DNA from: a virus
Taxonomy: Duplodnaviria > Caudoviricetes
Strand: one strand, 5' to 3'
Virus record (IMG/VR): IMGVR_UViG_3300031992_000076
Location: 1 to 64,000 of that record
Length of the DNA stretch: 64,000 nt
Shown here: positions 1-64,000 of the stretch, one piece after another
Layout: every line of letters starts with the position of its first letter
How positions within the stretch are numbered: position 1 is the stretch's first letter
Program-made: the position numbers and the translations under genes
Notes under the pieces: generated by a model
Told to the model about the DNA's origin: nothing
The model's database searches: none
What the model saw: only the letters and a program-made list of their open reading frames with translations

Positions 1-109
1 GTGGATGAAAGACCAGTTTAAAGCAAATAAAGCTATTAAAGTTTATGCTGAAGTAAAAGATGAGAATGAAAATAATAAAGTTGAAGTAAAAGATGAGAAT
101 GAAGAATAA
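1..109 (+). CDS. 3' end of an upstream gene (…WMKDQFKANKAIKVYAEVKDENENNKVEVKDENEE*), truncated by the window edge
   Basis: Open frame from position 2 to TAA at 107-109, with a duplicated GAAGTAAAAGATGAGAATGAA; followed by a terminator. Confidence 0.7.
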   Translation, partial: WMKDQFKANKAIKVYAEVKDENENNKVEVKDENEE

Positions 110-116
110 AAATAAT

Positions 117-150
117 GCGGAAGGTATTTAACTACCTTCCGCTTATTTTT
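117..150 (+). terminator. Rho-independent terminator
   Basis: GCGGAAGGTA-TTTAAC-TACCTTCCGC hairpin followed by a T-run. Confidence 0.85.
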
Positions 151-233
151 TTGGTCTAAATTGGTTATGGTTGTTTAATTAAAAGTGAAATTATTAAAGA
201 AAGAAATATATGAGATAACAGGAGGAACAGATT

Positions 234-2783
234 ATGGCAGCTAGGGTTTTATATCCACCCATTGTGGATAATTATATGCCTGCATTTCAGGCTGGAAATG
301 TACCATGCCAGATATTCTTTAGTTTATCTAAATTCAATGGTAGTACAGATTTTACGTCTGTTCACGTTTCTGTTGTAAAGCAAAAAACAGGAGAAAATGT
401 AGTAAAAACTACTGATGATATAGAAAAACAAAGATATCGTGCAACTGGAATTATTTTAAATGTGAAACCAATTCAAGTATTAGGTGAAGAAAATTTATAT
501 TATGTAGAAATTACAGATGATGATTTATCTTCAATATCTGGATCTTTTAGTGGTTGGATTCCTGGATATATATATAAAGTTCAACTTCGTCTATCAGCCA
601 AAGATTTTGATAATTCGATTGGGCAGGCGGCATGGTTAAAAAATAATGCTAGTTATTTTTCTGAATGGTCTACTGTTTGTATAGTTAAAGCAACAGGAAG
701 AATAGATTATGAGATACCTTTATTAAATATAGATACAAGAGAAGAACAAGGTGCTTTCAATATAGAATCTCAAACTATTTATACTTCGGTATTAGATTTA
801 TCTGGTCACTTTTATAGAGAAATTGATCCAAGTGAATTAATTCATTCTTATCAATTTATTTTATATGATAGCCAAAATAATATATTGGAAGATAGCGGAG
901 ATGTTTATATTAATCAATTTTCAGCAGATGGAGATAGTTTTAACTATAAAGTTCGAACCAAACTTGAAAATGGAAACACTTATAAAATAAGTTTTAAATT
1001 TACTACAATTAATCAGTTTACAGGCGGATTCTATAGATGGGATGAAGAAGTTGATGATAGGTTGTCTTTTATTTGTTCTGAAGCTACTCTTGGACAAGCC
1101 CCTTGTAATGTTATTACAGTAGATAATGATGAAAATGATTTATTAAAAGATATATCTAATTTACATTTAGAGGAAGAAGAGGGTAGAATTGCTATTAAAC
1201 TATATGATCCATTAGATGAGATCTATAGTGGTAATTTGTGTATTCGTAGAACCGACTCCCGCTCAAATTTCCAAGTATGGGATGATGTATATTTATATGT
1301 AGTCAAGGCGGAAAGTATTAATGCTCTTCCTATTTATTATGATTATACAATAGAAAGCGGAGTTTGGTATAAATATGGTGTTCAAATTATAGATAAAGAT
1401 GGATATCGAGGAGTGCTTGATGTTATAAGTAAACCTATTATGAGAAATTTTAATTATTCTTTTCTTTTAGGTAAAGATAATCAACAACTAACATTAATGT
1501 TTGATAATACAATGAATAATTTTAAATATCAAGTAATGGATGGTAGAGTTGATCCTCTTGGTTCTAAATATACGAATATAGCTAGAAATGCTAGTACTTA
1601 TTATAGAACTTTCCCTATTAATGGATTAATTAGTTTTTGGATGAATGAAAATTATCTTTTCTGTTCTAAAGATGATATTTATAAATATAACACGATAACT
1701 AAACTATATGAAGATTATAATGAAGAAAATGATATTAGACAATATGATTATATTTATGAAAGAGATTTTAGAGAAAAGGTCTTAGAATTTTTACAAAATG
1801 GAGAATATAAATTATTTAAATCTCCAACAGAAGGAAATATAATTGTCAGATTAATTGATGTGAACTGTATTCCAAATCAGACATTAGATAGAATGATTTA
1901 TAGTTTTTCCGCAACTGCTTATGAAATGGATTCTCCTACAATGGAGAATTATTTAAAATATGGCTTTTACAGTATTGCGGAACCCGCATCAGATTTCTTT
2001 ACTTATGAAACTAAATTAGGTCAATTATCTATGGATTTTCCTATTGGAGCCAATGTAATTCAATTAATTTATGAAAAATATGATAGTCAAGATAGAAATT
2101 TAGGTGGTTATACTAAACAAATTGGTAAAATTCATCATATTAAAATTACTTTTGATGATAAACCTTTTAGGGTATTGAACTCTGGTGGAGAATACGTTGT
2201 TGGAAATAACTTTAATTTAAATGGTAGAATTTTTACTGTATATGATCCAGTTAGAATATATGAATTTGACGGTAGACTAGAATATTCTACTAGTGATAGT
2301 TTGATTTTAATGGGTGATGCAGAAGGAATAAAAACATTTGTGCATGCTACTGTTGATTTCTTATACGAAATAAGAAGTGAAGAGTACCAAGAAAAAGGAA
2401 TTCAAAGTAAACAAATTAAAGATGGAATTGGTCAAATTTTTGGGGAATGTCAACCAAATGAAAACCTATTTAATGAAATATATTATAAATATTTCATTAA
2501 TTGGGAATCAAATTTCCAAAAATTGGAATCTTTGAATGCAATTGAAATAGAATCAACTCCAGGAGCCGCATTTTCTGTTCAGGATATGGCAGATGAAAAT
2601 CCTGAGACTCATATTGTAGGTGCTACTGGACAATTAAGATTATATAATATAGAGAATCTTAAAAAATTAATTTATTTAGGAATTCAAAATCCTGTAACAG
2701 GGAATATTGAAAGTGTTAAAGCAGATGTCTTAGTTAATTATTTTTATGTTTTAACTAAAGGTAGCTATAAAAAGGAGAAATAA
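234..2783 (+). CDS. Putative virion structural (tail/baseplate) protein, 849 aa
   Basis: Long ORF with GGAGG RBS; beta-rich, acidic/aromatic composition; co-transcribed with tail genes. Confidence 0.6.
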   Translation: MAARVLYPPIVDNYMPAFQAGNVPCQIFFSLSKFNGSTDFTSVHVSVVKQKTGENVVKTTDDIEKQRYRATGIILNVKPIQVLGEENLYYVEITDDDLSSISGSFSGWIPGYIYKVQLRLSAKDFDNSIGQAAWLKNNASYFSEWSTVCIVKATGRIDYEIPLLNIDTREEQGAFNIESQTIYTSVLDLSGHFYREIDPSELIHSYQFILYDSQNNILEDSGDVYINQFSADGDSFNYKVRTKLENGNTYKISFKFTTINQFTGGFYRWDEEVDDRLSFICSEATLGQAPCNVITVDNDENDLLKDISNLHLEEEEGRIAIKLYDPLDEIYSGNLCIRRTDSRSNFQVWDDVYLYVVKAESINALPIYYDYTIESGVWYKYGVQIIDKDGYRGVLDVISKPIMRNFNYSFLLGKDNQQLTLMFDNTMNNFKYQVMDGRVDPLGSKYTNIARNASTYYRTFPINGLISFWMNENYLFCSKDDIYKYNTITKLYEDYNEENDIRQYDYIYERDFREKVLEFLQNGEYKLFKSPTEGNIIVRLIDVNCIPNQTLDRMIYSFSATAYEMDSPTMENYLKYGFYSIAEPASDFFTYETKLGQLSMDFPIGANVIQLIYEKYDSQDRNLGGYTKQIGKIHHIKITFDDKPFRVLNSGGEYVVGNNFNLNGRIFTVYDPVRIYEFDGRLEYSTSDSLILMGDAEGIKTFVHATVDFLYEIRSEEYQEKGIQSKQIKDGIGQIFGECQPNENLFNEIYYKYFINWESNFQKLESLNAIEIESTPGAAFSVQDMADENPETHIVGATGQLRLYNIENLKKLIYLGIQNPVTGNIESVKADVLVNYFYVLTKGSYKKEK

Positions 2784-2785
2784 GG

Positions 2786-4852
2786 ATGAAAGCTCTAAGT
2801 TATTTAAAAGATAAAGATTTTTTAAGAGCTTTGGATAATTATAATAATAAATTTTTCTGGGTTAAAATTGAGATTTTGAATTCAGATGATACTCCCATAA
2901 AGTGTATAGAGGGGCGGGTTCAGCCTGGCTCCTCTATTAATTTAAATGGAGATTCTTCAGTAAGGAGAACTTGTAATTTAACTCTAATTGCAGATGAAGA
3001 AGAAAATGATTTAACAGATATTAATAATCTTCTTTCTGCTAATAAAAAAATTAAAATTTTTGAAGGAATTAGAAATGATATTAATGCCAATTATGATAAG
3101 GTAATCTGGTTCCCATTAGGCGTTTTTATAATTACTCAACCTAATATTACACATAATGCTAATAGTTGTATAATTCAATTAAATTGTAAAGATAAAATGT
3201 GTTTATTAAATGGCGAGTGTGCGGGAATTTTACCTACCTCAATTACTTTTCATGAGTATGATCAAACAATTGGGTTAATGGAATGTAGCGGAGATCCGAG
3301 GTACGATGCTACCATAGAGCCAAACAATTATACTATTTATTCTTATAATGAAAATTATTATAGTTGGACTTTTGAATATGGGTGGAAAGAAGAACCTAAT
3401 GCAAATGCAGTTGGTACTACTATTTCAGTTCCTCAATTAATATATGATATTATTCAAACGCTCGTTTGTAATTATGGCGGCATTGGATTAGATAAAATTT
3501 TTATTAACGACATCCCGCTGAAAATAAAACAGATTGTAAGATATATTGGTTCAAATACATTATATTACAATGTGGATACTAATTTTTATACAACAGACCA
3601 ATCTTATGTTACCAATGATGGAACTTGGAGAACTTTTAATTATAATGAAGATGTTGGTTATGTTTATACTGATTTTGTATATCCTGGTTCTCTTGTTTCT
3701 GGTATTGGAGATAGTATTTGTTCTGTATTAGATAAAATAAAAGATACTTTAGGAAATTATGAATACTTTTTTGATGTTGAAGGTAATTTTATATTCCAAG
3801 AAATTAAAAATTATTTAAATACATCTTATGATCCAACAAATAAGTATAGATTAGATAATGGAAGAAAAATAGCTATTGCTAGTAATGGATTGAGTATTAT
3901 TGATGATACTAACTATGAAGTTGATTTTTATAGTAATACAAAATCTATTTATACTTTTAACGAAGGAAATGGATTAGTTACTTCTTTTTCTAACTCTCCA
4001 AATTATAATAATTTAAAAAATGATTTTCATATTTGGGGAGAAAATGATGAGGGATATGCTATTCATTATCATTTAGCTATTAAAAATAAACCTACAATTA
4101 TGAATACTTATTCTGTTGTTTTTTTACAAAAGAATGATGAATATACCGGCGGTTTGCGCTTGGCTAATTTTGGTGAAGTGGGAGAAGAATATACTCCTGC
4201 AGATTGGAGAGCTGAATTATATCTCCAAGGATTGACAAAGAAACAGCAACAAATTAGACCTGATGTTTATGAACAAGAATTATTAGATTTATTTGATAGT
4301 ATATATAATTTTAAAGAAAAAAAATTTAAAACTGATTTAGTTTATCATCCTAATGATCTAAAATATTTCTTTGATTATTTAGAGCCAATTAGTTCATTAT
4401 CTGATTGCTCTGTTGATATATTAGGAACTAAAATTTATTCTTATCAACAAGATAAGATTAATAGATTATATAATGTTGATATACCTAATGTGATTTTGAT
4501 TGATACGACTATGGATGCGGTAAGCAGACAAAAGCTTGTAGATGAATGTGAGCGAGAAGGGCAGCCTTTTGCCAATGTGAATTCTGTTGTGTATTCAAAT
4601 ATTGCGGTCGGTACAGCTGGATATACTGCAGAAGAGACTTCCCGCAACTTATTGTATCAATACACAAATTATAATGAAGGAATATCAATTCAAAGTATTC
4701 CAATTTATTATTTAGATGTGAATAGTAGAATTACTGTTCAAGATAGAATGTCTGGAATATATGGAGATTATATTATTAAAAGTATTTCTTTGCCTTTAAG
4801 CGCAGGAGGTACTATGACAATAACCGCCTCTAGGGCATTAGAAAGAATTTAA
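2786..4852 (+). CDS. Putative baseplate hub/tail-associated protein (DUF5048-like), 688 aa
   Basis: N-terminal 'GSSINLNGDSSVRRTCNL…IWFPLGVFII…DKMCLLNG' and C-terminal 'IPIYYLDVNSRITV…GDYIIKSISLPL…MTITA' pattern typical of Firmicute phage hub proteins. Confidence 0.65.
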   Translation: MKALSYLKDKDFLRALDNYNNKFFWVKIEILNSDDTPIKCIEGRVQPGSSINLNGDSSVRRTCNLTLIADEEENDLTDINNLLSANKKIKIFEGIRNDINANYDKVIWFPLGVFIITQPNITHNANSCIIQLNCKDKMCLLNGECAGILPTSITFHEYDQTIGLMECSGDPRYDATIEPNNYTIYSYNENYYSWTFEYGWKEEPNANAVGTTISVPQLIYDIIQTLVCNYGGIGLDKIFINDIPLKIKQIVRYIGSNTLYYNVDTNFYTTDQSYVTNDGTWRTFNYNEDVGYVYTDFVYPGSLVSGIGDSICSVLDKIKDTLGNYEYFFDVEGNFIFQEIKNYLNTSYDPTNKYRLDNGRKIAIASNGLSIIDDTNYEVDFYSNTKSIYTFNEGNGLVTSFSNSPNYNNLKNDFHIWGENDEGYAIHYHLAIKNKPTIMNTYSVVFLQKNDEYTGGLRLANFGEVGEEYTPADWRAELYLQGLTKKQQQIRPDVYEQELLDLFDSIYNFKEKKFKTDLVYHPNDLKYFFDYLEPISSLSDCSVDILGTKIYSYQQDKINRLYNVDIPNVILIDTTMDAVSRQKLVDECEREGQPFANVNSVVYSNIAVGTAGYTAEETSRNLLYQYTNYNEGISIQSIPIYYLDVNSRITVQDRMSGIYGDYIIKSISLPLSAGGTMTITASRALERI

Positions 4853-4873
4853 TAATAGAAGGAGGAAAAAGGA

Positions 4874-5716
4874 ATGAGTTATGTATTAGGGCAATATAAT
4901 AAAAATAAAAATGTCCTTGATGATAATATTTTTATGACCTTATTAACTAATGGTATTCCTAAGCGTAGACCAAGCAAAGGAGATATTGGTATTGGTACTA
5001 GCTCTAGTTTTTTTAGCGATGAATGTGTTCAAGTTGATAATCTTTTAAGCACTAAAAATTATTATTTTCATGGGAAAATAAAAAGAATGACTAGTAATCA
5101 AGTTTTTTATATTAAGTTAGTAAACTTTGATAGTGAAGATAATATAGAGCAATACATTAAAACAGTTACAATTTCTAAAGGCGACCCAAATGAATGGGTA
5201 GATGTAGAATTCTTATTTTCTCCTCTTGTTTCTTTTGACTGTATTTTATTTGAACTTCAAAGAACAGTAGATGATTATAGAGAAGAGATTAGATATCCGC
5301 TTATCGCTTATGAAGAATTAAGTGTTATTAATAATATTATCAGTTCTAAAATTTATGATGGAGTTAAACTGATTAAAATAGGTGTACAAAGCAGACCTGG
5401 AATATTAATGTGTATTAACGGCGAAGAGATTAGAACCAGTAGAACTGGTGTTTATGAATTAAAAAATGGAGTTATGACAGTAAGCTTTTTTTCTGTTTGT
5501 TCTGCTATAAAAGAAGGCGGGAATGACATGAGTAATTGGATTACTACTGTTAATGCTCAAGTTAATGATATTATAGCTAGGCGGGAAGCAGGAATTATTA
5601 CTCCTGAAGAAGCCGAAGCTGAAAAAGCTGCTATTAATAGTAATTGTTTTTTTGGTTCAACTAAACAAGATAGAAATATTGATAGTTTTACCTTAGATTA
5701 CATGTATAATGAATAA
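4874..5716 (+). CDS. Putative tail/baseplate protein, 280 aa
   Basis: GGAGG RBS; lies within the structural operon. Confidence 0.55.
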   Translation: MSYVLGQYNKNKNVLDDNIFMTLLTNGIPKRRPSKGDIGIGTSSSFFSDECVQVDNLLSTKNYYFHGKIKRMTSNQVFYIKLVNFDSEDNIEQYIKTVTISKGDPNEWVDVEFLFSPLVSFDCILFELQRTVDDYREEIRYPLIAYEELSVINNIISSKIYDGVKLIKIGVQSRPGILMCINGEEIRTSRTGVYELKNGVMTVSFFSVCSAIKEGGNDMSNWITTVNAQVNDIIARREAGIITPEEAEAEKAAINSNCFFGSTKQDRNIDSFTLDYMYNE

Positions 5717-5731
5717 AAAGGAGGAATAGAC

Positions 5732-7981
5732 GTGGGAATGGAGTCATTTTATGGTGGCCGTATGGGCGCATCATTCGTGATTGTAAAACAATTTGACGGA
5801 ATTGATATTCCTCAAGTTTCTGGGTCTGAGGTTTATAAAATTAAATATTTAGCAACCACAGATGATGGACAGTTTTTTATTTATGATACTGTTAATCAAT
5901 GTTTTATAATCAGAGATGAACATAACTATTTAAATTATAGATGGAAACAGCAAGCTTTAAATGGTAGTACAGTAGATACAAAACCTGATAAGGCGGGAAC
6001 TGGTGCTACTAGTCAGCAAGTTTTAGATACCGTATTAGCAGAAGGTATGATTCAATGCTTTGAAAGAGGTGGAGAAACTACTGATATTGTTAATTATGGT
6101 GAATATGTTATTATAGATACCCCAGATAAAAATAATCCTGAAAATGGTAAAGTTTATCGTAGAGGGATGAATTTTGATAGAAATGAAAATAATTCATTAG
6201 CAGGCGCCGAATATATTGGTCAAATAGTAGGTCCTCAGGGTTCTACTCCAGAGTTAGGAATGGACCACTATGAACAAATTATTCAAGATCAGAGTCAATA
6301 TGCTAATGTTCAGACTATCACTTATAATCAAGCTAATTTAGATATTGTGCCTGGTTATAAAGATGGTGTAGCTAATGATAATATTCAACTTGTTTCCGCT
6401 AATTTCCTTGATGAATTTGGTACAGTTAAAGGTTGTGTAATTGGTTTTAAAACTCCTACATTGGTAGAGGATTTTGATGCAGAGTCTGTTAGTCCTTATT
6501 ATCATAGAGATCCAGTTACGGGTGTTAGCACAGATTTGATTGAGGAAGATCCTACCCAGTATCAGGGCGGGCAGTGGTTACATCCTTTTTATCAAAAGTG
6601 GAAAATTAAAGTACCTAGAGGTTATCATGGTGTGAATGTAACAGATTTGGAAAAAGTTCACACTAAAACAATGCCTAAGAATTATAAACAGGCTGGGTTC
6701 CCTGGTGCTTCACTTTGGACAGATGTTGATTGTACTGTTCCTTATAACGTAGGTAGTGCTCAAGGTGTTTTACCGAATGAAACAACAGTATTAAGAGAGC
6801 AAGAGGGTCATATTTATTTACCTACTGACCCTAAAATATATGATGCAGATGATAGTGTTATTTCTTGTAAAGTTAATTACAATGGAATTGAGTTGTATGT
6901 TAAAAAAGAAGATTGTTATGGAGATATTTTAAGATATAAAGAAACCTCTTATGATAATCAGCAAACTGGAGAAATAACATATCATGATTTAGGTGATTTT
7001 AATAATATTTATAGAATGGTAATGGATGCGGAGGGTACTATTACTGTTTATTATACTAATGGACAACCTTCAGCTAGTTTACCAAAAGCTTTGACTTGGA
7101 TTAATGATATTTCATTAAGTCAGCAAGGAGACTTTGTAGTATTATTTAATAATGATAAAATAAGCGGCGGTAGGTATTATACTACATTAGACTGGGTAGA
7201 TCATGTTGAATTAGATAATACTGGTACTTTAAAGTTTTATTATAATACCAACCATGATTATCCTGCTTATCAATTTGATAATGTTATAGAATATTTTTCT
7301 GACGCTGAAATTGAAACAGAAGATCCAATATTACAGAAAGAGGGTACTGGTGATCAAAGAATTCATTTGACCTTTAATAGTGGAAGAGAAGAAATTATTG
7401 GAAATCCGCTTAACTATATTATTGAAACAACAATCTCTGTCCCAAGTGTAAATTATCCTGATGCTCCTTACTCACATTTGTTGGTTTATTATGCGGATCC
7501 CGCCTTGAGACAAACCTTCTCTAGTAAATGGGTTACGTATCCTAGCGGGAAGTACCCCAATGAAGTTTGGACTCAATGGGTTGATTTAGGAGATGTAAGA
7601 GGAGATAGCGGCGGTCTTCATATATTAGAAGATGTTGCTAGCGTTAATGATCTTAATACTGAACCTGATGGTTCCGGCACCTGGATCCCGCCTGAACAGT
7701 TAACGGATTCTCATGGAACTTATATTAATCCTGAAGGTGCTGGATGGGCTGTTACAATTACTCCAGTTGGTTCTTCAACTTCAACTATCTATTGTTTTGA
7801 TTATAATGATAGAATATGGTATCCGATTGGATCGATTAATCCAGAGGCAGTTTCACCCGAGTCAATTATTACTAAGTCTGATGCTGTGGGAGACACCCAC
7901 CTCCCGCCCGCAAGTGTTATGAATACATTAAAGGAAAATGGATTTTGGTTTGCAACTGAAACAGCTTATTTTGCTGAATAA
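5732..7981 (+). CDS. Putative tail-fibre/baseplate protein, 749 aa
   Basis: GTG start with GGAGG RBS; 'MESFYGGR.GASFVIVK' start and 'GAEYIGQIVGPQG' motif seen in large gut-phage tail proteins. Confidence 0.55.
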   Translation: MGMESFYGGRMGASFVIVKQFDGIDIPQVSGSEVYKIKYLATTDDGQFFIYDTVNQCFIIRDEHNYLNYRWKQQALNGSTVDTKPDKAGTGATSQQVLDTVLAEGMIQCFERGGETTDIVNYGEYVIIDTPDKNNPENGKVYRRGMNFDRNENNSLAGAEYIGQIVGPQGSTPELGMDHYEQIIQDQSQYANVQTITYNQANLDIVPGYKDGVANDNIQLVSANFLDEFGTVKGCVIGFKTPTLVEDFDAESVSPYYHRDPVTGVSTDLIEEDPTQYQGGQWLHPFYQKWKIKVPRGYHGVNVTDLEKVHTKTMPKNYKQAGFPGASLWTDVDCTVPYNVGSAQGVLPNETTVLREQEGHIYLPTDPKIYDADDSVISCKVNYNGIELYVKKEDCYGDILRYKETSYDNQQTGEITYHDLGDFNNIYRMVMDAEGTITVYYTNGQPSASLPKALTWINDISLSQQGDFVVLFNNDKISGGRYYTTLDWVDHVELDNTGTLKFYYNTNHDYPAYQFDNVIEYFSDAEIETEDPILQKEGTGDQRIHLTFNSGREEIIGNPLNYIIETTISVPSVNYPDAPYSHLLVYYADPALRQTFSSKWVTYPSGKYPNEVWTQWVDLGDVRGDSGGLHILEDVASVNDLNTEPDGSGTWIPPEQLTDSHGTYINPEGAGWAVTITPVGSSTSTIYCFDYNDRIWYPIGSINPEAVSPESIITKSDAVGDTHLPPASVMNTLKENGFWFATETAYFAE

Positions 7982-7988
7982 AAATTTT

Positions 7989-8019
7989 GAGAGGGAAGTA
8001 ATTCCCTCTCTTTTCTTTT
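7989..8019 (+). terminator. Rho-independent terminator
   Basis: GAGAGGGA-AGTAAT-TCCCTCTC followed by TTTTCTTTT. Confidence 0.8.
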
Positions 8020-8099
8020 GGTCAAAATTAAGTAATATAGTCAATATAGTTTTAAAATAATATTAGTAAATAAAAATCTTTGCAAAGGAGTAAAAGGAT

Positions 8100-8729
8100 A
8101 TGGCTACAGGTCAAGTAATTAGATATTTAAGACGCAAAGGCAATTCGGGCTTTACTGAGCCTATCTCTTGGCTAGGTGCAGAACAGCGCTTTGTTGGTGC
8201 TTTGCGTAATAGTGCAGTAAATAATTTAGAAGAGCAATATGCGGTTGGTACTGATAGTTATACAGAAATGTATGAAGATGCTCAAGGAAACTATATTATT
8301 GAAAAGAGCTTTTGTATTACTGATATAGATGCTTCAGAAGAAGTTGATATACAAGATCGAACAGAATATTATAAATTAATAACTACAATTTATAAAAACA
8401 CAGGTGGAGCTGGAAATTATTATTTTGAAGGTGATGATACTGTTTTTGCAAACAGTGTAGAAGATGCTATTTTTGGTGATGGTAGTATAGATTATCCTGA
8501 TGAAGAAATGCTTTATTTAATTAATGATGAAATTTTTGAATGGGATAGTAATGATGACCTTCAAATTCATGCTAATAGTGGTTTTCTTAATTCAAGAAAA
8601 GATGAGCTTTATTTTATTAAGAAAAATGAAACTCCACAATTAATTTTAACAAAGTATACAACCAAAAAATATGATGATAATGGTAAATTAATAGTGCGTA
8701 AAAAAGTTGTTAATGCACTAAATCCATAA
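8100..8729 (+). CDS. Hypothetical (probably structural) protein, 209 aa
   Basis: AAGGAG RBS; lies between tail genes. Confidence 0.6.
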   Translation: MATGQVIRYLRRKGNSGFTEPISWLGAEQRFVGALRNSAVNNLEEQYAVGTDSYTEMYEDAQGNYIIEKSFCITDIDASEEVDIQDRTEYYKLITTIYKNTGGAGNYYFEGDDTVFANSVEDAIFGDGSIDYPDEEMLYLINDEIFEWDSNDDLQIHANSGFLNSRKDELYFIKKNETPQLILTKYTTKKYDDNGKLIVRKKVVNALNP

Positions 8730-8752
8730 TTTAGATGAAAAGGAGTTAAGAG

Positions 8753-11263
8753 ATGAGTGTTACAAAGAAAATTAGAATACAGAATCCTTCTGGAAGTAGT
8801 TCTTCTAGTAGAGATATCGGAGCAGAAGCTCAGTATGTAGATGTAACAAGAAATGCTCAAGGCGAAATTGTCACTGACTTATCTCAAAAGCAACCTACTG
8901 ATACAGTAGAGAGTTTATCTTCTACCTTAAAAAATATTGAAGATCATATGGATGATCCTATTGTTCTTGATGATGTTCCTACTCAAGGTAGTCAAAATGG
9001 AGTAAAGTCAGGCGGTGTTTATAACGCTATTCAAGCAGATAGTTCATTAAACACAACAAGTACAAAACCAGTTCAGAATAAAGTTATAACAAACGCATTA
9101 AATGGTAAGATAGATACTTACATGACTCAACCTGGTCGTTGGGATACCACACCTACTGAAAATAGTATTAAACCAGTTACTTCTGGTGGTATTTATGCAG
9201 CTTTAGCAAACGCTGGAAAAGATGATAATTTTATTGGTACAGTAGCAGAATGGAATGCTTTAACTGATACTGAAAAAGCGCAGTATAGAACTTATGATTT
9301 AACCGATGATTTTAATGGAGTTGAAGTAGATGATGCTCTTTCGCTTACTTCTACAAATCCAGTTCAAAATAGAATTATTACAGCTAAAATTAATTCATTA
9401 CTTAGTGGGTCAGAAATTTTAATTGATTATGACCCTAATGAGATGGCAGGGATAACTATAACAATATACCACGAAGCTAGCGCAGAGGGTCATACACCCG
9501 AGAGTTATACAGTAACCCTCGATAATACAGGCGAAGTTGAGATTGATGTTAAAAACCTTGGAGACTGGACAATAGCATGGACACACGAAGGACAACAGTA
9601 TAGCGAGAACTTCAGAGTAGAATACTTTGGTCTTTACCACATCATACTTCATGAAGGATTTACGTGGAGACAGTGGGTGGTAGCAGGTGGCTTACCTATC
9701 AATAAGTATAACAGCCTTGCTGATTTACTTGCCAATCAGGAGGATATAAGAAGGCTTTGTACCATTCATGCCGCTGTTGATTATATGTGTGAGTTTGCAA
9801 GTGTAAACAACGACTTAGAGACAATAATCAATACAGGTTTATTTGCTAAGTGGGTAAACCTTAGAGATTATGCTCTTGATAACATGGAGGCTAATTCAGC
9901 CATAAAGGATGCCATGGATGAAGCAGGTTTATACGGCTATGGTGAATTAGTCTATGAGGATGATGAGTGGAAGCCTAAAGGCAATGTACCTGTTATGACT
10001 TCGGATACTGCTCCTTATGGGGAAGCTAGTGCAGTTAGTCCTCATAGTTCAGCACCTGCTTATAAAGCGTTTGACGGAGATACTTCTACACATGCTGCAT
10101 TTACAAATGCTGTAAATAACTATCTTAGGTACAAATTTGCAAATCCCGTAAAAGCCAAAAAAGCAACAATCTATCAAGCTGATAACAATAAGTATGTAAT
10201 TAAGGCATCTAATGATGGCTCTACTTGGGATACTGTATCAGCAGAATTTACAGGGACAGGAACTGCCGAAGAAATAGAGATTTCATTAACAACAAATAAC
10301 TACTATTTGCAGTATGAACTTGTTGAAACTGAAAAGTTAAACACAGGTGCTAGTTATACATCCGTTACAGAACTCCAATTCTATGGCAGAGAACTCAAAG
10401 TATCAGTACCTACTATGACTTCTAACACCGCTCCTTACGGGGAAGCTAGTGCTAGTGTGGCTGATAGCGGTTATGAGGCATATAAAGCTTTTGATGGGAA
10501 CAATAGTACTTATTGGTTTAAAGATGGTGGTGTAGGTCAATGGGTTCAGTATGATTTTAAACGTCCTGTAAGGCTAACACAGCTCTATGCAATGGGATAC
10601 GGAGTTGATAACTGCTTTAAAGATGTTGAAATCTACGGAGTACAAAACCAAAATGCAACGAAGATTGCTGATTTAACTTTTGAGAATGTGGCATCACTAC
10701 AAAAGAAAGATGTTGACAGCAACGTTGCCTATACGGGTTTTAGGTTTAAGATTGTTGCAGACCACGGTACCGTTATAAATAATGCTGTTAAAACTCTCCA
10801 ATTCTACGGCAAAGACTACTCCGAAAAAGAATTTGCCAATGATGGTAGTAAATGGCTGTATGACCACGGTGTGGAGTTGGAAGAATTTATTTACAACACT
10901 GTTGGTAGCGGAAGTGTATCAGAAGAAGCGAATGATGAGATTTATATTGAAATCCCTGCCTCATCTCAAAGAGCCGCAAGTGCTTTGGCTAGTGTTGATT
11001 TAACCAATCATAGTATATTAAGGGCTGTTGCAGGTGAACAGTGGGTTGCCACTGTAGAACTAACTGTTGGGCCAAATGCTAGACCTTCGTATGCATCACA
11101 CGGCATTGAAGCATATGTTGATATAGCCCCTCCTGTTAGTAAAAATAACTTGGCATTATCAGTTGCTTCATTCAATACAAGCAAATATGTTGGAATTTAT
11201 GCAGGTAATAATACTGGTTCAGCACATTGCTTAGGCACTATTAGTGAATTGTGGTTAGAATAA
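8753..11263 (+). CDS. Tail fibre / receptor-binding protein with two discoidin (F5/8 type C)-like domains, 836 aa
   Basis: N-terminal fibre repeats (D.(P/L)T..S..PV(Q/T)(N/S)..I/V); two 'VP.MTS.TAPYGEASA…AYKAFDG…(W/L)..Y.F..P' domains; followed by chaperone-like genes. Confidence 0.75.
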   Translation: MSVTKKIRIQNPSGSSSSSRDIGAEAQYVDVTRNAQGEIVTDLSQKQPTDTVESLSSTLKNIEDHMDDPIVLDDVPTQGSQNGVKSGGVYNAIQADSSLNTTSTKPVQNKVITNALNGKIDTYMTQPGRWDTTPTENSIKPVTSGGIYAALANAGKDDNFIGTVAEWNALTDTEKAQYRTYDLTDDFNGVEVDDALSLTSTNPVQNRIITAKINSLLSGSEILIDYDPNEMAGITITIYHEASAEGHTPESYTVTLDNTGEVEIDVKNLGDWTIAWTHEGQQYSENFRVEYFGLYHIILHEGFTWRQWVVAGGLPINKYNSLADLLANQEDIRRLCTIHAAVDYMCEFASVNNDLETIINTGLFAKWVNLRDYALDNMEANSAIKDAMDEAGLYGYGELVYEDDEWKPKGNVPVMTSDTAPYGEASAVSPHSSAPAYKAFDGDTSTHAAFTNAVNNYLRYKFANPVKAKKATIYQADNNKYVIKASNDGSTWDTVSAEFTGTGTAEEIEISLTTNNYYLQYELVETEKLNTGASYTSVTELQFYGRELKVSVPTMTSNTAPYGEASASVADSGYEAYKAFDGNNSTYWFKDGGVGQWVQYDFKRPVRLTQLYAMGYGVDNCFKDVEIYGVQNQNATKIADLTFENVASLQKKDVDSNVAYTGFRFKIVADHGTVINNAVKTLQFYGKDYSEKEFANDGSKWLYDHGVELEEFIYNTVGSGSVSEEANDEIYIEIPASSQRAASALASVDLTNHSILRAVAGEQWVATVELTVGPNARPSYASHGIEAYVDIAPPVSKNNLALSVASFNTSKYVGIYAGNNTGSAHCLGTISELWLE
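9986..10452 (+). repeat. Two 47-nt diverged direct repeats (9986-10032 and 10406-10452) at the start of the duplicated discoidin-like domains
   Basis: GTACCTGTTATGACTTCGGATACTGCTCCTTATGGGGAAGCTAGTGC vs GTACCTACTATGACTTCTAACACCGCTCCTTACGGGGAAGCTAGTGC. Confidence 0.85.
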
Positions 11264-11276
11264 GGAGGATTAACAC

Positions 11277-11705
11277 ATGATAGTATATGTAGATAGTGAA
11301 AACAAAATAAAGGCTGTAAATACCACGAGTGATTCTTCCTTAACAGCCTTAGAGATTAATGATGATGCTAATCCCTTTAACGGATGGAGTACCGCAAAAA
11401 TTTGTTGCTACAAGGTAACAGTTCAAGACGGATCTGTTATTATGATGACTCCTTATGTGCCTTCTGCTAATCTTGAAGCTTTTAATAACGTAGGTAAACA
11501 AGTAGATATAAATACCGAAGGAATTGAAGAAAATGATGTAGCCGTTTGTGATGTTGCGGAATTAGAAGATTCTGATTCGCAAGCTATTGATGAACTTGCT
11601 GAAATTATAGATACTAACTCAAGTGCAATAGATGATTTAGCAGAACTTGTTGATGAATTATTGCAAGAAATTCACAAGTTAAAAGGAGGTACTATTAATG
11701 GTTAA
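11277..11705 (+). CDS. Tail-fibre-associated protein (XkdW-like position), acidic coiled-coil C-terminus, 142 aa
   Basis: Directly follows the tail fibre; C-terminus is homologous to 63685..63966. Confidence 0.6.
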   Translation: MIVYVDSENKIKAVNTTSDSSLTALEINDDANPFNGWSTAKICCYKVTVQDGSVIMMTPYVPSANLEAFNNVGKQVDINTEGIEENDVAVCDVAELEDSDSQAIDELAEIIDTNSSAIDDLAELVDELLQEIHKLKGGTING

Positions 11706-11892
11706 TAAATACGCACGTCATCTCGAAGAAAGAGATATTAATGTTAAGACAAATGAAGTATGGTCTATTAATGACGTTCCTAATACTTGGAAAAATAAAA
11801 CTCAGATTAAAGTAGTTAACGATGGGTATTATTTTGATAATGATGGAACTGTATATCCTAATAGAGAATCTGATATAGAATCAGAAGAATAA
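11698..11892 (+). CDS. Small tail-assembly protein (XkdX-like position), 64 aa
   Basis: GGAGG RBS; paralog at 63490..63684. Confidence 0.65.
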   Translation: MVNKYARHLEERDINVKTNEVWSINDVPNTWKNKTQIKVVNDGYYFDNDGTVYPNRESDIESEE

Positions 11893-11907
11893 TAATTTTA
11901 ATTTTTT

Positions 11908-11957
11908 AAGAGTTACTATTTTATAAATATGTATAAAATAGTAACTCTTTTAAAAAA
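11908..11957. terminator. Bidirectional terminator ending the tail operon
   Basis: 18-bp perfect inverted repeat AAGAGTTACTATTTTATA…TATAAAATAGTAACTCTT flanked by T/A runs. Confidence 0.8.
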
Positions 11958-12155
11958 ATAGCATCACAAACCAAAAGAACCTTTCTACAATAGATAAGAA
12001 TGAAAGTTTTGGTTTCAGAAAATAAAATAGAATTAAGTTAGAATATCTTGTAGAAAAGATATTTTGAATAACTTATATTTTTATTACATATATATATTAT
12101 AACATAATTTTTTAAAGAATATAAATATTTTTTATATAAAAATTTTAAAAAATAC

Positions 12156-12185
12156 TTGACAAATCTTAAACAAGTATGGTATAAT
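12156..12185 (+). promoter_or_regulatory. SigmaA-type promoter for ruvC
   Basis: TTGACA-N18-TATAAT. Confidence 0.8.
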
Positions 12186-12217
12186 ATATATAGAGAGAAA
12201 AGTAAAGGAGAAAATGG

Positions 12218-12736
12218 ATGTATATTTTAGCTCTAGATCTTTCTACAAAAAATAGTGGATACTCTGTATATAATGGACAAGAATTAGTGGATTATGGATG
12301 TATTAATGCAGGTAGCCCCAATCTTTTTCATAGAATAGATAAAATGGTTGATGAATTAGATAAAATTCTTAAAAAATATACTATTGACCATGTTTATATA
12401 GAAGAAGTATATCCAGAAGATGTTCATAATAATATTCAAGTTTATAAAGCATTGGTTTATTTACAGGGATACATATTGCATAAGCTCGATGATTTTAATT
12501 TAAAACATACTTTCTTTTTACCTAATGAATGGCGAGCTAAATGTAAAATTCATACTGGACGAGGAATTAAGCGGGAAGCCCTTAAGACTAAAGATATTCA
12601 ATTTGTTCAAAATCAATTTGGAATTAAAGTTAATGATGATGTAGCTGATGCTATAGGAATTGGTTTTGCGGCGGTTGGTGGATCTCCGAAGCAGCCTCAA
12701 GTAATAACTACTGATGATGGATTTGAATTTTGTTAA
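12218..12736 (+). CDS. ruvC: RuvC-like Holliday junction resolvase, 172 aa
   Basis: ILALDLST.NSGY (D), YIEEV (E) and DDVADAIGIG (D..D) catalytic motifs. Confidence 0.85.
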   Translation: MYILALDLSTKNSGYSVYNGQELVDYGCINAGSPNLFHRIDKMVDELDKILKKYTIDHVYIEEVYPEDVHNNIQVYKALVYLQGYILHKLDDFNLKHTFFLPNEWRAKCKIHTGRGIKREALKTKDIQFVQNQFGIKVNDDVADAIGIGFAAVGGSPKQPQVITTDDGFEFC

Positions 12737-13014
12737 TTGGTAATCTATGCATAAATAGATTTTAAATGAGAGGTATAATGCACTATCAGCCAAAAATTTT
12801 TTTAAAAAGTTTGGACAACGTTTCGTAATTTACTTTCTTTACTTTTCTATTATAATATCAAGATAAAACTAATAAAGTGCGCATATATTGGTTTTATTTT
12901 TAATTTCTTATTTAATACACAAGTCTTAAGTGTATTGTATTTTTCTTTTAACATTATTTCTTTAATGTTAATTTCCCACAAATTTTAAAAATTTAATAAG
13001 GAGTAATTATAACT

Positions 13015-13440
13015 ATGACTAATTTTAATGGTATGGTTAATAACACTCAAAGAAACTACTTTAATCCTATTCCTAGTTCTACTAGTATAGCTTCTACTAA
13101 TAATATTGTTTGGGTTCAAGGTATAGAAGGAGCCAAAGCATGGCAGTTAAACCCCAATAGCATGGTAATTTTGCTTGATAGTGAATCGGAAGGAAAAATG
13201 TATATTAAAGTAAGTGATAATATCGGAATGTCTAGCTTAAGAATCTTTAATTACGTGGAGGAAACCGCGCATCCAGCGCAGGATAAAGTTACTATTAACA
13301 ATAGTCTGGATTTATCCCAATATGTAACAAAAGATGAATTAAAATCATTAATTAAGGAGTTTATAACTGATGAACAATTTGTACCAACAGCTGAACAAGA
13401 ATCAGCAGACAAACCGAGGGTTATTACCATCAAAAAATAA
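13015..13440 (+). CDS. Conserved hypothetical protein (first gene of spore-surface-like operon), 141 aa
   Basis: 'WVQG.EGAKA…P.S.V.L.DSE…YIK..D..G' family recurrent in gut phages; AAGGAG RBS. Confidence 0.7.
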   Translation: MTNFNGMVNNTQRNYFNPIPSSTSIASTNNIVWVQGIEGAKAWQLNPNSMVILLDSESEGKMYIKVSDNIGMSSLRIFNYVEETAHPAQDKVTINNSLDLSQYVTKDELKSLIKEFITDEQFVPTAEQESADKPRVITIKK

Positions 13441-13636
13441 TGACTTATTCAAAAAATTCTTAAATAGCTCAAATCCTAATGAGTTAATCAATTCTATGAT
13501 TTCTAGCAATCCTAAACTGCAATCTATAATGCAGATTATGAATTCTTCAGGAATGACCCCAAAACAATTTTTTTATAGTTATGCTCAACAAAATGGAATA
13601 AACCCAGATGAATTTCTTAGTTCATTAAGAAACTAG
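13370..13636 (+). CDS. Small Gln/Asn/Met-rich helical protein, 88 aa
   Basis: AAGGAG RBS at about 13354; 'MTPKQFFYSYAQQNGINPDEFL' end typical of this cluster. Confidence 0.65.
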   Translation: MNNLYQQLNKNQQTNRGLLPSKNNDLFKKFLNSSNPNELINSMISSNPKLQSIMQIMNSSGMTPKQFFYSYAQQNGINPDEFLSSLRN

Positions 13637-13650
13637 AAAGGAGTTTTATA

Positions 13651-14358
13651 ATGGGTGAAAATGGTGCCCTTAGTGCTAGTGATGTTGCTTTATTAAGCGG
13701 TAAAGATGGAATGGGCTGGGGAGATTCTTCATTTTTTTGGATCTTTGCTTTACTCATTCTTGCAGGTGGCGGTTTTGGTAATGGTTTTGGTTGGGGAAAT
13801 AATGGTTTCGCCAATGCGATTGGGTACGAAAATCTTGCAACTTCTAACGAAGTTCAAAGAGGTTTTGACAATCAGAATTCCATGGCTAACCAAAGAGAAA
13901 TTTTAGCTGCAGTTAATGCGGGAACCGCTCAGAGTGTAGCTACAACAAATCAAGTTTATCATGATGTTGTTGGTTATGTTGGAGATAAATATGATGAGCT
14001 TGCTAGAGATATTTATGGAGTAGGTACTAGTGTTCAGCAAGCAATTGCTAATCAGAATGAATGCTGCTGCAGTACCAAGATGCTTATTGCTGACTCCGTT
14101 GCTGGTATTAATGCAGGTATTGCACAGAATAGATACGATGCAGCAATGAATACTGCAGCTATCAATGCGAATACAACAGCTCAGACTCAGAAGATTCTTG
14201 ATGCTATTACTGGTAACAGAATGGCTGATATGCAGCAACAGATTAACGACTTACAGCTTCAGAACCAGCTTCAAACTGTAGTTCGTTATCCTAGCAATAC
14301 TTTTTATGCAGTTCCCTCACCTTGTTTTAATACAGGCTGTGGATGCGGAAATATTTAA
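13651..14358 (+). CDS. Membrane-anchored coiled-coil, Gly- and Cys-rich protein, 235 aa
   Basis: Hydrophobic 'FFWIFALLILAGGGFGNGFGWG', long heptads, ECCC and C-terminal PCFNTGCGCG. Confidence 0.75.
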   Translation: MGENGALSASDVALLSGKDGMGWGDSSFFWIFALLILAGGGFGNGFGWGNNGFANAIGYENLATSNEVQRGFDNQNSMANQREILAAVNAGTAQSVATTNQVYHDVVGYVGDKYDELARDIYGVGTSVQQAIANQNECCCSTKMLIADSVAGINAGIAQNRYDAAMNTAAINANTTAQTQKILDAITGNRMADMQQQINDLQLQNQLQTVVRYPSNTFYAVPSPCFNTGCGCGNI

Positions 14359-14371
14359 TTTAATATAGTAT

Positions 14372-14411
14372 GGCGGGAACCGCTTATCACAGGAGCGGAT
14401 TCCCGCTTTTC
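14372..14411 (+). terminator. Internal hairpin/terminator in the operon
   Basis: GCGGGAACCGCT…AGCGGATTCCCGC followed by TTTT. Confidence 0.65.
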
Positions 14412-14431
14412 AATTAAGGAGGAAAATAAAA

Positions 14432-14839
14432 ATGAGTAAATCAGCAATTTATACTGCTAATTCTTCTGCTCAAAATGTTGCCCTTAATGGGGTAATAAAT
14501 CCAGGAACTATTATTAGACGTTATGGACCTAATCTCGGATTATCTGGAAATGCTATTCAAATAGATGGTCCTGGTTATTATAACATTCAAGCTAGTATCA
14601 CCGCAGCACCAACTGCCGCTGGCAATGTAACTATTACAGTATATAAAGATGGTGTTGCAATTCCAGGTGCTACAGCAACACAGTCTACCTCTGTAGCAAA
14701 TAATCCACTAAATCTTTCTATTTCTTCTCTTGTTCGAGAATTTTGTTCTTGCTGTGATGGTCTATCTAATTTGACCTTTGTTCTTACCGGCACCGCCGCA
14801 GCAATCTCCAATATCGCTATTGTAGTAGAAAAATTATAA
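14432..14839 (+). CDS. BclA C-terminal (C1q/TNF-like) domain protein, 135 aa
   Basis: All-beta pattern 'AIQIDGPGYYNIQASIT…ITVYKDGVAIPGA…LSISSLV…LTFVLTG…IVVEKL'. Confidence 0.6.
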   Translation: MSKSAIYTANSSAQNVALNGVINPGTIIRRYGPNLGLSGNAIQIDGPGYYNIQASITAAPTAAGNVTITVYKDGVAIPGATATQSTSVANNPLNLSISSLVREFCSCCDGLSNLTFVLTGTAAAISNIAIVVEKL

Positions 14840-15060
14840 TGAATAATAATAGCAATCAATTAACTTTTCTTGATATTATTAGTATAATGAGTTTTTGTAT
14901 TAGCTTAATGAATTTAGATGAAAATTTATCTCAAGGAGATAAACAAGATTTGCAAAATGATTTAGCTGAAAAAATGAAAATTATACTTAAAGAAATACAT
15001 AGTCATTTAGAAGATCAAGATAGGAAAATAGATAAAATATTAGAGGAGGTAACCAAATGA
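14839..15060 (+). CDS. Hypothetical protein, 73 aa (short hydrophobic segment plus coiled coil)
   Basis: 'LTFLDIISIMSFCISLMNLDEN' family; overlaps stop/start with neighbours. Confidence 0.65.
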   Translation: MNNNSNQLTFLDIISIMSFCISLMNLDENLSQGDKQDLQNDLAEKMKIILKEIHSHLEDQDRKIDKILEEVTK

Positions 15061-15617
15061 CCATAGATGAAATTTTTAGTCAATTGAGTGAACATATGAT
15101 TGAAGGTCTTATGATACATTCACAATTAAGTGATTACTTTGGATTTATTGGGTTAGATGGATACCAAACATGTCATAAATACCACTATTTTATAGAAAAC
15201 GCTAATTATAAAAAGTTAGGAGATTATTATCTTCATCATTATAACAAAATAATTACAGAAACTCCATTTAAAAATCCTAATATTATTCCAGAATCATGGT
15301 ATCAGTATACTCGATTTGATGTTAATGCAACTACAAGAAAAAATGCGATTCAAGTAGGAATTGAACATTGGGTTACTTGGGAAAATGATACTAAAAAATT
15401 ATATGAAATATTATATCGAGAATTAATAAAATTAAATGAAGTGGCTGCTGCCAAAGAACTTTGTAAATATATTGAAGATGTAGACAAAGAATTATCTGAG
15501 GCATGCCAAAAACATATAGAACTTACTGCAATTGATTATAATATTTCAGATATAATAGTAGAACAAGAGGAATATAAAAAGAGGTATAAGAAAAAATTAA
15601 AGGAGATTAATCTATGA
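15057..15617 (+). CDS. Ferritin-like four-helix bundle protein, 186 aa
   Basis: Helical protein with His/Glu pairs (HMIEGLMIH, HYFIE, WENDTKKLYE, DVDKELSEA). Confidence 0.55.
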   Translation: MTIDEIFSQLSEHMIEGLMIHSQLSDYFGFIGLDGYQTCHKYHYFIENANYKKLGDYYLHHYNKIITETPFKNPNIIPESWYQYTRFDVNATTRKNAIQVGIEHWVTWENDTKKLYEILYRELIKLNEVAAAKELCKYIEDVDKELSEACQKHIELTAIDYNISDIIVEQEEYKKRYKKKLKEINL

Positions 15618-15787
15618 GTAAAATAGAGGAAATAGAACAAGAGATAAAAAAATTAGAAGAAAAAGAATATCTTACTTATGATATTTGTCAAAAATTAGCT
15701 ATTCTTTATATTGTAAAAGATCATATGGCGGGCGCCGACCCTAGTTCAAAGATGGGGATGACCGGTCCATCCGCTATGATGAGATAA
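15614..15787 (+). CDS. Small hypothetical protein, 57 aa (MSKIEEIEQEIKKLEEKEYLTYDICQKLAILYIVKDHM…), not in ORF track
   Basis: AAGGAG RBS; ATG overlaps the previous stop; family recurrent in this cluster. Confidence 0.7.
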   Translation: MSKIEEIEQEIKKLEEKEYLTYDICQKLAILYIVKDHMAGADPSSKMGMTGPSAMMR

Positions 15788-15793
15788 AAAAAG

Positions 15794-15829
15794 AGCCTAG
15801 TCTTTAATTAGACTAGGCTTTATTTTTTT
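15794..15829. terminator. Bidirectional terminator at the convergence of the + and - gene blocks
   Basis: AGCCTAGTCT-TTAATT-AGACTAGGCT with A-run before and T-run after. Confidence 0.85.
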
Positions 15830-15831
15830 GC

Positions 15832-16278
15832 TTATTTTTCTCCAGTTGATCCGAATCCCGCACTACCTCTATCTGTATCGTCAAGATTATCAACCACATT
15901 AAATTCAATATTAAGATATGGCTGAATAATTAATTGAGCAATACGCTCCTGAGGATCAATATACTGAGTTTCGTCGCTGTCATTATGTAGAGCTACGATA
16001 ACAGGACCTCGATAGTCTGAATCAATAACCCCGATGCAATTTGCGGGACGCAAGCTTCGCTTTGTTGCAAGTCCGCTTCGAGCATATATACCCCCAAAAT
16101 ACCCTTTAGGAATTTCTAAAGAGATTCCCGTATCTACTTTGACTGTTTGATGAGCGGGAATGCAGATTTCTTCATCAGAAGCTGCATATAAGTCCATCCC
16201 CGCAGCTTCAACACTTCCTCTTGTGGGAATCTTTGCCAGTTTATTAAGTAATTTAATATTTACCTCTGTAACTATCAA
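15832..16278 (-). CDS. dut: dUTPase (trimeric)
   Basis: AAGMDL, ARSGLA, GVIDSDYRG, RIAQLII and RGSAGFGSTG motifs. Confidence 0.95.
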   Translation of the reverse strand: MIVTEVNIKLLNKLAKIPTRGSVEAAGMDLYAASDEEICIPAHQTVKVDTGISLEIPKGYFGGIYARSGLATKRSLRPANCIGVIDSDYRGPVIVALHNDSDETQYIDPQERIAQLIIQPYLNIEFNVVDNLDDTDRGSAGFGSTGEK

Positions 16279-16574
16279 AATTCAATACCGTCACTTTCTT
16301 CTTTTGTTACAATGGGATCTGGAAAAGCTCCCATTTCTACGGCATAAGATACTTCAACTGAACATGAAGGTTCTTTTTCCTGATTGAATTCTTTAATTAA
16401 CTGAACTCTATACCAATCATCAACTACTTCACCTTTTGATTTAGTACATTTATATTCAGACGAATATTTTGAAAGAGTATATCCACTTTCCGCCTTGGCA
16501 TCTTCGATAAGTTTTTTTGCCTCAACCTCAGAATCTACTCTATACTGTTCTGTTGTTTTAACTAAATATTTCAT
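16275..16574 (-). CDS. Hypothetical protein, 99 aa
   Basis: ORF coupled to neighbours; RBS present. Confidence 0.7.
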   Translation of the reverse strand: MKYLVKTTEQYRVDSEVEAKKLIEDAKAESGYTLSKYSSEYKCTKSKGEVVDDWYRVQLIKEFNQEKEPSCSVEVSYAVEMGAFPDPIVTKEESDGIEF

Positions 16575-16594
16575 CCTTTTATCTCCTTTAAATA

Positions 16595-16846
16595 TTAATG
16601 AATATAAAATCTTATATCATTCTTACCAAATTTACAATTTGAAAATTGACTTTCAATTTTATTAGCCATAAATCTACTGCCATGCAAATGAACGTCTTGA
16701 ATATTATATGTATTACATACATTATAAATTGCTTGTCCTAAATTAGCCAATGGAGCCTCTTTAATTTCAACATTACCATTATTATATATTTCTATTTTTT
16801 GATTTAGAACAAAAGGGCGAATTGAAATTACGACATATTTATCCAT
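16595..16846 (-). CDS. Hypothetical protein, 83 aa
   Basis: AGGAG RBS. Confidence 0.65.
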   Translation of the reverse strand: MDKYVVISIRPFVLNQKIEIYNNGNVEIKEAPLANLGQAIYNVCNTYNIQDVHLHGSRFMANKIESQFSNCKFGKNDIRFYIH

Positions 16847-16867
16847 TTTCTTCTCCTTTTAAAAATC

Positions 16868-17233
16868 TTATGCTTTAACAATTCCAAATGTGTAATCAAA
16901 GAAGTAATAAGCAAAATTCTCTTTTGTCTCAGGGTCTCTAATCCAAATCTCATAATTACCATCCTTTTGTTTTTCTATATCTAATACTTCTCCTCTATTT
17001 AATAGTGTTTCCACCATTTCTTTAATAGAGCCTGTGGTTGTTAATAATATAAATACAGTATAATCGCTTCTTTCTTTACACAAAAGCATCCATGTTGTTG
17101 ATTTAGCTTCAGTAAAGATATCCTTAATCATATTGCCAACTTTATTCTGTAAAGCAATTATATCAAGCGGTTTTTCTTTACCATAAGCTTGTTTATTAAA
17201 ATCATATAAATTACCAAGTATAATATCTGCCAT
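16868..17233 (-). CDS. Hypothetical protein, 121 aa
   Basis: AAGGAG RBS; own promoter. Confidence 0.7.
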   Translation of the reverse strand: MADIILGNLYDFNKQAYGKEKPLDIIALQNKVGNMIKDIFTEAKSTTWMLLCKERSDYTVFILLTTTGSIKEMVETLLNRGEVLDIEKQKDGNYEIWIRDPETKENFAYYFFDYTFGIVKA

Positions 17234-17256
17234 TTTTTCTCCTTTATTATATAAAT

Positions 17257-17285
17257 ATTATAACATAAATTTTTAAATTTGTCAA
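17257..17285 (-). promoter_or_regulatory. SigmaA-type promoter with extended -10, representative of about 15 similar minus-strand promoters (-10 boxes at about 17257, 25488, 28883, 34201, 36442, 36892, 39764, 39852, 41882, 41974, 46297, 51567, 52266, 53982, 55448, 63413)
   Basis: TTG(A/C)(C/A)N-N17-TATAAT, mostly with TG at -15/-14, in AT-rich intergenic gaps upstream of RBSs. Confidence 0.8.
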
Positions 17286-17773
17286 ATACCTATATAATTC
17301 ATATGATGAATACGCTGATTTGTTGAGCCTCTCCATTTTAAGGTTAAATCTTTTTGTTCCTTAATAAAAGGCCCATCTATCAAAAAATTTATTTTACTTA
17401 AAATAAAATTAATTGTATCATTATTCTCTTTTTGTAAATCTTCTAATAAATATCCAGTCCAAATAAAAATTTTAATATGTGGGAATCGCATTCTCACATA
17501 TTTAATAATATCTTTAACTAACTCCCTATTTTCTGGGCAAAGAGGCTCTCCGCCTAAAATAGATAAATTTCTTTGCACTCCATTTGCAACAAGAGCCATA
17601 CAAATTTGTTCTTTTATGTTTTCTGGAAGCGGGAAGCCACCTTTAAAATTCCATGTTTCTGGATTAAAACATCCAGAACAATGATGGGGACATCCTTGCA
17701 CCCAAAAAGATACACAAATGCCCTCACCATTTACAACATCATTTTTATTTAATGCCGCATATCTATACTCCAT
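17282..17773 (-). CDS. nrdG: Anaerobic RNR activating enzyme (radical SAM); likely start MEYRY at 17773
   Basis: VSFWVQGCPHHCSGC (CxxxCxxC), SILGGEPL, FLIDGPF, WRGSTNQRI. Confidence 0.95.
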   Translation of the reverse strand: MEYRYAALNKNDVVNGEGICVSFWVQGCPHHCSGCFNPETWNFKGGFPLPENIKEQICMALVANGVQRNLSILGGEPLCPENRELVKDIIKYVRMRFPHIKIFIWTGYLLEDLQKENNDTINFILSKINFLIDGPFIKEQKDLTLKWRGSTNQRIHHMNYIGI

Positions 17774-18911
17774 TATTTTTTTCTCCCATTTGAAGTTTTT
17801 TGCTATGAACATAGCGGTCTTCAACTTCTGCTTGTTTACCTAAATTAAAAGAAGATTTGTAATCTCCAGTTAAATACCCTGTCACTCTACGTAAATGTTG
17901 TATATGGCTGCCGCCGCATTGAGGACAGGTATCATTAATTAGTCCTGTATATCCACAATCTTGACATAAATCACTGGGTACGTTTAAAGCGAAATAGGGG
18001 ATATCTTTATCCATCGCATAATTTACAATAGTTTCGAGAGCATCTATGTTATCTAATATAGCACCTTCAAGTTCTACATAAGTAATACATCCCGCAGAAC
18101 TGTATCCTGTCAATTGAGATTCAATATCAATTTTCTCAAAAGGAGAAATTTCTTTCCAGACGGGTACATGCATGGAATTAGTAAAATATTCTCTATCACT
18201 TACATTAGGGATTTCTCCATATTGAGCTTTAAATTTCTGCATACTAGTATAGCAGAGGTTTTCAGCTGGAGTCATATATACACCAAAATTAAGTCTATAT
18301 TCTTCTTTAAACTCGGCACAACGGTCTTTAAATAATTGCTCTATCTGTTTAGCCAACCTCATACCTTTTTCTGTTGTGTGATCACATCCTATAAGAATTT
18401 GAAGTGTTTCGGCTAAGCCAATTTGACCTAATGCAAGTGTGCCATGCTTTAAAGCGCTACGAATACCTTCTTCTGGAATATATCCTGCCATTACATTATT
18501 TTCATACATAAATTTTGCGGAAGATGGATCTTGACTACATATATATTCAAAACGCTCAATCAATCCATCTTTAGTGTCATGAATTGCTTCATCAAGAAGT
18601 TCCATAAAATCTGTTATCAAATCTTTTATATTATCATTTGGTCCAGCTTCTTTTAAAGTTTTATTATAATATTCTTTTGCTTCCATGGCTATCGTTGGAA
18701 GAATTATAGTTGCAGGACATATATTACCTCGTCCATCTTTTTGAGCAGCAGAAATATAATTATCATATAAATATCCTGTTTCTATTACTGATTGAATATT
18801 CATTTGGTAGGAATTGAACGCGTTAATGTCTGCCCCATTCTGGGTTCTGCATCCCATGGTCGAGAACAATTCTACCGGAGTCTCGGTCTGTTTAATTCTT
18901 ATTTTTTTCAT
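17763..18911 (-). CDS. nrdD: Class III RNR NrdD, C-terminal piece (382 aa); own RBS AAGGAGG, start ATG about 18911 (alternative 18917)
   Basis: Contains FSTMGCRT (finger-loop Cys), DGRGNI, TPAENL, Zn ribbon CQDCG…CPQCG and glycyl-radical RRVTGYL. Confidence 0.9.
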   Translation of the reverse strand: MKKIRIKQTETPVELFSTMGCRTQNGADINAFNSYQMNIQSVIETGYLYDNYISAAQKDGRGNICPATIILPTIAMEAKEYYNKTLKEAGPNDNIKDLITDFMELLDEAIHDTKDGLIERFEYICSQDPSSAKFMYENNVMAGYIPEEGIRSALKHGTLALGQIGLAETLQILIGCDHTTEKGMRLAKQIEQLFKDRCAEFKEEYRLNFGVYMTPAENLCYTSMQKFKAQYGEIPNVSDREYFTNSMHVPVWKEISPFEKIDIESQLTGYSSAGCITYVELEGAILDNIDALETIVNYAMDKDIPYFALNVPSDLCQDCGYTGLINDTCPQCGGSHIQHLRRVTGYLTGDYKSSFNLGKQAEVEDRYVHSKKLQMGEKNNGV

Positions 18912-19455
18912 TCTCATAATCCTCCTTAAACTTCCAAATATAACCTCCAGCAGTTTTTTGTTTTCCATGAAGCACGGTTGAAATGCCACCTTTCCAAATA
19001 TTATTTTTTTCTCCTGCTTCAAGAACACTATCATATTCCGCAATAAAATTACCTTTTAAATCAAGTTGCACGACAGGTTTTTTAGGAGGTCTACCTTTAA
19101 AACCATTAGCCTTCGCGGATTCATATTGATGTTGACGAGCAAGAGGAAAAGAAACATTTTCTGCATGAGTACACCATCTTAAATTATTTACATTATTATT
19201 TAATTTATTGCCATCTATATGGTCTACTTTATTTCTACCTAATTTAATATCTTCTTCGGTTTTTGGAATAAAAGTTTCAGCAACTATTTTATGTACCATT
19301 CCAAAACTTAGGGCATAATAGCCCCAATCATTAATTTTTAACTCTATTAAGTTTCCATCTCTTTTTATGTTGCCAAAATTAGAAACTTCCCAAGTACTAG
19401 CATAAGGATGCTTATCATCTTTTAAATCTCTAAACACTTTCCATATTTCTTTCAT
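18892..19455 (-). mobile_element. Free-standing HNH homing endonuclease (NUMOD4-HNH-NUMOD1/IENR1-type), 187 aa, inserted in nrdD
   Basis: KEIWK…WEVSNFGNIK; VHKIVAETF…VDHIDGNKLNNNVNNLRW; KKPVVQLDLKGNFIAEYDSV…AGGYIWKF; RBS GAGGAGG lies inside the last nrdD-N codons. Confidence 0.9.
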
Positions 19456-19456
19456 A

Positions 19457-20833
19457 TTAAGCATCCTCCTCTTCGTAAATTTCAAGCATTAAAATATTTT
19501 GTAATTCAGGATTTTCTTCTAATCTTTGAATTAAAATACTATATTGACTTTCAGATAAAGAATTTATATATTCTTCTTTTTGTTTTCTATCATAGCTTAT
19601 CCAATCTTTCTGCATTTGAACATCGCAGTTCGCGTAATTAGGATACAATCTCTTGGCCGTAGATTCAAGAGCTAATCTATATAAATCATAATTCGGGTCA
19701 CCAGGTTTGCGATTCACACCACTCATACATTGGAATATTGAACAAGGGAAGATAGGAGTTTTATGGAACTTGCCCACACCCTTTATGCTTCCTTCAAGAA
19801 GAGCTTTTATTACCATTCTACCCTCGGGAAGGGTGCATGTACCAAAGTTGATACTTGTGAACGGGAGCTGATTTCCCGACCTAGATTGGAGAGTATTGAG
19901 GTTGTGAAACATTCCCTCAACTGCCTGCTGTGTTTCTTTAATTGTCATATCCATAGCATATTTATATACTTTGGGAAACATTTTATATTCTGGGGCATCA
20001 ATATTCATTTCTTCTGCAGATTTCCAAGTATCTATAACTCCATCACTTGTTTCTTTAAATATACTTGCATCTTCTATATAATACATTCCATCTTTGAAAT
20101 GCTTTCTAAAGCTTTTTCTAACATATGGAACCATAGTCCAATCTAAATGAGTCGCAGCGACTCCGCCAAATTGCTGTAGAGACTGAAGCTGAAATATCAC
20201 AGCTATAAGTTGAAATGCGGTGTTTACACTATTTGCAGGACGTACATCTGTTTGTCTTGTATTAAAACCTTTTGCAAGTAAATCATCAAAAGGGATAGAA
20301 AGACAGTTATGATCACCGAGTGCATAATCTGATAAATCATGAATATAAATTCTATTATTTACATGATTAAATTTTGCTTTTTCAGATACGCAATTATCAA
20401 GTGCATATTCTTTCATTAGTACAGAGTCAGCTTCTCCTTTGCGCCCCCCAAAACTATGTTCATCAAGATTTGCATTTTGATTTTGAACATTCGTGGCTTG
20501 AAGTTTTTCTTTGATAACCTCCATCATATGGTTATTCCATTTACGAACTTTATCTCGATCATGGCGGTATTCAATGTAGGCAGTTGCTACATCTTTTCTC
20601 TTTGTAGACATAAGTCCATGCTCAACAAGAGTTTGAATATCATCAATAGTCAGTTCATTGGGTAAGCCACTCATATATCCTTCAATATAATCTGCAATAT
20701 TTTGAGCCTTATCTTCTGCATATTCAGAAATATCTCCATCTACATCTTTAAAAGCGGCAAGAACAGCATCTTTAATTTTTTGTGGATTAAATAGTTGGCG
20801 AGTACCATCTCTTTTTATAATATAAAAATCCAT
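19457..20833 (-). CDS. nrdD: Class III RNR NrdD, N-terminal piece with ATP-cone (458 aa; start MDFYIIKRDG)
   Basis: ATP-cone, NANLDEHSFGG, YIHDL…HNC, QSLQQFGGV, QAVEGMFHNLNTLQSRSGNQLPFTSINFG, RLYPNYANCD. Confidence 0.9.
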   Translation of the reverse strand: MDFYIIKRDGTRQLFNPQKIKDAVLAAFKDVDGDISEYAEDKAQNIADYIEGYMSGLPNELTIDDIQTLVEHGLMSTKRKDVATAYIEYRHDRDKVRKWNNHMMEVIKEKLQATNVQNQNANLDEHSFGGRKGEADSVLMKEYALDNCVSEKAKFNHVNNRIYIHDLSDYALGDHNCLSIPFDDLLAKGFNTRQTDVRPANSVNTAFQLIAVIFQLQSLQQFGGVAATHLDWTMVPYVRKSFRKHFKDGMYYIEDASIFKETSDGVIDTWKSAEEMNIDAPEYKMFPKVYKYAMDMTIKETQQAVEGMFHNLNTLQSRSGNQLPFTSINFGTCTLPEGRMVIKALLEGSIKGVGKFHKTPIFPCSIFQCMSGVNRKPGDPNYDLYRLALESTAKRLYPNYANCDVQMQKDWISYDRKQKEEYINSLSESQYSILIQRLEENPELQNILMLEIYEEEDA

Positions 20834-20901
20834 TAAATTTACCTCCCTAATTATTATTATTTTAAGGTTTGTAAATATATTTGAAAAACACAATATATTG
20901 T

Positions 20902-21144
20902 TTAACTATTTTTGTCCTGTTGAAGTTCTAGCATACGACGGCAAATATACCATTTAGCTTTTTCTAAATCTTCAATTTCTTTAGAGGGATCTTTTCGTCC
21001 AGCTCTAGAAATATATTTAATAGCATTACCAAGACAAAAACCCAATTCCCAATCTTCAATTACCTCAATTGGTTCATATTTACGATTAGCCGTATAATGA
21101 GCAGGTTTATTTATATTATCATAATTTTGATTTACATTATCCAA
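20902..21144 (-). CDS. DUF3310-like phage protein, 80 aa
   Basis: NKPAHY…EPIEVI…FCLGNAIKYI.RAG.K…EDLEKA.WY. Confidence 0.85.
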   Translation of the reverse strand: MDNVNQNYDNINKPAHYTANRKYEPIEVIEDWELGFCLGNAIKYISRAGRKDPSKEIEDLEKAKWYICRRMLELQQDKNS

Positions 21145-21445
21145 GAATATCTTCTCCTTTTTTGGTTATTGTAGCACCTAAAATTTTTTGTCCACAAAAC
21201 ATCATATTTAAAATACCATCTAAATCATCAAATAAAATTTCTTCTTTGCGTCCCTTACATCCAATAGACATATAAGAACTCCAGCTCATTGGCTGTATAA
21301 TAGATAAATTCATTTTTTGAGATTGCTTTAAAATATTATTAGCTGCTATTTCTGTAGTGGTGATAATTCTTGCATTGGTAAAATGACTTAATATTATTAA
21401 TGAAGTTGTTTTTCCTTGACCTCTAAATAATTCAATTATTTTCAT
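21137..21445 (-). CDS. Small P-loop-like protein, 102 aa
   Basis: FRGQGKTT Walker-A-like and ILFDD Walker-B-like segments; too short for a full helicase. Confidence 0.55.
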   Translation of the reverse strand: MKIIELFRGQGKTTSLIILSHFTNARIITTTEIAANNILKQSQKMNLSIIQPMSWSSYMSIGCKGRKEEILFDDLDGILNMMFCGQKILGATITKKGEDILG

Positions 21446-21505
21446 TTGTTTTCTCCTATGCGGCGGCCAGTTAGAGATCTTAGGGTCTCGTCCCGGCGCC
21501 TGCTT

Positions 21506-24500
21506 TTATTCATCATAATCATCTTCAAAAATTCCATTTGAAGTGGTAGCTCTTTCATGTTGTAACTTTATATCTGAACCAATAATATCTGTAATCAAAT
21601 AGAGCTGGTGCCCGATAGTTCTACTATATGTTTTTGCTACCATAGTATCATCTCGCCGAAATCCAGTAATCATGAGTTTTGTACCTCGTTTAAACCATCC
21701 GCGTTCGACAATTTTTTTCGTTCCATCAGGTTGAAGTTCACTAATCTGGCGTTTAAACATACTATAATATTCTCCAGTAAACTTAACATTCACTACTCCA
21801 GTTGTAGTTAAAAGACTTATACTATGACGATTATCATTTTTTGTAAGTACTGTTCCTGCTATTCTATATAATTTATAAATAGGAATATTATTATTACCAC
21901 GCTTCCAAAAATATTCCACTTCTTCAGACTGAAGTTGATTAAAATCTACTATATTATATTTTTTATTATCTACATCTATTAATTCATGAGGGCCGTGATA
22001 AAAGCATAATGCATCCATCTCCCAGGCGGAAGGTGTTCCCGCAGCATATTTTTTCCAAACTTCCATAAATAATATATCATTATATTTATTTAATACATAA
22101 GTTTGATTTTCTTTTAACCAATCTCGTGCTTTATCCATATATATCTGATAAATGTTATCCCATTCCCGCTGATTAATGCACATCTTTTCATCTATTGTTT
22201 TTATTTTATCTGAATATGCAGATAAAAATTTATTAATAAAATCAATAGCCGTATTATCTAAAATAAACCATTCTTTATACTTAAATGCTTTTAAATATTT
22301 ATTAAAATTAAATATTCTTATTTGCATTTCTAATTCTTTAGGAACTAAACCATGCAAAATTAAACCATTAAAATTCTGAAGTGTTAATCTTTTTTTAGGT
22401 TCACATATTTGAGATATATAATATGCCATTATTTCTTTTCTATTGTTTAATTTAGTTTCTATTTCATCAAATGCCCCACTTTTAATTAACATTATCATTG
22501 GAACTTTTGTAAGCGGGCATCGAACCATGAAATCTTTAATTCCAGTATAAGGGCGCCCGCCCTTTATCTTCTCTATTGTTTCAGCATTTACATTACTTAA
22601 TGCTTTTAATCCATAAAGAATTCTATTATTTGCTATATCTGGTTCGAATCCATAATCAGATGTATTTATATTAACAAGAGAAACTTCAATACCATGAGAA
22701 GTGATTTCACCAATAGCTTTAGCCACTTTAGCAAAATCTGTACCTTTCTCTTTTTTCTTTACAGTTCCTTCTTCATCTTCATCATATTGATCATTATCTT
22801 CTTCAAGACTACCGCTATTAACTACTAAACAAGCCGTATCCCAATATATAGGATTCCATCGTGTAGCTAAATATGCAGTTTGATATCCGATGAATGAGTA
22901 TGCTGTTGCATGAATCACGCTAAAAGAATATCCCATCTGGGGTCCTACACCACATTCCCAAATATATTTGCCTAACATGGCGGATGATGCCTGATTCATA
23001 ATTTTTTCTTTTAATTCTGGAATTTTAGACATTTGTTTTTTACCAACTATTTTTCTTGCCGCATTTGCTTCAGCAAGAGTAAAGTGACAAATATCTTCAT
23101 CCATAAGCATCATCATTAACTGCTCCTGTGAGGGTGGAACTCCATATGAAGATTTGAAGTATGGTTCAACCGCTTTAATTTCATTATCAGTTAAATGAGC
23201 TTTTTTCATTTCATCATACCAAAGTTTAATATTATTCTTGTAACGAATATATTTATCCATTGGCGTTTCTGCACCTTTTTCAGCAGTCATAAGTCGCATC
23301 AAACCATTTGCGTCACTTAACTCAATCATGTTCTTTGGTGCAATTTTCTTAGCGGCTTGGCTTCCTATATCTGAATCAAACTGAAAGATATTTAAAATCT
23401 TTCCTTCTTGAATATTCTTCCATGTTGCTTCATCTTCTATATCTAAAACATCGGGATGAAAGTATTTATTATATACTTCTCTTAATGTTAAATCTTTTTC
23501 AATTTCTCCATTCTCTTGTAAAAACTTAATACATTGTGCAATCTTATCCTGTACTTCTGTTAACAAGAAATCGTACTTCGTCATACCTGCGGCCTCCGCC
23601 ATATGCAAGTCGTACTGAGTTGTAATTTCCCCATTTGGCGCTTTCATGAAACAACCAAATTCATATGGATCTTCATCAAACAAAATTACACCAGATGCAT
23701 GAATACCTCTACGAGAGATAAGTCCTTCAATACCTAACATAATATCAAGAAGACCTGGATAATTATTAACTTCATTAATAAAAGTCGTAACTGGCTTTCT
23801 ATCTTTTTCTGGATTGCCATATATTACTTCTTTTAACGTCCATAAAAATCCTCTCTCTTGTGGAATGAGTGAACTAAGATACTGCGCTGTGTCAACATCA
23901 ATTCCATTAGGATAATTTTCAGAACGATAACCTCTACAACTTGTTAAAATCGTACTCTTTGTAGTTTCGGTCCCATATGTGGCGACCATCGTGCATCCCA
24001 GGTTCTTGCGAGATATTTCATCTATTTCAGGTTTAAAATTCTTACCACGCTCTTCTTTAATTTTCTGAATGATAATAGGTCTTTTACTAGGACATAAATC
24101 CAAATCTATATCACCTAACTCAACTCGTTCTTTATTCAAATATCTCCAGAATGGGAAGTTCCATTTCAAGGGGTCGAGCTGTGTAACACCTAATAAATAA
24201 TGATTAAGACCAGAACAAGATGAACCACGTCCCGCACCTACTATCGAACCACATTCCCAAAACATATCTACATAATGAGCAAGAGTTATAGGATAAAGAA
24301 AAAGGTTAGTATGAAGTTTTTCGCTAATAACTTTTTTAATATCAGCTTCTTCTTCAAGTCTTTCTAAATATCTTGTTTCAAATAAATTTTTTTCTTTTAA
24401 TTTATTTATACAAGTATTTACCCAATATCTTTCAGCTTTATCATCAGAAGAAAACATTGAATTAAGAGTAGGATATTTTTCTGATGCTTTACCCATTACT

Positions 24501-25447
24501 TTTTTAGGATAATCTTGCACTTCAACACTAGGTATAGTTTGAGGATGAGTTAAATCATACCATTCTATTTTATCATATATCTCCATACTATTAGCATACA
24601 TAATATCAATTAAATCACCAATAGAAGGAGCTAAATTTTCTTTTATATCATCATCAGTTTGAAGATAAGCATATTCATAAAACTGTGCGGTTTCACGCTC
24701 TCCACCTTTTGAATTAAGATATGCTTCATGTACATATCTATCTTCCTTTTTAAGATAATGAGCATCAGAACCAATTACCATTTTACAATTAAAAACTTGA
24801 GCTAATTCTACAAGTTTTTTATTCACGATAATTTGATCTTTACTAGCTCCAGGAGCACACTCTATATAAAAATCATTATTAAATAAATTTTTACACCACA
24901 ATACAAAATTGATGATATTCTGTTTTGCTTTCTCTGCTGTTTCATTATCACCAATTTTTCTTGCATTTTCCATTATTAATGTATTTCCAGATAATTCTCC
25001 GCCTATACATGCGGAAGTTGCAATTAAATGACCTGGATTTGCTTTAACTACTTTCTCAAGATCTGATTTTAAAGTTGGGACTCTTTCAAGTCCTCTATCA
25101 AAATATGAATTCATCCAAGCTAAAGATGATAATTCTCTTAATTGACGATGTCCTATTGCATCTCTAGCTAGAAGAATAAAATGCCAATATTTTTGACCAG
25201 ATTCTCTAGTATCTGTAAGATATATTTCATTTCCTAATGCTATTTTAAAATTAGGATTTGTTTCTCTTAATCCAGCCGCTATTTTATTAACCTCGATATG
25301 GCAACCAAGAATCTCGTGATCTGTAATTGCTATTCCAGCTAACCCAATTTCAACCGCCCTTTTTATTAACTGATCTGGACGATTGATACTGTCAAGTAGT
25401 CTTATATTGCTATACATCGTGTGCGAGTGCGGTTCAAACCTAAGCAT
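21506..25447 (-). CDS. dnaE: DNA polymerase III alpha subunit (family C), 1313 aa, with intact PHP domain
   Basis: PHSHT…AITDHE…GNEIY…HFILLA…SDAHY; GAGRGSS; DIDLD catalytic motif; RGIHASG; KYDFL; GYSFS..HATAYS. Confidence 0.95.
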   Translation of the reverse strand: MLRFEPHSHTMYSNIRLLDSINRPDQLIKRAVEIGLAGIAITDHEILGCHIEVNKIAAGLRETNPNFKIALGNEIYLTDTRESGQKYWHFILLARDAIGHRQLRELSSLAWMNSYFDRGLERVPTLKSDLEKVVKANPGHLIATSACIGGELSGNTLIMENARKIGDNETAEKAKQNIINFVLWCKNLFNNDFYIECAPGASKDQIIVNKKLVELAQVFNCKMVIGSDAHYLKKEDRYVHEAYLNSKGGERETAQFYEYAYLQTDDDIKENLAPSIGDLIDIMYANSMEIYDKIEWYDLTHPQTIPSVEVQDYPKKVMGKASEKYPTLNSMFSSDDKAERYWVNTCINKLKEKNLFETRYLERLEEEADIKKVISEKLHTNLFLYPITLAHYVDMFWECGSIVGAGRGSSCSGLNHYLLGVTQLDPLKWNFPFWRYLNKERVELGDIDLDLCPSKRPIIIQKIKEERGKNFKPEIDEISRKNLGCTMVATYGTETTKSTILTSCRGYRSENYPNGIDVDTAQYLSSLIPQERGFLWTLKEVIYGNPEKDRKPVTTFINEVNNYPGLLDIMLGIEGLISRRGIHASGVILFDEDPYEFGCFMKAPNGEITTQYDLHMAEAAGMTKYDFLLTEVQDKIAQCIKFLQENGEIEKDLTLREVYNKYFHPDVLDIEDEATWKNIQEGKILNIFQFDSDIGSQAAKKIAPKNMIELSDANGLMRLMTAEKGAETPMDKYIRYKNNIKLWYDEMKKAHLTDNEIKAVEPYFKSSYGVPPSQEQLMMMLMDEDICHFTLAEANAARKIVGKKQMSKIPELKEKIMNQASSAMLGKYIWECGVGPQMGYSFSVIHATAYSFIGYQTAYLATRWNPIYWDTACLVVNSGSLEEDNDQYDEDEEGTVKKKEKGTDFAKVAKAIGEITSHGIEVSLVNINTSDYGFEPDIANNRILYGLKALSNVNAETIEKIKGGRPYTGIKDFMVRCPLTKVPMIMLIKSGAFDEIETKLNNRKEIMAYYISQICEPKKRLTLQNFNGLILHGLVPKELEMQIRIFNFNKYLKAFKYKEWFILDNTAIDFINKFLSAYSDKIKTIDEKMCINQREWDNIYQIYMDKARDWLKENQTYVLNKYNDILFMEVWKKYAAGTPSAWEMDALCFYHGPHELIDVDNKKYNIVDFNQLQSEEVEYFWKRGNNNIPIYKLYRIAGTVLTKNDNRHSISLLTTTGVVNVKFTGEYYSMFKRQISELQPDGTKKIVERGWFKRGTKLMITGFRRDDTMVAKTYSRTIGHQLYLITDIIGSDIKLQHERATTSNGIFEDDYDE

Positions 25448-25577
25448 TTATATCCCTCATTTCTTTTTCTTTTTTACTTTATATAATATTATAACATAAT
25501 TTTTTATAAAATGCAAGTATAAAAAGCAAGGCGGCAGCCACGTCCAATGTTTCTTTGGATTAAAACCGGCGCCCGCC

Positions 25578-26060
25578 TTAACATATTGGATACTTCAATT
25601 CTTTACAATTAAAGAATTTTTGTAAAGCATATCTTTCACTACATACATTATTTGGTGCTTCATAAACCATAAGTACAATAATTGGATCACAAGGTAAATT
25701 TAATTCTTTTTTAAATTTATTAGCACAATACTCAAATGCTTTTAAAGTTTTCTCTTTATCAACAAGAGAAGAAAGTAAAATGTAATATTCTTGCATACAT
25801 TCACATTGATAATTTTTATCTTGTGTTGCCCATAACGGACAAATTGAATGTTCTCCAATACACTCTTTAGTTCCATATTTTTGAACTATGAGAGGTTCAT
25901 ATCGAAGCCCGCACACTACACCCCTCTTGTCTAAAAAGTATTCTTCTTCATTTCGTGGTCTATACCAATCTGGATCACTAAGCGCCGTTGATACGGGTAT
26001 ATACCATTGTTTAAAATTTCTAATTTGATAAAAATATGAAGTGGCAATAAAAAAATTCAT
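25578..26060 (-). CDS. DUF488-like protein, 160 aa
   Basis: 'IATSYF…R…IPVS.A…P.WY…I.L..YE.P…C.ER..L..F' pattern. Confidence 0.55.
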   Translation of the reverse strand: MNFFIATSYFYQIRNFKQWYIPVSTALSDPDWYRPRNEEEYFLDKRGVVCGLRYEPLIVQKYGTKECIGEHSICPLWATQDKNYQCECMQEYYILLSSLVDKEKTLKAFEYCANKFKKELNLPCDPIIVLMVYEAPNNVCSERYALQKFFNCKELKYPIC

Positions 26061-26072
26061 ATCTATTTCCTT

Positions 26073-26855
26073 TTAACAAGTTATTATTGGTGAAGCTAAT
26101 GTACAATGACAAATTCCATTCCCACCATTACTAGGATGATTAGCGCAATTTATGCAGGGGGCGGGGACTGATGAATTATATGGTTCATTTATAATTTTAT
26201 CTAATTTAAAAGCAAAATCTTTACCAAAATATCTACTATATTCTTCTCTTTGTTCTTTTCTTTCTATAGCCTTATCAATAGTAACTCTATGATAATTGGG
26301 AATTTCTGATAAATATCCAGCTTCAATAACAGTTCTTAAATTGCATGGATACCATTGAGCAACATCAGATGCTAAATTTAAATGAGAAGTTCTATACTTC
26401 CCGCCTATATCATAATAAGTTGCGGTGGGTCCATTATGAATATGACCATGAATATTAAGAGTAAATTCTTCTAATCCATAAATTGGCTCATGGCTAAGTA
26501 ATATTCTATCTGCAATAAATAAAGGTCCAGTATATATTTCATCAAAATGGTCAGCTACTTTGCTTAATATATCATGATTGCCTGAAATAAGAACCTTATA
26601 ACATTTTAATTCATCTAAATATGTTGGATTACCTACATCTCCTAAATGAATAAGAGTATCACTTTTTTGTACATCTCTTTTTATTCTTTTCATATGCTCT
26701 TTAGGATTAATCCAATTAGGATTCATAATTTTACAATCATCATCAAAATGAGTATCTGATATTAAATAAATTGAACCCGTAGCAGACCATCTTTGAAATT
26801 GTGGATATAATGATTTAATCATCAGAATCACGCTCCTCAAATTTATCAAACTCAT
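26073..26855 (-). CDS. Calcineurin-like metallophosphoesterase
   Basis: ISDTHF, HLGDV, SGNHD, SHEP and HGHIH motifs. Confidence 0.9.
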   Translation of the reverse strand: MSLINLRSVILMIKSLYPQFQRWSATGSIYLISDTHFDDDCKIMNPNWINPKEHMKRIKRDVQKSDTLIHLGDVGNPTYLDELKCYKVLISGNHDILSKVADHFDEIYTGPLFIADRILLSHEPIYGLEEFTLNIHGHIHNGPTATYYDIGGKYRTSHLNLASDVAQWYPCNLRTVIEAGYLSEIPNYHRVTIDKAIERKEQREEYSRYFGKDFAFKLDKIINEPYNSSVPAPCINCANHPSNGGNGICHCTLASPIITC

Positions 26856-27006
26856 TTAACTCTTTTTCAATATCATTGATATCTGGAAGAAAATGCGCTT
26901 CACTCCAATCAACCCAATTATCAACTCCACAAGCTGACAATTCTTCATAAATTAAATTTCCTTCAATCAATTTTCTTAATTTATTTTCTTCAACTAATCT
27001 ATACAT
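26815..27006 (-). CDS. Hypothetical protein, 63 aa
   Basis: 'LSACGVDNW.W' family common in phages. Confidence 0.65.
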   Translation of the reverse strand: MYRLVEENKLRKLIEGNLIYEELSACGVDNWVDWSEAHFLPDINDIEKELNEFDKFEERDSDD

Positions 27007-27008
27007 TT

Positions 27009-27203
27009 TTATTTTCCCTGCTTACTTGATGATGTTGGCTTTAAAAAAGAGCTTATTAAACATAATACTAGCCAAATTCCTGTTGCTATTGGTAAACTAA
27101 AAGTAAGCCCAAAGCAAACACAAATTAATGCTATAATGCCTATTGTAATTCCCCAACTAAGAGCAATGCCTAATAAAATTAATAAAAGTCCAAGTAAAAT
27201 CAT
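27009..27203 (-). CDS. Small two-TM membrane protein, 64 aa
   Basis: Two hydrophobic helices; AAGGAG RBS. Confidence 0.65.
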   Translation of the reverse strand: MILLGLLLILLGIALSWGITIGIIALICVCFGLTFSLPIATGIWLVLCLISSFLKPTSSSKQGK

Positions 27204-27206
27204 AAG

Positions 27207-27362
27207 TCAAATCTCCTTTTCTTCAAGAATTTCATAAACAATATCAGGTTTATCTAATCCATAAATATGAATGCATTCTTCTACAGATTCTACTTCACAG
27301 CTTTGAGTTCTCCACTTATAATTTGATAATTTATCTTTAAATGCAAATGTTATCTTTTTCAT
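27207..27362 (-). CDS. Hypothetical protein, 51 aa (MKKITFAFKDKLSNYKWRTQSCEVESVEECIHIYGL…), not in ORF track
   Basis: AGGAG RBS; fills the gap exactly. Confidence 0.65.
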   Translation of the reverse strand: MKKITFAFKDKLSNYKWRTQSCEVESVEECIHIYGLDKPDIVYEILEEKEI

Positions 27363-27363
27363 T

Positions 27364-27660
27364 TTATTTCTCCTGATTTATTTCTTTATCAATTTGTCTT
27401 TGATCATGAGGCTTATAATTCATTCCTTTTCCATAAGACCCCTTACGCCTATAATTAGAATGACCTTTTCTCCAATTAGTTTTTTTAGAAGGTCCACCTT
27501 CTGCATTTAAAAAACTTCCATTTTCAAAATATCCATCTTCAGGCATCTCTATTTTTGGATTAATACTATCTTTTCGATACCACCAATAAAGTGATTTTAA
27601 TAAATTTTTTCTTTGTTTGATTTTTCGTTCTCGAAGTCTACGCCTTTCAGCTCTTTTCAT
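27364..27660 (-). CDS. Basic hypothetical protein, 98 aa
   Basis: Lys/Arg-rich ORF in the operon. Confidence 0.6.
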   Translation of the reverse strand: MKRAERRRLRERKIKQRKNLLKSLYWWYRKDSINPKIEMPEDGYFENGSFLNAEGGPSKKTNWRKGHSNYRRKGSYGKGMNYKPHDQRQIDKEINQEK

Positions 27661-27667
27661 TTTTTTA

Positions 27668-28846
27668 TTACCTCACTAAGACTAATTTATCCTCGGGTCT
27701 GGTGCAGCACGTATATAACCAGCGTTTATGCTCTTCACGATCGAATGGAAAATTTTCTTCTATTACCAATACTTTTGGAAACTGGGAACCTTGAGCTGCA
27801 TGCCCAGTTATTGCATAGCCATAAGTCGCTTGTCGAGGAAGAATATCTCCAATTTTGTTTCTTAATTTACCTAGTCTATATGAAACTCTCCAATCAACAC
27901 AAGGATTTTCATCTAATAAAAAGTCTTTATCTAAATTAATTGAAGAATACGTGCTACCTACTTCAGGAATAAAATCGCACATGATAGTAGGTATTCTATG
28001 CCTATCATTTTGAATATAATAAGGAATATTAATATAACTATTGTATATGTTATTCACTGTTCCTATAGTGCCATTCACTAGAGCGTCACCTTCATCATTT
28101 AGATCTTCCCAATAATTTCTTTTTATAATGAGTTTTTCTCCTGGCATCAGTTCACCACTAAAACCAAGTAATGAACGTACTTGATTATTAATATTATGTC
28201 GAGTAATATTAGTTGCAGTAATTATAGTATCTGCCCATAAGAGATGTCCAGTTACAAGTTCTTTCTTAGGGGTTACTATTACTTCCTTACCTTGCATATA
28301 AGGAATTTCTTCTCCATTACGAATTTTCATAGTTAACTGAATAATTTCTGATTCAGCAGCTTGTCGCATAATCTGGTCTAAAAATACATGCGGATGAGTT
28401 AAAAGATCATGAGATTCAGTCTTATCAATCATTGGAAGCTGGCCAGGATCTCCTAGGAATAAAATAAAAACTTTATGTTTTAGAAGCATATCTATCATTG
28501 ACTTAGGTACCATTGAACACTCATCTACAACTATAATTGTATAATCTAAACTCATTTTCGGTTTTCTGAAAAAACCTCCCCCTGGTCTAGGAATTGAATC
28601 ATAAAGTAGGCGATGAAGTGTCATAGCATTTTTATTTCCTTTTTTACGAAGAACCTCTGCAGCTTTACCTGTAAAAGTTGCATAAGCCACCTTATCTTCC
28701 TCTACATCCAGTGCCTCTATAATAAATTTGACTAGAGTCGTTTTACCTGTACCAGCATACCCCGAAATAACAACATATTTCTCATGATTTTTATATCTAG
28801 TTAAAGCTTCAGAAAGTCCAGCTTCCTGTTTTTCTGTTAATTGCAT
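27668..28846 (-). CDS. SF1B helicase (Dda/RecD2-like), 392 aa
   Basis: GYAGTGKTT, VVDECSM, GDPGQL, YAITGHAAQGSQF, WLYTCCTR. Confidence 0.9.
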   Translation of the reverse strand: MQLTEKQEAGLSEALTRYKNHEKYVVISGYAGTGKTTLVKFIIEALDVEEDKVAYATFTGKAAEVLRKKGNKNAMTLHRLLYDSIPRPGGGFFRKPKMSLDYTIIVVDECSMVPKSMIDMLLKHKVFILFLGDPGQLPMIDKTESHDLLTHPHVFLDQIMRQAAESEIIQLTMKIRNGEEIPYMQGKEVIVTPKKELVTGHLLWADTIITATNITRHNINNQVRSLLGFSGELMPGEKLIIKRNYWEDLNDEGDALVNGTIGTVNNIYNSYINIPYYIQNDRHRIPTIMCDFIPEVGSTYSSINLDKDFLLDENPCVDWRVSYRLGKLRNKIGDILPRQATYGYAITGHAAQGSQFPKVLVIEENFPFDREEHKRWLYTCCTRPEDKLVLVR

Positions 28847-28936
28847 TTTTTATTTTCCTCTTTATTTTTTCTCTATAATAATATTATAACATATTTTTTA
28901 AAAAAAGTAAAGTGAAGGTTTTTTAACCTTCACTTT

Positions 28937-30703
28937 TTAAAATACATAAGCCACTTTCTTTTTTATATTATAATCATTTATTAAAATTTGTGGATATTCA
29001 TTTCCATTCCAAGAATTTATATTACATTTACCAATAACATCAATAGTTACAGACCCGCTGTTTGAATATAAATTATCAAATTCTTCTTGCGGCATATTAA
29101 ATTTAATCATTGATACCCCATTTGGTAAGGTAATTTTAACTGTATTTGAAGCCATCATAACAATATTGTCTTTAGTAATTTCTACATTATGAACAGCTAC
29201 AAGAGGTTCATCTAAATCTTTACCAATATATTTATCAAATTTAGCTATATCTATGATATCTTGACCAAACATATCTGTAGGCTCCCAAACAAAATCTACA
29301 TAATATAATGGTTCATTGGGCATATCTTCTAATTGAGAATCTGTACTTTTAATAAATTCTTTTATTTTTTCGGCGGGAAGTCCTAAACCAAATGCTCCTT
29401 GGTGCCCAATTGTATAATCACAGACCTGGGTCGCTGCACATATATCTTTAAATTCTGTAATGCCAACTTTGTCACATCCACGCGCAGAACCTTGATAAGA
29501 AACTCGACCATCTTTATCTATTACTTTTGTAAGCATACAACAAGGTCGTTGATATCTAGCCATAAGTTTATTTGCAACTAATCCACGAATTTCTGCTTGA
29601 ATTTGATTTGGTTCAAGAAGAAATAAAAGAACTTTATGTTCCATCATATTATTATCTTTAATAAGATGCTTTACTAATTCAATTCCCGCCTCTTCTGAAC
29701 GCCCCTGTCTATTTTTTACATTAGTGCAAGTTCTTATTGCTTGGTCAACGAGTTTTTCTGTTTCTCCTAATTTATGTCCTCTTTTATTAGAAGGAATTAA
29801 TTGAAATGCTTTAAATTTAAGCATTGAATTAAATACTAATTCTTTTTCTTCTAATGTTCCGCTTCGAGTTATTGCGTTAACAAAAGGAACTATATAAAAA
29901 GTTTCACCCCATGCAGTTGGTGTATCACCTAATTTAAATTTATTTTTTTGCCACATTCCATATATAAATGGATTGATAATACCATTTGGTTCTAATCCTT
30001 TAGTAATTAGGCGGCGGGTTTCATATGATTTTAAAGACATCATATCCCCTACTAAGCCCAATGCTACTAAATCAAGATATTTATCTGCATAATTATTATT
30101 CCATATTTTATCCATATATCGACAGAACTGATATACTACTCCCACACCACTCAATTCTTTGTTTGGATACTGAGGAAGCTGGCTATTAATAAGAATGCAA
30201 TTAGGATATGCCTCGCCTTCAATTTCATGGTGGTCGAGAATAATAATTGCTCGTTTTTGTTCATGTAATCTTTGAAGTTCATTCCAATCATTACTTCCTG
30301 CATCTGGAATAATAACCAATTCAGCACCCATATCTTCAATCCAATCTATAGAATCTTGAAGTCCATGTTGTTTGCCTTCATGCATATACCAATGAACGTG
30401 CTCTTCTACCCAGGCGGGAGCTAGGTCATAGAGATAATTAATTAGAACTGCGGAACTTGTATACCCATCACAATCGCAGTCAACCACAATACATGTTTCC
30501 AAATTCCCGGTATAAGCTGCACGAACCGCGGCCGCCGCACATTCTAATAATTCTTTTCCAAATACCTCAGGAGGGTTAATATCATCATCTGTTAAATGTA
30601 TATAATGTTTTATTTCTTCTTTTGTTTTAAAACCTCTATTTACAAATATTTGTTCTTGTGCAGATAAAAGAGAATTTGGTGAATTTATTAATTTATATCT
30701 CAT
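28937..30703 (-). CDS. recJ: RecJ-like ssDNA exonuclease (DHH family), 588 aa
   Basis: DCDCDGYTS, PDAG, ILDHHE, LSGVGV, GDMM, GSARG, GHQGAFGL. Confidence 0.92.
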   Translation of the reverse strand: MRYKLINSPNSLLSAQEQIFVNRGFKTKEEIKHYIHLTDDDINPPEVFGKELLECAAAAVRAAYTGNLETCIVVDCDCDGYTSSAVLINYLYDLAPAWVEEHVHWYMHEGKQHGLQDSIDWIEDMGAELVIIPDAGSNDWNELQRLHEQKRAIIILDHHEIEGEAYPNCILINSQLPQYPNKELSGVGVVYQFCRYMDKIWNNNYADKYLDLVALGLVGDMMSLKSYETRRLITKGLEPNGIINPFIYGMWQKNKFKLGDTPTAWGETFYIVPFVNAITRSGTLEEKELVFNSMLKFKAFQLIPSNKRGHKLGETEKLVDQAIRTCTNVKNRQGRSEEAGIELVKHLIKDNNMMEHKVLLFLLEPNQIQAEIRGLVANKLMARYQRPCCMLTKVIDKDGRVSYQGSARGCDKVGITEFKDICAATQVCDYTIGHQGAFGLGLPAEKIKEFIKSTDSQLEDMPNEPLYYVDFVWEPTDMFGQDIIDIAKFDKYIGKDLDEPLVAVHNVEITKDNIVMMASNTVKITLPNGVSMIKFNMPQEEFDNLYSNSGSVTIDVIGKCNINSWNGNEYPQILINDYNIKKKVAYVF

Positions 30704-30963
30704 ACTATATCCACCTCACCAAATTTTAATCTATTGCAAACAGCAACAGGTATCCCATATATGGTTCTAAAATATTGACCTGCCTCTTTTACTTGTCTAT
30801 TGAATAAATTAGAAATGTGGGCATAAGATATTTCTATCTCTGCTTCTAAGGTATGTAAAGTATGTTCATTCATAACTATATATTGTATATTGTCTAAATC
30901 AGATTTATTTAAAATATCTTTAAGAGCATTAATATCTAGTTTTTTATTAATATTAATAAGCAT
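30700..30963 (-). CDS. Hypothetical protein, 87 aa
   Basis: Coupled ORF between primase and recJ. Confidence 0.6.
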   Translation of the reverse strand: MLININKKLDINALKDILNKSDLDNIQYIVMNEHTLHTLEAEIEISYAHISNLFNRQVKEAGQYFRTIYGIPVAVCNRLKFGEVDIV

Positions 30964-32087
30964 TATAAAAATATCCTTTCTTTAAATAATTGTAAAAATA
31001 TCTCTGGGGTTCTATCTATGGGAGCATCTTTATAACCTAAAAGATTACTTTTATCAAACATAAAACTTATTTTAGTATACTTACTAAATCTTTTATGTAT
31101 TCCTTTTAAATTTTTAATTAATTTATTAAATTCATCATCTCCAGGTTGTTGAAATTGTTTATCAAGAGCAATAACAATTTCTTCTACTCCTAATTGAATT
31201 AAAAGCCAAGCTTGATAATTTATAAATGAACTTCCGCAAATAGCTACTGAAAGGTCATTATTTTGTCCAAAATATGAAGCGTACTTAAGACAACTTTTTT
31301 CAGATTCAAATACGAAAGCTTTTTTCATACGAGAAATATTATCTTTACTCCAATTTAAATTATAAAGATTAAATCCCAAAGGATGATTATACATCTTCCC
31401 GCTTATTCTAGCTGGCATATATTTACCATAATTTTCAGCCTGCTCTTGTATTAAGGTTCTTTCTCTAATTCCTATTAATCGACCATTAATATCATAATGT
31501 GGAATAACTATTCCTTGACTTTTAGGATTATAACAAATATTATGAGAATCCATTATTTCTTTTTTAATTCCTTCTTGTTCCCACCCTATTAATCTAGGAT
31601 GAGGAAGATTTTTTAAAAAATATCCTTCATATTCTTTTAATTCAATTTTTTGTGTTTCTATATCTATATTTTTTATTCTATCATAATTTTTAAATAAAGT
31701 CAAGTCCTCTTTAATAGATAGCTCATTTTCTTCAACAATAGCATTTGGTGAATAACCAAATTTTCTAGCTATGTAATCTATTGCTTCTGGAAGATTCCAT
31801 TCACTATCTTCGCGGGGTTTAGGATGTTCTCTACTCATTACCTTGCGAGTAAGTTCAAAAATATCAAATGTAGGCTCTGCACATCCAGTATAGCAATGGA
31901 ATAATCCAGTATTTTGATAATAATATAACTTATGTGAGCCCTCTCCTGCATGATTATGGCATATTGTTTGAGCTACAATAATCCCATTTTTACGAATGGG
32001 TTCTGCATTAAATTCAGTTAAAATTAATTCTATATCATCCAAAGATAAATTTTCTTTAATTTCATCTTTGTTATAAGAATATTCCAT
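30963..32087 (-). CDS. dnaG: DNA primase (Zn-binding plus TOPRIM), 374 aa
   Basis: TICHN…FHCYTGC; IVIPHYD..G.LIGIR.R; FVFESEKS; IVIALD; DAPID. Confidence 0.88.
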   Translation of the reverse strand: MEYSYNKDEIKENLSLDDIELILTEFNAEPIRKNGIIVAQTICHNHAGEGSHKLYYYQNTGLFHCYTGCAEPTFDIFELTRKVMSREHPKPREDSEWNLPEAIDYIARKFGYSPNAIVEENELSIKEDLTLFKNYDRIKNIDIETQKIELKEYEGYFLKNLPHPRLIGWEQEGIKKEIMDSHNICYNPKSQGIVIPHYDINGRLIGIRERTLIQEQAENYGKYMPARISGKMYNHPLGFNLYNLNWSKDNISRMKKAFVFESEKSCLKYASYFGQNNDLSVAICGSSFINYQAWLLIQLGVEEIVIALDKQFQQPGDDEFNKLIKNLKGIHKRFSKYTKISFMFDKSNLLGYKDAPIDRTPEIFLQLFKERIFL

Positions 32088-32108
32088 TTATAATAAAACT
32101 CCTTGTTA

Positions 32109-33644
32109 TTAAAATGCTGAAGCATCTTGAATTCGTATTTTTAAATCTTCCATGTCTATAAGTTCATAATTCCATTTTGTTACAAATTGAGGCTCTATTC
32201 TACAAATTCCTCTGTTTGCTTTAGCCCAAAGATAAATATTTTTCCATCTACCTCGCCTATTTTTATAAACAGAAATTTTTATATCAGGCATTTCTATTCC
32301 AAGTTTTTTTACCATTGGAGCAAGGGCCTCTTTGTCTTTATTGGTTGTTTCTAGCATAATCATACCTAAATCTATTTTATCAGCAATACTTTTTGCTCCT
32401 CTTAAAAGATTTTGATCTGGAGTTTCTGATTCTGTATAATCAGCATTTAATTGTGTTGCAGACATAATAAAAATTCCATATTGATTACATAAATCTTTAA
32501 GTCTAATAGACATCATAAAAAGAATATTATCTTCTCTAAGCCTAACTCCGCCGCTCCTTTTCGTTATTTCTTCAAGAATTTTCATTGATGTATGAATATA
32601 ATCAAGAAAAATGTATTTTAATCCATGTTCACGAATTCCTCTAATAATTGTATTCTCAATATCCTTTAAAGAAAAATCAGGTAATGATTCAAAATAAATT
32701 GGACTTTGTTTTAAAATTTGAGCTGCTTTTTGAACTCTCTCCCATTCCCCCGAAAAATATTCTCCATCAAGAATATGTTGCTCATCTACTCCAGAAATAA
32801 ATGCAATCATCATAGTTTGAACTTCACTTAAATCTTGCTCTGTAGCAATATACATAACAGGTTCTGATTTACCAATACTAATCCATTTATTAGTTTCTAA
32901 ATCATACATTTGAAAACAGCCTATATAACATACATCTGCTGCAATTGCACGAGATTTACCAACACCAGTAGCTGCAGAACGAATATAAAATTTCTTAAGT
33001 CTAGCTCCGCGAGTAACTGTATTCATATATTTTCCAAAAAGAGGGTACCCAATTTCTGGAGTTTCTTTTAATGATTCTAGGAGCTCTTCAACTCCCTCTC
33101 CAGCCTGAGTTCCACAAATTAAACTATTATCTATACATTGAGCTTTAATTTCAATGATTTTATCATCAATTAAATTTGCAATTTCTACAAGAGAAGAATT
33201 GTCTAACCATTCCTCTTGTTCTTGTTTTTTCTTACTATCAAAAATATTATCTGGGTCATAAATCCATGATAAATCCATTCCCGCCGTTTCTTGATATGCT
33301 CTAAGCAAAGACATTTTTTTCATTCTATTATAATAATATTCAAAAGTAGATAATGATGCGGTTTCCGCGCATTTTAAAATATATTCTCCACCTTTATTAC
33401 TATCATATAGTGCCTTTTTCTTTGGGCGGGAAGCGAGATAGTCCTCTATTGCATTTAAATTAATTTCTGATGCACCTAATTGATGTAAATTAAAAATTGC
33501 ACCAAAAACAGTTTTATGAAAATCATCTACAAAATCATTTTCATTAAAAAAATATTTATCAGTTGCATCTAATAAATTAGGATTATTATATACATTTCCT
33601 ATTGTATTTGTTAAAGATGCAATATCTACATACTTACTTGTCAT
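32109..33644 (-). CDS. dnaB: DnaB-like replicative helicase, 511 aa
   Basis: RSAATGVGKSR, YIATEQ, IFLDYI, SATQLN, LRGAKSIADKID, KNRRG. Confidence 0.9.
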   Translation of the reverse strand: MTSKYVDIASLTNTIGNVYNNPNLLDATDKYFFNENDFVDDFHKTVFGAIFNLHQLGASEINLNAIEDYLASRPKKKALYDSNKGGEYILKCAETASLSTFEYYYNRMKKMSLLRAYQETAGMDLSWIYDPDNIFDSKKKQEQEEWLDNSSLVEIANLIDDKIIEIKAQCIDNSLICGTQAGEGVEELLESLKETPEIGYPLFGKYMNTVTRGARLKKFYIRSAATGVGKSRAIAADVCYIGCFQMYDLETNKWISIGKSEPVMYIATEQDLSEVQTMMIAFISGVDEQHILDGEYFSGEWERVQKAAQILKQSPIYFESLPDFSLKDIENTIIRGIREHGLKYIFLDYIHTSMKILEEITKRSGGVRLREDNILFMMSIRLKDLCNQYGIFIMSATQLNADYTESETPDQNLLRGAKSIADKIDLGMIMLETTNKDKEALAPMVKKLGIEMPDIKISVYKNRRGRWKNIYLWAKANRGICRIEPQFVTKWNYELIDMEDLKIRIQDASAF

Positions 33645-34168
33645 TACTCTACCTCATCATCTAAATTAAATAATCTTTTAGGTATTTTAATTTCTGGAGG
33701 CGGAATAACAACCTCTTTTACCTTTGTTACAAAATTTTGAATATCTTTATTTTCATTCTGTGATTGAGCTATAAATAAACTATAATAATAATTAAAAGCA
33801 TCTTGATAAACAAAAGGAACAATACCTAAAGCTCCATTTGCTTTATCTATGGAATTACCTTTTACTTCAAAAAAGTAAATTAAACTTTTCATTATTCCAG
33901 AGTAAGAATAATGATTTTCAGTTGTATATATTTTAAGTTGACGTTTTATTTGTGCCCAATTAGCAGATTTGCCAAATAATTTATTAATATAATCATTTAG
34001 TTTAATTAAATCTTTATCTTCCTGTTTTTCATCTACTAATGGAACAAAATCAGTATTGTTTGGATCGCATATAGCATGTGCATATCTGCGGGCGCCGGTT
34101 CTTACTGCTTGAATCTTGTCTCGATTAAATTGTTTCCCGCATTTTGTACATATGACTAGATGAGCCAT
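33644..34168 (-). CDS. Replication-associated protein with N-terminal Zn-finger (possible helicase loader), 174 aa
   Basis: CTKC…HAIC; directly upstream of dnaB. Confidence 0.5.
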   Translation of the reverse strand: MAHLVICTKCGKQFNRDKIQAVRTGARRYAHAICDPNNTDFVPLVDEKQEDKDLIKLNDYINKLFGKSANWAQIKRQLKIYTTENHYSYSGIMKSLIYFFEVKGNSIDKANGALGIVPFVYQDAFNYYYSLFIAQSQNENKDIQNFVTKVKEVVIPPPEIKIPKRLFNLDDEVE

Positions 34169-34270
34169 TTCTTATCAATCCTTTCTTTTCATATATAATA
34201 ATTATAACATATTTTTTAATAAAAGTCAAGCGGAAGATGTATAGCACCTTCCGCTCTATGAAAATTTTAT

Positions 34271-35302
34271 TTACTTATTTTTAATTAAATCCTGTAAATC
34301 AGTAACTACTAAACTTACAGCTTCTACTTGGTCTCTTGTAGCATCTTTCATGCGGTGCCCTTTGCCTAAATAACTTTCAATAATTTGAGAAATTCTAGGC
34401 TGCCAATATTCTTTAAATTTCTGACCATCTTCTGTTTCTGCGGTCATATCGCTAGATCCAGGAATATTTGCTACAATATCATTAAATTCCTGCATTAAAG
34501 TATCAAAATCAAGACTAGAAGTTGTATCAAGATGTACATTTTCTCTTTTATCTGTAAAAAGCTCTGCCCCATCTTCTGCCATTTGTTTATCAAGAGCATC
34601 CCCAATAGCTTTTACAAGATTATCATAACTTAAGTCGATATAATCAGGAGTATACTTAAAGCGGGAGCCAGCTTCATAGCGGGAAGTCCCTCGCATAAAC
34701 ATAACTACTTTTTCATTACCAGATTCATCTGTTACTGAACGAGTATACCCAATAATATCACACATTCTAGCTAAAACATTATTTGCTCTTTTGTCAAGTG
34801 TAGGAACAATTTTATTATACTGTTTTCCACTTTCATCTGTAAAAGTTTTATCTGTTTCATGAGAAATAACTACAAGACCATATCCCATCTGGACAATCTG
34901 ACGAAGACTTTCATCAAATTCTTTCTCTACAAGCCCATAGCCTTTACCATATCCAATATCAGAAATAGTATCAGCATTATTATTTGCACAGATATACTTA
35001 CTACAATAATCATAAGCAATGTCTGCGGTATCTATAATAATTGTTTCAAACATCTGTTTAGCTTTTTCTTCTTTTAACTGACGAAGAACCTGTTTAAATT
35101 CAGACCAGCTATTAATAGGCTGAGCCATTGCTCCAGGAATAGCAGAATAACCCTTTTCAAAAGCTAAAAGAAAATGCTTAGGGAACTTAACTGCAGTGGT
35201 AGTTTTACCAGTTTTCCATCCTCCATAAAGGAATACTGAATATCCTCTCATATCTCGGCTAACCTGGTGAGGAGCTACACTAAAAATATCTATTGAACCC
35301 AT
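34271..35302 (-). CDS. AAA_24/Sak4-like ATPase (ssDNA-annealing recombinase), 343 aa
   Basis: YGGWKTGKTT, IIIDTAD, VVISHE, CDIIGY, AGSRF. Confidence 0.8.
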   Translation of the reverse strand: MGSIDIFSVAPHQVSRDMRGYSVFLYGGWKTGKTTTAVKFPKHFLLAFEKGYSAIPGAMAQPINSWSEFKQVLRQLKEEKAKQMFETIIIDTADIAYDYCSKYICANNNADTISDIGYGKGYGLVEKEFDESLRQIVQMGYGLVVISHETDKTFTDESGKQYNKIVPTLDKRANNVLARMCDIIGYTRSVTDESGNEKVVMFMRGTSRYEAGSRFKYTPDYIDLSYDNLVKAIGDALDKQMAEDGAELFTDKRENVHLDTTSSLDFDTLMQEFNDIVANIPGSSDMTAETEDGQKFKEYWQPRISQIIESYLGKGHRMKDATRDQVEAVSLVVTDLQDLIKNK

Positions 35303-35439
35303 TATACTAAATCTCCTTTTAAAAAATTCTAAACTAATTTTAAAATCTTGATTGCGATCAAAATCGCCCCACTAAACTAATTCTTTATTAATTTAAAACA
35401 TAGAGGAGAAAACCCCTCTATGCTATTTATTTAAATTAA

Positions 35440-36390
35440 TTAGAAATTAAATCCACCAGCTGCAGCGGGTGCAGAAGCTACACTAGAAGCACTTCCCGCA
35501 TTCTTACTTGCCTGATATTCATCCTGTCTCTTCTTTACATCAGCAAGATAAACTTCTCTATCAGCCATAGCCTTCTTTACTTCATCGAGAGTAATACCAT
35601 TTTCACTATCGCCAATTTCATAAACAGCATCGGGCTTTGATGTTCCAGTAATGACCCATTCACGAATAGTTCTTGTATACTCTTTTACTGCAGGCTCACC
35701 AAAAGCGGACTCTTCTTCTGTACGAGTTACGATTGTCTGGCTATTGATATTACCCCAAACCTTTGTAAATACAAGATTCTGAGGAGATACATCAAGAGAT
35801 TCAAAATATTTCATACCACCTTCAGATTTAACAATAAATTCAACAGGAAGAATTGCATTATTAAATGCAAATACAGCGCCCTTAAGAACTACATAATCTT
35901 TTTCAATATGTCTTTCTTCATCTGCTTCAACGTGTTTTACTCCATTAATAAGCATATCCATTTCAAATTTATTACGCTCATCATCAAGAGAAGAAACAAT
36001 AGTTACAAACCCACCATTGCATCTCTTTGCTGAAACAAGAGTTTCTTCACCATTCCTATTTGTATAGAAATCATTAAGAGCAAGCGCGGTATCAACCTTT
36101 ACCATCATAGCAGAATCCTTACCATCAGCAAGAATAGTCTTACCATTATCAATAATATTCTTTAAAGCAGAATAAGTAGAATTTACCTTACCAGTCTTAG
36201 TTGTAGGCTGTACAAATGTAAAATTAACTGTAATAATATTAAGGCAATCATCATCAGTTGCTACATCAAGAGTTCCACCAATATACTCTTTACCAAAATT
36301 ATCAGAGGCGGAGTTCTGTACTGTTTTTACTGCAAGTGAATGATCATAAACTCTTCCACAAACTTTAATTCTGTTTAATGCTTTTCTCAT
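35440..36390 (-). CDS. Putative single-stranded DNA-binding protein, 316 aa
   Basis: Two OB-like beta regions; flexible C-terminal tail ending in aromatic residues (…GGFNF); next to the Sak4-like gene. Confidence 0.6.
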   Translation of the reverse strand: MRKALNRIKVCGRVYDHSLAVKTVQNSASDNFGKEYIGGTLDVATDDDCLNIITVNFTFVQPTTKTGKVNSTYSALKNIIDNGKTILADGKDSAMMVKVDTALALNDFYTNRNGEETLVSAKRCNGGFVTIVSSLDDERNKFEMDMLINGVKHVEADEERHIEKDYVVLKGAVFAFNNAILPVEFIVKSEGGMKYFESLDVSPQNLVFTKVWGNINSQTIVTRTEEESAFGEPAVKEYTRTIREWVITGTSKPDAVYEIGDSENGITLDEVKKAMADREVYLADVKKRQDEYQASKNAGSASSVASAPAAAGGFNF

Positions 36391-36474
36391 TTTTTGTCCT
36401 CATTCTTTCTTTTGTAATTTTTATTTTTAAACTATAATAATATTATATCAAAAATTTTGAAAAAAGTCAAGATA

Positions 36475-36837
36475 TTATACTTCTTCAAGACTAGTCTCTG
36501 CGCCCTTTTGAGTTAAGCTATAAATAACAGGATTTTCACCTATTTTTTCTACATAACCATCTGTAACCAATTTTCTTAATGCACCAGACACAGTTCTTGA
36601 AGAAATACCAAGACCTTCTCCAATATTTTTTGCTTTAAAAAGATTATTATATAAATCTTTATTGCTCTGAATATATTTTAAAACTATTTTACCATTATTA
36701 GTAAATGCAGGCTTTTCTTTATCTCCTGTTGCATTTAATCCATTCCAATAATCAAGAGCATCCTGAGAGAAAACTTTTTCAGGTGCATCTCCAGTTAAAG
36801 CTAATACTTCATTAATAAAAATTTCTTTTTTACTCAT
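36475..36837 (-). CDS. Winged-helix DNA-binding protein, 120 aa
   Basis: 'AKNIGEGLGISSRTVSGALRKLVTDGYVEK…YSLT' wHTH. Confidence 0.75.
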   Translation of the reverse strand: MSKKEIFINEVLALTGDAPEKVFSQDALDYWNGLNATGDKEKPAFTNNGKIVLKYIQSNKDLYNNLFKAKNIGEGLGISSRTVSGALRKLVTDGYVEKIGENPVIYSLTQKGAETSLEEV

Positions 36838-36909
36838 TATTTTTCTCCTACTAAAATATTAAAACATTTTTACTTTTCATCTTATATTTTTATTATATCA
36901 TAATTTTTA

Positions 36910-37638
36910 TTAATTGTCAAATAGTAGAAGCTCATTGGCATAGGGAAGTGCGGAGGCCCAGTCTATAAACTGTTTCCACTCAGATAATTTATGTCCCTTT
37001 CGCCAATGTATAATATTACGAAGGACTGCATAATTAGCTGTCCACGTTCTAGTCTGAAGCCAAGACTCTGGAAGTATACGAATAAGCTCTTTCCAATATT
37101 TCATATCTTTAGTTTCAAGATATCTTTGACGGAGTGTCTCACAATAGCAGATAATGTTGTCCCACATATCATCTACATAATCATCAATATTATAAGGTTC
37201 TCTATCATATAATTTAAGATTACCATTATAATCATCCATTTCAAAACACTCTTTTGTTATTGGTGTAGATGCTAACTTATGCATAGTTGAAGTAGAATTG
37301 GCTGTAGTCCCAATCTTATAAGTATCTAGCTCTTTCCAAAGATAGAGCGGAGCTGTAATATCAACAGACACAAAAATTTGACGAAGAAATTTATCATTAG
37401 GACTTCCCGCCTTAATCATTCTTTGAGCCAAATCCATATCATTAGGACCTATACCAAGAAATTTTGCATTCTGGCTATCTATTTCTATAGCCTGATTCCC
37501 GCAAAGAGCTTCATTTGTAGGCGTATCATCATACCATAAAGTATCTCCTTTAGCATAGCTCTCAAATGGATGGCGGAGTCCGTGAAATGCATTCTCCCAG
37601 TTATATGTTGCTGTTCGTTCAAATTTCATTTTATACAA
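36910..37638 (-). CDS. ThyX/Thy1-like flavoprotein (divergent), 242 aa
   Basis: KFLRQIFVSVDITAPLYLWKELDTY…NSTSTMH…LPESWLQ.R…NY..L..I…R..HKL.EW. Confidence 0.65.
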   Translation of the reverse strand: MYKMKFERTATYNWENAFHGLRHPFESYAKGDTLWYDDTPTNEALCGNQAIEIDSQNAKFLGIGPNDMDLAQRMIKAGSPNDKFLRQIFVSVDITAPLYLWKELDTYKIGTTANSTSTMHKLASTPITKECFEMDDYNGNLKLYDREPYNIDDYVDDMWDNIICYCETLRQRYLETKDMKYWKELIRILPESWLQTRTWTANYAVLRNIIHWRKGHKLSEWKQFIDWASALPYANELLLFDN

Positions 37639-38275
37639 GCTCCTTTAAAATTTCATCTACAAAGCCTTCTGTAATACCATCTTCAGCAGTATACCAAATA
37701 TCGTCTTTGCGAATATCCTGATATTGTGCTTCTGTAATATTTGTATTTGCCAAAGTTATTTCCTTAAGATGATTAAGCATTCTTTTATAAAAAGCGGTAT
37801 AGTTTTCAAATTGCCCACTTGTTCCACCATTTTGTGTTGAACCTTCATGGAATAAGAATGAAGCATGAGGATACGCAAATCGCTTATGCCCAGAAATGAA
37901 AGTAAAAAATCCACCTGAGTATGCGCATCCAACAGCAATAGTCCAAACTGGTGTTTTACTCATTTTAATGGCATCAATAATGGTAAAAGTATCTGTTAAA
38001 GAACCGCCGCAAGAATCAATATAAATTTTAATTGGTTTTCTTTCATTTACAGGTATATTGTGATCATCATCATATTGATTCCAAAATCTAATATATCCAT
38101 CAATAGAAGAACCTGTCCCAGATTTAATATCATAAAGATATACTTCTCTATGAAGCGCACCATCTAAATTAAGAACATCTTCAAATGTTTTTGTATCTTC
38201 TTTTAAATTTTCTGAAAGTATGTCTAATAAATCATCCAAAGGGATTTCAAATTTTTGTGTATCATAATCAACCAT
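37631..38275 (-). CDS. clpP: ClpP-like protease subunit, 214 aa
   Basis: PIKIYIDSCGGS, GCAYSGG (Ser), H.SFLFHEG (His), D.WYTAE. Confidence 0.85.
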   Translation of the reverse strand: MVDYDTQKFEIPLDDLLDILSENLKEDTKTFEDVLNLDGALHREVYLYDIKSGTGSSIDGYIRFWNQYDDDHNIPVNERKPIKIYIDSCGGSLTDTFTIIDAIKMSKTPVWTIAVGCAYSGGFFTFISGHKRFAYPHASFLFHEGSTQNGGTSGQFENYTAFYKRMLNHLKEITLANTNITEAQYQDIRKDDIWYTAEDGITEGFVDEILKELV

Positions 38276-38289
38276 TATATTTTCTCCTT

Positions 38290-39273
38290 TTATCTTGAAT
38301 TTCCTTGAGTTTTATTATAACCAAAATTTTTTGCATCATATAAATCTATATAATATTTTTCTTTTTCATCTAATAGGGCGGGAGGCACTTCTTCTAAAAT
38401 CTCCCATGAAAAATTCCATATTCCATATTCTTGCATTGCTTGGTATAGCTTATTTCCTGCAGGAGTATCTATATGTAAACCGCATTTAGCGTGATCTTTC
38501 CAGCGGGAAGCCAGATCTATGGCTTGCCCAATATAACACTCTTTTGTTTTAATATTAGTTATTTTATAAATTCCACTTTTAACAGTAGTGCCTATAACTT
38601 GATTGCAAAGAGTTGTCATAGGAGTTCTAAAAAACGTTTGCCAAATCAACATCCATAAAATTCTAGGTTTAGAAAGCTTTGGAGCAACCGCCTCTAATAC
38701 ACCAATATCTTTAATATCTGATTCTGGAATAGTTAAACAATAGAAAGAAAGCTTTTCTTCTATTTCTTTTTCTCTTGTTTGAGCTTGTATGGCGGCAGTT
38801 CGTGTAGCTTTTATCTGGGTAAGATCTTTTTGAACTCTATCTAATTCTTGCAATAATTCTAACTGTCTATTAGCATATGCAGTTTCTAATGCATCTTTAT
38901 ATTGGTTATATTCTTCTTCACATTCATTATATTGCTTATCAAGGACTTCACAATAATTTTCAAAAGCTTTTTTAGATAATTCCTCTTTTGCTTTTGTAGA
39001 AGAATTAATTGTAGATTGAATTTCTTTCAATCTTTCTTTATCTTTTTCAATAGCATTATTTAAAATAACTTTAGTCATCGATAAACTATCATAATTATTT
39101 TTTAAAGCTATTGTTTCTTCTCTTAATTCTTTATTTTTATTTTCTATTTCTTCATTTTGCTTAATAATACTATTATTAATTTGTTTTGTATGTTTTAAAG
39201 AATAAAGAGAATAAATAAATAATAATATACCAATGATTAATAGTATAATATTTAATATTAGCATATTATACAA
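38290..39273 (-). CDS. N-terminal TM helix plus coiled coil plus C-terminal GIY-YIG nuclease domain, 327 aa
   Basis: LILNIILLIIGILLFIYSLY; SGIYKITN…CYIGQA..L..RW..H; EKEKYYI…GYN. Confidence 0.8.
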   Translation of the reverse strand: MYNMLILNIILLIIGILLFIYSLYSLKHTKQINNSIIKQNEEIENKNKELREETIALKNNYDSLSMTKVILNNAIEKDKERLKEIQSTINSSTKAKEELSKKAFENYCEVLDKQYNECEEEYNQYKDALETAYANRQLELLQELDRVQKDLTQIKATRTAAIQAQTREKEIEEKLSFYCLTIPESDIKDIGVLEAVAPKLSKPRILWMLIWQTFFRTPMTTLCNQVIGTTVKSGIYKITNIKTKECYIGQAIDLASRWKDHAKCGLHIDTPAGNKLYQAMQEYGIWNFSWEILEEVPPALLDEKEKYYIDLYDAKNFGYNKTQGNSR

Positions 39274-39354
39274 CTCCTTTTATATCCAGTTAAAAAATAA
39301 GGAGAGGTATTTCCTCTCCTTACACCAATATTTAATTGTCAAAATAAAAATTTA

Positions 39355-39663
39355 TTACTCAGCCTTAGCTGCAGCCTGCTCAGCCTCATAAGCTGCAACA
39401 ACTGCGTCATGGTCATAAGCCTTACCAGCCTCAGTCAACTTAATAAGCTTGATGGGCTTTGTGGTTCCATCTTCCATCTCGATCTCAGCGGGAACTCTCT
39501 CTACAAGGTTCTTATTTCTAATAAGACCAGCGGTTACAACGCCATCAACTGTTTTCTTCTCCATACCAAGTGCTTCAGCAATATCAGCTGCGGTAAGATT
39601 TGCATCCTCATTAGCCTTAAGATAATCAAGTACTGTTAATGATTTCTCAGATACAGGTTTCAT
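39355..39663 (-). CDS. Small winged-helix DNA-binding protein, 102 aa
   Basis: LTAADIAEALGMEKKTVDGVV…LVER…LIKLTEAG; high-expression-type codon usage. Confidence 0.75.
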   Translation of the reverse strand: MKPVSEKSLTVLDYLKANEDANLTAADIAEALGMEKKTVDGVVTAGLIRNKNLVERVPAEIEMEDGTTKPIKLIKLTEAGKAYDHDAVVAAYEAEQAAAKAE

Positions 39664-39891
39664 AATTTTTTGTTCTCCTTTGTTTCATACAATTTTTTTA
39701 TTATTTTTAAACTACTATTATATAAAAGTAAGTATATAAAATATATCTACCTTTTATACATATATTATAACAAAAATTTTTATATTTTGCAAGTTAATGT
39801 CCGATTCAGTCTAAAATATAAAAATTTTTATTTCCTTTAACTTATATATATATTATACTAAAAATTTTACTTTTTTGCAAGTAGTGGATGA

Positions 39892-41853
39892 TTAATCTCT
39901 CATTAAAAGATACTGTTCTTCGCTAATAATTGGAATACCTAGTTCTTTAGCTTTTTTATTCTTGCTTGAAGTAGAATTAATATCGTTATTAATTAAATAA
40001 TCAGTTTTTGATGATATTGAACTAGCTACTTTCCCGCCGAGAGACTCAATTTCTGCTTTCAATTCATCTCGGTTTTTATAATTTATTACTTTGCCAGTAA
40101 TAACAAAAGTTTTATCTTTAATTGCAGCGGTTAGGGCAACTTCAGACTGAATCTCTGGCTGTATGAAGTCTAATATTCCCGCACATTCATCCGCCTCAGT
40201 ATAATTAAAATTGTTAATTGCTTTACTTATTTCTGGACCAAATCCTTCAAATTCAGTCCAATTTCCGCCAATAGCCGCTTTAAATTCTTCCCAAGTGGGA
40301 TAGTATTTAACGATTTCTTTGGCGACCGCTTTTCCGACGAGAGGAATCCCAATAGCCGATATAAATGATTCAAGCTTTGGGTGTCGCCCCTCCGCATTAA
40401 TGGCATCCAATATTTTATTAACTGAAGCTTTTCCAAATCCTGATTTAGATTCCCACTCAGTTCTATATTGTTCGAGATTATAAATGTCATTAAGTTCATT
40501 AATCCATCCCCAATCTATAAGTTTACTAATAGTAGCTTTAGATATTCCTTTTACATTTAAACCTTTAATACCTAGAAAATGATCTACACGATTCAGGAGT
40601 TTTCCCTCGCAAGACAGATTCCCGCATATTACATTATAAACTCCACTATCACTTTGAACTATTTTTGTAGGTTCGCCACATATAGGACAAGTAGTACAAA
40701 TTCCATTATCTAAAATATGGTCATGGAAAATATCATTCTTATTTGCTCTTGTTATTTGCGGAATAATCATATTCATCTTTGCCACCCAGATTTTTTGATT
40801 TTGTTCTGGATATCTACCTAATGTATCTCTTAATACAGACAAATTATGCAAAGATGCACGCTCTATGATAGTACCATCTATATCAATAGGTTTAAATATA
40901 GCAACTGGAGTAAGAACTCCTGTTCTACCCATAGACCATTCTATATCAAGAAGTTCTGTTTCATAATCCTCATCATAAAATTTGTAAGCTAGTGCTGAAT
41001 TAAAGTGATGCTCAGTTCTTCCACATGATTCACAATATTTTTTACTTTCAAACTTAAATACATAGCCATCAATAGGACAAACACTATAAGGATATTCATT
41101 TCTCATTTCATCCAATATTTTTATTGCATCTTCTATTGTTTCCGCATCTCCAACTCTAGGAACTGTATCAAAACCCCAATCATCGAGTTGCTCCAACCTA
41201 CGAAAATTAAAATCTATATCATTACAACCTTTAATTAAATCCCATGCAATAAATGATAATTTACGAGCTGCGCACTCTTTGCTAGACAGTTGTCTAATAG
41301 AGCCTGCCGCCATATTTCTAGGATTTGCAAAGATATTTTTAAATTCTGTATTAAAAGTATCTAAATCACAAATAATTTCACCATCAACAATAGTGAGTTC
41401 TAGATTAGGAATAGATTTAGGAATATTTGATATTACCATTGCATTATGAGTTACATCCTCTCCCTCAACACCATTACCTCTTGTTGATGCCTGAATTAAA
41501 TTACCATTAGAATAAATTAAACGAGCTGATAATCCGTCAAGTTTAAACATACCAAACCAATCATGTTCTTTAACAAAAGAAGAAACAATATCAATATCTT
41601 TTGTTTTATCAAGGCTTAGCATAGGCGGTTGGTCATGGATTACTTTATCTAATTTTGATTTAACTGTATAACTAATAGACTGAGTTGGCGAATCTGGATA
41701 AATAATTCCAGTTTGCTGCTCAAGATTAATTAACTGAAAATAAAGATTATCCCATTCTTTATCAGAAATCTGCGGGGTTCCTTTATCATATAATTTAGTA
41801 AAGTAATTTAATTTATCTATCAATCCTCTTATATCTTTTGTTGTTTGGTCCAT
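39892..41853 (-). CDS. ligA: NAD-dependent DNA ligase, 653 aa
   Basis: MLSLDK, KLDG adenylation motif, TRGNG..GEDVT, NPRNMAAG, DGYVFK, GRTGVLTP, Zn finger, HhH and BRCT. Confidence 0.95.
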   Translation of the reverse strand: MDQTTKDIRGLIDKLNYFTKLYDKGTPQISDKEWDNLYFQLINLEQQTGIIYPDSPTQSISYTVKSKLDKVIHDQPPMLSLDKTKDIDIVSSFVKEHDWFGMFKLDGLSARLIYSNGNLIQASTRGNGVEGEDVTHNAMVISNIPKSIPNLELTIVDGEIICDLDTFNTEFKNIFANPRNMAAGSIRQLSSKECAARKLSFIAWDLIKGCNDIDFNFRRLEQLDDWGFDTVPRVGDAETIEDAIKILDEMRNEYPYSVCPIDGYVFKFESKKYCESCGRTEHHFNSALAYKFYDEDYETELLDIEWSMGRTGVLTPVAIFKPIDIDGTIIERASLHNLSVLRDTLGRYPEQNQKIWVAKMNMIIPQITRANKNDIFHDHILDNGICTTCPICGEPTKIVQSDSGVYNVICGNLSCEGKLLNRVDHFLGIKGLNVKGISKATISKLIDWGWINELNDIYNLEQYRTEWESKSGFGKASVNKILDAINAEGRHPKLESFISAIGIPLVGKAVAKEIVKYYPTWEEFKAAIGGNWTEFEGFGPEISKAINNFNYTEADECAGILDFIQPEIQSEVALTAAIKDKTFVITGKVINYKNRDELKAEIESLGGKVASSISSKTDYLINNDINSTSSKNKKAKELGIPIISEEQYLLMRD

Positions 41854-42013
41854 TTAACATTTCCTCTTTTATTATATAATAATTATATCATAATTTTTTT
41901 AAAATGTCAATAGATAAAATTAAAAGGCTAGATTTATTTTATCTAACCTTTTAATTTTTAACTCTCTTTAAAAATTATATTAAAAATTTTTGAGTTTGTC
42001 AAGGGTATTCCTT

Positions 42014-44368
42014 TTAAAGTTTAGTTATTGAATTAACTAAATTATTTTTAACAATAATACTTCCTTGTGAAGGTTTTGTTTGAAGTGGAACATCTTTTGC
42101 GGAAATGCATATAGATGATTTAGTTCCACTTACAAGAATATTATCTTCATCAGATAACATTGCAGCACCAACAATCCTTACTCCAGGATCAAGTTTATAA
42201 CAAGTAGTACCTTTGCCGCCTCTTCCCTGAAGCGGGAAGTCTGCTAAATTAAGTTTTTTACCCATTCCCCCAGAAGTGAATAACCCTACTGTATCAGTAT
42301 CTTTATGTACTGGAAGCGCAGTTACTACTTCATCATTATCATTAAGTTTAATTCCAACTACACCTGTCGCAGTTCTACCAATGGCTCCAATTTCTTTTGT
42401 TCCAAATTTAATACTCATACCATTTTTAGTAATGATAATTATATCTTCATCATCTTGAAATGACACCTTAGCTACTGAATCCCCATCTTTAAGCTTTAGA
42501 GCAGCAATTCCTGCATTTTTCTTTGCACCAAGATATTCACTTAAGAAACTCTTTTTAATAATACCTTGTTTAGTTATAAAAATTGCAAATTGAGGAAGCT
42601 TTTGTCTATGAAGTGAAGTAACGGCAATTACTTTTTCATTAGACTCAAGTTTTACTAAACTATTGATTGGTACTCCTTTTGTTGTATTAGTTCCATCAGG
42701 AATATTATCGACAATAGTTCGATACATCTTCCCCGTTTGAGTAAAGAACATCATATAATCAACTGTATTTGTCTTAATAGCTGACATAATTGCATCATCA
42801 GTTGATTTAACACCAATTCCGCCACGTTTCTGCACTTTAAAATTAGATACAGGGACTTTTTTAATTAATCCAGATTCTGTTGTAACTACTACTACATCAA
42901 TAGGAACAACTTCAGCAATTTCTTTTTCCTCTGGTTTAATATCAATTTGAGTTAATTCAGTTTTTCTTCCTTCTTTACCATATTTTTTTACAAAAGAATT
43001 AAATCTATTAAGATAAATTTCTTTTTGTTTATCAATATTTTTAATTATTTCTTCACATTTTGCTATTGTTGAAGTTAGTTCTGTTTTTTCTTCATTAAGT
43101 TCAATCTTCTCCAAATGAGCTAATCGACCTAATTTCATATCTACGATAGCTTTAGCTTGTCGTTCTGTAAAATTATATTTTTTAATAAGATTTTGGCAAG
43201 CGGTAGCGGCACTTTCACTAGCCTTAATTAAAGCAATAATATTATCAATATTCTCTAATGCTTTTATAAGACCTTCTACAATTTCAAGTCTATCTTTTGC
43301 TTTTGCTAAATCAAATTCATGTTCTCTTTTAATGCAATCATAATTATGCTGAAGGTAAATATCGAGATATTGTTTAAGATTTAATAACTCAGGTGTTTTA
43401 CCTACAAGAGCATACTGATTAGCAGAATATGATTTTTGAAAACTTGTTTTTCTGTATAACTGAGTAAGAACTGATGCTGGACTTTCATCACATTCAATTT
43501 CAATTAAAAGTTTTTTCTTATCACTTTTATTTAAAATATTTGAGATGCCATTTAATTCATCTTTTTCAATCAATTCTTTTATTTGAGCAATAAAAGGTTC
43601 AACATAAACCTGATAAGGAATTTCTGTTATCAGAATATTTTTTCCTTTTATTTCAGCTCTGCCTCTTAAAATAACTTTTCCCTTACCTGTTTTATAGATT
43701 GCGGGAAGGTCATTTTTATTAATAATAATTCCGCCAGAAGGAAAACTAGGGGCGATATCTGAATAGTCAATCTCTCCAGTAGTAAGATAATTATTAATAA
43801 TTCTAGCTACATCAGAAAGACTATGGGTTAACCAAACATTTGCAATAGTTGAGCCAATACCTTGACAACCATTTACCATAAGTCTAGGAAGTAATGCAGG
43901 AAATACCTGGGGCCATTCATCATCTTCACTAAAGTTTTTAATCATAGGAACATTATGTTTTTTAATTCCTTCTAACATCCCTTCTTCAGTAACTTTAGCA
44001 AGGCGGGCTTCGGTATATCTACTTGCTGCAGGCTCCCCGCTAATTTGAATAGAACCATTGGCACCATGCCAATCTACTTCAGGAATATTATTAATCCAAG
44101 GCTGAGACATTCTAGCAAATGTTTCATAAATGGCAGTATCACCATGCGGCCACCAACTTGCTATAACTCCACCAGAGATTTTTGCAGATTTTACATGGGG
44201 TTTATTACTTAAATAACCTTTTGTAAACATTTCCCAAAGACAGGCTCTTTGACCTGGTTTTAAACCATCTCGTGCATCCGCAAATGCTCGCTGACAGTTG
44301 GCTTCAAAACTAAAATCAAGAAAGTTTTGACCTAATTCTTTTGTTATATCCATATTAGTCACAATCAT
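42014..44368 (-). CDS. gyrA: DNA gyrase subunit A (type IIA topoisomerase) with beta-pinwheel CTD; likely start MIVTN at 44368
   Basis: DGLKPGQR, PHGD, AASRYTEARL (catalytic Tyr), QKRGGIG GyrA-box. Confidence 0.92.
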   Translation of the reverse strand: MIVTNMDITKELGQNFLDFSFEANCQRAFADARDGLKPGQRACLWEMFTKGYLSNKPHVKSAKISGGVIASWWPHGDTAIYETFARMSQPWINNIPEVDWHGANGSIQISGEPAASRYTEARLAKVTEEGMLEGIKKHNVPMIKNFSEDDEWPQVFPALLPRLMVNGCQGIGSTIANVWLTHSLSDVARIINNYLTTGEIDYSDIAPSFPSGGIIINKNDLPAIYKTGKGKVILRGRAEIKGKNILITEIPYQVYVEPFIAQIKELIEKDELNGISNILNKSDKKKLLIEIECDESPASVLTQLYRKTSFQKSYSANQYALVGKTPELLNLKQYLDIYLQHNYDCIKREHEFDLAKAKDRLEIVEGLIKALENIDNIIALIKASESAATACQNLIKKYNFTERQAKAIVDMKLGRLAHLEKIELNEEKTELTSTIAKCEEIIKNIDKQKEIYLNRFNSFVKKYGKEGRKTELTQIDIKPEEKEIAEVVPIDVVVVTTESGLIKKVPVSNFKVQKRGGIGVKSTDDAIMSAIKTNTVDYMMFFTQTGKMYRTIVDNIPDGTNTTKGVPINSLVKLESNEKVIAVTSLHRQKLPQFAIFITKQGIIKKSFLSEYLGAKKNAGIAALKLKDGDSVAKVSFQDDEDIIIITKNGMSIKFGTKEIGAIGRTATGVVGIKLNDNDEVVTALPVHKDTDTVGLFTSGGMGKKLNLADFPLQGRGGKGTTCYKLDPGVRIVGAAMLSDEDNILVSGTKSSICISAKDVPLQTKPSQGSIIVKNNLVNSITKL

Positions 44369-46265
44369 TTGCCTCCTCTGCATGTTGTAATAAGTAAGCT
44401 CGTCTAGGCGGTACACTAGGTCCAAGCAAAGTTTCAATTAATACAGCAGCTTGCTTTTCATCTTCTACTGTTAACTGAGCAATGTTTCTTGTGGCGGGAT
44501 CGAGCAATGCTTCATTAAGCTCGTCTGAATCCTGTTCACCAAGACCCTTATTTCTATTAACCTGGAATTTTTCTCCTTGATGCTGTGTTTTATATTCATC
44601 GAGTGCAGTTGCATCTTTTAAATAAATATATTCATTTTTCTTTGTTGTAATTCTAAACAAAGGTGGCATAGTTGTATATATATGTCCATTGAGAATTAAC
44701 TCTGGACACAACCACCAAAACATTTCAATTAAAAGGTTTCTAATACTGGCTCCATCGGGGTCAGCATCTGCGCAAAGAAGAATTTTTCCATACCTAAGTT
44801 TTTTTGTATCATAAATAAGTTTTTTTGTTACTGGATTTAATTCTAGTCCAATTGCTTTAATAAGATTTACAACTTCTTGATTAGCAAAGATTTTTTCACT
44901 TGAATTTTTATATGCAGCAATAATTTTTCCTCGGATTGGAAATACTGCATGAATTTCTGAATCTCTTGCTTCTACAAGTCCAGAAGCCGCTGAATCACCT
45001 TCCGCGATTAAAAGCTCACATTTAGCTCTATCTTTGCCCCAACAATCAACAAGTTTTGTAGGCATATTAAGAAGCTGTTTCTTTTTATCTTTTGGTTTAA
45101 CTTCACGAGCTGCATCTCTAGCTTTCTTAGCTGCTTCTCTAGCTTTACGAGCGGAAATCGCCTTATCAAAGATTATCTTAATATCTTTCTCATTATAACT
45201 CAACCAAGTCTGGATATTTTCAGCTAATACTCCAGTGAATGGTGTCATATCAAGTTTGACTATACGACTTTTTGTCTGGGCATCGTATGATATACCAGGA
45301 GCTGTAATATTAAATGCAACTAGCATTCCCTCCTGTATATCCGATCCCTCGAGATTACTATCTTTGTCTTTAAGCCAGCCTTTTTCTTTAAAAAATTTAT
45401 TAAATTCTCTAGTTATAAGAGATTTAATCTGAGTTATATGAGGTCCACTATCTGTTTCACCTGTGTTAACATAACTAATCATATTAAGTGAATAGTTAGT
45501 TGTATATGTCAATACAAAGTCAAGTTTATTTTTACCTTCCGCAAAGTTAATATTTAATCTATTATTAATTATTTCATTATCTTTTGCAATATCATTAACA
45601 AGATCGTTCAATCCATTCTCTGAATAATAAGTAATTTTATCTTTTTCATTATGGGTTAAATTAATTGTTAATCCTTTACAAAGACAAGTTAATACATGAA
45701 ATAATTTCTTAATTCTATCTACATCAATCTGTGGATGATTAAAAAACTGCGGATCTGGAGTCCAATCTACAATAGTGCCAGTATGAGCCTCTCCCTGTTT
45801 TCCTACATCTCTTCTATTGAAAATACCATCAATAAAAAGAACACGTTCTATCTGTCCATCTCTATAAGTATTTACTACAAGTCTTTTAGATAAGAAATTT
45901 GTTAACTTAGAACCAATACCATTAAGACCTAATGCAGTTCCTTCATAAACTCCATCATCTGTAAATTTACCTGAAGTATTTAATACATCAAAAGAAGCTT
46001 GAAGAACAGTTTCTCCATCTTCACGTATAACATTAACAGGAAATCCCTGTGCAAAATCTTCTACTCTGCATGAACCATCATCTTGATAATCTACGTTAAT
46101 TATATTTCCATGTCCTACACTCCACTCATCTATTGCATTAGATACAATTTCTATCAATAATTGAGTACTATACTCAGTGCTACCCGCGTAGACTCCAGGC
46201 CTAAGTCTAGTAAAGTCACGAGGTGAGAGTGACTGTATGGAATCTTCATTATATAATTTTCCCAT
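44355..46265 (-). CDS. gyrB: DNA gyrase subunit B; likely start MGKLY at 46265
   Basis: EIVSNAIDE, GLNGIG, EGDSAAS, PIRGK, ADADPDG, NKGLGE. Confidence 0.92.
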   Translation of the reverse strand: MGKLYNEDSIQSLSPRDFTRLRPGVYAGSTEYSTQLLIEIVSNAIDEWSVGHGNIINVDYQDDGSCRVEDFAQGFPVNVIREDGETVLQASFDVLNTSGKFTDDGVYEGTALGLNGIGSKLTNFLSKRLVVNTYRDGQIERVLFIDGIFNRRDVGKQGEAHTGTIVDWTPDPQFFNHPQIDVDRIKKLFHVLTCLCKGLTINLTHNEKDKITYYSENGLNDLVNDIAKDNEIINNRLNINFAEGKNKLDFVLTYTTNYSLNMISYVNTGETDSGPHITQIKSLITREFNKFFKEKGWLKDKDSNLEGSDIQEGMLVAFNITAPGISYDAQTKSRIVKLDMTPFTGVLAENIQTWLSYNEKDIKIIFDKAISARKAREAAKKARDAAREVKPKDKKKQLLNMPTKLVDCWGKDRAKCELLIAEGDSAASGLVEARDSEIHAVFPIRGKIIAAYKNSSEKIFANQEVVNLIKAIGLELNPVTKKLIYDTKKLRYGKILLCADADPDGASIRNLLIEMFWWLCPELILNGHIYTTMPPLFRITTKKNEYIYLKDATALDEYKTQHQGEKFQVNRNKGLGEQDSDELNEALLDPATRNIAQLTVEDEKQAAVLIETLLGPSVPPRRAYLLQHAEEANDCD

Positions 46266-46446
46266 ATTTTTTTCCTTTCTTTTCATTCTTATATATATTA
46301 TAACATAAAATTTTTAAAAAGTCAACATTTATCCTTCTGTAACTAAGCTCTTTTGAATTCTATTGCCATTATTTTAAATTACATAGTATTTTTTACATAT
46401 AATTAATAAAAATGGGCATAAAAAAAAGAGTGGATAAAAATCCACT

Positions 46447-47901
46447 CTAAATTTTTATAGTATATTCTAAGCAAATATATCCTACACCAGATTTAAGCTT
46501 TCCCCATCCATTTTCCTCTCCAACAATAGTATAAACAGATGGTTTATGCACAGTTGTTACTACAGGATAATTAGTTCCAGGTCCCTTTCTTACATTTAAT
46601 GTTTCTGTATTAATTCTTACCAAATATGGAGTAAATATATTTGAATTTGACTCAATTCTTACATAACTTGGATCAGCCAAATAAATCCAGCCCGCTCCAG
46701 ATTTTAGCCTTCCCCAATCTCCAGAAACCTCAACAATAGTAAAGATACCTTTACCTGTGTATTTACCTGTTACAGCTCCATTAGGAGAGGTTCTAATATT
46801 TAAATTATCTATTAATACATCTACTAAGAAAGGCGGATTTGGATATGAAGCGGCGGGTGCTGGTGTCGGAGTAGGAATGACAGGATTCGGAGATCCCCCT
46901 AGCCGCTTATTAACTTCATTTTCAATATATTTAAATTTGCTTTTTAAATATGGTCCTGGACATGCTGTAGCTTGAAACATGCAATGCATAGTCAAATTGC
47001 CTGTTTTATCTCCTGTATAATTAAGTTGTTTAATTCCATTTCTTTTACATATATCTACGCAAAGATTGATTAATGATTCTAAAGCTTTGTCTGAAACATG
47101 CCAGTCAGGAGCTCCGCCATCATTAGCGACTTCTATTGTTACTGCAACGTAGTCATTATCAGCATTTCCAGAAGTCCATGCTCTATTTTTTTCTTCCACA
47201 TATAATCCAATTCGTCCATCGGTTCCTATCCCATAATTACTAGATCCTTTTCTATTAGGATTAGCAAAAATTTCTCCACATCTTTCTATTGTAATATTCC
47301 CTGCCATATGATGTGGTGTTATTTTAAGGATTTTTGTTCCTCTATTAGAACGAGGATTATAATTAGGACTTAAATTTGTATAGCAAATTAAAGAACTATT
47401 TGTAAAACCAGTTGGTTGAACTGGTTCTGGATTTAACATTGCATCATATTTAGTTAAATTCCATTTATCTACCACTGCCATTATATTATCAACATAATTA
47501 ATTGAACTAGCATATCCAGCATTTTTTAAAGCTTGTAGATAATCTCTAGGATTAGTTGCTGTTTTTGCAGTGGTATACCTAGAAATATTAATAAATTGAT
47601 AATAGCCTTCGACTCCAGCGTCCATATTAGGAAAACTATACCAAATAAAAGTTTTTTCTATATAAGAACCATCTGGAAGTTGTTCCTTGCTTTTACTTTC
47701 AAAAGTTCCATTACTAGTAGTAACTCTATTTGGTCTATATTTAAGACCATAATAGTTATTATGTTGTGCTTTATCAGATGTTCCATAGGCAGATTCTAAG
47801 CAAGCTTGACCGATTGCCGCAGAAACTATGTTATATCCATATTTTTTTGCATATTTAATATGCAAAGGAGCTATTTTATCTATAAACTCTTGATTAGTCA
47901 A
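46447..47901 (-). CDS. Modular endolysin: GH73 glucosaminidase-like plus Amidase_2 plus two SH3b domains, 484 aa
   Basis: LESAYG…NNYYGLK…GYAS; ITPHHMAG…SSNYGIG…IEVAND…H…TACPG; 'LNIRTSP…WGRLKSGAGWI' and 'LNVRKGPG…WGKLKSGVGYI'. Confidence 0.9.
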   Translation of the reverse strand: MTNQEFIDKIAPLHIKYAKKYGYNIVSAAIGQACLESAYGTSDKAQHNNYYGLKYRPNRVTTSNGTFESKSKEQLPDGSYIEKTFIWYSFPNMDAGVEGYYQFINISRYTTAKTATNPRDYLQALKNAGYASSINYVDNIMAVVDKWNLTKYDAMLNPEPVQPTGFTNSSLICYTNLSPNYNPRSNRGTKILKITPHHMAGNITIERCGEIFANPNRKGSSNYGIGTDGRIGLYVEEKNRAWTSGNADNDYVAVTIEVANDGGAPDWHVSDKALESLINLCVDICKRNGIKQLNYTGDKTGNLTMHCMFQATACPGPYLKSKFKYIENEVNKRLGGSPNPVIPTPTPAPAASYPNPPFLVDVLIDNLNIRTSPNGAVTGKYTGKGIFTIVEVSGDWGRLKSGAGWIYLADPSYVRIESNSNIFTPYLVRINTETLNVRKGPGTNYPVVTTVHKPSVYTIVGEENGWGKLKSGVGYICLEYTIKI

Positions 47902-47916
47902 TTATATTCCTCCTTT

Positions 47917-48372
47917 TTATCCAACTCCATTATCATTAGATTTATTTTGGATTCCAGTCATAGCTAAATCATAGATAATGCCACCTTCAGTATTTTCAGC
48001 TTTAGATTTATTAGAATACACACCATAGCTGATAGTTTGACCTATAATAATTCCAATTAAAGCAACTAAAGGAGATAAATCAGGAGGTACACCTAATGAA
48101 AAAGCTAATTTAAAAGAACTATATGTTACCCAGCCGACTCCAAGTTCTAAAATGACTGAATTAATAAATAAAAATATTAAGAACTTTTTTGCTGATGGTA
48201 ATTTATTTTCTTTCCTTTTATTTCTTATTTCAGTTCGCTCTTTTTCTATTTTAGCTTCTCTTTCTAAAATAACTTTTTCTGCTTCCCATTGTTTTAGTTT
48301 TACTTTAGAAATTTGATTTTTTTGAGCTAAACTTTTTTGTCCAAAAAGGAGTTTCAATATTTTAAAAGTCAT
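47917..48372 (-). CDS. Putative holin, 151 aa
   Basis: Basic N-terminus, two TM helices, 'KSKAENT.GGI.YD' end; directly upstream of the endolysin. Confidence 0.6.
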   Translation of the reverse strand: MTFKILKLLFGQKSLAQKNQISKVKLKQWEAEKVILEREAKIEKERTEIRNKRKENKLPSAKKFLIFLFINSVILELGVGWVTYSSFKLAFSLGVPPDLSPLVALIGIIIGQTISYGVYSNKSKAENTEGGIIYDLAMTGIQNKSNDNGVG

Positions 48373-48434
48373 ATTTATTTCTCATCTCCTTCCAATAAAA
48401 AAAGACTCAAGGTTAGAACCTTGAGTCTTAATTT

Positions 48435-49676
48435 CTACATTTGCTCTGCTATTCTAGCAATTTGACTTCTATATATATTAACTAGGGTTGTTTCTCCATA
48501 AAAATCTTGACCACGAAATACTTGAGATACTCTACGCAAGCCATTATTAGATCCATTATATTCTGACATATCTACTTGACTTTCAGTATCTCCATCAAGA
48601 ATTACAACACTATCTTCTCCAGTTCTTTGAAGCATAAGTTTCATCATATCAATAGTGGTATTTTGACTTTCAGTTACGTATACTCCAGCTCTCATACCGT
48701 TTAAATCTAATCCTCGGATATCTGAACAAGGTAAAATCATTAAAGTACCTTCATCTGTCATTTTTTCTACTTCGGTGATACTACCAAATTTTGTAATTAA
48801 AAAATTACCAATTTGACTATCTAAAAGTTTCTCTAATCTAGAGCCCGGATAATATCCTAATTTAGCAGCACCGCGCACTGCAACTGTATTTGCTAAAATG
48901 ACAATTCTATCAATTTTTCCTTTATCCAATAAACTCATTAAATAGCTCATAGCTAGATACGATTTTCCACTTCCCGCTGGACCCCGAAGTACAATTATTT
49001 GATTTGAAACTAATGAATCAATAGCAATAGTTTGATATATATCATTATTGTAAGGTTTTAACTTACCAAACATCATACTTTCTATATTATGATATCCTAC
49101 TTTTTGATAATGATCTTCTACCCATTTATATTTGTCAGTAATTTCATTATTGAATTCAATTAACAAATATTGATTTGTTAAAAGATTATATTTATTTTCA
49201 TTTTCAGGCATTACATGCTCGTAAAAATTAGCCAATTCTCTCTCGGACATAGAAATTGTTTTATAACCAGTATATTTATCATTTTCTTGTCTAACATATT
49301 CAGTTTTTAATCCAACACATTCAGCTATTTTTTTACAAGCTAAATCTTCAGTAACGAAAATTCCTGTATGTTCACAGTTTCTTTTGATAAAAGCTTCTCT
49401 AGCGCACAAAATAATTTTGCTATCATCAGATAATGGAAGATTTAATACTTTTAATTCATCATCTAAATATGTTTTATATATTTCAATTTCATATTTATCT
49501 TCGTTATCTGCAAGAAGATTTAAAACTTGTCTTGCTGCCCACTTAGTTTCTTCATCTTTTGTTCTAGATGTTTTTATTGATTCTAATTCATTTAATGAGA
49601 TACTTGAAATTATAAAGGGCTCTTTTAAAATTTCATTTTGAAGAATAAGTAGACTATTTGTATCATAAAACTTCAT
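48435..49676 (-). CDS. phoH: PIN-PhoH protein
   Basis: FYDTNSLL…DDSKII PIN-like N-terminus; GPAGSGKS, GYYPG, IRGL, TESQN, GDTESQVD. Confidence 0.9.
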   Translation of the reverse strand: MKFYDTNSLLILQNEILKEPFIISSISLNELESIKTSRTKDEETKWAARQVLNLLADNEDKYEIEIYKTYLDDELKVLNLPLSDDSKIILCAREAFIKRNCEHTGIFVTEDLACKKIAECVGLKTEYVRQENDKYTGYKTISMSERELANFYEHVMPENENKYNLLTNQYLLIEFNNEITDKYKWVEDHYQKVGYHNIESMMFGKLKPYNNDIYQTIAIDSLVSNQIIVLRGPAGSGKSYLAMSYLMSLLDKGKIDRIVILANTVAVRGAAKLGYYPGSRLEKLLDSQIGNFLITKFGSITEVEKMTDEGTLMILPCSDIRGLDLNGMRAGVYVTESQNTTIDMMKLMLQRTGEDSVVILDGDTESQVDMSEYNGSNNGLRRVSQVFRGQDFYGETTLVNIYRSQIARIAEQM

Positions 49677-49738
49677 GTGAATAATCAATCCACCTTTCTT
49701 AGAATATGTTTCTATTTATATATGAAAAAAGGATAATA

Positions 49739-50176
49739 TTACTTATCCTCTTTTGACATATTTTTTTTATTGCGGATTGAATTAAGTAAAAACTCTCGTC
49801 TTCCAATAAAATTGTCAGATTCTTGTAATAATGCATTGATTTCGTCAGTTAAATCATTTACTTTTTTAATTCTTCGATTTAATTGTCGATATATTGCTTT
49901 AGCGGTGGGTGAATCTTTGTCAAAATTTTTATATCCTCCACAAGCTTTAACAAAATCAATTGCTTCATCTGATTTCTGTTTAGCAAGCTTTCTTTCATAT
50001 TTAAGAGCATTTATAGTTGCGCGGAGTTCAGCCAAGGTGCATCCAGTAAGTTCAGATTCTTTATCTAAATCATCTGGATGTAAACGCGCACAACCAATAA
50101 AAGTTTTTCCTAAATGCTCCATATATACTAAAGATTTGCCTGTTTCTTTATTGTATTTATAACCTATAAAGTTCAC
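49739..50176 (-). CDS. Hypothetical protein, 145 aa
   Basis: 'FIG.A..HPDD…G..LAE.RA.I' family in large Firmicute phages. Confidence 0.7.
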   Translation of the reverse strand: MNFIGYKYNKETGKSLVYMEHLGKTFIGCARLHPDDLDKESELTGCTLAELRATINALKYERKLAKQKSDEAIDFVKACGGYKNFDKDSPTAKAIYRQLNRRIKKVNDLTDEINALLQESDNFIGRREFLLNSIRNKKNMSKEDK

Positions 50177-50733
50177 TTTTTCTTCTCCTCATATTTTTCT
50201 ATATCTTTAATAATATCATCCAAAAGAATTGGAGTATTATTATGTGCATCTAGTTCAACGTGATAAATAACTCCTTTGTCCATATCTTTAAACCTGTCTT
50301 GAGTATGACAATGACCACAGATATTAATCACCTTTCTACGGAGCGGTTTATCGTCATCGAAGTTAGAGCAAAGAGTTGGATAATGTGAGAGATAAAATGT
50401 ATATCCTCCATATTTTAAAATTTGAGCTAATCCATAAAAAAGAATATTGGGTCTAATATTAACGTATTCTTGGATTCGATTATCCGTATCATGATTTCCA
50501 CGTATAATATTTATTTTTCCAGCTAATTGATTCATACAATGAATTCCATGTACATTATCATTAAGCATTAAATCACCAAGAAGCCAAACTTCATCATCCC
50601 AATTTACAACAGAATTCCAATTTTCAATTATTGCTTTATCATGCTCTTCGATTGAATTAAAGCCACGAGGACCCCAGAGAAATTCTTTATTATGCCCGAA
50701 ATGGAGATCTGAGGTTAGAAAAATCCTTCTCAT
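50173..50733 (-). CDS. Calcineurin-like metallophosphoesterase
   Basis: TSDLHFGH, LLGD, RGNHD, SHYP, GHCH. Confidence 0.9.
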   Translation of the reverse strand: MRRIFLTSDLHFGHNKEFLWGPRGFNSIEEHDKAIIENWNSVVNWDDEVWLLGDLMLNDNVHGIHCMNQLAGKINIIRGNHDTDNRIQEYVNIRPNILFYGLAQILKYGGYTFYLSHYPTLCSNFDDDKPLRRKVINICGHCHTQDRFKDMDKGVIYHVELDAHNNTPILLDDIIKDIEKYEEKKK

Positions 50734-51250
50734 TATTATCACTTCCTTTTTCTTTTACTATATATTTTCCATTTTCATAAATATAAACTTTATTAAAACC
50801 TTCCTCTAAAGTGGGAGGCGTTAAAGTAAGATACATATTTTTAATAGAATCTTCAGGCACTAATGCTCTTCCCGCTCTATGAGAATTTCTTTCAAGAGCG
50901 GTTTCAAGATTTACTTTTATAAATAAAGCATCTATTTCAATATCTTTTAATGAAGTACCAAGTGCATTTAAAAGTTTTCTTCTTGAATTTTCATTTAAAT
51001 GAGTAGCATCAGCAATAGTTACTTCATTTTCAATCAAACCTTTTTTAATTTCTTCAATAAAAATATTAAACACCTGTTTTTCTTTAGAAAAGTATCCCTC
51101 TCCTTCTTTCAAAAGAGAAAAACGAATTTTATCTCTAGATACAACTTTTGTAGTTTTAGATATTGAATCTTTATGAGTTTTTACCCATGTGCTCTTTCCA
51201 CAAGCCGGGATTCCACAAAGAATAATTAATTTATGCTTTATTTCTTTCAT
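50690..51250 (-). CDS. P-loop polynucleotide-kinase-like protein (AAA_33), 186 aa
   Basis: CGIPACGKSTW, VSRD.IR, ADATH, RN..R…VP. Confidence 0.85.
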   Translation of the reverse strand: MKEIKHKLIILCGIPACGKSTWVKTHKDSISKTTKVVSRDKIRFSLLKEGEGYFSKEKQVFNIFIEEIKKGLIENEVTIADATHLNENSRRKLLNALGTSLKDIEIDALFIKVNLETALERNSHRAGRALVPEDSIKNMYLTLTPPTLEEGFNKVYIYENGKYIVKEKGSDNNEKDFSNLRSPFRA

Positions 51251-51524
51251 TGTTTATTTTACTCCTAAACTCACTTAATGTTAAAATCCTATTTCCATCT
51301 TCATCAAAATTATGATTATTAAATTCTAAAAGAAAATCTTCATAAGTATATCCAGACCATGGGCGGCATTCAGCATGATTTGTCTCCATTTTACAATTTA
51401 AACAATATAATTTTTTTAAATGTCCTGCTTCTCGTTCTGCACCTTTTTTCCTAGCTATAGGAATGCCCCTCCTGCTACACTTAACACAATAAAATTCATT
51501 ATCTACAATTAATTTACTTCCCAT
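51231..51524 (-). CDS. Zn-ribbon protein resembling ribosomal protein L33, 97 aa
   Basis: C..C…RK…H.KKLYC..C…TNH.E. Confidence 0.5.
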   Translation of the reverse strand: MGSKLIVDNEFYCVKCSRRGIPIARKKGAEREAGHLKKLYCLNCKMETNHAECRPWSGYTYEDFLLEFNNHNFDEDGNRILTLSEFRSKINNERNKA

Positions 51525-51598
51525 ACATTAAAAAATCATCTCCTTTTTATTTTTTCTTATAATAATATTATAACATATTTTTTATAAAAAATAAAGAG

Positions 51599-51832
51599 TT
51601 AATTATTTGTTTTAAAATATTGACAAAATGAATCAAACTCAAGTGCGGATTCTGGATAAATTACTACGGCGCCCTGACTCATATCAAGAGAAAGAACTCC
51701 AAGTAAAGATTTACCATCCACTGCAAATTTTCCTCTCTTTACGATAATATCTCCATCAATCTGGCTAGCTTTATCTACAAAAAGATAGAGATCTGATATA
51801 TTTTCAATTTTAATTTCTGTAAATTTAGTCAT
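51599..51832 (-). CDS. HPr-like protein, 77 aa
   Basis: 'VDGKSLLGVLSL' matches the HPr Ser46 region; no His at the His15 position. Confidence 0.7.
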   Translation of the reverse strand: MTKFTEIKIENISDLYLFVDKASQIDGDIIVKRGKFAVDGKSLLGVLSLDMSQGAVVIYPESALEFDSFCQYFKTNN

Positions 51833-51833
51833 A

Positions 51834-52085
51834 TTATTTCTCCTTTATTCCCAAATATTTAATTCGGTCAAGAACTTCGTCTTTTATTTTTTCATCTGAA
51901 TATAAATAATTATATAATTGAAATTCTTCTTTACTATTGGTTCTTTCTGACAATACTTTTCTAGCATAATCTAAATCTATATCAATAGTAAGAGTAATTA
52001 TATTTTTCTTTTTAGGAGAGGTGTAAGAATTATTTGAATTAATTAATTGAAACATTGTATTTATATTGTTAATTTTGTTCACCAT
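51834..52085 (-). CDS. Hypothetical protein, 83 aa
   Basis: ORF in the operon. Confidence 0.55.
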   Translation of the reverse strand: MVNKINNINTMFQLINSNNSYTSPKKKNIITLTIDIDLDYARKVLSERTNSKEEFQLYNYLYSDEKIKDEVLDRIKYLGIKEK

Positions 52086-52242
52086 CTTTTTTCTCCAATT
52101 TAATACAGATTTTATAAACTAAAAAATTCATAAAATTAATAACTATATCAAAATAAGCATAGACACAAAAATATAAAATTGTTCTTTCTTTTGTTGCCAA
52201 TGTGTTTGTTAAATAACAAAATATATAAGCAAGAATAAACAT
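52069..52242 (-). CDS. Small hydrophobic protein, 57 aa (MFILAYIFCYLTNTLATKER…), not in ORF track
   Basis: First ORF after the promoter at 52266; AAGGA RBS. Confidence 0.5.
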   Translation of the reverse strand: MFILAYIFCYLTNTLATKERTILYFCVYAYFDIVINFMNFLVYKICIKLEKKDGEQN

Positions 52243-52333
52243 AAATATTTTTCCTTTTATTATATATTATAACATAAATTTTTATAAATGTCAAGGCGGG
52301 AGTTGGCTCTAGACCGATTCCCGCCTAATTAGA

Positions 52334-53605
52334 TTACTGATGATATTTTACAAGGAAGGCAGGATCAACGCATTTAAAGCTATCCTTACCATCCACAGTT
52401 CTAAATACAATACCTTCTTTCATTTCGCCGTCAATAGCAGAACCCGCACTATGAACAAACTCACGAAGTTCATCTACAGTAGAAGGAAGTGTCATACCTT
52501 CTGATATAATAGGTACAACAGGGATACCTAAAGGTTCAAGAGCATCTCTCATTTCAAGAGTTCCAACCCTACCGCAATCGGAATAAAGTAAATTAAACGC
52601 CCTTATTTCCTGATCTTTCATTCCATAGTCTCGTTTTTGGACGTTTTGCCCAAAAGTTTCTGCCTGAACTGCGACCCATTCAGCGGAAGGTCTATTTTCA
52701 AGAAGTTTCTGAAGAGCTTCTTTAACATTATACTTTTCGCTCATTTTAATATATACATTTGAACCAATTGTATCAGAATAATAATTCCTTTCTGCTCTTG
52801 CAGGGGTATCAAAAATTACATTTCTGCTACATACAAGATATTCTCCCTTTTTAAGCCCTCTAGATCTGGACATATAGAAAGTAGTACTAGTTCCATCAAT
52901 TTTTTCTGTAGCTATCCAGATTTTTGAGCCATCTTCAAGTGTCCAGGTTCTATTCTCGATTCTCTCTTCATCTGTCTTCGGAACTCCTTCAATCCAGCTA
53001 CGAGAATCTTTTTTCTTACCCCAAAGGAAGATAAAAAACTGACGAAGGAATTTATTTTTCTTTATAACTCTACCATATTTTTTAGCAAAATAAGGATGTC
53101 TAGCTAAAACCGCATTAATTTTAGCATCGGGATTAGATTTAGCTTTTCTCTTGTTATCTTCGGCTACGGCATAAGTTACACCAAGTTTTTCAGTAAGAAA
53201 ATCGCCATTTTTATAATCTACATTCTCTTTAAAGAAAGAATCTTTTCCAAAATGAAGATAAAACTGACCATCTCCATCCTGATACTCAAATCCACCGAAG
53301 TCCTCAGCACTCATAAGCAGACCCTGAGAATAAAAGCCTGGGTTCTTTCCACCGAAGGTGTACTTCTGAGTCTTCACATTTCCGCGCTTTTTGATAAGAA
53401 ATGCAAACTCAGGCTTGTTTATATCTACATGAGAGTCGATCTCAAAGTAAATTGCAAGATTTCCAGGCTGGAAAGTACCTTTACGAACCATGATTTTCCA
53501 TCCCCCTACAACTGCAGCTTCGCAATTATCAGAACCAACAATAGGTTCAATAGCATCAATGCGAGTTACATAAGCGAGCTCTCTCTGATTTTCTTTGTTG
53601 AGCAT
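52334..53605 (-). CDS. ATP-dependent RNA ligase (Rnl2/DRB0094-like), 423 aa
   Basis: N-terminal 'ELAYV..ID.I.PI.GSD..E.A.VGGW…YFEIDS'; motif I TEKIDGTS; AETFG, FN, EGIVFR, SFK. Confidence 0.88.
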   Translation of the reverse strand: MLNKENQRELAYVTRIDAIEPIVGSDNCEAAVVGGWKIMVRKGTFQPGNLAIYFEIDSHVDINKPEFAFLIKKRGNVKTQKYTFGGKNPGFYSQGLLMSAEDFGGFEYQDGDGQFYLHFGKDSFFKENVDYKNGDFLTEKLGVTYAVAEDNKRKAKSNPDAKINAVLARHPYFAKKYGRVIKKNKFLRQFFIFLWGKKKDSRSWIEGVPKTDEERIENRTWTLEDGSKIWIATEKIDGTSTTFYMSRSRGLKKGEYLVCSRNVIFDTPARAERNYYSDTIGSNVYIKMSEKYNVKEALQKLLENRPSAEWVAVQAETFGQNVQKRDYGMKDQEIRAFNLLYSDCGRVGTLEMRDALEPLGIPVVPIISEGMTLPSTVDELREFVHSAGSAIDGEMKEGIVFRTVDGKDSFKCVDPAFLVKYHQ

Positions 53606-53607
53606 AA

Positions 53608-53769
53608 TTATCTACCTTCTTTCTTCATAAAATATTCGCAATCTTCATTTTCTTTATAAAACAAAGTATACGTATGAATGCCCTGTTTCTTTATAGCTCT
53701 TTTACATTCCTCTTTCTTAGGACAATTATCTGGATTTCCACAGAAACAATAATCATCATCAAACCACAT
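53608..53769 (-). CDS. Small Cys-rich protein, 53 aa (MWFDDDYCFCGNPDNCPKKEECKR…), not in ORF track
   Basis: GAGG RBS; fills the gap. Confidence 0.6.
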   Translation of the reverse strand: MWFDDDYCFCGNPDNCPKKEECKRAIKKQGIHTYTLFYKENEDCEYFMKKEGR

Positions 53770-53956
53770 AATTCATTACCTCACAAACTCTATCAACTAA
53801 TTCATCCTTTTCTTCTTCCGTTATTTTTTTCCATTTCCAACACCAATCAATCCTATTACAAATCCATTCTATACTTTTATCATGCCAGGGTTTATATTCT
53901 TCATAAGATTTTAATGCTTTATCAACTTGGTCATAATAGTCAATTCTTTTTGGCAT
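53759..53956 (-). CDS. Hypothetical protein, 65 aa
   Basis: Promoter-proximal ORF with RBS. Confidence 0.7.
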   Translation of the reverse strand: MPKRIDYYDQVDKALKSYEEYKPWHDKSIEWICNRIDWCWKWKKITEEEKDELVDRVCEVMNYVV

Positions 53957-54061
53957 TATTTTTTCCTTTCTTTATAATAATATTATATCATATTTTTTTA
54001 ATAATGTCAATAAGAAAGGCGGGAACCAGGTTAATTCCACTTTAACCCAGCTCCCGCAATT

Positions 54062-54337
54062 TTATTTTGCAACAGGAATAATTGAATTTTCATCAGATGT
54101 AGGTACAATATCTTCACCAATCTGAACGCCATTTTCATCAAGTTCTTTAATCTTAATTACAGTATTCTTCTTAAGATTTCCGCAGCTCTTTGTAAATAAG
54201 TTTAGAGCATTTTTAGCATCAAACTCAACTCTGCCAGTAGGATTCGTTAAAGTTAGAACTGTAGTTCTCATAATCGGGGTCCCGCCATATTTCTTTTCTT
54301 TTGTTGGATACCACTCAATAGCATAAAATCTTTTCAT
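54062..54337 (-). CDS. Hypothetical protein, 91 aa
   Basis: RBS; coupled to the phosphatase gene. Confidence 0.7.
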   Translation of the reverse strand: MKRFYAIEWYPTKEKKYGGTPIMRTTVLTLTNPTGRVEFDAKNALNLFTKSCGNLKKNTVIKIKELDENGVQIGEDIVPTSDENSIIPVAK

Positions 54338-55146
54338 TAGTTATTATCTCCTTTATCTTCATCAAAATAAATAATTTTAAAAGTATCTAAATCAATAAGT
54401 GCTATTCTATTACTTATAATAGTGCAGAGGTCTATGTCAAATTTATGACCATCACAATATTTTATTATTTCTGGCTTTTTATCTTCTTTTGCTTCAGTAA
54501 GCCATTTTCTTTTTTGTATAATTTCCTCTTCTGTGAAGGTGGGCTGATTTTTATATCCATACAAATACTTAAGATATTGAACAGGAGTATGTCCATGAAT
54601 AAGATAGGTATTATCTGGATTAAAGTCTTCTTTTTCATACCCATCATTCCAATCATCATAGAAGTGATCTCTATCCCAAACTGGGTTATGTTGTCTATGA
54701 GGAGTGATAAAAGGGCTATATCCAGCATGCTCAAGAATTACTTTATGTCCTAAAGGAGATTCATAAATTAATTCAGTAGGCATTTTAAGAATAGCTTCTC
54801 TAATGGCATAAATATCTTGCACATTCATATCCTGAAGTGTCTTTGCAGTTACCTCTCCACCATTACCGTACCATAAATTATACCCATTTCCGCCATAATA
54901 GCTAATATCTTCAATCTCTCTTGCTACATAAGGAATAGCATCAGCCATCATTTCTTCATGATTACCTTTAATGAATTTTACTCTATGGTCATTAATAAGA
55001 GTCTGGAATATTTTAATTCCATCTGGACCTCTATCTATAGCATCACCAAGAAAATAAAGAGTATCATCTGGTTCTATGAAATTTAATACTTTTTCAGCCA
55101 ATGTCCAATTTCCATGAAAATCAGCACAGGCATATGTTTTTTTCAT
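54337..55146 (-). CDS. PPP-family (lambda phosphatase-like) metallophosphoesterase, 269 aa
   Basis: ADFHG, LGDAIDRGPD, KGNHE, EHAG, HGHTP, DLC. Confidence 0.9.
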   Translation of the reverse strand: MKKTYACADFHGNWTLAEKVLNFIEPDDTLYFLGDAIDRGPDGIKIFQTLINDHRVKFIKGNHEEMMADAIPYVAREIEDISYYGGNGYNLWYGNGGEVTAKTLQDMNVQDIYAIREAILKMPTELIYESPLGHKVILEHAGYSPFITPHRQHNPVWDRDHFYDDWNDGYEKEDFNPDNTYLIHGHTPVQYLKYLYGYKNQPTFTEEEIIQKRKWLTEAKEDKKPEIIKYCDGHKFDIDLCTIISNRIALIDLDTFKIIYFDEDKGDNN

Positions 55147-55152
55147 AGTATA

Positions 55153-55419
55153 TCACCTTCTTTTTAATTCTTCAAAATTAATTATCTCATATTCATATTT
55201 TTCAGGTAAAGATTCAATTTCCCAATTTTGTGCAGAATTTATAACCATTCCCACAATACTTGGGTCTGTAAAAGCTAGTTCCATTGCGTGAGGAAGAGCA
55301 AAATTATTATAAAAAGCGTTGGCGAAATTACAAGCTTTCGCATCACTATTGAAAACTATTACTGTTCCTTCTTTTGTAGTAAAATATTTATTTAAGTTGG
55401 GCTGAAAAATAATAAACAT
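55153..55419 (-). CDS. Hypothetical protein, 88 aa
   Basis: Promoter-proximal ORF with AAGGAG RBS. Confidence 0.7.
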   Translation of the reverse strand: MFIIFQPNLNKYFTTKEGTVIVFNSDAKACNFANAFYNNFALPHAMELAFTDPSIVGMVINSAQNWEIESLPEKYEYEIINFEELKRR

Positions 55420-55521
55420 GATATAACTCCTTTACTTTTATAATAATATTATAACATAAATTTTTAAAAAATGCAAATAAAAAAATGGGAGGCTTAATAA
55501 AAGCCTCCCAAAATTCTAGTT

Positions 55522-58500
55522 CTACTTTTTATCTTTTTCTTCTTTTTTTATATAATGATGAATACCATACCCTCCAGCAAGGATTAAAATGATAATTAAT
55601 AATATCCACCACAATGAAAGAGTTTCATTATTTTCTTTAATTCCATCTGATAAAGCAATTGTTTGCTGTGCAATATCTGTAAGACTAGGTCTTTTATCAT
55701 CTGGATTTTCTTCAGACTGCTGATTGTTATTATCAATTTCATTATCATCAACATTTGTATTTAAGTTATCTCGTTCTGCTCCATTATTTTCTTGCACAGT
55801 AGGATTATTATTACCTGTTATTGTAAGAGGAGCATCGGCTAAAGGAAGAATTGTAGCAGGAATATCATCTCCAGATGTTTCAATTTCTACTGTATTAATT
55901 TCTTTAATTTTTTCATCAAGAGTTTTCTTAATATCAGCTAATTTCTTATTTAATTCATCTTTTTTATTTTTAGTAATTTCAAAATCTTTTAATGCTTGTT
56001 TTAATTGATTTTCTAAATCACCAAAATCAGTAATATCTTTATCAATAGATGAATTTGCTTTCATCTTACTAATAGCAATCTGTAAATCTTTTACATTCTG
56101 TTTTGCTTTAATAAAATCTTCGTTAGCTGCTTTTGCTTTATCTGCGATATCTTGATACTTTTGAGCGAGATCTGAAGCGAATTCTACTGCGTCCCTAAAG
56201 TTACGAGTAGCCTGGGTTTCCGCATTATCAGAAATCATACTATCTTTATTATAAGGCTGTTTTCCATCAGTCTTATAATCCATACCTTCCGCTTTATCTT
56301 GAGTTAAAAGAATAATATTACCAGTATACCAATTATCATTTCTATACTCTTTTACAAGATTTACTTTATCAGTATTATAGATAGTCTGTGCTACTATTTT
56401 ATCTTTTTCAATTAATACATTCTTAACTAAATAATTTAAAGTTTTAAAACTATAGGCTGTTGTAGCATTAACTGATGTTTTAACATTATATAATTTCGCA
56501 TTAGGATTAATTTTTTCAGTAGCTTTGATAGAAAATTCATTTTTTGCAGTCTCCTCATCATCTGCAATAACATCAATAGAAAGAGATTTGGCATCAATTA
56601 TATACACACTTGCAGAACCAATATTCCAATCAGTTGGATCAATACCTACATAAATTTTACCTTCTTTAGCAAATTTTTCTGTAAGAGATTTCTCAAGCTT
56701 CTCTTTGTCATCACCACAACCGATAATAGCATCATGTAACCATGAGTAACTTGCAGAATTTGTTTTTGTTACTTTAGCATATTCTACAATTACTTTATTA
56801 TTTTCAGCATAATGAGCAATTTCATCATAGTCATGCTGTTCGCCAATACCTAATAAATATGTTCCATTTGAGAATACATATTTATCACTATATCTATTCA
56901 TTGTATCTGTATATTTTTCAGAAAATGTTCCAGATATTGAATAAGTTGTTTTAGAAGTAGATTCATATCCAGTTAAATCTGCGATATCACCTTTCTTAAA
57001 TTCTTTATTATTGATAATAATAAAATCATTATCTCCTAAAGCATCGATCTTTTTCTGAAGTTCCTGTTTATAAGCGGTTTGCGCTTGCTCTTCATCATCA
57101 TAAGAACTCGTTGCAGAAAGAGAAGCTCCAGTATAAGTAGTTGTTGAAACATCTCTTTGAACAGTTTTAATTAATTTACCATTTTCAAAGGCATAACTAA
57201 TTTTTTCTTCTCCAATAAAGTTCTTTTGAGTTGTAGTTGTAGTTTCTTCAGTAAAATATACTTTTTCCTGACCGCTTTCCGCAACTTTAAAATATTCATT
57301 ATTTTCCTTAATATATTTAATTCCATTCTTTTCTAAAGAATTAGTTGAATTAAGAGTATTAAGTTCTTCTGTAGTAAGTTCAACATTATCTAAAGCATTA
57401 TGCTCAGTTTTTTCAAAGATAACAATGCCAGGCCATTTAGCATCATTAGTGCGATTTCCATTAGCAATTTTATAGTTTAAATTCTTTTGAACTGTATTTC
57501 CTTCTTTATCAAGATATGTTACAGTACAATAATTTAATACATCACCTTGAGTACTCTTTGTACCATCTGCATAGGTATAATTACCTGAATATCTATGCCA
57601 TTCAATATTTACGAATTCTCCTTCAAGCATTTGAGGGACATAGTAAAATTCAACAATAGAATCAAAGAGCTCTGCATAAGAGCCTTTGCCTGTAAAATTA
57701 ACTGATTGATTATTATTTAATTTAGTGGCAATTGAATTCTCTAATGCCTGAACATAACCCATCCCAGAAGCAAGATAATCTTCTTTAGCTTTGCGGGCGG
57801 CGGTCTCGAGATCGGCAGTCTTAGATATAAGATCTTCTAATCTATCTTCCGCTTCATTAGCCTGGATTCCCGCAACATCTTTGTTTAATTCAAAATTATC
57901 TTGAGCATTTTCAAATTGAGATTTTAAAGAAGTATATGCACTTACCGCCTCATTATAAGCAGCCTTATCTTTATCAAATTTTTCTTTGATATTATTTAAT
58001 TCTTTTTCTGTTTCTTCTACTGTTTTATTCATATTGGAAACAGCAGCACTAGCATCAGAATAAATTTGATTTAATTCTACTTCATTAGAAATTTTTTCTA
58101 AAACACTTGAACTAGCATCGAGAATTTTTTCAGTGTCTTCCACTTTTTTATTAGCTTTATCAGTTAAATCTTTTGCTTGATTAACTAAATCGGTAGCATC
58201 CTCTACTTTTTCTTTTGTTATATCTGCCTGCAATTCAGCACTTTCCGCTTTATTTTCAGCAATTATAGCAAATCCTTCAGCATTTTTACTAACTCCATAT
58301 GCTTTACGAACATCTACCTCAGGGGCATCTATTTTTCTTTCAATATTATAATCCATTTCTGCTTCAAGTTCTTCTTTTGTTTCTTGAACAGATTCAGAAG
58401 GGACTGTTTGTGCCTGGTCAATAGCTTCTAATGCTTCTCCTTCTCCTTTTTTAATATTGATATATGCTTCGTCTGTTTTTTCTTCCATTTTACTATTAAC

Positions 58501-58638
58501 AGCTTCTTCATTATCATTATTAGTGATAGGAGTAGTATCTTCTGCAGCCATAACTGTCATAGATTCTGTGGATAAAGCAAGAGAAAGACCAATAGTTAAA
58601 GCTTTAATGATTTTTTTGTTAATTAAAGTTTTTTTCAT
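55522..58638 (-). CDS. Large secreted, C-terminally membrane-anchored surface protein, 1038 aa
   Basis: Signal-peptide-like MKKTLINKKIIKALTIGLSLALSTESMTVMA; two long coiled coils flanking a beta-rich core; C-terminal TM (LWWILLIIILILAGGYGI) and basic tail. Confidence 0.8.
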   Translation of the reverse strand: MKKTLINKKIIKALTIGLSLALSTESMTVMAAEDTTPITNNDNEEAVNSKMEEKTDEAYINIKKGEGEALEAIDQAQTVPSESVQETKEELEAEMDYNIERKIDAPEVDVRKAYGVSKNAEGFAIIAENKAESAELQADITKEKVEDATDLVNQAKDLTDKANKKVEDTEKILDASSSVLEKISNEVELNQIYSDASAAVSNMNKTVEETEKELNNIKEKFDKDKAAYNEAVSAYTSLKSQFENAQDNFELNKDVAGIQANEAEDRLEDLISKTADLETAARKAKEDYLASGMGYVQALENSIATKLNNNQSVNFTGKGSYAELFDSIVEFYYVPQMLEGEFVNIEWHRYSGNYTYADGTKSTQGDVLNYCTVTYLDKEGNTVQKNLNYKIANGNRTNDAKWPGIVIFEKTEHNALDNVELTTEELNTLNSTNSLEKNGIKYIKENNEYFKVAESGQEKVYFTEETTTTTQKNFIGEEKISYAFENGKLIKTVQRDVSTTTYTGASLSATSSYDDEEQAQTAYKQELQKKIDALGDNDFIIINNKEFKKGDIADLTGYESTSKTTYSISGTFSEKYTDTMNRYSDKYVFSNGTYLLGIGEQHDYDEIAHYAENNKVIVEYAKVTKTNSASYSWLHDAIIGCGDDKEKLEKSLTEKFAKEGKIYVGIDPTDWNIGSASVYIIDAKSLSIDVIADDEETAKNEFSIKATEKINPNAKLYNVKTSVNATTAYSFKTLNYLVKNVLIEKDKIVAQTIYNTDKVNLVKEYRNDNWYTGNIILLTQDKAEGMDYKTDGKQPYNKDSMISDNAETQATRNFRDAVEFASDLAQKYQDIADKAKAANEDFIKAKQNVKDLQIAISKMKANSSIDKDITDFGDLENQLKQALKDFEITKNKKDELNKKLADIKKTLDEKIKEINTVEIETSGDDIPATILPLADAPLTITGNNNPTVQENNGAERDNLNTNVDDNEIDNNNQQSEENPDDKRPSLTDIAQQTIALSDGIKENNETLSLWWILLIIILILAGGYGIHHYIKKEEKDKK

Positions 58639-58661
58639 GTTCTCCTCCTTTTATATATAAA

Positions 58662-58688
58662 AAAATATCAGAACTATTCTGATATTTT
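58662..58688 (-). terminator. Terminator-like hairpin between the tRNA-like element and the surface-protein RBS
   Basis: AAAATATCAGAA-TAG-TTCTGATATTTT(TTT). Confidence 0.7.
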
Positions 58689-58692
58689 TAAA

Positions 58693-58825
58693 TACAACAG
58701 GTAAGGATTTGCACCTTACATGGGCTCCTTGGTCAGCATCCGTGTAGCTTCTTAAAGCCCCTCTAAGATGATTTGCCCTAATATACCAAGTTCTTATCTA
58801 CGTCTACCTATTTCGCCACTGTTGC
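58693..58825 (-). ncRNA. Non-canonical tRNA-like RNA #1 (133 nt)
   Basis: GCAACAG/CTGTTGT acceptor with A73; D-arm GCG-AAATAGGTAGA-CGT; 6-bp T-stem GTAAGG-TGCAAAT-CCTTAC; about 80-nt central insert. Confidence 0.7.
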
Positions 58826-59026
58826 ATACATCGACATACATCCGACAGGATGTCAACTAATCTGTACAATCGAATGAGATGGACACTCGACTGCTATCTC
58901 AGGCAGGGACTCGAACCCTGCTCTTCCGCTATTCCACCGACTGACTTGACTGCCAGGTTGCCAAGGTTTCATTCTCTCCACGCACTTTAAGTCTTCCGAC
59001 TCTCTATGCACTTTGAGCGGGCATAA

Positions 59027-59097
59027 CAGCGGTTAGTGGAGTCGGACCACTCTAATCTGGGTCAAAGCCAGCTGCACTGCCGATGTGCTAAACCGCT
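59027..59097 (-). tRNA. tRNA-Gln(UUG)
   Basis: AGCGGTT/AACCGCT acceptor, D-stem GCAC/GTGC, anticodon loop CT-TTG-AC, T-arm AGTGG-TCCGACT-CCACT, G73; CCA not encoded. Confidence 0.8.
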
Positions 59098-59107
59098 AAA
59101 ATTAATT

Positions 59108-59371
59108 TTAAAAATTATGACGATATCTATCTCCCCAAAAATAGTCCCCTTTAACAAGATAAGTATCATCTTCTAAGAGGTCTACTTGAGATATATATTC
59201 TTTTTTACGAAATAAACCATATTCATTTTTCCAAGTGTGCTCAAATTGCACACCATAAATTTGACCATGATTGGTATAAACTTTGATTACAGTTTCAGGA
59301 TATCTAGAATCTGTTAATTCTGTATAAAAATGGTCGCCTACTTTAATGCTATTTAATTCTTCAATCTTCAT
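59108..59371 (-). CDS. Hypothetical protein, 87 aa
   Basis: AAGGAG RBS. Confidence 0.65.
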   Translation of the reverse strand: MKIEELNSIKVGDHFYTELTDSRYPETVIKVYTNHGQIYGVQFEHTWKNEYGLFRKKEYISQVDLLEDDTYLVKGDYFWGDRYRHNF

Positions 59372-60092
59372 TCTGCTTCTCCTTTTTTAAGGCTATAACA
59401 ACCAATTCCACACATCATTATAAAAAATATAATTATTAAACTTGAAATTAATTTATTCATCTTCTTTTTTATATGTTTTATGTATAATAGATAATATTTT
59501 TTAATAACCGCAATAAAATCTTTACTTTTTACTACTCTTCGAGCCATCGCCATCTAAGATGCCACCCTAAAAAATGAATAGAAATATGTAAATTTTTCTT
59601 ACAATAATATGGTTGATTTATTTGTATTGCAATAGTTGGCAGTATGAATACCCAATCCCATGCCGTTAGAAATGTAAATTCGCTAAATTTCATTTTTTCT
59701 CTCTATCCAAGTGGAATATAATAAATCATTAAAATTGACCAAATAATATATATAGTCCAAATCAATGTACTAGCTATTATTCGTATTGTTTTTTTCTTCT
59801 TCATTTTTTTTGTCCTGTATTTTAAGATATATAGCAACTATTATTGTAATTATTGCAAACAGTAATATAAAAAGTATTCTACCTAATCCTGGGTCACGTT
59901 CAAAGCTAAATATATCCTCAAGAATTCTTATCCATTGTTCATGTGTCATTTTATATCGTCCTCTGCTAATCGTTCTTTACGCGCATATATTTTTAAAATA
60001 TCTGCTATAAGCTCTGGAAATGATATATTTAAATCCTCAGTCATATCACATAAATAATCGTATACGGCATATTCTACTACTGATTTATTCAT
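59368..60092 (-). CDS. Run of very small ORFs, several hydrophobic: 59532-59693 (53 aa), 59703-59804 (33 aa), 59770-59949 (59 aa), 59946-60092 (48 aa), and a short TM peptide ending at 59368
   Basis: Read manually on the - strand; tightly coupled stop/start overlaps. Confidence 0.5.
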
Positions 60093-60616
60093 TCTACTAC
60101 TCCTAGATAATACTTCTTTATACGTTCTTCACCAACTCTATCAACTGCGGTTTTCGCATCTTTCTCACTTGCAAAGTATATAGATGTGAATTTACTTCTA
60201 AGATTATAGTCTATAAGAATTTCTCGATTGTGAAAATCATACACAATACTGTAGTGAGGTACAGTTCCGTCCCATTTAGCATCACTAGGTTCTGCAAACT
60301 CTTTAAGTTCTGCCAAGACTTTAAGTTTTTCTCGTGCAAACCTTCCTTCTTCCCAAGTCTTAAAACAGTTACCAATGGCATAACAATCATAGTCATAATT
60401 CGAGTCATTCCATCTATGCGGTACTATTGCTAGCAGACCATCACTCCTCATATTGTAATAATGGTCGTCAATTTCGGGCTTCCATCTTCCTGAATCTTCT
60501 TCAATTTCAACCTTTTTAAGGACTTCAATCTCATCTTGAAGCGCTTTCATTTTTGCTTCGTACTCTGAACGTTTCATTATTTTCTCACTTTCTATATTAT
60601 TGTAAATGTTGTGCAA
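60089..60616 (-). CDS. Conserved phage hypothetical protein (probable start MKRSEY)
   Basis: 'WKP…YY…D……IGNCFKT.EE…' family. Confidence 0.65.
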   Translation of the reverse strand: MHNIYNNIESEKIMKRSEYEAKMKALQDEIEVLKKVEIEEDSGRWKPEIDDHYYNMRSDGLLAIVPHRWNDSNYDYDCYAIGNCFKTWEEGRFAREKLKVLAELKEFAEPSDAKWDGTVPHYSIVYDFHNREILIDYNLRSKFTSIYFASEKDAKTAVDRVGEERIKKYYLGVVE

Positions 60617-60794
60617 TATAACTAATAAAACTCCAAATAAATAAAATTGTAATTGTTACAATTATCCAACCACCAGTAGAAGTTTTAAAATTATAAGACG
60701 ACTTTTTCCGACAAGTTTGAATTATATCTTTAATTGCTGATACAGTCCATACACTATATGCAAACGATAGCATCCATATCCATAAATATTGCAT
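60597..60794 (-). CDS. Small two-TM membrane protein, 65 aa
   Basis: Two hydrophobic segments; AAGGCGG RBS. Confidence 0.55.
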   Translation of the reverse strand: MQYLWIWMLSFAYSVWTVSAIKDIIQTCRKKSSYNFKTSTGGWIIVTITILFIWSFISYIAQHLQ

Positions 60795-60796
60795 TT

Positions 60797-61078
60797 TTAA
60801 TCACCGCCTTCCGCTTCTATGACTATAGGTGCCTGTATAAGCAAAGATTGAGCAAAATTCCAAGCATAATATTCATATTGGGTTCTTGGTAGCGTATCAG
60901 CATCAGCATTAGTCATTTTATTTAGTACCCAATCCGCATCAATCAATCTTCCATGATTTCTAGGAAGTGGTGTACCATTTCCAATGGCTTTGATAAGTAT
61001 ATTCTTTTCCTCTTCTGTAAAAGGTCTCTCAAAACCCTCGCATACTAATTTTTCTGGAACATCAATTACTATCTGCAT
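60797..61078 (-). CDS. Hypothetical protein, 93 aa
   Basis: 'MQIVIDVP…GTPLP..HGRLIDAD…AP..IEA' micro-domain family. Confidence 0.7.
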   Translation of the reverse strand: MQIVIDVPEKLVCEGFERPFTEEEKNILIKAIGNGTPLPRNHGRLIDADWVLNKMTNADADTLPRTQYEYYAWNFAQSLLIQAPIVIEAEGGD

Positions 61079-61087
61079 GTTATTTTC

Positions 61088-61237
61088 TCACTTTCTGACA
61101 CAAAAATCAATTAATTCATATCTAAACAATGCTTTTATTAATGTTTTTATCATTAAAAATTTACTATTTGTATAAAAAGTAATTCCCCATATTTTATCTT
61201 TGTAGTTTTTTGCTAAAATTGCATATTTATGACCCAT
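61088..61237 (-). CDS. Hypothetical protein, 49 aa (MGHKYAILAKNYKDKIWG…), not in ORF track
   Basis: Fills the gap in a co-oriented array. Confidence 0.5.
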   Translation of the reverse strand: MGHKYAILAKNYKDKIWGITFYTNSKFLMIKTLIKALFRYELIDFCVRK

Positions 61238-61260
61238 ATTATTTTTCTCTTTTCTGTGAC

Positions 61261-61443
61261 TCAATATTCATACAATGAGATTACTTCTTCTATCACATTG
61301 TCGTTTTCATCATAAATTTCTTCTTCGTAACAGCCTAATATTTCATTTTGTTCAGATGTATCACAGCTTCCATGTGCATACAACAGTACTCGCTGATTCT
61401 TGTCATATTTATTTAATTCTGTAATAAGCTCTCCTACTGTCAT
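61261..61443 (-). CDS. Hypothetical protein, 60 aa
   Basis: 'MTVGELITELNKYD….V' family. Confidence 0.65.
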   Translation of the reverse strand: MTVGELITELNKYDKNQRVLLYAHGSCDTSEQNEILGCYEEEIYDENDNVIEEVISLYEY

Positions 61444-61575
61444 TTATTCCTCACTTTCTGCCTTATACGGACATTCTTTTTCATCGCAATACCATTCAAA
61501 GAAAAGATTATCAACATAACTTTTGTCACAAGATAAGCAAGGTTCTTTCAATAACCCTTCTTCGTCATACTTCAT
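61444..61575 (-). CDS. Small four-Cys protein, 43 aa (MKYDEEGLLKEPCLSCD…WYCDEKECPY…), not in ORF track
   Basis: Coupled to neighbours. Confidence 0.55.
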   Translation of the reverse strand: MKYDEEGLLKEPCLSCDKSYVDNLFFEWYCDEKECPYKAESEE

Positions 61576-61859
61576 TCTTCAATCCCCTTATCCTTGTACT
61601 TGTCGATAATCGCCAATACTTCATCTTCCTTGACATAAGTATCGAAGTGATTAACAAATGGATATGTTTTAACGAGTTCTGTTACTTCTTTCCTTATCTT
61701 ATCTAATACATTTTCTTTAGGATTGGGAGTAGCACTTTGTAAAGCCTCTTTAAAGTACAGATAACTTCCATTCAAAAACGCTCTACTAAGATGGGAGTCA
61801 TCATCTGCTGACACTATCTCGTCAAATACTTCTTCATCTAACTCGATTATGTATTTCAT
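61572..61859 (-). CDS. Hypothetical protein, 95 aa
   Basis: AAGG RBS; 'VLDKIR.E…VL.IIDKYK' micro-domain. Confidence 0.65.
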   Translation of the reverse strand: MKYIIELDEEVFDEIVSADDDSHLSRAFLNGSYLYFKEALQSATPNPKENVLDKIRKEVTELVKTYPFVNHFDTYVKEDEVLAIIDKYKDKGIEE

Positions 61860-62512
61860 TCCTTTTCACCTCTCATATCTGCTCCACAATCAGGACAGAA
61901 ATGGCTTAATTTCCAATGAATACCATCTGCAAACTCAACGCTTGGGGCTAAACAAGCACAACGAGAGCATTCATAATATCCGTTTTTGTGTAACCACCTT
62001 CCTACATGTCTCGTAGGAGGAACAAGAGGTAATGATAATAACCTTGTTACATCCTTCTCTGTATGTCCATCCCACTCTTTGCCACATTCAAGTTCTTTAC
62101 ACTTAAACAAATCCCAATATTTCTTGTGGTAATGATATGTATATGAACCTTCGGGAGTATCAATTCCAACAATGAACATTTCTCCATCTTCGTCAAAGCA
62201 ATAGTGCCCGTCAGAATGCTTAAAGGATTTCCATGATATATCGGGGTGCTCATTGACAAGAGTTGCAAATAACATGGCTCGTTGATGATAGAGTTGATTA
62301 AATGTATGATAACCATCTGACACTTCGCCTTTATCCTCGCAAGGTTGTTGCTCTAAGGCTTTGATGTTATTACATAATGCCTTATTGACCTTTAACAACA
62401 TCTTATCCTTGTCGGTCATAGGTGTTTCTTCATCATCACCACAGACATCAAAGAATCCGTATATGGTCTTGTGTACTATGTCAATTATGGTTTTTATATC
62501 TTCTTTTGTCAT
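61856..62512 (-). CDS. Modular protein with WDGH-motif domain and C-terminal Zn ribbon, 218 aa
   Basis: DGYHTFNQLY.QR..LF…TP.G.Y.YH…W..F…E…WDGHT; GRW…ECSRC…FCPDCGADM. Confidence 0.7.
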   Translation of the reverse strand: MTKEDIKTIIDIVHKTIYGFFDVCGDDEETPMTDKDKMLLKVNKALCNNIKALEQQPCEDKGEVSDGYHTFNQLYHQRAMLFATLVNEHPDISWKSFKHSDGHYCFDEDGEMFIVGIDTPEGSYTYHYHKKYWDLFKCKELECGKEWDGHTEKDVTRLLSLPLVPPTRHVGRWLHKNGYYECSRCACLAPSVEFADGIHWKLSHFCPDCGADMRGEKE

Positions 62513-63072
62513 TTCTCTTTATCCTTACTTTCTGCCAATGGCTCAAACATATAACAATATCCATTCCCCATATATACTTCTTCATGATTTATAGGGCATC
62601 GGCTTTCAGCTCCAACACCTCTCCGATATGCTCCATCGCTATCTTTCCACCACTTGCAATCCTTACATCGCCCCATCTTTGGTTGTGGTGTAACGGGCGG
62701 CAAAGCCTTAATAACATCTTCGATAAGACAATCTCTACAATCTTGAATAGATGTTCTTTGATAATATTCATCGTGAAAATAATTTTTAATTGAATCTATT
62801 ACCGCTTGTCTGCTTACAGCGTCCTTACAAGACTCTTGCTCTAACGTCTCAAAATCAACTCCTGTTGGTTTACTTATACTCTTAATATAATTCTCTACTG
62901 ACTTCTGTTCTTCTGGTGTAGCATCACGCATACTAATGACTTTTCCTATATTTGAATCTTGCTCTAAGGCTTGAATTGCTAACTCAAAGAATTCGTAAGT
63001 TCTGGAATGTTTACTGTCTTCGTTAACGTCTAACCACATCTTGCCAAATTCTATTGCTTCTTCTTTTGTCAT
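62509..63072 (-). CDS. Modular hypothetical protein with C-terminal Cys cluster, 187 aa
   Basis: MTKEEAI…LEQ…DAVSRQAVI…LPPVTPQP…CKDCKWW…C…C. Confidence 0.7.
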   Translation of the reverse strand: MTKEEAIEFGKMWLDVNEDSKHSRTYEFFELAIQALEQDSNIGKVISMRDATPEEQKSVENYIKSISKPTGVDFETLEQESCKDAVSRQAVIDSIKNYFHDEYYQRTSIQDCRDCLIEDVIKALPPVTPQPKMGRCKDCKWWKDSDGAYRRGVGAESRCPINHEEVYMGNGYCYMFEPLAESKDKEK

Positions 63073-63203
63073 ACTTTCTCACCTTTACTTTTTGCCTTGT
63101 ATGCTAAATGGTCATGAAACCATACATAATATTGGTTATTTTTCATTTTTTCTTAAATTTTTCAATATTTCTTTGACATTTAATTTATCTAAAAAATATA
63201 AAA

Positions 63204-63274
63204 AGGTGATAATAAGATTCGAACTTATGATACTGATTTTGCAGACCAGCGCCTTACCACTTGGCTATATCACC
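63204..63274 (-). tRNA. tRNA-Cys(GCA)
   Basis: GGTGATA/TATCACC acceptor, U73, D-arm GCC-AAGTGGTAA-GGC, CTGGT-CT-GCA-AA-ATCAG, ATAAG-TTCGAAT-CTTAT. Confidence 0.9.
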
Positions 63275-63276
63275 AT

Positions 63277-63380
63277 TATCTCGGGTGAAGATTTGCACTT
63301 CACATGGGTTACAAAAGTTAAGTCTTTGTGCCCTTGCTACCTAACCTCAAACTAGCGTCTACCTATTCCGCCACCGAGAT
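63277..63380 (-). ncRNA. Non-canonical tRNA-like RNA #2 (104 nt)
   Basis: ATCTCGG/CCGAGAT acceptor with A73; D-arm GCG-GAATAGGTAGA-CGC; 6-bp T-stem GTGAAG-TGCAAAT-CTTCAC; lies directly downstream of a consensus promoter (63413-63441). Confidence 0.75.
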
Positions 63381-63453
63381 ATTTATTTATTACTTCTTTA
63401 TTTCATATATATATTATATCATAAAATTTTAAAAATGTCAATATACAAAGAAA

Positions 63454-63482
63454 AAGGCAATTATAAAGATTATAATTGCCTT
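63454..63482 (-). terminator. Terminator of the second tail-fibre module
   Basis: AAGGCAATTATAA-AGA-TTATAATTGCCTT; T-run on the - strand. Confidence 0.8.
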
Positions 63483-63489
63483 GATATAT

Positions 63490-63684
63490 TTAATCATTAT
63501 TTTCTTCTGATTCTTTTTCATTTGGCACTACGGTGCCATCTTCAAGAAAATAGTATCCGTCAGTGAGAACCTTTTTCTCAGTTTTATTTTTCCAGGTATT
63601 GGGCACATCATTGATTGACCATACTTTGTCGGTTTTTACATTGATATCCCTTTCCTCTAAGTGTCTTGTATATTTATTTACCAT
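63490..63684 (-). CDS. Paralog of 11698..11892 (XkdX-like position), 64 aa
   Basis: 45 of the first 55 aa identical to 11698..11892. Confidence 0.8.
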   Translation of the reverse strand: MVNKYTRHLEERDINVKTDKVWSINDVPNTWKNKTEKKVLTDGYYFLEDGTVVPNEKESEENND

Positions 63685-63966
63685 TTATTGTTCCTCCAGC
63701 TTTGCAACTCTGTTTTCTAAGTTATCGATCATTTCTGCTAAATCATCAATAGCAGATGAATTTATATCCTCAAGTTCAGCCACATCACAGATAGCAGAGT
63801 CATTCTCTGTAACGCCTTGTGTGTTCTCATTTATCTGTGGGATTTTACTATTTGCTTCTTCGGCCTTTGCAGTAACAGGTGCTTCATTTTTTTGTAATTG
63901 TGCAATGGATTTTACCAAAGCATCAACTCTTTCTTCTAATGCTTTTATTCTTTCTTCTAATAACAT
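63685..63966 (-). CDS. Paralog of the C-terminus of 11277..11705, 93 aa
   Basis: GVTENDSAICDVAELED..S.AIDDLAE vs GIEENDVAVCDVAELEDSDSQAIDELAE. Confidence 0.75.
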   Translation of the reverse strand: MLLEERIKALEERVDALVKSIAQLQKNEAPVTAKAEEANSKIPQINENTQGVTENDSAICDVAELEDINSSAIDDLAEMIDNLENRVAKLEEQ

Positions 63967-63979
63967 GTTATATTTACCT

Positions 63980-64000
63980 CCTATTCAAGCCATAAAGCAT
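63980..64000 (-). CDS. Extreme 3' end of a probable second tail-fibre gene (…ALWLE*), truncated by the window edge
   Basis: Minus strand reads GCT TTA TGG CTT GAA TAG, matching …ELWLE* of 8753..11263 and followed by the same two-gene cassette. Confidence 0.55.

What the first reader, a model, noticed from the sequence alone, without database searches (positions are those of the whole stretch)
3221..57868. GCGGGA/TCCCGC strongly over-represented on both strands: a Chi-like or protein-binding signature
By eye I counted at least 49 copies (23 GCGGGA, 26 TCCCGC), for example at 3221, 4640, 5517, 5581, 5993, 7545, 12571, 13918, 17629, 22037, 29373, 33426, 34661, 34679, 38503, 42232, 43701, 48972 and 57868. 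A zero-order estimate at about 28% GC gives only 2-3. Copies fall in different reading frames and force rare codons (ACT TCC CGC, ATC CCG CCT, GCG GGA), which points to DNA-level selection. I saw none in the tail-fibre module (about 8.0-12.5 kb) or the accessory array (about 58-64 kb), consistent with recent acquisition of those blocks. Known Firmicute Chi sites share a GCGG core (B. subtilis AGCGG, S. aureus GAAGCGG). One inference is that the phage loads itself with host Chi sites in both orientations to blunt AddAB degradation. An alternative is a binding site for one of its two wHTH proteins.
Basis: partly seen in the sequence, partly recalled or inferred. Interest (0 to 1): 0.75.

Follow-up and report, generated by a model that had tools for sequence, protein, structure and literature searches.

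The report
Selected GCGG word in rumen phage
A large sheep-gut phage and its whole family carry the four-letter DNA word GCGG (here mostly as GCGGGA) 3 to 12 times more often than chance on both strands, by using rare codons. This points to an unidentified factor that reads the word, and a Chi-like signal for the host's DNA-end nuclease is the leading but unproven idea.

Summary
In detail: 53 GCGGGA/TCCCGC in the window against about 4.3 expected. It survives a synonymous-codon shuffle (59 against 9.1 in genes).

The underlying unit is the tetramer GCGG/CCGC:
- It has 345 copies in the 77.9-kb record against 93 expected, and is the top 4-mer.
- It is enriched in all six frame and orientation classes and between genes.
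- GCGGGA(A) is this lineage's preferred extension.

The trait across phages:
- It is shared by about 60 related gut and rumen phage contigs, with flanks that differ by lineage.
- It is absent from cultured relatives on Bacillus, Enterococcus, Mammaliicoccus and C. difficile.
- It is present in weaker form in a cultured Enterocloster phage.

Other findings:
- Core genes carry more of the word than orphan genes or the tail-fibre block.
- Between close strains, GCGG turns over more slowly than any other CG-rich word.
- No methylase, Vsr or Gam gene was found.
- The host is unknown, and sampled Clostridia genomes show no matching bias.

Chi-like reading by a host AddAB-type nuclease is my best guess (about 0.3). 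Dyads (GCGG-N3-CCGC), the phage's own recombination genes and the lack of polarity argue against it.

Earlier follow-ups in this scan reported the same word bias on other genomes of this family.

The parts
1..64000 (.). Field of 260 GCGG/CCGC words (133 GCGG and 127 CCGC on the + strand, 4.06 per kb). It includes 53 GCGGGA/TCCCGC hexamers, the first at 1257 and the last at 57868.
   Evidence: Enrichment holds under the synonymous-codon shuffle and in all frame and orientation classes and intergenic DNA.
1977..1987 (.). Dyad GCGG-N3-CCGC, one of seven in the window. The others are at 7493-7503, 23589-23599, 30528-38 and 33358-68, plus the two listed separately below.
   Evidence: One search lists them. 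The full record has 8 against 0.38 expected (Poisson P 8e-9). Pooled clade loci have 79 against 4.6.
13918..13928 (.). Dyad built on the hexamer: GCGGGAA followed by CCGC.
14373..14406 (.). Two dyads (14373-14383 with N3, 14395-14406 with N4) in the gap between the genes at 13651-14358 and 14432-14839. They form a terminator-like inverted repeat.
7908..12570 (+). Tail-fibre block with no hexamer and near-chance GCGG (1.3x). Its genes have little or no match in relatives.
   Evidence: No match in cultured phages.
57874..64000 (.). Accessory array of small orphan ORFs and RNA genes, with no hexamer and GCGG at 1.5x.
36475..36837 (-). Winged-helix protein (TrmB/MarR-like, 120 aa). It is a candidate double-strand reader and is conserved in relatives G406 and G408.
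39355..39663 (-). Second small winged-helix protein (102 aa, weak MarR_2 match).
27668..36390 (-). Replication and recombination module, which bears on the Chi reading. It holds a RecD/Dda-like helicase, a RecJ-like exonuclease, a primase, a DnaB-like helicase, a Sak4-like annealing protein and a gene of unknown function beside it.
   Evidence: It is syntenic with Enterococcus phage VRE9_1.
12218..12736 (+). RuvC-like Holliday junction resolvase.

Best explanation
Shown. GCGG is a DNA-level word. In this lineage its preferred form is not-C, GCGG, then G or A, then A, most often GCGGGA(A). It stands at about 3.5 times its chance density on both strands of the phage's long-resident genes. It is made largely through rare synonymous codons. 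Between strains it is lost more slowly than any comparable CG-rich word. The trait belongs to a whole clade of 130-165 kb gut and rumen phages. It cuts across the phylogeny of their replication proteins.

Inferred. The word is read by a trans-acting factor of the host group. The most likely candidate is an AddAB-type helicase-nuclease, which would treat GCGG-core words as Chi-like signals. Each encounter would switch the enzyme from degrading the phage DNA end to loading RecA. A dense cover in both orientations would then protect any end of a headful-packaged or broken genome and feed recombination-dependent replication. The flank differences between lineages would reflect the Chi variants of different hosts.
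For: - The bias is at the DNA level and strand-symmetric.
- It is clade-wide, 2.6-5.2x in about 60 loci, with lineage-specific flanks.
- Trait-negative relatives share the same pol, primase, helicase, RecJ and Sak4 orthologues at 31-51% identity: VRE9_1 at 1.0x, SPbeta at 0.96x, phi6255 at 0.88x. The more distant Enterocloster phage CB473P1 (25-36%) is positive, with GCGG at 2.3x and GCCGC at 105 against 18. So the trait does not follow the phage replication machinery.
- Core genes stand at 3.65x and orphan genes at 2.17x. The tail-fibre block is at 1.3x.
- In a strain triplet, GCGG was gained 31 times against 10.9 expected and lost 17 times against 20.4. The sibling words GCGA, GCGC and GCGT were lost 35 times against 21.3 (binomial P 0.013).
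- GCGG has the lowest turnover of all 17 CG- and GC-rich 4-mers tested in four strain pairs from two lineages.
- Experimentally defined Firmicute Chi sites end in GCGG.
- Chi-rich phages are an established class.
- No lambda-type or Mu-type Gam was found in complete relatives.
- Placement is Poisson-like, in both orientations and without terminal clustering. This fits a circularly permuted genome, as shown for the related Enterocloster phage PMBT24.
Against: - No host is known and no binding was tested.
- Endolysin-linked MAG contigs and 400 sampled Clostridia-phylum genomes gave no genome with a comparable bias.
- Two genomes examined over 400 kb have GCGG at 1.1-1.4x, with strand skew no larger than composition predicts.
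- SPbeta, in the one host where AGCGG is proven, is not enriched.
- The phage carries a recombination module. In lambdoid phages that goes with few Chi sites.
- Enrichment of GCGG-N3-CCGC, CCGCGG and GCGGCCGC is not expected for a signal read on one strand.
- A 4-nt core is shorter than any known Chi.
- There is no upstream A or GAA preference. The informative flank lies 3' of GCGG.
Confidence: 0.3

Rival explanations
1. GCGG is a half-site for a sequence-specific double-strand DNA-binding protein, encoded by the phage (for example one of the two winged-helix proteins) or by the host. The protein coats or organises the genome. Single GCGG words would be weak sites, and GCGG-N3-CCGC dyads strong dimer sites.
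For: - The dyad with a 3-bp spacer occurs 8 times against 0.38 expected here and 79 against 4.6 across the clade. Spacers of 1, 2 and 5 bp are near background.
- The bias is strand-symmetric.
- Both wHTH genes are conserved in G406 and G408.
- Flank preference largely follows the phage tree.
Against: - Only a few percent of the words are in dyads.
- Sites lie at random inside genes, not in promoters.
- Half-sites 7 bp apart centre to centre are tight for MarR-type dimers (my own knowledge).
- The wHTH genes have no detectable match in the trait-positive phage CB473P1.
- No function is known that needs about 700 sites per genome.
Confidence: 0.2
2. No reader exists. The excess would be the equilibrium of a context-dependent mutation or mismatch-repair bias in these hosts or phages, for example T:G to C:G correction in the G_ _G context, as Vsr does for CCWGG in E. 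coli.
For: - Gains run through TG/CA to CG transitions (GCAG and GTGG to GCGG, 29 of 31). Losses run through the reverse changes.
- The ratio of gain excess (2.83) to loss deficit (0.83) is 3.4, which equals the standing enrichment.
- All GCG-containing words show raised gains.
- Site sharing in the pol gene (5-7 of 20 at 74% aa identity) is about what density plus residual ancestry predicts, so no position-specific constraint is seen.
Against: - No C5 methylase, N4/N6 methylase or Vsr was found in near-complete genomes of the clade.
- The transition neighbours GTGG and GCAG are not depleted. That null is weak, though.
- The sibling words GCGC, GCGT and GCGA share the raised gains but are lost 2-3 times faster, so GCGG differs by retention.
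- Orphan and tail-fibre DNA in the same genome lacks the bias.
- The sampled bacterial genomes lack the bias.
- Lineage-specific 6-7-mers, such as TGCGGGA at 100 against 5 in G406, are hard to obtain from a repair bias.
Confidence: 0.2
3. GCGG-core words are initiation sites of the phage's DnaG-type primase, or of another strand-scanning replication enzyme. They would be kept dense because a GC-rich site is rare in 32% GC DNA.
For: - The phage has its own primase and DnaB-like helicase.
- Such sites are read on single strands in either orientation.
- The word is a short core with variable flanks, as at T7 primase sites (my own knowledge).
Against: - The primase orthologue of trait-negative VRE9_1 (38% identity) is closer than that of trait-positive CB473P1 (28%).
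- Chance density, about 1.3 per kb, would already suffice for Okazaki priming.
- Spacing is not regular, with CV 1.07-1.32.
- The dyads are unexplained.
Confidence: 0.07
4. The excess is a by-product of protein coding, codon or dicodon usage, or of a few GC-rich repeats or terminators.
For: - Some sites sit in terminator-like inverted repeats (14373-14406).
- GCG GGA (Ala-Gly) is the commonest single reading.
Against: - The excess survives the synonymous shuffle and codon permutation with z 18-19.
- All six frame and orientation classes and intergenic DNA are enriched.
- Sites share no extended flanks.
Confidence: 0.01

Closest known systems
Chi-rich phages: P1, the lambdoid LLS class and Pseudomonas MD8 (PMC12315714)
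   Same: A short asymmetric host-type DNA word occurs far above chance in a phage genome, at the cost of codon choice. No Gam-type nuclease inhibitor was detected.
   Different: - Those phages lack a recombination module, whereas this one has Sak4-, RecJ-, RuvC- and RecD-like genes.
- LLS Chi sites cluster at the genome ends and are polar, whereas here the words are uniform and in both orientations.
- There the word and its reader (RecBCD) are known, whereas here neither host nor reader is known.
- Here the core is only 4 nt, with dyads.
Firmicute AddAB Chi sites (B. subtilis AGCGG, S. aureus GAAGCGG)
   Same: They contain GCGG and are short. The B. subtilis site is only 5 nt and is therefore very frequent.
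   Different: - In those sites the specificity lies 5' of GCGG (A or GAA). Here the 5' base is only 'not C' and the informative flank is 3' (G or A, then A).
- SPbeta, a phage of B. subtilis, does not enrich AGCGG (0.90x).
Vsr/Dcm-driven word bias in E. coli (CCWGG excess, CTAG deficit)
   Same: The excess of a short word is sustained by T:G to C:G type changes and reduced loss.
   Different: No methylase or Vsr gene is present in the clade, no depleted transition neighbour was found, and the bias is absent from newer genes of the same genome.
Restriction-site avoidance in phages
   Same: It is also a DNA-level, strand-symmetric word bias. This genome shows it too: GATC at 0.50x, CCGG at 0.32x and GGCC at 0.47x.
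   Different: The sign is opposite: GCGG is enriched, not avoided.
DNA uptake sequences (USS/DUS) of competent bacteria
   Same: A genome-wide excess of a short word in both orientations, arising from the preference of a DNA-handling machine.
   Different: Those words are 9-12 nt, chromosomal and tied to natural competence. No such process is known for a lytic phage.

Membership tests
Chi site (recognition word of a RecBCD/AddAB helicase-nuclease) | The host helicase-nuclease recognises the word, with attenuation of degradation or a recombination hotspot. | not testable with these tools
A predicted complex would not address DNA recognition.
Chi site (recognition word of a RecBCD/AddAB helicase-nuclease) | The word is a short asymmetric sequence of 5-8 nt. 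| tested here: inconclusive
   The core is 4 nt and asymmetric. The preferred forms are 6-7 nt: GCGGGA(A) here and TGCGGGA in G406. Every GCGGNN class except GCGGAC (0.8x) is also above the null, by 1.2-4.4x.
Chi site (recognition word of a RecBCD/AddAB helicase-nuclease) | The word is over-represented and co-oriented with replication in the host chromosome. | tested here: inconclusive
   The host is not identified. Two sampled Clostridia genomes have GCGG at 1.1-1.4x and skew of 0.55-0.72, as composition predicts. None of 400 sampled genomes is clearly alike.
Chi-rich phage class (P1, LLS) | The phage has no recombination module of its own and no RecBCD/AddAB inhibitor. | tested here: not met
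   Sak4-like, RecJ-like, RuvC-like and RecD/Dda-like genes are present. Gam of either type was not found.
Chi-rich phage class (P1, LLS) | Sites are polar or clustered towards the packaged ends. | tested here: not met
   In the window there are 133 GCGG and 127 CCGC. Enrichment is uniform at 2.3-5.7x along 100%-complete G408, apart from a final 402-bp remnant bin that holds 3 sites, and there is no terminal clustering. The ends of these genomes are not known.
Vsr-type very-short-patch repair bias | A cognate C5 methylase and a Vsr endonuclease are present. | tested here: not met
   PF00145 gave no match in G000 and four near-complete relatives. PF03852 gave no match in five other relatives, G410-G414; it was not run on G000. 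Host genes could not be tested.
Vsr-type very-short-patch repair bias | The T-containing neighbour word is depleted. | tested here: not met
   GTGG/CCAC stands at 1.03 and GCAG/CTGC at 0.98 of the synonymous-shuffle null. That null keeps codon usage, so the test is weak.
Operator or iteron sites of a wHTH regulator | Palindromic sites are concentrated in intergenic control regions. | tested here: not met
   297 of 345 words lie inside genes and placement is Poisson-like. A dyad does exist but mostly lies inside genes.

The most novel reading that the evidence does not exclude
A whole family of large AT-rich gut and rumen phages is under selection to carry a GCGG-core word at near host-like density, because a still unidentified genome-scanning factor of Clostridia-type hosts reads it. 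That factor might be an AddAB variant with a 4-6-nt Chi, or a new self/non-self discriminating system. The phage word spectra would then report the recognition words of uncultured hosts. The cultured Enterocloster phages (CB473P1, PMBT24) would make this testable.
Probability: 0.35. Interest if true: 0.8.

Novelty: new variant of a known kind. Interest (0 to 1): 0.6.

Why it matters
Phages usually purge short words; sustained enrichment of one is rare. So far it is tied only to Chi, in a few proteobacterial phages. Here the enrichment is strong, ancient (it spans phages whose polymerases are only about 60% identical) and maintained by slower loss. Some factor therefore touches these genomes every few hundred bases.

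Identifying that factor would do one of two things. It would define Chi for gut Clostridia, where no Chi is known, with consequences for recombination, CRISPR spacer acquisition and phage engineering. Or it would reveal a new DNA-reading system. A cultured phage-host pair with a weaker form of the trait exists, so the question can be taken to the bench.

Tried and rejected
- Maximal-order Markov statistics were uninformative, because all sub-words come from the motif itself.
- Regular spacing was not seen: CV is 1.07-1.32.
- Position-specific conservation of sites in the pol gene was not shown. The 5-7 shared sites of 20 are about what density plus residual synonymous identity predicts.
- Host assignment failed by three routes.
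  - Endolysin relatives point loosely to Oscillospirales and other Clostridia MAGs, but their contigs have GCGG at 2x or less.
  - The tail-fibre protein has no match in cultured phages.
- No phage-borne methylase, Vsr or Gam was found.
- The 242-aa protein at 36910-37638 is shared with CB473P1 and was considered as a possible reader. It looks ThyX-like instead, on an Atlas lead only.
- A read-end or nick test was impossible, because only assembled contigs of the source sheep-gut runs are held; read laying was not used.
- TLR9-neutralising CpG context (10.1101/2025.05.15.652987) was considered and rejected. It would favour fewer CpG and would not single out GCGG over CCGG or CGCG, which are depleted here.
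- The Halpern 2007 Chi paper is not held.


Full report
WHAT THE DNA IS

The window is the first 64 kb of a 77.9-kb IMG/VR virus record, estimated about 52% complete. It has 32% GC and comes from a sheep gut metagenome.

The genes identify a large Firmicute-type phage:
- a PolC/DnaE-like polymerase (21506-25447)
- a RecD/Dda-like helicase
- a RecJ-like exonuclease
- a DnaG-type primase
- a DnaB-like helicase
- a Sak4-like annealing protein
- a RuvC-like resolvase
- an NAD-dependent ligase
- a two-subunit topoisomerase II
- an endolysin with glucosaminidase, amidase and SH3 domains
- an RNA-repair set
- a dUTPase

The replication block is syntenic with Enterococcus phage VRE9_1.

THE OBSERVATION

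GCGGGA occurs 53 times in the window (24 on +, 29 on -). Dinucleotide-preserving shuffles give 4.3, with a maximum of 10.

With amino-acid sequence and codon usage of every gene held fixed, 9.1 are expected in genes and 59 are seen (z 18). Sites occur in all three frames on both the sense and antisense strands, and every class is enriched 3- to 18-fold.

THE REAL UNIT

- Among all 4-mers, GCGG/CCGC is by far the most over-represented: 345 against 93 by an order-1 model (z 26), and 297 against 125 under the synonymous shuffle.
- It holds 28% of all CG dinucleotides, although CG as a whole is depleted (odds 0.61).
- All six frame and orientation classes are enriched 2.0-5.8x. Intergenic DNA has 50 against 9-14 expected.
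- The base before GCGG is almost never C (20 of 345). The bases after it favour G or A, then A.
- Every GCGGNN class except GCGGAC (0.8x) is above the null. GCGGGA is highest at 6.9x, GCGGGAA is 9x and GCGGGAAG is about 34x.
- In the same genome GATC, GGCC, CCGG and GTAC are avoided. This suggests DNA that is exposed to restriction.

ARRANGEMENT

- The two orientations are balanced: 133 to 127 in the window.
- There is a modest excess on the coding strand (166 sense, 131 antisense), as expected for a G-rich word.
- Spacing is Poisson-like to slightly clustered, with CV 1.07-1.32 in three genomes. It is not regular.
- At short range some compound forms are strongly favoured. GCGG-N3-CCGC occurs 8 times against 0.38 expected here (P 8e-9) and 79 against 4.6 in pooled clade loci. 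CCGCGG, GCGGCCGC and GCGGCGG are also in excess, while neighbouring spacings are near background.

DISTRIBUTION WITHIN THE GENOME

- Genes with homologues in two near-complete relatives carry GCGG at 3.65x.
- Genes without any homologue carry it at 2.17x.
- The tail-fibre block (8.0-12.5 kb) is at 1.3x and the 58-64 kb array at 1.5x.

The hexamer gaps alone are not significant.

DISTRIBUTION AMONG PHAGES

Eighty IMG/VR loci encode a polymerase 58-85% identical to this one. In nearly all loci of at least 10 kb, CCGC is the top 4-mer, at 2.6-5.2x.

The flanks differ by lineage:
- The sub-clade with this phage prefers GA after the core. Relative G406 has TGCGGGA 100 times against 5 expected.
- Other lineages prefer TGCGGC, TGCGGA, CTGCGG, GCGGAA or GGCGGC.

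Cultured relatives with the same replication genes mostly lack the trait:
- VRE9_1 (Enterococcus): 1.0x
- SPbeta (B. subtilis): 0.96x, with AGCGG at 0.90x
- phi6255 (Mammaliicoccus): 0.88x
- LIBA6276 (C. difficile): 0.59x
- Phass-1: 1.43x

Enterocloster phage CB473P1 (31% GC; I recall its host at roughly 49% GC) has GCGG at 2.3x and GCCGC at 105 against 18. Its replication proteins are more distant from this phage than those of the trait-negative VRE9_1. The trait therefore does not follow the polymerase, primase, helicase, RecJ or Sak4 phylogeny. This argues against a polymerase error bias or primase specificity, and points to something tied to the host group.

WHAT WAS NOT FOUND

- C5 methylase and N4/N6 methylase searches found nothing in G000 and four relatives that are 93-100% complete.
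- Vsr was not found in five other relatives.
- Gam of either type was not found in the clade or in CB473P1.
- No candidate host with the same bias was found. Endolysin-linked MAG contigs have GCGG at 2x or less. Five of their genomes have GCGGGA at 0.03-0.09 per kb, against 0.91 per kb in the phage.
- Samples from seven of 400 Clostridia-phylum genomes, chosen for a high GCGGGA-to-control ratio, have GCGG at 1.2-1.7x.
- Two genomes studied over 400 kb have GCGG at 1.1-1.4x, with strand skew as composition predicts.

These are not known hosts, so the host test is open rather than failed.

In GC-richer genomes of this kind GCGG stands at 9-13 per kb. The phage, at 4.4 per kb against about 1.3 expected, has moved towards host-like density.

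DYNAMICS BETWEEN CLOSE STRAINS

The strain triplet was G410 and G412 (97.6% identical) with G411 as outgroup.
- GCGG was created 31 times against 10.9 expected from context-free rates. Nearly all gains ran by GCAG or GTGG transitions.
- GCGG was destroyed 17 times against 20.4 expected.
- The sibling words GCGC, GCGT and GCGA share the raised creation but were destroyed 35 times against 21.3 expected (binomial P 0.013).
- In four strain pairs from two lineages, at 2-6% divergence, GCGG has the lowest turnover of all 17 CG- and GC-rich 4-mers tested, at 0.89-1.00 of expectation. The others stand at 1.03-4.6.
- The ratio of gain excess to loss deficit is 3.4, which matches the standing enrichment.

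The word is thus set apart by retention. This fits purifying selection or a site-specific protective repair. These data cannot separate the two.

Site sharing in the polymerase gene (5-7 of 20 at 74% amino-acid identity, against about 1 under shuffling) is roughly what density plus residual ancestry predicts. What is maintained is density, not particular positions.

INTERPRETATION

Shown:
- a DNA-level, strand-symmetric word
- ancient in a phage clade
- stronger in resident genes than in newer genes
- retained preferentially between strains

Inferred: a trans-acting reader.

A Chi-like role for a host AddAB-type enzyme is my leading candidate (0.3), for these reasons:
- The only experimentally defined Firmicute Chi sites end in GCGG.
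- Chi-rich phages exist.
- No Gam was found.
- Flanks vary as host-specific Chi variants would.
- A uniform cover in both orientations is what a circularly permuted genome would need. The related Enterocloster phage PMBT24 packages by headful.

Against it stand:
- the phage's own recombination module
- the negative result for SPbeta
- the dyads
- the 3' rather than 5' flank information
- the lack of any host evidence

The rivals are:
- a double-strand binding protein using GCGG half-sites (0.2)
- a mutation or repair bias without a reader (0.2)
- a primase or replication site (0.07)
- a coding artefact (0.01, refuted)

RELATION TO EARLIER NOTES OF THIS SCAN

Other follow-ups reported the same GCGG/CCGC excess and the N3 dyad in related gut and rumen phages. 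They also mentioned that cultured phages carry such words.

I reached the tetramer core, the clade-wide spread and the d=7 peak independently, before reading those notes.

- the comparison of core genes with orphan genes
- the gain, loss and turnover measurements
- the finding that the trait cuts across replication-protein phylogeny
- the negative searches for methylase, Vsr and Gam

Noticed in passing
window 17282-20893: The anaerobic ribonucleotide reductase gene is in pieces, with an HNH-type ORF (18892-19485) between them. This block also has low GCGG (1.8x in 18-21 kb).
   Followed up: no
window 36910-37638 (-): A 242-aa protein of unknown family (phrog_6721) is shared with G406, G408, Enterocloster phage CB473P1 and C. 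difficile phage LIBA6276. Atlas look-alike clusters carry ThyX (PF02511) in about 10% of members, so it may be a divergent flavin-dependent thymidylate synthase.
   Followed up: partly
window 50173-55146: An RNA-repair set lies next to the tRNA-rich region: an RNA ligase (52334-53605), a polynucleotide-kinase-like protein (50690-51250) and phosphoesterases (50173-50742, 54337-55146). This suggests a counter to tRNA-cleaving defences.
   Followed up: no
whole record G000: There is strong avoidance of GATC (0.50x), CCGG (0.32x), GGCC (0.47x) and GTAC (0.72x) under the synonymous-shuffle null. This is typical restriction-site avoidance and implies largely unmodified DNA.
   Followed up: partly
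relatives G410, G412 and G411 (loci L231-L248): Among polarised strain differences, AT-to-GC changes (878) outnumber GC-to-AT changes (529), although GC content is only 27%. New CG-containing words arise 2-5 times more often than they are lost, yet remain rare. This suggests that young G/C and CG variants are later purged.
   Followed up: partly
loci L053, L054, L068-L072, L074, L077-L082: The polymerase match spans about 5.1 kb instead of 3.9 kb in these relatives. This indicates inserted elements (intein, intron or homing-endonuclease ORF) in the pol gene, as annotated for Enterococcus phage EF1.
   Followed up: no
OQ749652.1 (Phass-1; loci L185-L191): This human-gut phage of the 'code 15 clade' (44.5% GC) over-uses GCCGCC/GGCGGC (190 against 43) and CGCCG. 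This is a related GC-rich word family in a more distant relative.
   Followed up: partly
unnamed Clostridia genomes (for example G223, G357, G155, G305): In many complete genomes, the first nine GCGGGA sites listed on contig 1 are all on the + strand. In G057 and G305 the skew (0.69-0.80) is about what G-rich leading strands predict.
   Followed up: partly

Follow-up and report, generated by a model that had tools for sequence, protein, structure and literature searches.

Our analysis of the window, the whole 64,000-nucleotide stretch from a virus of the Caudoviricetes, revealed a class III ribonucleotide reductase (RNR) gene, nrdD, whose product belongs to the oxygen-sensitive enzymes that supply DNA building blocks. 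It is in two pieces, separated by a free-standing HNH endonuclease gene, and the activase gene nrdG lies downstream. The features located are as follows.

20833-19457, minus strand: nrdD-N, 458 aa, with the ATP-cone (4-95), the first half of the NrdD barrel, the HNC cysteine C177 and a 54-residue tail (405-458)
19460..19621, minus strand: N tail, residues 405-458, charge -8, pI ~4, predicted to form three helices and a terminal strand LEIY
19465..19471, minus strand: GAGGAGG, Shine-Dalgarno of the HNH gene within tail codons; left copy of the GGAGGAT direct repeat
19459-19457, minus strand: stop codon TAA of nrdD-N
19455-18892, minus strand: HNH gene, free-standing homing endonuclease, 187 aa, I-HmuI-like (1U3E, residues 17-177); ATG at 19455, stop at 18894-18892
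18921..18927, minus strand: AAGGAGG, Shine-Dalgarno of nrdD-C within the HNH 3' end; right copy of the GGAGGAT repeat
18911-17763, minus strand: nrdD-C, 382 aa, with a 15-residue basic head, TMGCRT, the second barrel half, the Zn ribbon and RRVTGYL
18867..18911, minus strand: C head MKKIRIKQTETPVEL, charge +4 in its first 8 residues; KIRI is a predicted beta-strand pairing with LEIY of the tail
18741..18806, minus strand: insertion of ~22 residues after the finger loop, only in alleles with the tail/head module; predicted helix
18731..19651, minus strand: mobile unit of tail, HNH gene, head, catalytic finger loop and 22-aa insertion
17770-17282, minus strand: nrdG, activase (radical SAM), intact; Fer4_12/Radical_SAM

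The first-pass annotation had proposed that nrdD is split into separate pieces by an HNH gene without an intron, and every element of this proposal that could be tested was upheld. The nrdD-N stop (TAA 19459-19457) indeed lies 1 nt before the HNH ATG (19455), and the HNH gene overlaps the start of nrdD-C (ATG 18911; MKKIRIKQTETPVELFSTMGCRT) by 20 nt, which fall within its last 10 codons. The AAGGAGG ascribed to nrdD-C is present at 18927-18921, 9 nt before its ATG, while the GAGGAGG of the HNH gene (19471-19465) doubles as the codons for EEE in the tail. With only eight occurrences of AAGGAGG over both strands (128 kb) and an off-frame stop frequency of 0.092, a chance arrangement can be excluded. 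Assemblies of independent origin (JGI, ENA, Logan and NCBI) show the same arrangement, which was found in 23 protein clusters of the N piece and at least 17 of the C piece, and the break is therefore not the assembly error that would have refuted the proposal.

Together the two pieces cover the NRDD (PF13597) barrel end to end with a clean break at profile position 249/254: the N piece matches the ATP-cone and profile positions 2-249 (E 2e-59), and the C piece positions 254-562 (E 6.5e-78) and Gly_radical (PF01228). Against P. copri NrdD (8P23), residues 9-406 match the N piece and 458-738 the C piece, placing the break at about residue 406-410. The active-site parts are distributed as had been described, with the ATP-cone and the invariant HNC cysteine (C177) on the N piece, and the invariant finger-loop cysteine of TMGCRT (C21), the Zn ribbon (CQDCGY...CPQCG) and the glycyl-radical RRVTGYL on the C piece. 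Both pieces are uninterrupted and under purifying selection, and an intact nrdG (Fer4_12, E 9e-43) adjoins nrdD-C downstream, its ATG (17770) overlapping the nrdD-C end by 8 nt. We found no class I/II RNR large subunit in the 78-kb record, which is ~52% complete. In the absence of activity data, anaerobic NTP reduction by the two-chain NrdD is an inference.

The middle ORF matches HNH_3 (E 9e-9) and I-HmuI_NUMOD-like (E 6e-7) in Pfam, and its residues 17-177 align end to end with residues 8-171 of I-HmuI (PDB 1U3E; E 3e-9), the intron endonuclease of the Bacillus phage SPO1 DNA polymerase gene. Both combine an HNH nuclease with NUMOD-like DNA-binding modules over the full length, but I-HmuI is intron-encoded, whereas the HNH gene of the window is free-standing inside coding sequence and overlaps the nrdD-C start. 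Other phage contigs encode an endonuclease with 86-100% identity to this one, although their NrdD-N shares only 57-76%, and a ~920-bp block with exact borders at RLYPNYAN and KDGRGNIC is ~100% identical to locus L004 against a background of ~70%. In the NrdD tree, the split alleles are interspersed with intact alleles and with those that bear introns. Judged from these comparisons, that is, the patchy distribution, an HNH identity far above that of the host gene and co-converted flanks, the cassette is mobile. Site-specific cleavage of endonuclease-less nrdD alleles by the HNH protein is inferred, there being no cleavage data.

Mapping against intact NrdD, which had been suggested for locating the insertion, showed that past D404 the N piece carries 54 additional residues (405-458) and the C piece 15 (1-15). 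These extensions are missing from intact alleles, where a 15-residue linker (WSGNAGYDKNDPRTY) stands in their place; split alleles have an additional 22-residue insertion right after the finger loop. The tail is conserved as ...EENPELQNILMLEIY.. in the 23 N-piece clusters, and the MKKIR/KIKQ head is near-invariant in 17 C-piece clusters. Their charges are opposite, the tail having -8 (pI 4.05) and the first 8 residues of the head +4 (pI 11.3). An AlphaFold (AF2) model of a natural fused allele, P0022, has pLDDT 85-96 across residues 81-120, with helices at 67-86, 89-101 and 103-108, a strand at 111-114 (LEIY), a GG turn and a strand at 117-120 (KIRI), while the rest of the model matches NrdD structures (Z 18.4). 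The cut is thus predicted to fall in the turn of a confident beta-hairpin downstream of the three tail helices, a prediction from a single AF2 model built on a shallow alignment; when folded by itself, the N piece gave a poor model (pLDDT 64.5). The evidence supports the view that the extensions are not junk and that they form a conserved mini-domain which moves with the endonuclease and outlasts its loss. The ends look built to zip the NrdD halves together, with assembly and activity inferred and no binding data. That association of the fragments with the extensions is needed for activity is likewise inferred, and its only support, the hairpin predicted in the natural fused allele, is indirect.

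At the DNA level, the alleles form a natural series, new here, from split nrdD with the HNH gene (the window) through split nrdD with the HNH gene deleted (L064) to in-frame re-fusions that retain tail and head (L059, L060/L061, L062 and L063, of which L062 and L063 are diverged fused forms). Whether the mini-domain arrived with the endonuclease or pre-existed in a NrdD subfamily is undecided. P0015 retains codons of the HNH C-terminus (DYENE), and L064 and L060 retain the Shine-Dalgarno and ATG, so that at least these three derive from HNH-bearing alleles. This is at odds with the alternative that the mini-domain is an older, lineage-specific surface insertion of such a subfamily in whose hairpin turn the HNH gene landed without bringing the tails, the enzyme still being two chains. 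Such an origin is somewhat unlikely, but it is consistent with the diverged fused P0025 and P0026 (module identity 51-61%), which have neither HNH nor Shine-Dalgarno remnant, with the confidently predicted compact fold of the module and with the hairpin turn being the least disruptive place to cut. Nevertheless, P0026 (EDENG) and P0025 (DG) equal the P0015, L064 and L060 deletion products in length, and the module, which moves with the HNH gene in the 920-bp block, was never seen outside the cassette context. The proposal that the endonuclease carries its own protein-complementation module, in which an acidic three-helix tail would zip up with a basic strand to make a hairpin, is tentative, and we would give it a little less than an even chance.

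The relaxed selection on the halves that would have counted against a functional split gene was not detected. Between the window and L047, a pair with cassette dS ~1.0, dN/dS was 0.20 in the tail, 0.15 in C-piece residues 16-62 including the finger loop, and 0.11 in the HNH gene, for which the overall range is 0.04-0.11. The segment PELQNILMLEI has five synonymous and no replacement changes in this pair, and the tail indel is in frame; the C head gave ~0.67, from few sites that are dual-coded with the HNH gene. AAGGAGG, a spacing of 9-10 nt and the ATG of nrdD-C are kept in 4/4 loci read at the DNA level, including L047, where a 1-nt indel alters the overlapping HNH end. Since the cassette in this genome is ~100% identical to those of L003 and L004, its arrival may be recent, and most of the purifying selection on the bulk of the pieces would then predate the split. 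As far as such comparisons go, the split state is reported only by selection on the cassette-linked segments.

A recent insertion would also leave room for a dead or dying gene, inactivated by the HNH gene in a phage that uses the host RNR, with decay not yet visible. We consider this improbable. Phage nrdD is frequently fragmented (PMC3653736; PMC12880540), activity data are absent, and L064 has no nrdG within 3.5 kb downstream; however, in cassettes at dS ~1 the tail and finger-loop segments, which are carried along with the HNH gene, keep a dN/dS of 0.15-0.20, and the pieces are free of extra stops and frameshifts in all 23 N-piece clusters and in the C-piece clusters, of which there are at least 17. 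The C-piece Shine-Dalgarno and ATG are kept despite an indel, nrdG is retained and overlaps the nrdD-C end, and the re-fused alleles retain every catalytic motif.

It had been argued that, with all the DNA coding, there is no room for an intron; this conclusion holds on comparative evidence, but the argument alone is insufficient, because the core of the T4 sunY intron is located 5' of its ORF. Rfam gave no match to the window insertion at E <= 10, which is weak evidence, since the evident introns carried by relatives go unmatched as well. With a folding energy of -10.8 kcal/mol (z -0.16), the 97-nt tail region does no better than shuffles, in contrast to -70 kcal/mol (z -3.0) for the 217-nt ORF-less insert of L032. 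With this z, the open flanks under protein-level selection and the conserved Shine-Dalgarno and ATG of the C piece, a group I intron in the window was ruled out. The T4 nrdD (sunY) intron with I-TevII lies in the same gene, placing a mobile endonuclease within a few codons of the catalytic MGCR, and the intron-like insertions of TR-TP1, L007, L013-15, L024, L030-37 and L041-42 occupy nearly the same nrdD site. Their flanks are structured, non-coding and full of stops, and their exon 2 has no start codon, whereas the window flanks are translated and selected, have their own Shine-Dalgarno and ATG, and offer no ribozyme room or structure; I-TevII is moreover a GIY-YIG and not an HNH enzyme (PMC2988022). 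A cryptic self-splicing intron of sunY type, with its core beside or overlapping the ORF, that removes the HNH gene and restores one nrdD mRNA is brought to mind by four unrelated intron-like insertions of relatives a few codons off, within MG|CRT, by the U at the 5' splice site and terminal G of the TR-TP1 insertion and by the joining TAT|...TTG|TTC, which would meet the U/G rule by chance. It is nonetheless highly implausible: only ~97 + 25 nt lie outside the HNH ORF, both flanks evolve as protein (synonymous changes, in-frame indel), fused alleles retain tail and head as translated sequence, and the L064 ORFs overlap by 20 nt with nothing remaining to splice.

Hardly conceivable at all is that tail and head are halves of a degenerate or atypical split intein ligating the NrdD chains by protein trans-splicing: although fractured genes with split inteins around a free-standing endonuclease are known (PMC2677866), Crona et al. 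(PMC3045599) raise such an origin for the Aeh1 tails and charge complementarity occurs in split inteins too, the pieces have no Hint/intein Pfam match, tail and head amount to ~69 residues, about half a minimal Hint fold, the model predicts three helices and a hairpin rather than the Hint beta-fold, and the cysteine preceding the tail (C403) is V/I/L in intact alleles. The absence of intein termini that had been noted is borne out, as the head ends in ...PVEL, the +1 residue after it is F instead of Cys, Ser or Thr, and a terminal His-Asn is lacking. The fractured genes of Dassa et al. (2009, PMC2677866) share with the window two ORFs, an endonuclease gene between them and charge-complementary ends; here, in contrast, there is no Hint domain, nucleophile or His-Asn, tail and head are too short and consist of helices and a hairpin, and ligation is not expected.

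The reading we prefer, with a probability of about 0.78, is an HNH-split, two-chain, tail-assisted NrdD with a mobile cassette, the class III analogue of NrdA-a/mobE/NrdA-b of Aeh1, in which assembly and activity are inferred. An I-HmuI-type HNH gene, neither intron nor intein, would have cut nrdD just upstream of the finger-loop cysteine codons. A single operon transcript, itself inferred, would give four separate proteins (NrdD-N, HNH, NrdD-C and NrdG), and the two NrdD pieces would reassemble non-covalently as one barrel, the N piece giving the ATP-cone, the specificity and substrate side and one active-site cysteine, and the C piece the thiyl-radical cysteine, the Zn ribbon and the glycyl-radical loop activated by NrdG. 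Reassembly would be aided by the mini-domain flanking the HNH gene, an acidic three-helix tail and a basic head; the endonuclease gene would sit at the hairpin turn because the tail strand LEIY and the head strand KIRIK are predicted, from the natural fused allele, as antiparallel partners. Homing and gene conversion would have spread tail, HNH gene, head, finger loop and insertion among diverged nrdD alleles as the ~920-bp cassette, whose homology borders would be RLYPNYAN and KDGRGNIC. The HNH gene would later have been lost via deletion between the two GGAGGAT (Shine-Dalgarno) repeats, leaving a still-split gene, and loss of one base in an A7 run would have re-fused the HNH-less split gene in frame.

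The class Ia RNR of Aeromonas phage Aeh1, reportedly described as NrdA-a/mobE/NrdA-b by Friedrich et al. in 2007, had been named as the precedent. It is the right one (PMC3045599): there, insertion-associated tails of opposite charge are essential, and further cases, likely overlooked, were predicted (Crona et al. 2010, PMC3045599). In both loci a free-standing HNH gene interrupts an RNR large-subunit gene inside the barrel, close to active-site cysteines; both lack an intron or intein and have an endonuclease ORF overlapping the downstream fragment, unique C- and N-terminal extensions of opposite charge beside the insertion, and fragments separately translated from one operon, whose transcript is inferred here. 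They differ in that the present enzyme is class III (glycyl-radical, NrdG-activated) and not class Ia, in the inverted charge polarity (acidic tail and basic head, against pI 10.4 and 3.8 in Aeh1) and in a cut before rather than after the finger-loop cysteine. The extensions here are predicted to make one small folded domain, and, whereas Aeh1 is a single case, dozens of diverged phages share the present cassette, which bears homing signatures and is accompanied by a natural series of HNH-less split and re-fused alleles; activity was shown for Aeh1 and is inferred here. Of 104 Jug jumbo gut phage genomes, 95 have an nrdD broken up by introns, endonuclease genes or inteins, and one of the junctions, left unanalysed in that study, was without splicing reads (PMC12880540). 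These likewise are gut-phage nrdD genes in fragments, but tails, independent starts and cassette mobility are undescribed there and the phages, which infect Bacteroides, belong to another group.

An endonuclease that fragments an essential enzyme, with interaction tails as the antidote, was until now known from one phage (Aeh1) and one enzyme class. The locus adds a second case, independent of the first and in an RNR with a different mechanism: one chain has the radical-storage glycine and thiyl cysteine, the other the allosteric and substrate side. Unlike Aeh1, it comes with natural variants by the dozen. Among these, the same cassette in diverged backgrounds, an HNH-less split and several re-fusions make the cycle of endonuclease gain, loss and scar, as well as the role of the tails, directly testable with natural constructs, and the natural split point and zipper could serve the engineering of two-chain glycyl-radical enzymes. 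Caution should be exercised during annotation, as 'partial' nrdD ORFs that lie side by side in phages of the gut and rumen are not necessarily pseudogenes or missed introns. If the endonuclease does carry its own complementation module, tail-HNH-head would be a third kind of self-neutralising mobile element beside introns (RNA splicing) and inteins (protein splicing), one that could invade the catalytic core of a glycyl-radical enzyme, and the module left after HNH loss would be a new internal domain and a source of lineage-specific enzyme insertions.

Four closely packed genes, namely nrdD-N, an HNH gene, nrdD-C and the activase gene nrdG, lie on the minus strand of the window (G+C 31%), whose source is a 78-kb IMG/VR virus record with an estimated completeness of ~52%. 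Their co-transcription is inferred.

20833-19457, minus strand: nrdD-N, 458 aa, ribosome-binding site GGGAGG; Pfam ATP-cone and NRDD profile positions 2-249
19455-18892, minus strand: HNH gene, 187 aa, ATG 1 nt past the nrdD-N stop; Pfam HNH_3 and I-HmuI NUMOD-like domain
18911-17763, minus strand: nrdD-C, 382 aa, ATG 20 nt upstream of the HNH stop and 9 nt downstream of AAGGAGG; Pfam NRDD profile positions 254-562 and Gly_radical
17770-17282, minus strand: nrdG, ATG overlapping the nrdD-C end; Pfam Fer4_12 / Radical_SAM

The ribosome-binding site of the HNH gene (GAGGAGG) consists of the codons of NrdD-N's final glutamates, and its product aligns end to end with I-HmuI (1U3E; E 3e-9). Prevotella copri NrdD (8P23) is the nearest solved structure; its residues 9-406 are covered by the N piece and 458-738 by the C piece, which places the break just upstream of the finger loop with the thiyl-radical cysteine. 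The catalytic residues are divided as the first-pass annotation had claimed: the N piece carries HNC (C177), the C piece TMGCRT (C21), the zinc ribbon and RRVTGYL. A scan for promoter and terminator signals at the locus remained at background level, and a megablast of the locus against phage nucleotide sequences gave no match. The surrounding minus-strand block is devoted to nucleotide metabolism and replication, with a dUTPase-like ORF (15832-16278), a small ORF resembling DUF3310 (20902-21144) and a 1313-aa PHP/DNA polymerase III alpha-like gene (21506-25447); related contigs repeat a comparable set (DNA polymerase III alpha, nrdD, dUTPase, sometimes nrdG and RuvC).

Comparison with 16 relatives having an intact junction (15 from IMG/VR and the more diverged Phass-1) located the insertion at a 15-residue linker before FSTMGCRT, which in the 15 IMG/VR relatives typically reads RLYPNYAN(C/V)D-WSGNAGYDKNDPRTY-FSTMGCRTANG. 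The window's N piece continues for 54 residues after D404 and then stops (VQMQKDWISYDRKQKEEYINSLSESQYSILIQRLEENPELQNILMLEIYEEEDA; residues 405-458, the tail), and its C piece carries 15 additional residues (MKKIRIKQTETPVEL, the head) ahead of FSTMGCRT. Alleles with these extensions, which together we call the module, also have a 22-residue insertion directly after the finger loop.

Four other contigs share the split arrangement (L003/L048, L004/L045, L029/L046 and L047). The most informative comparison is with L047, diverged from the window at dS ~1 in this region: its PELQNILMLEI stretch has five synonymous and zero replacement changes, the sole length change is an in-frame codon, and the Nei-Gojobori dN/dS ratios are 0.20 (N residues 428-458), 0.15 (C residues 16-62) and 0.11 (HNH). 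Such values are those of purifying selection on the segments of both pieces next to the HNH gene: the flanks evolve as protein. The head is weakly constrained (dN/dS ~0.67, few sites, dual-coded with HNH). The start signal of nrdD-C (AAGGAGG, 9-10 nt, ATG) is kept in all four of these contigs, even in L047, where a 1-nt indel alters the overlapping HNH C-terminus and puts an upstream ATG out of frame; AAGGAGG is rare, with only 8 occurrences in 128 kb on both strands. A 9-bp stem (CUGCUGGAG/CUCCGGUAG; 18868-18953, minus strand; -17.1 kcal/mol, z -1.4) flanks the nrdD-C Shine-Dalgarno sequence and AUG, and its L047 counterpart is kept as CUGCUGG/CCGGCAG; the stem could act in translation or be fortuitous.

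Could the HNH gene reside in an intron? An exon's reading frame often stays open into an intron, and in the T4 nrdD (sunY) intron the core lies to one side of the ORF. The first-pass annotation had argued that no intron is present because all of the DNA is coding; its conclusion holds, but the argument does not suffice by itself, and the matter was decided by RNA structure, the insertions of relatives, the protein-like flanks and the kept nrdD-C start. The position of the T4 intron was sought in PMC2814812, which has nothing on nrdD. Rfam called no group I intron in an E-value scan of window positions 17000-21500 and the locus of Thomasclavelia phage TR-TP1 or in a gathering scan of 13 related loci; this silence was not counted against an intron because the evident introns of relatives were equally missed. 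From the conserved exon to the HNH start there are 97 nt, which fold at -10.8 kcal/mol (z -0.16), no better than shuffles, compared with -70 kcal/mol (z -3.0) for an ORF-less 217-nt insert at a neighbouring site in the related locus L032. Relatives carry four unrelated insertions inside the MG/CRT codons, all with stop-filled flanks and an exon 2 without a start codon, and the window resembles none of these classes.

In TR-TP1 (PQ571309), L001:5231-6117 is a probable group I intron carrying an HNH ORF in nrdD, with U at the 5' splice site and a terminal G; joining ...ACC AU / G GGU UGU restores ST-M-GCRT. The annotated start of its exon 2 is an internal Met (L001:6207), and the GCRTANG frame opens at ~L001:6118 without a start codon. 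The phage nrdD family is an insertion hot-spot (L001, L007, L013-L015, L024, L029-L037, L041, L042, L059, L060), with breaks at N-piece residues ~168-179, 223, 313-330 (HNL/NTLQSRSG) and 363, inside MG/CRT (the four intron-like classes), and at C-piece residues 163 and 216. These insertions hold ORFs of HNH, GIY-YIG or NUMOD3 type or are ORF-less, and none is called a group I intron by Rfam 15.

An intein is rejected on several grounds: the junctions lack intein termini, as had been noted on first reading, the +1 residue is Phe and His-Asn is absent, Pfam finds no Hint match, tail and head total only ~69 residues, and their predicted fold is helices and a hairpin. A split intein, a programmed frameshift and bypass were likewise rejected for the window, where 560 nt and a selected ORF separate the N stop from the C start.

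The split arrangement is also mobile. Across the four contigs, HNH identity to the window is 100, 99, 97 and 86%, and NrdD-N identity, in the same order, is 76, 76, 57 and 62%. The window and L004 are ~70% identical in DNA except for a ~920-bp block (18731-19651) at ~100%, bordered by RLYPNYAN at its start and KDGRGNIC at its end; it therefore holds the tail, HNH, the head, the catalytic finger loop and the 22-residue insertion, and we refer to it as the cassette. In a tree built from NrdD parts outside the block, the four split alleles are interspersed among intact and intron-bearing ones. Patchy distribution, excess identity and sharp-edged co-converted flanks are, on sequence evidence, the classic signature of homing, the homing site itself being inferred; in the window genome the cassette may be a recent arrival. 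C-piece residues 16-27 (18831-18866, minus strand) read MGCRTQNGADI in cassette-bearing alleles versus MGCRTANG(W/Y)DI in standard ones, and these changes adjoining the insertion could be what shields carrier alleles from the endonuclease they encode.

A tail-only query of 5.8 billion proteins returned 24 clusters, 23 of which consist of NrdD fragments the size of the N piece, drawn from JGI, ENA, Logan and NCBI assemblies; a second search gave at least 17 C-piece clusters with an MKKIR/KIKQ start, and one NCBI/ENA contig has the identical order N / HNH(187) / C(377) / nrdG. As the split recurs in separate assemblies, an assembly error, which the first-pass annotation had left possible, is ruled out. 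Alleles without the endonuclease were examined at the DNA level.

Junctions of nrdD alleles
Standard allele: junction includes DWSGNAGYDKNDPRTYFSTMGCRTANG
Window: split, HNH present; ...EIYEEEDA (stop) / HNH / MKKIRIKQ...
L064: split, with an HNH deletion that runs precisely from one GGAGGAT repeat to the other (these repeats being the two ribosome-binding sites); N end ...EIYEEDYENEKNKN (stop)
L060/L061: in-frame re-fusion, L064-type junction but A6; ...EIYEEDYENEKIRIKQ...
L059: re-fusion through a different in-frame deletion; ...EIY-GG-KIRIKQ...
L062: fused, diverged (region identity 51%); ...EIVEDENGVDQIKVSQ...
L063: fused, diverged (region identity 61%); ...DVVDGRPVVRQ...

The C piece of L064 keeps its Shine-Dalgarno sequence and ATG, and its N and C ORFs share 20 nt at an A7 run. 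Since L060 retains HNH codons and L064 a start signal, which is improbable by chance, both derive from HNH-bearing alleles; L062 and L063 fall outside this inference, and the module's arrival with or without the endonuclease is likewise a matter of inference. At L064:4850-4880, loss of one A from A7, or a +1 shift, produces precisely the fused protein of L060, and transcriptional or ribosomal slippage there could yield some full-length NrdD. No nrdG was found within 3.5 kb downstream of this allele.

As a single-chain surrogate for the split enzyme we used an AF2 model of a natural fused allele (P0022), which reaches a moderate overall confidence (pLDDT 68), the N-terminal third being absent from this chain. 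Its module, confidently modelled (pLDDT 85-96 over residues 81-120), is predicted to form helices (67-86, 89-101, 103-108), a strand (111-114, LEIY), a Gly-Gly turn and a second strand (117-120, KIRI), so the endonuclease gene would sit at the turn of the hairpin. The rest of the model overlays NrdD structures (Z 18.4 against 8P23 over 331 aligned residues), as would be expected if the module and the 22-residue helix were insertions. Modelling of the N piece by itself was poor (pLDDT 64.5; helices 416-425, 428-440, 442-448), and nothing beyond the tail's tendency to form helices was taken from it. Searched alone, the mini-domain matched no credible Pfam family (EABR at E 0.024, below its cut-off) and, in the ESM atlas, nothing but NrdD fragment clusters (0.89-0.91). 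Net charge is -8 for the tail (pI 4.05) and +4 for the head's first eight residues. Across the two chains of the split enzyme, the LEIY strand would pair with the KIRI strand, and the halves probably reassemble non-covalently via the module; assembly and enzymatic activity are inferred.

The first-pass annotation knew of no characterised class III example, and our literature search likewise turned up no published account of a genes-in-pieces enzyme of class III. Phage surveys report nrdD split by introns, inteins or unexplained fragmentation, with no endonuclease-only, tail-bearing case (PMC3653736), and nrdD was fragmented in 95 of the 104 jumbo gut phage genomes of a 2026 study, which recorded one junction lacking splicing reads and left it unanalysed (PMC12880540). 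In Aeromonas phage Aeh1, whose class Ia gene is split as NrdA-a / mobE / NrdA-b, oppositely charged tails tied to the mobE insertion are essential for activity, mobE overlaps nrdA-b, and similar tails were foreseen on other fragmented genes (PMC3045599). The window's nrdD is alike in its oppositely charged tails at an endonuclease insertion and in the overlap of the endonuclease gene with the downstream fragment; a hairpin sequestering the HNH-start ribosome-binding site, as for mobE, was not found (z +0.69). In essence, the locus is the Aeh1 principle in another enzyme class, and what is new beyond that principle is the mobility and wide occurrence of the cassette, together with the persistence of the module once the endonuclease is lost.
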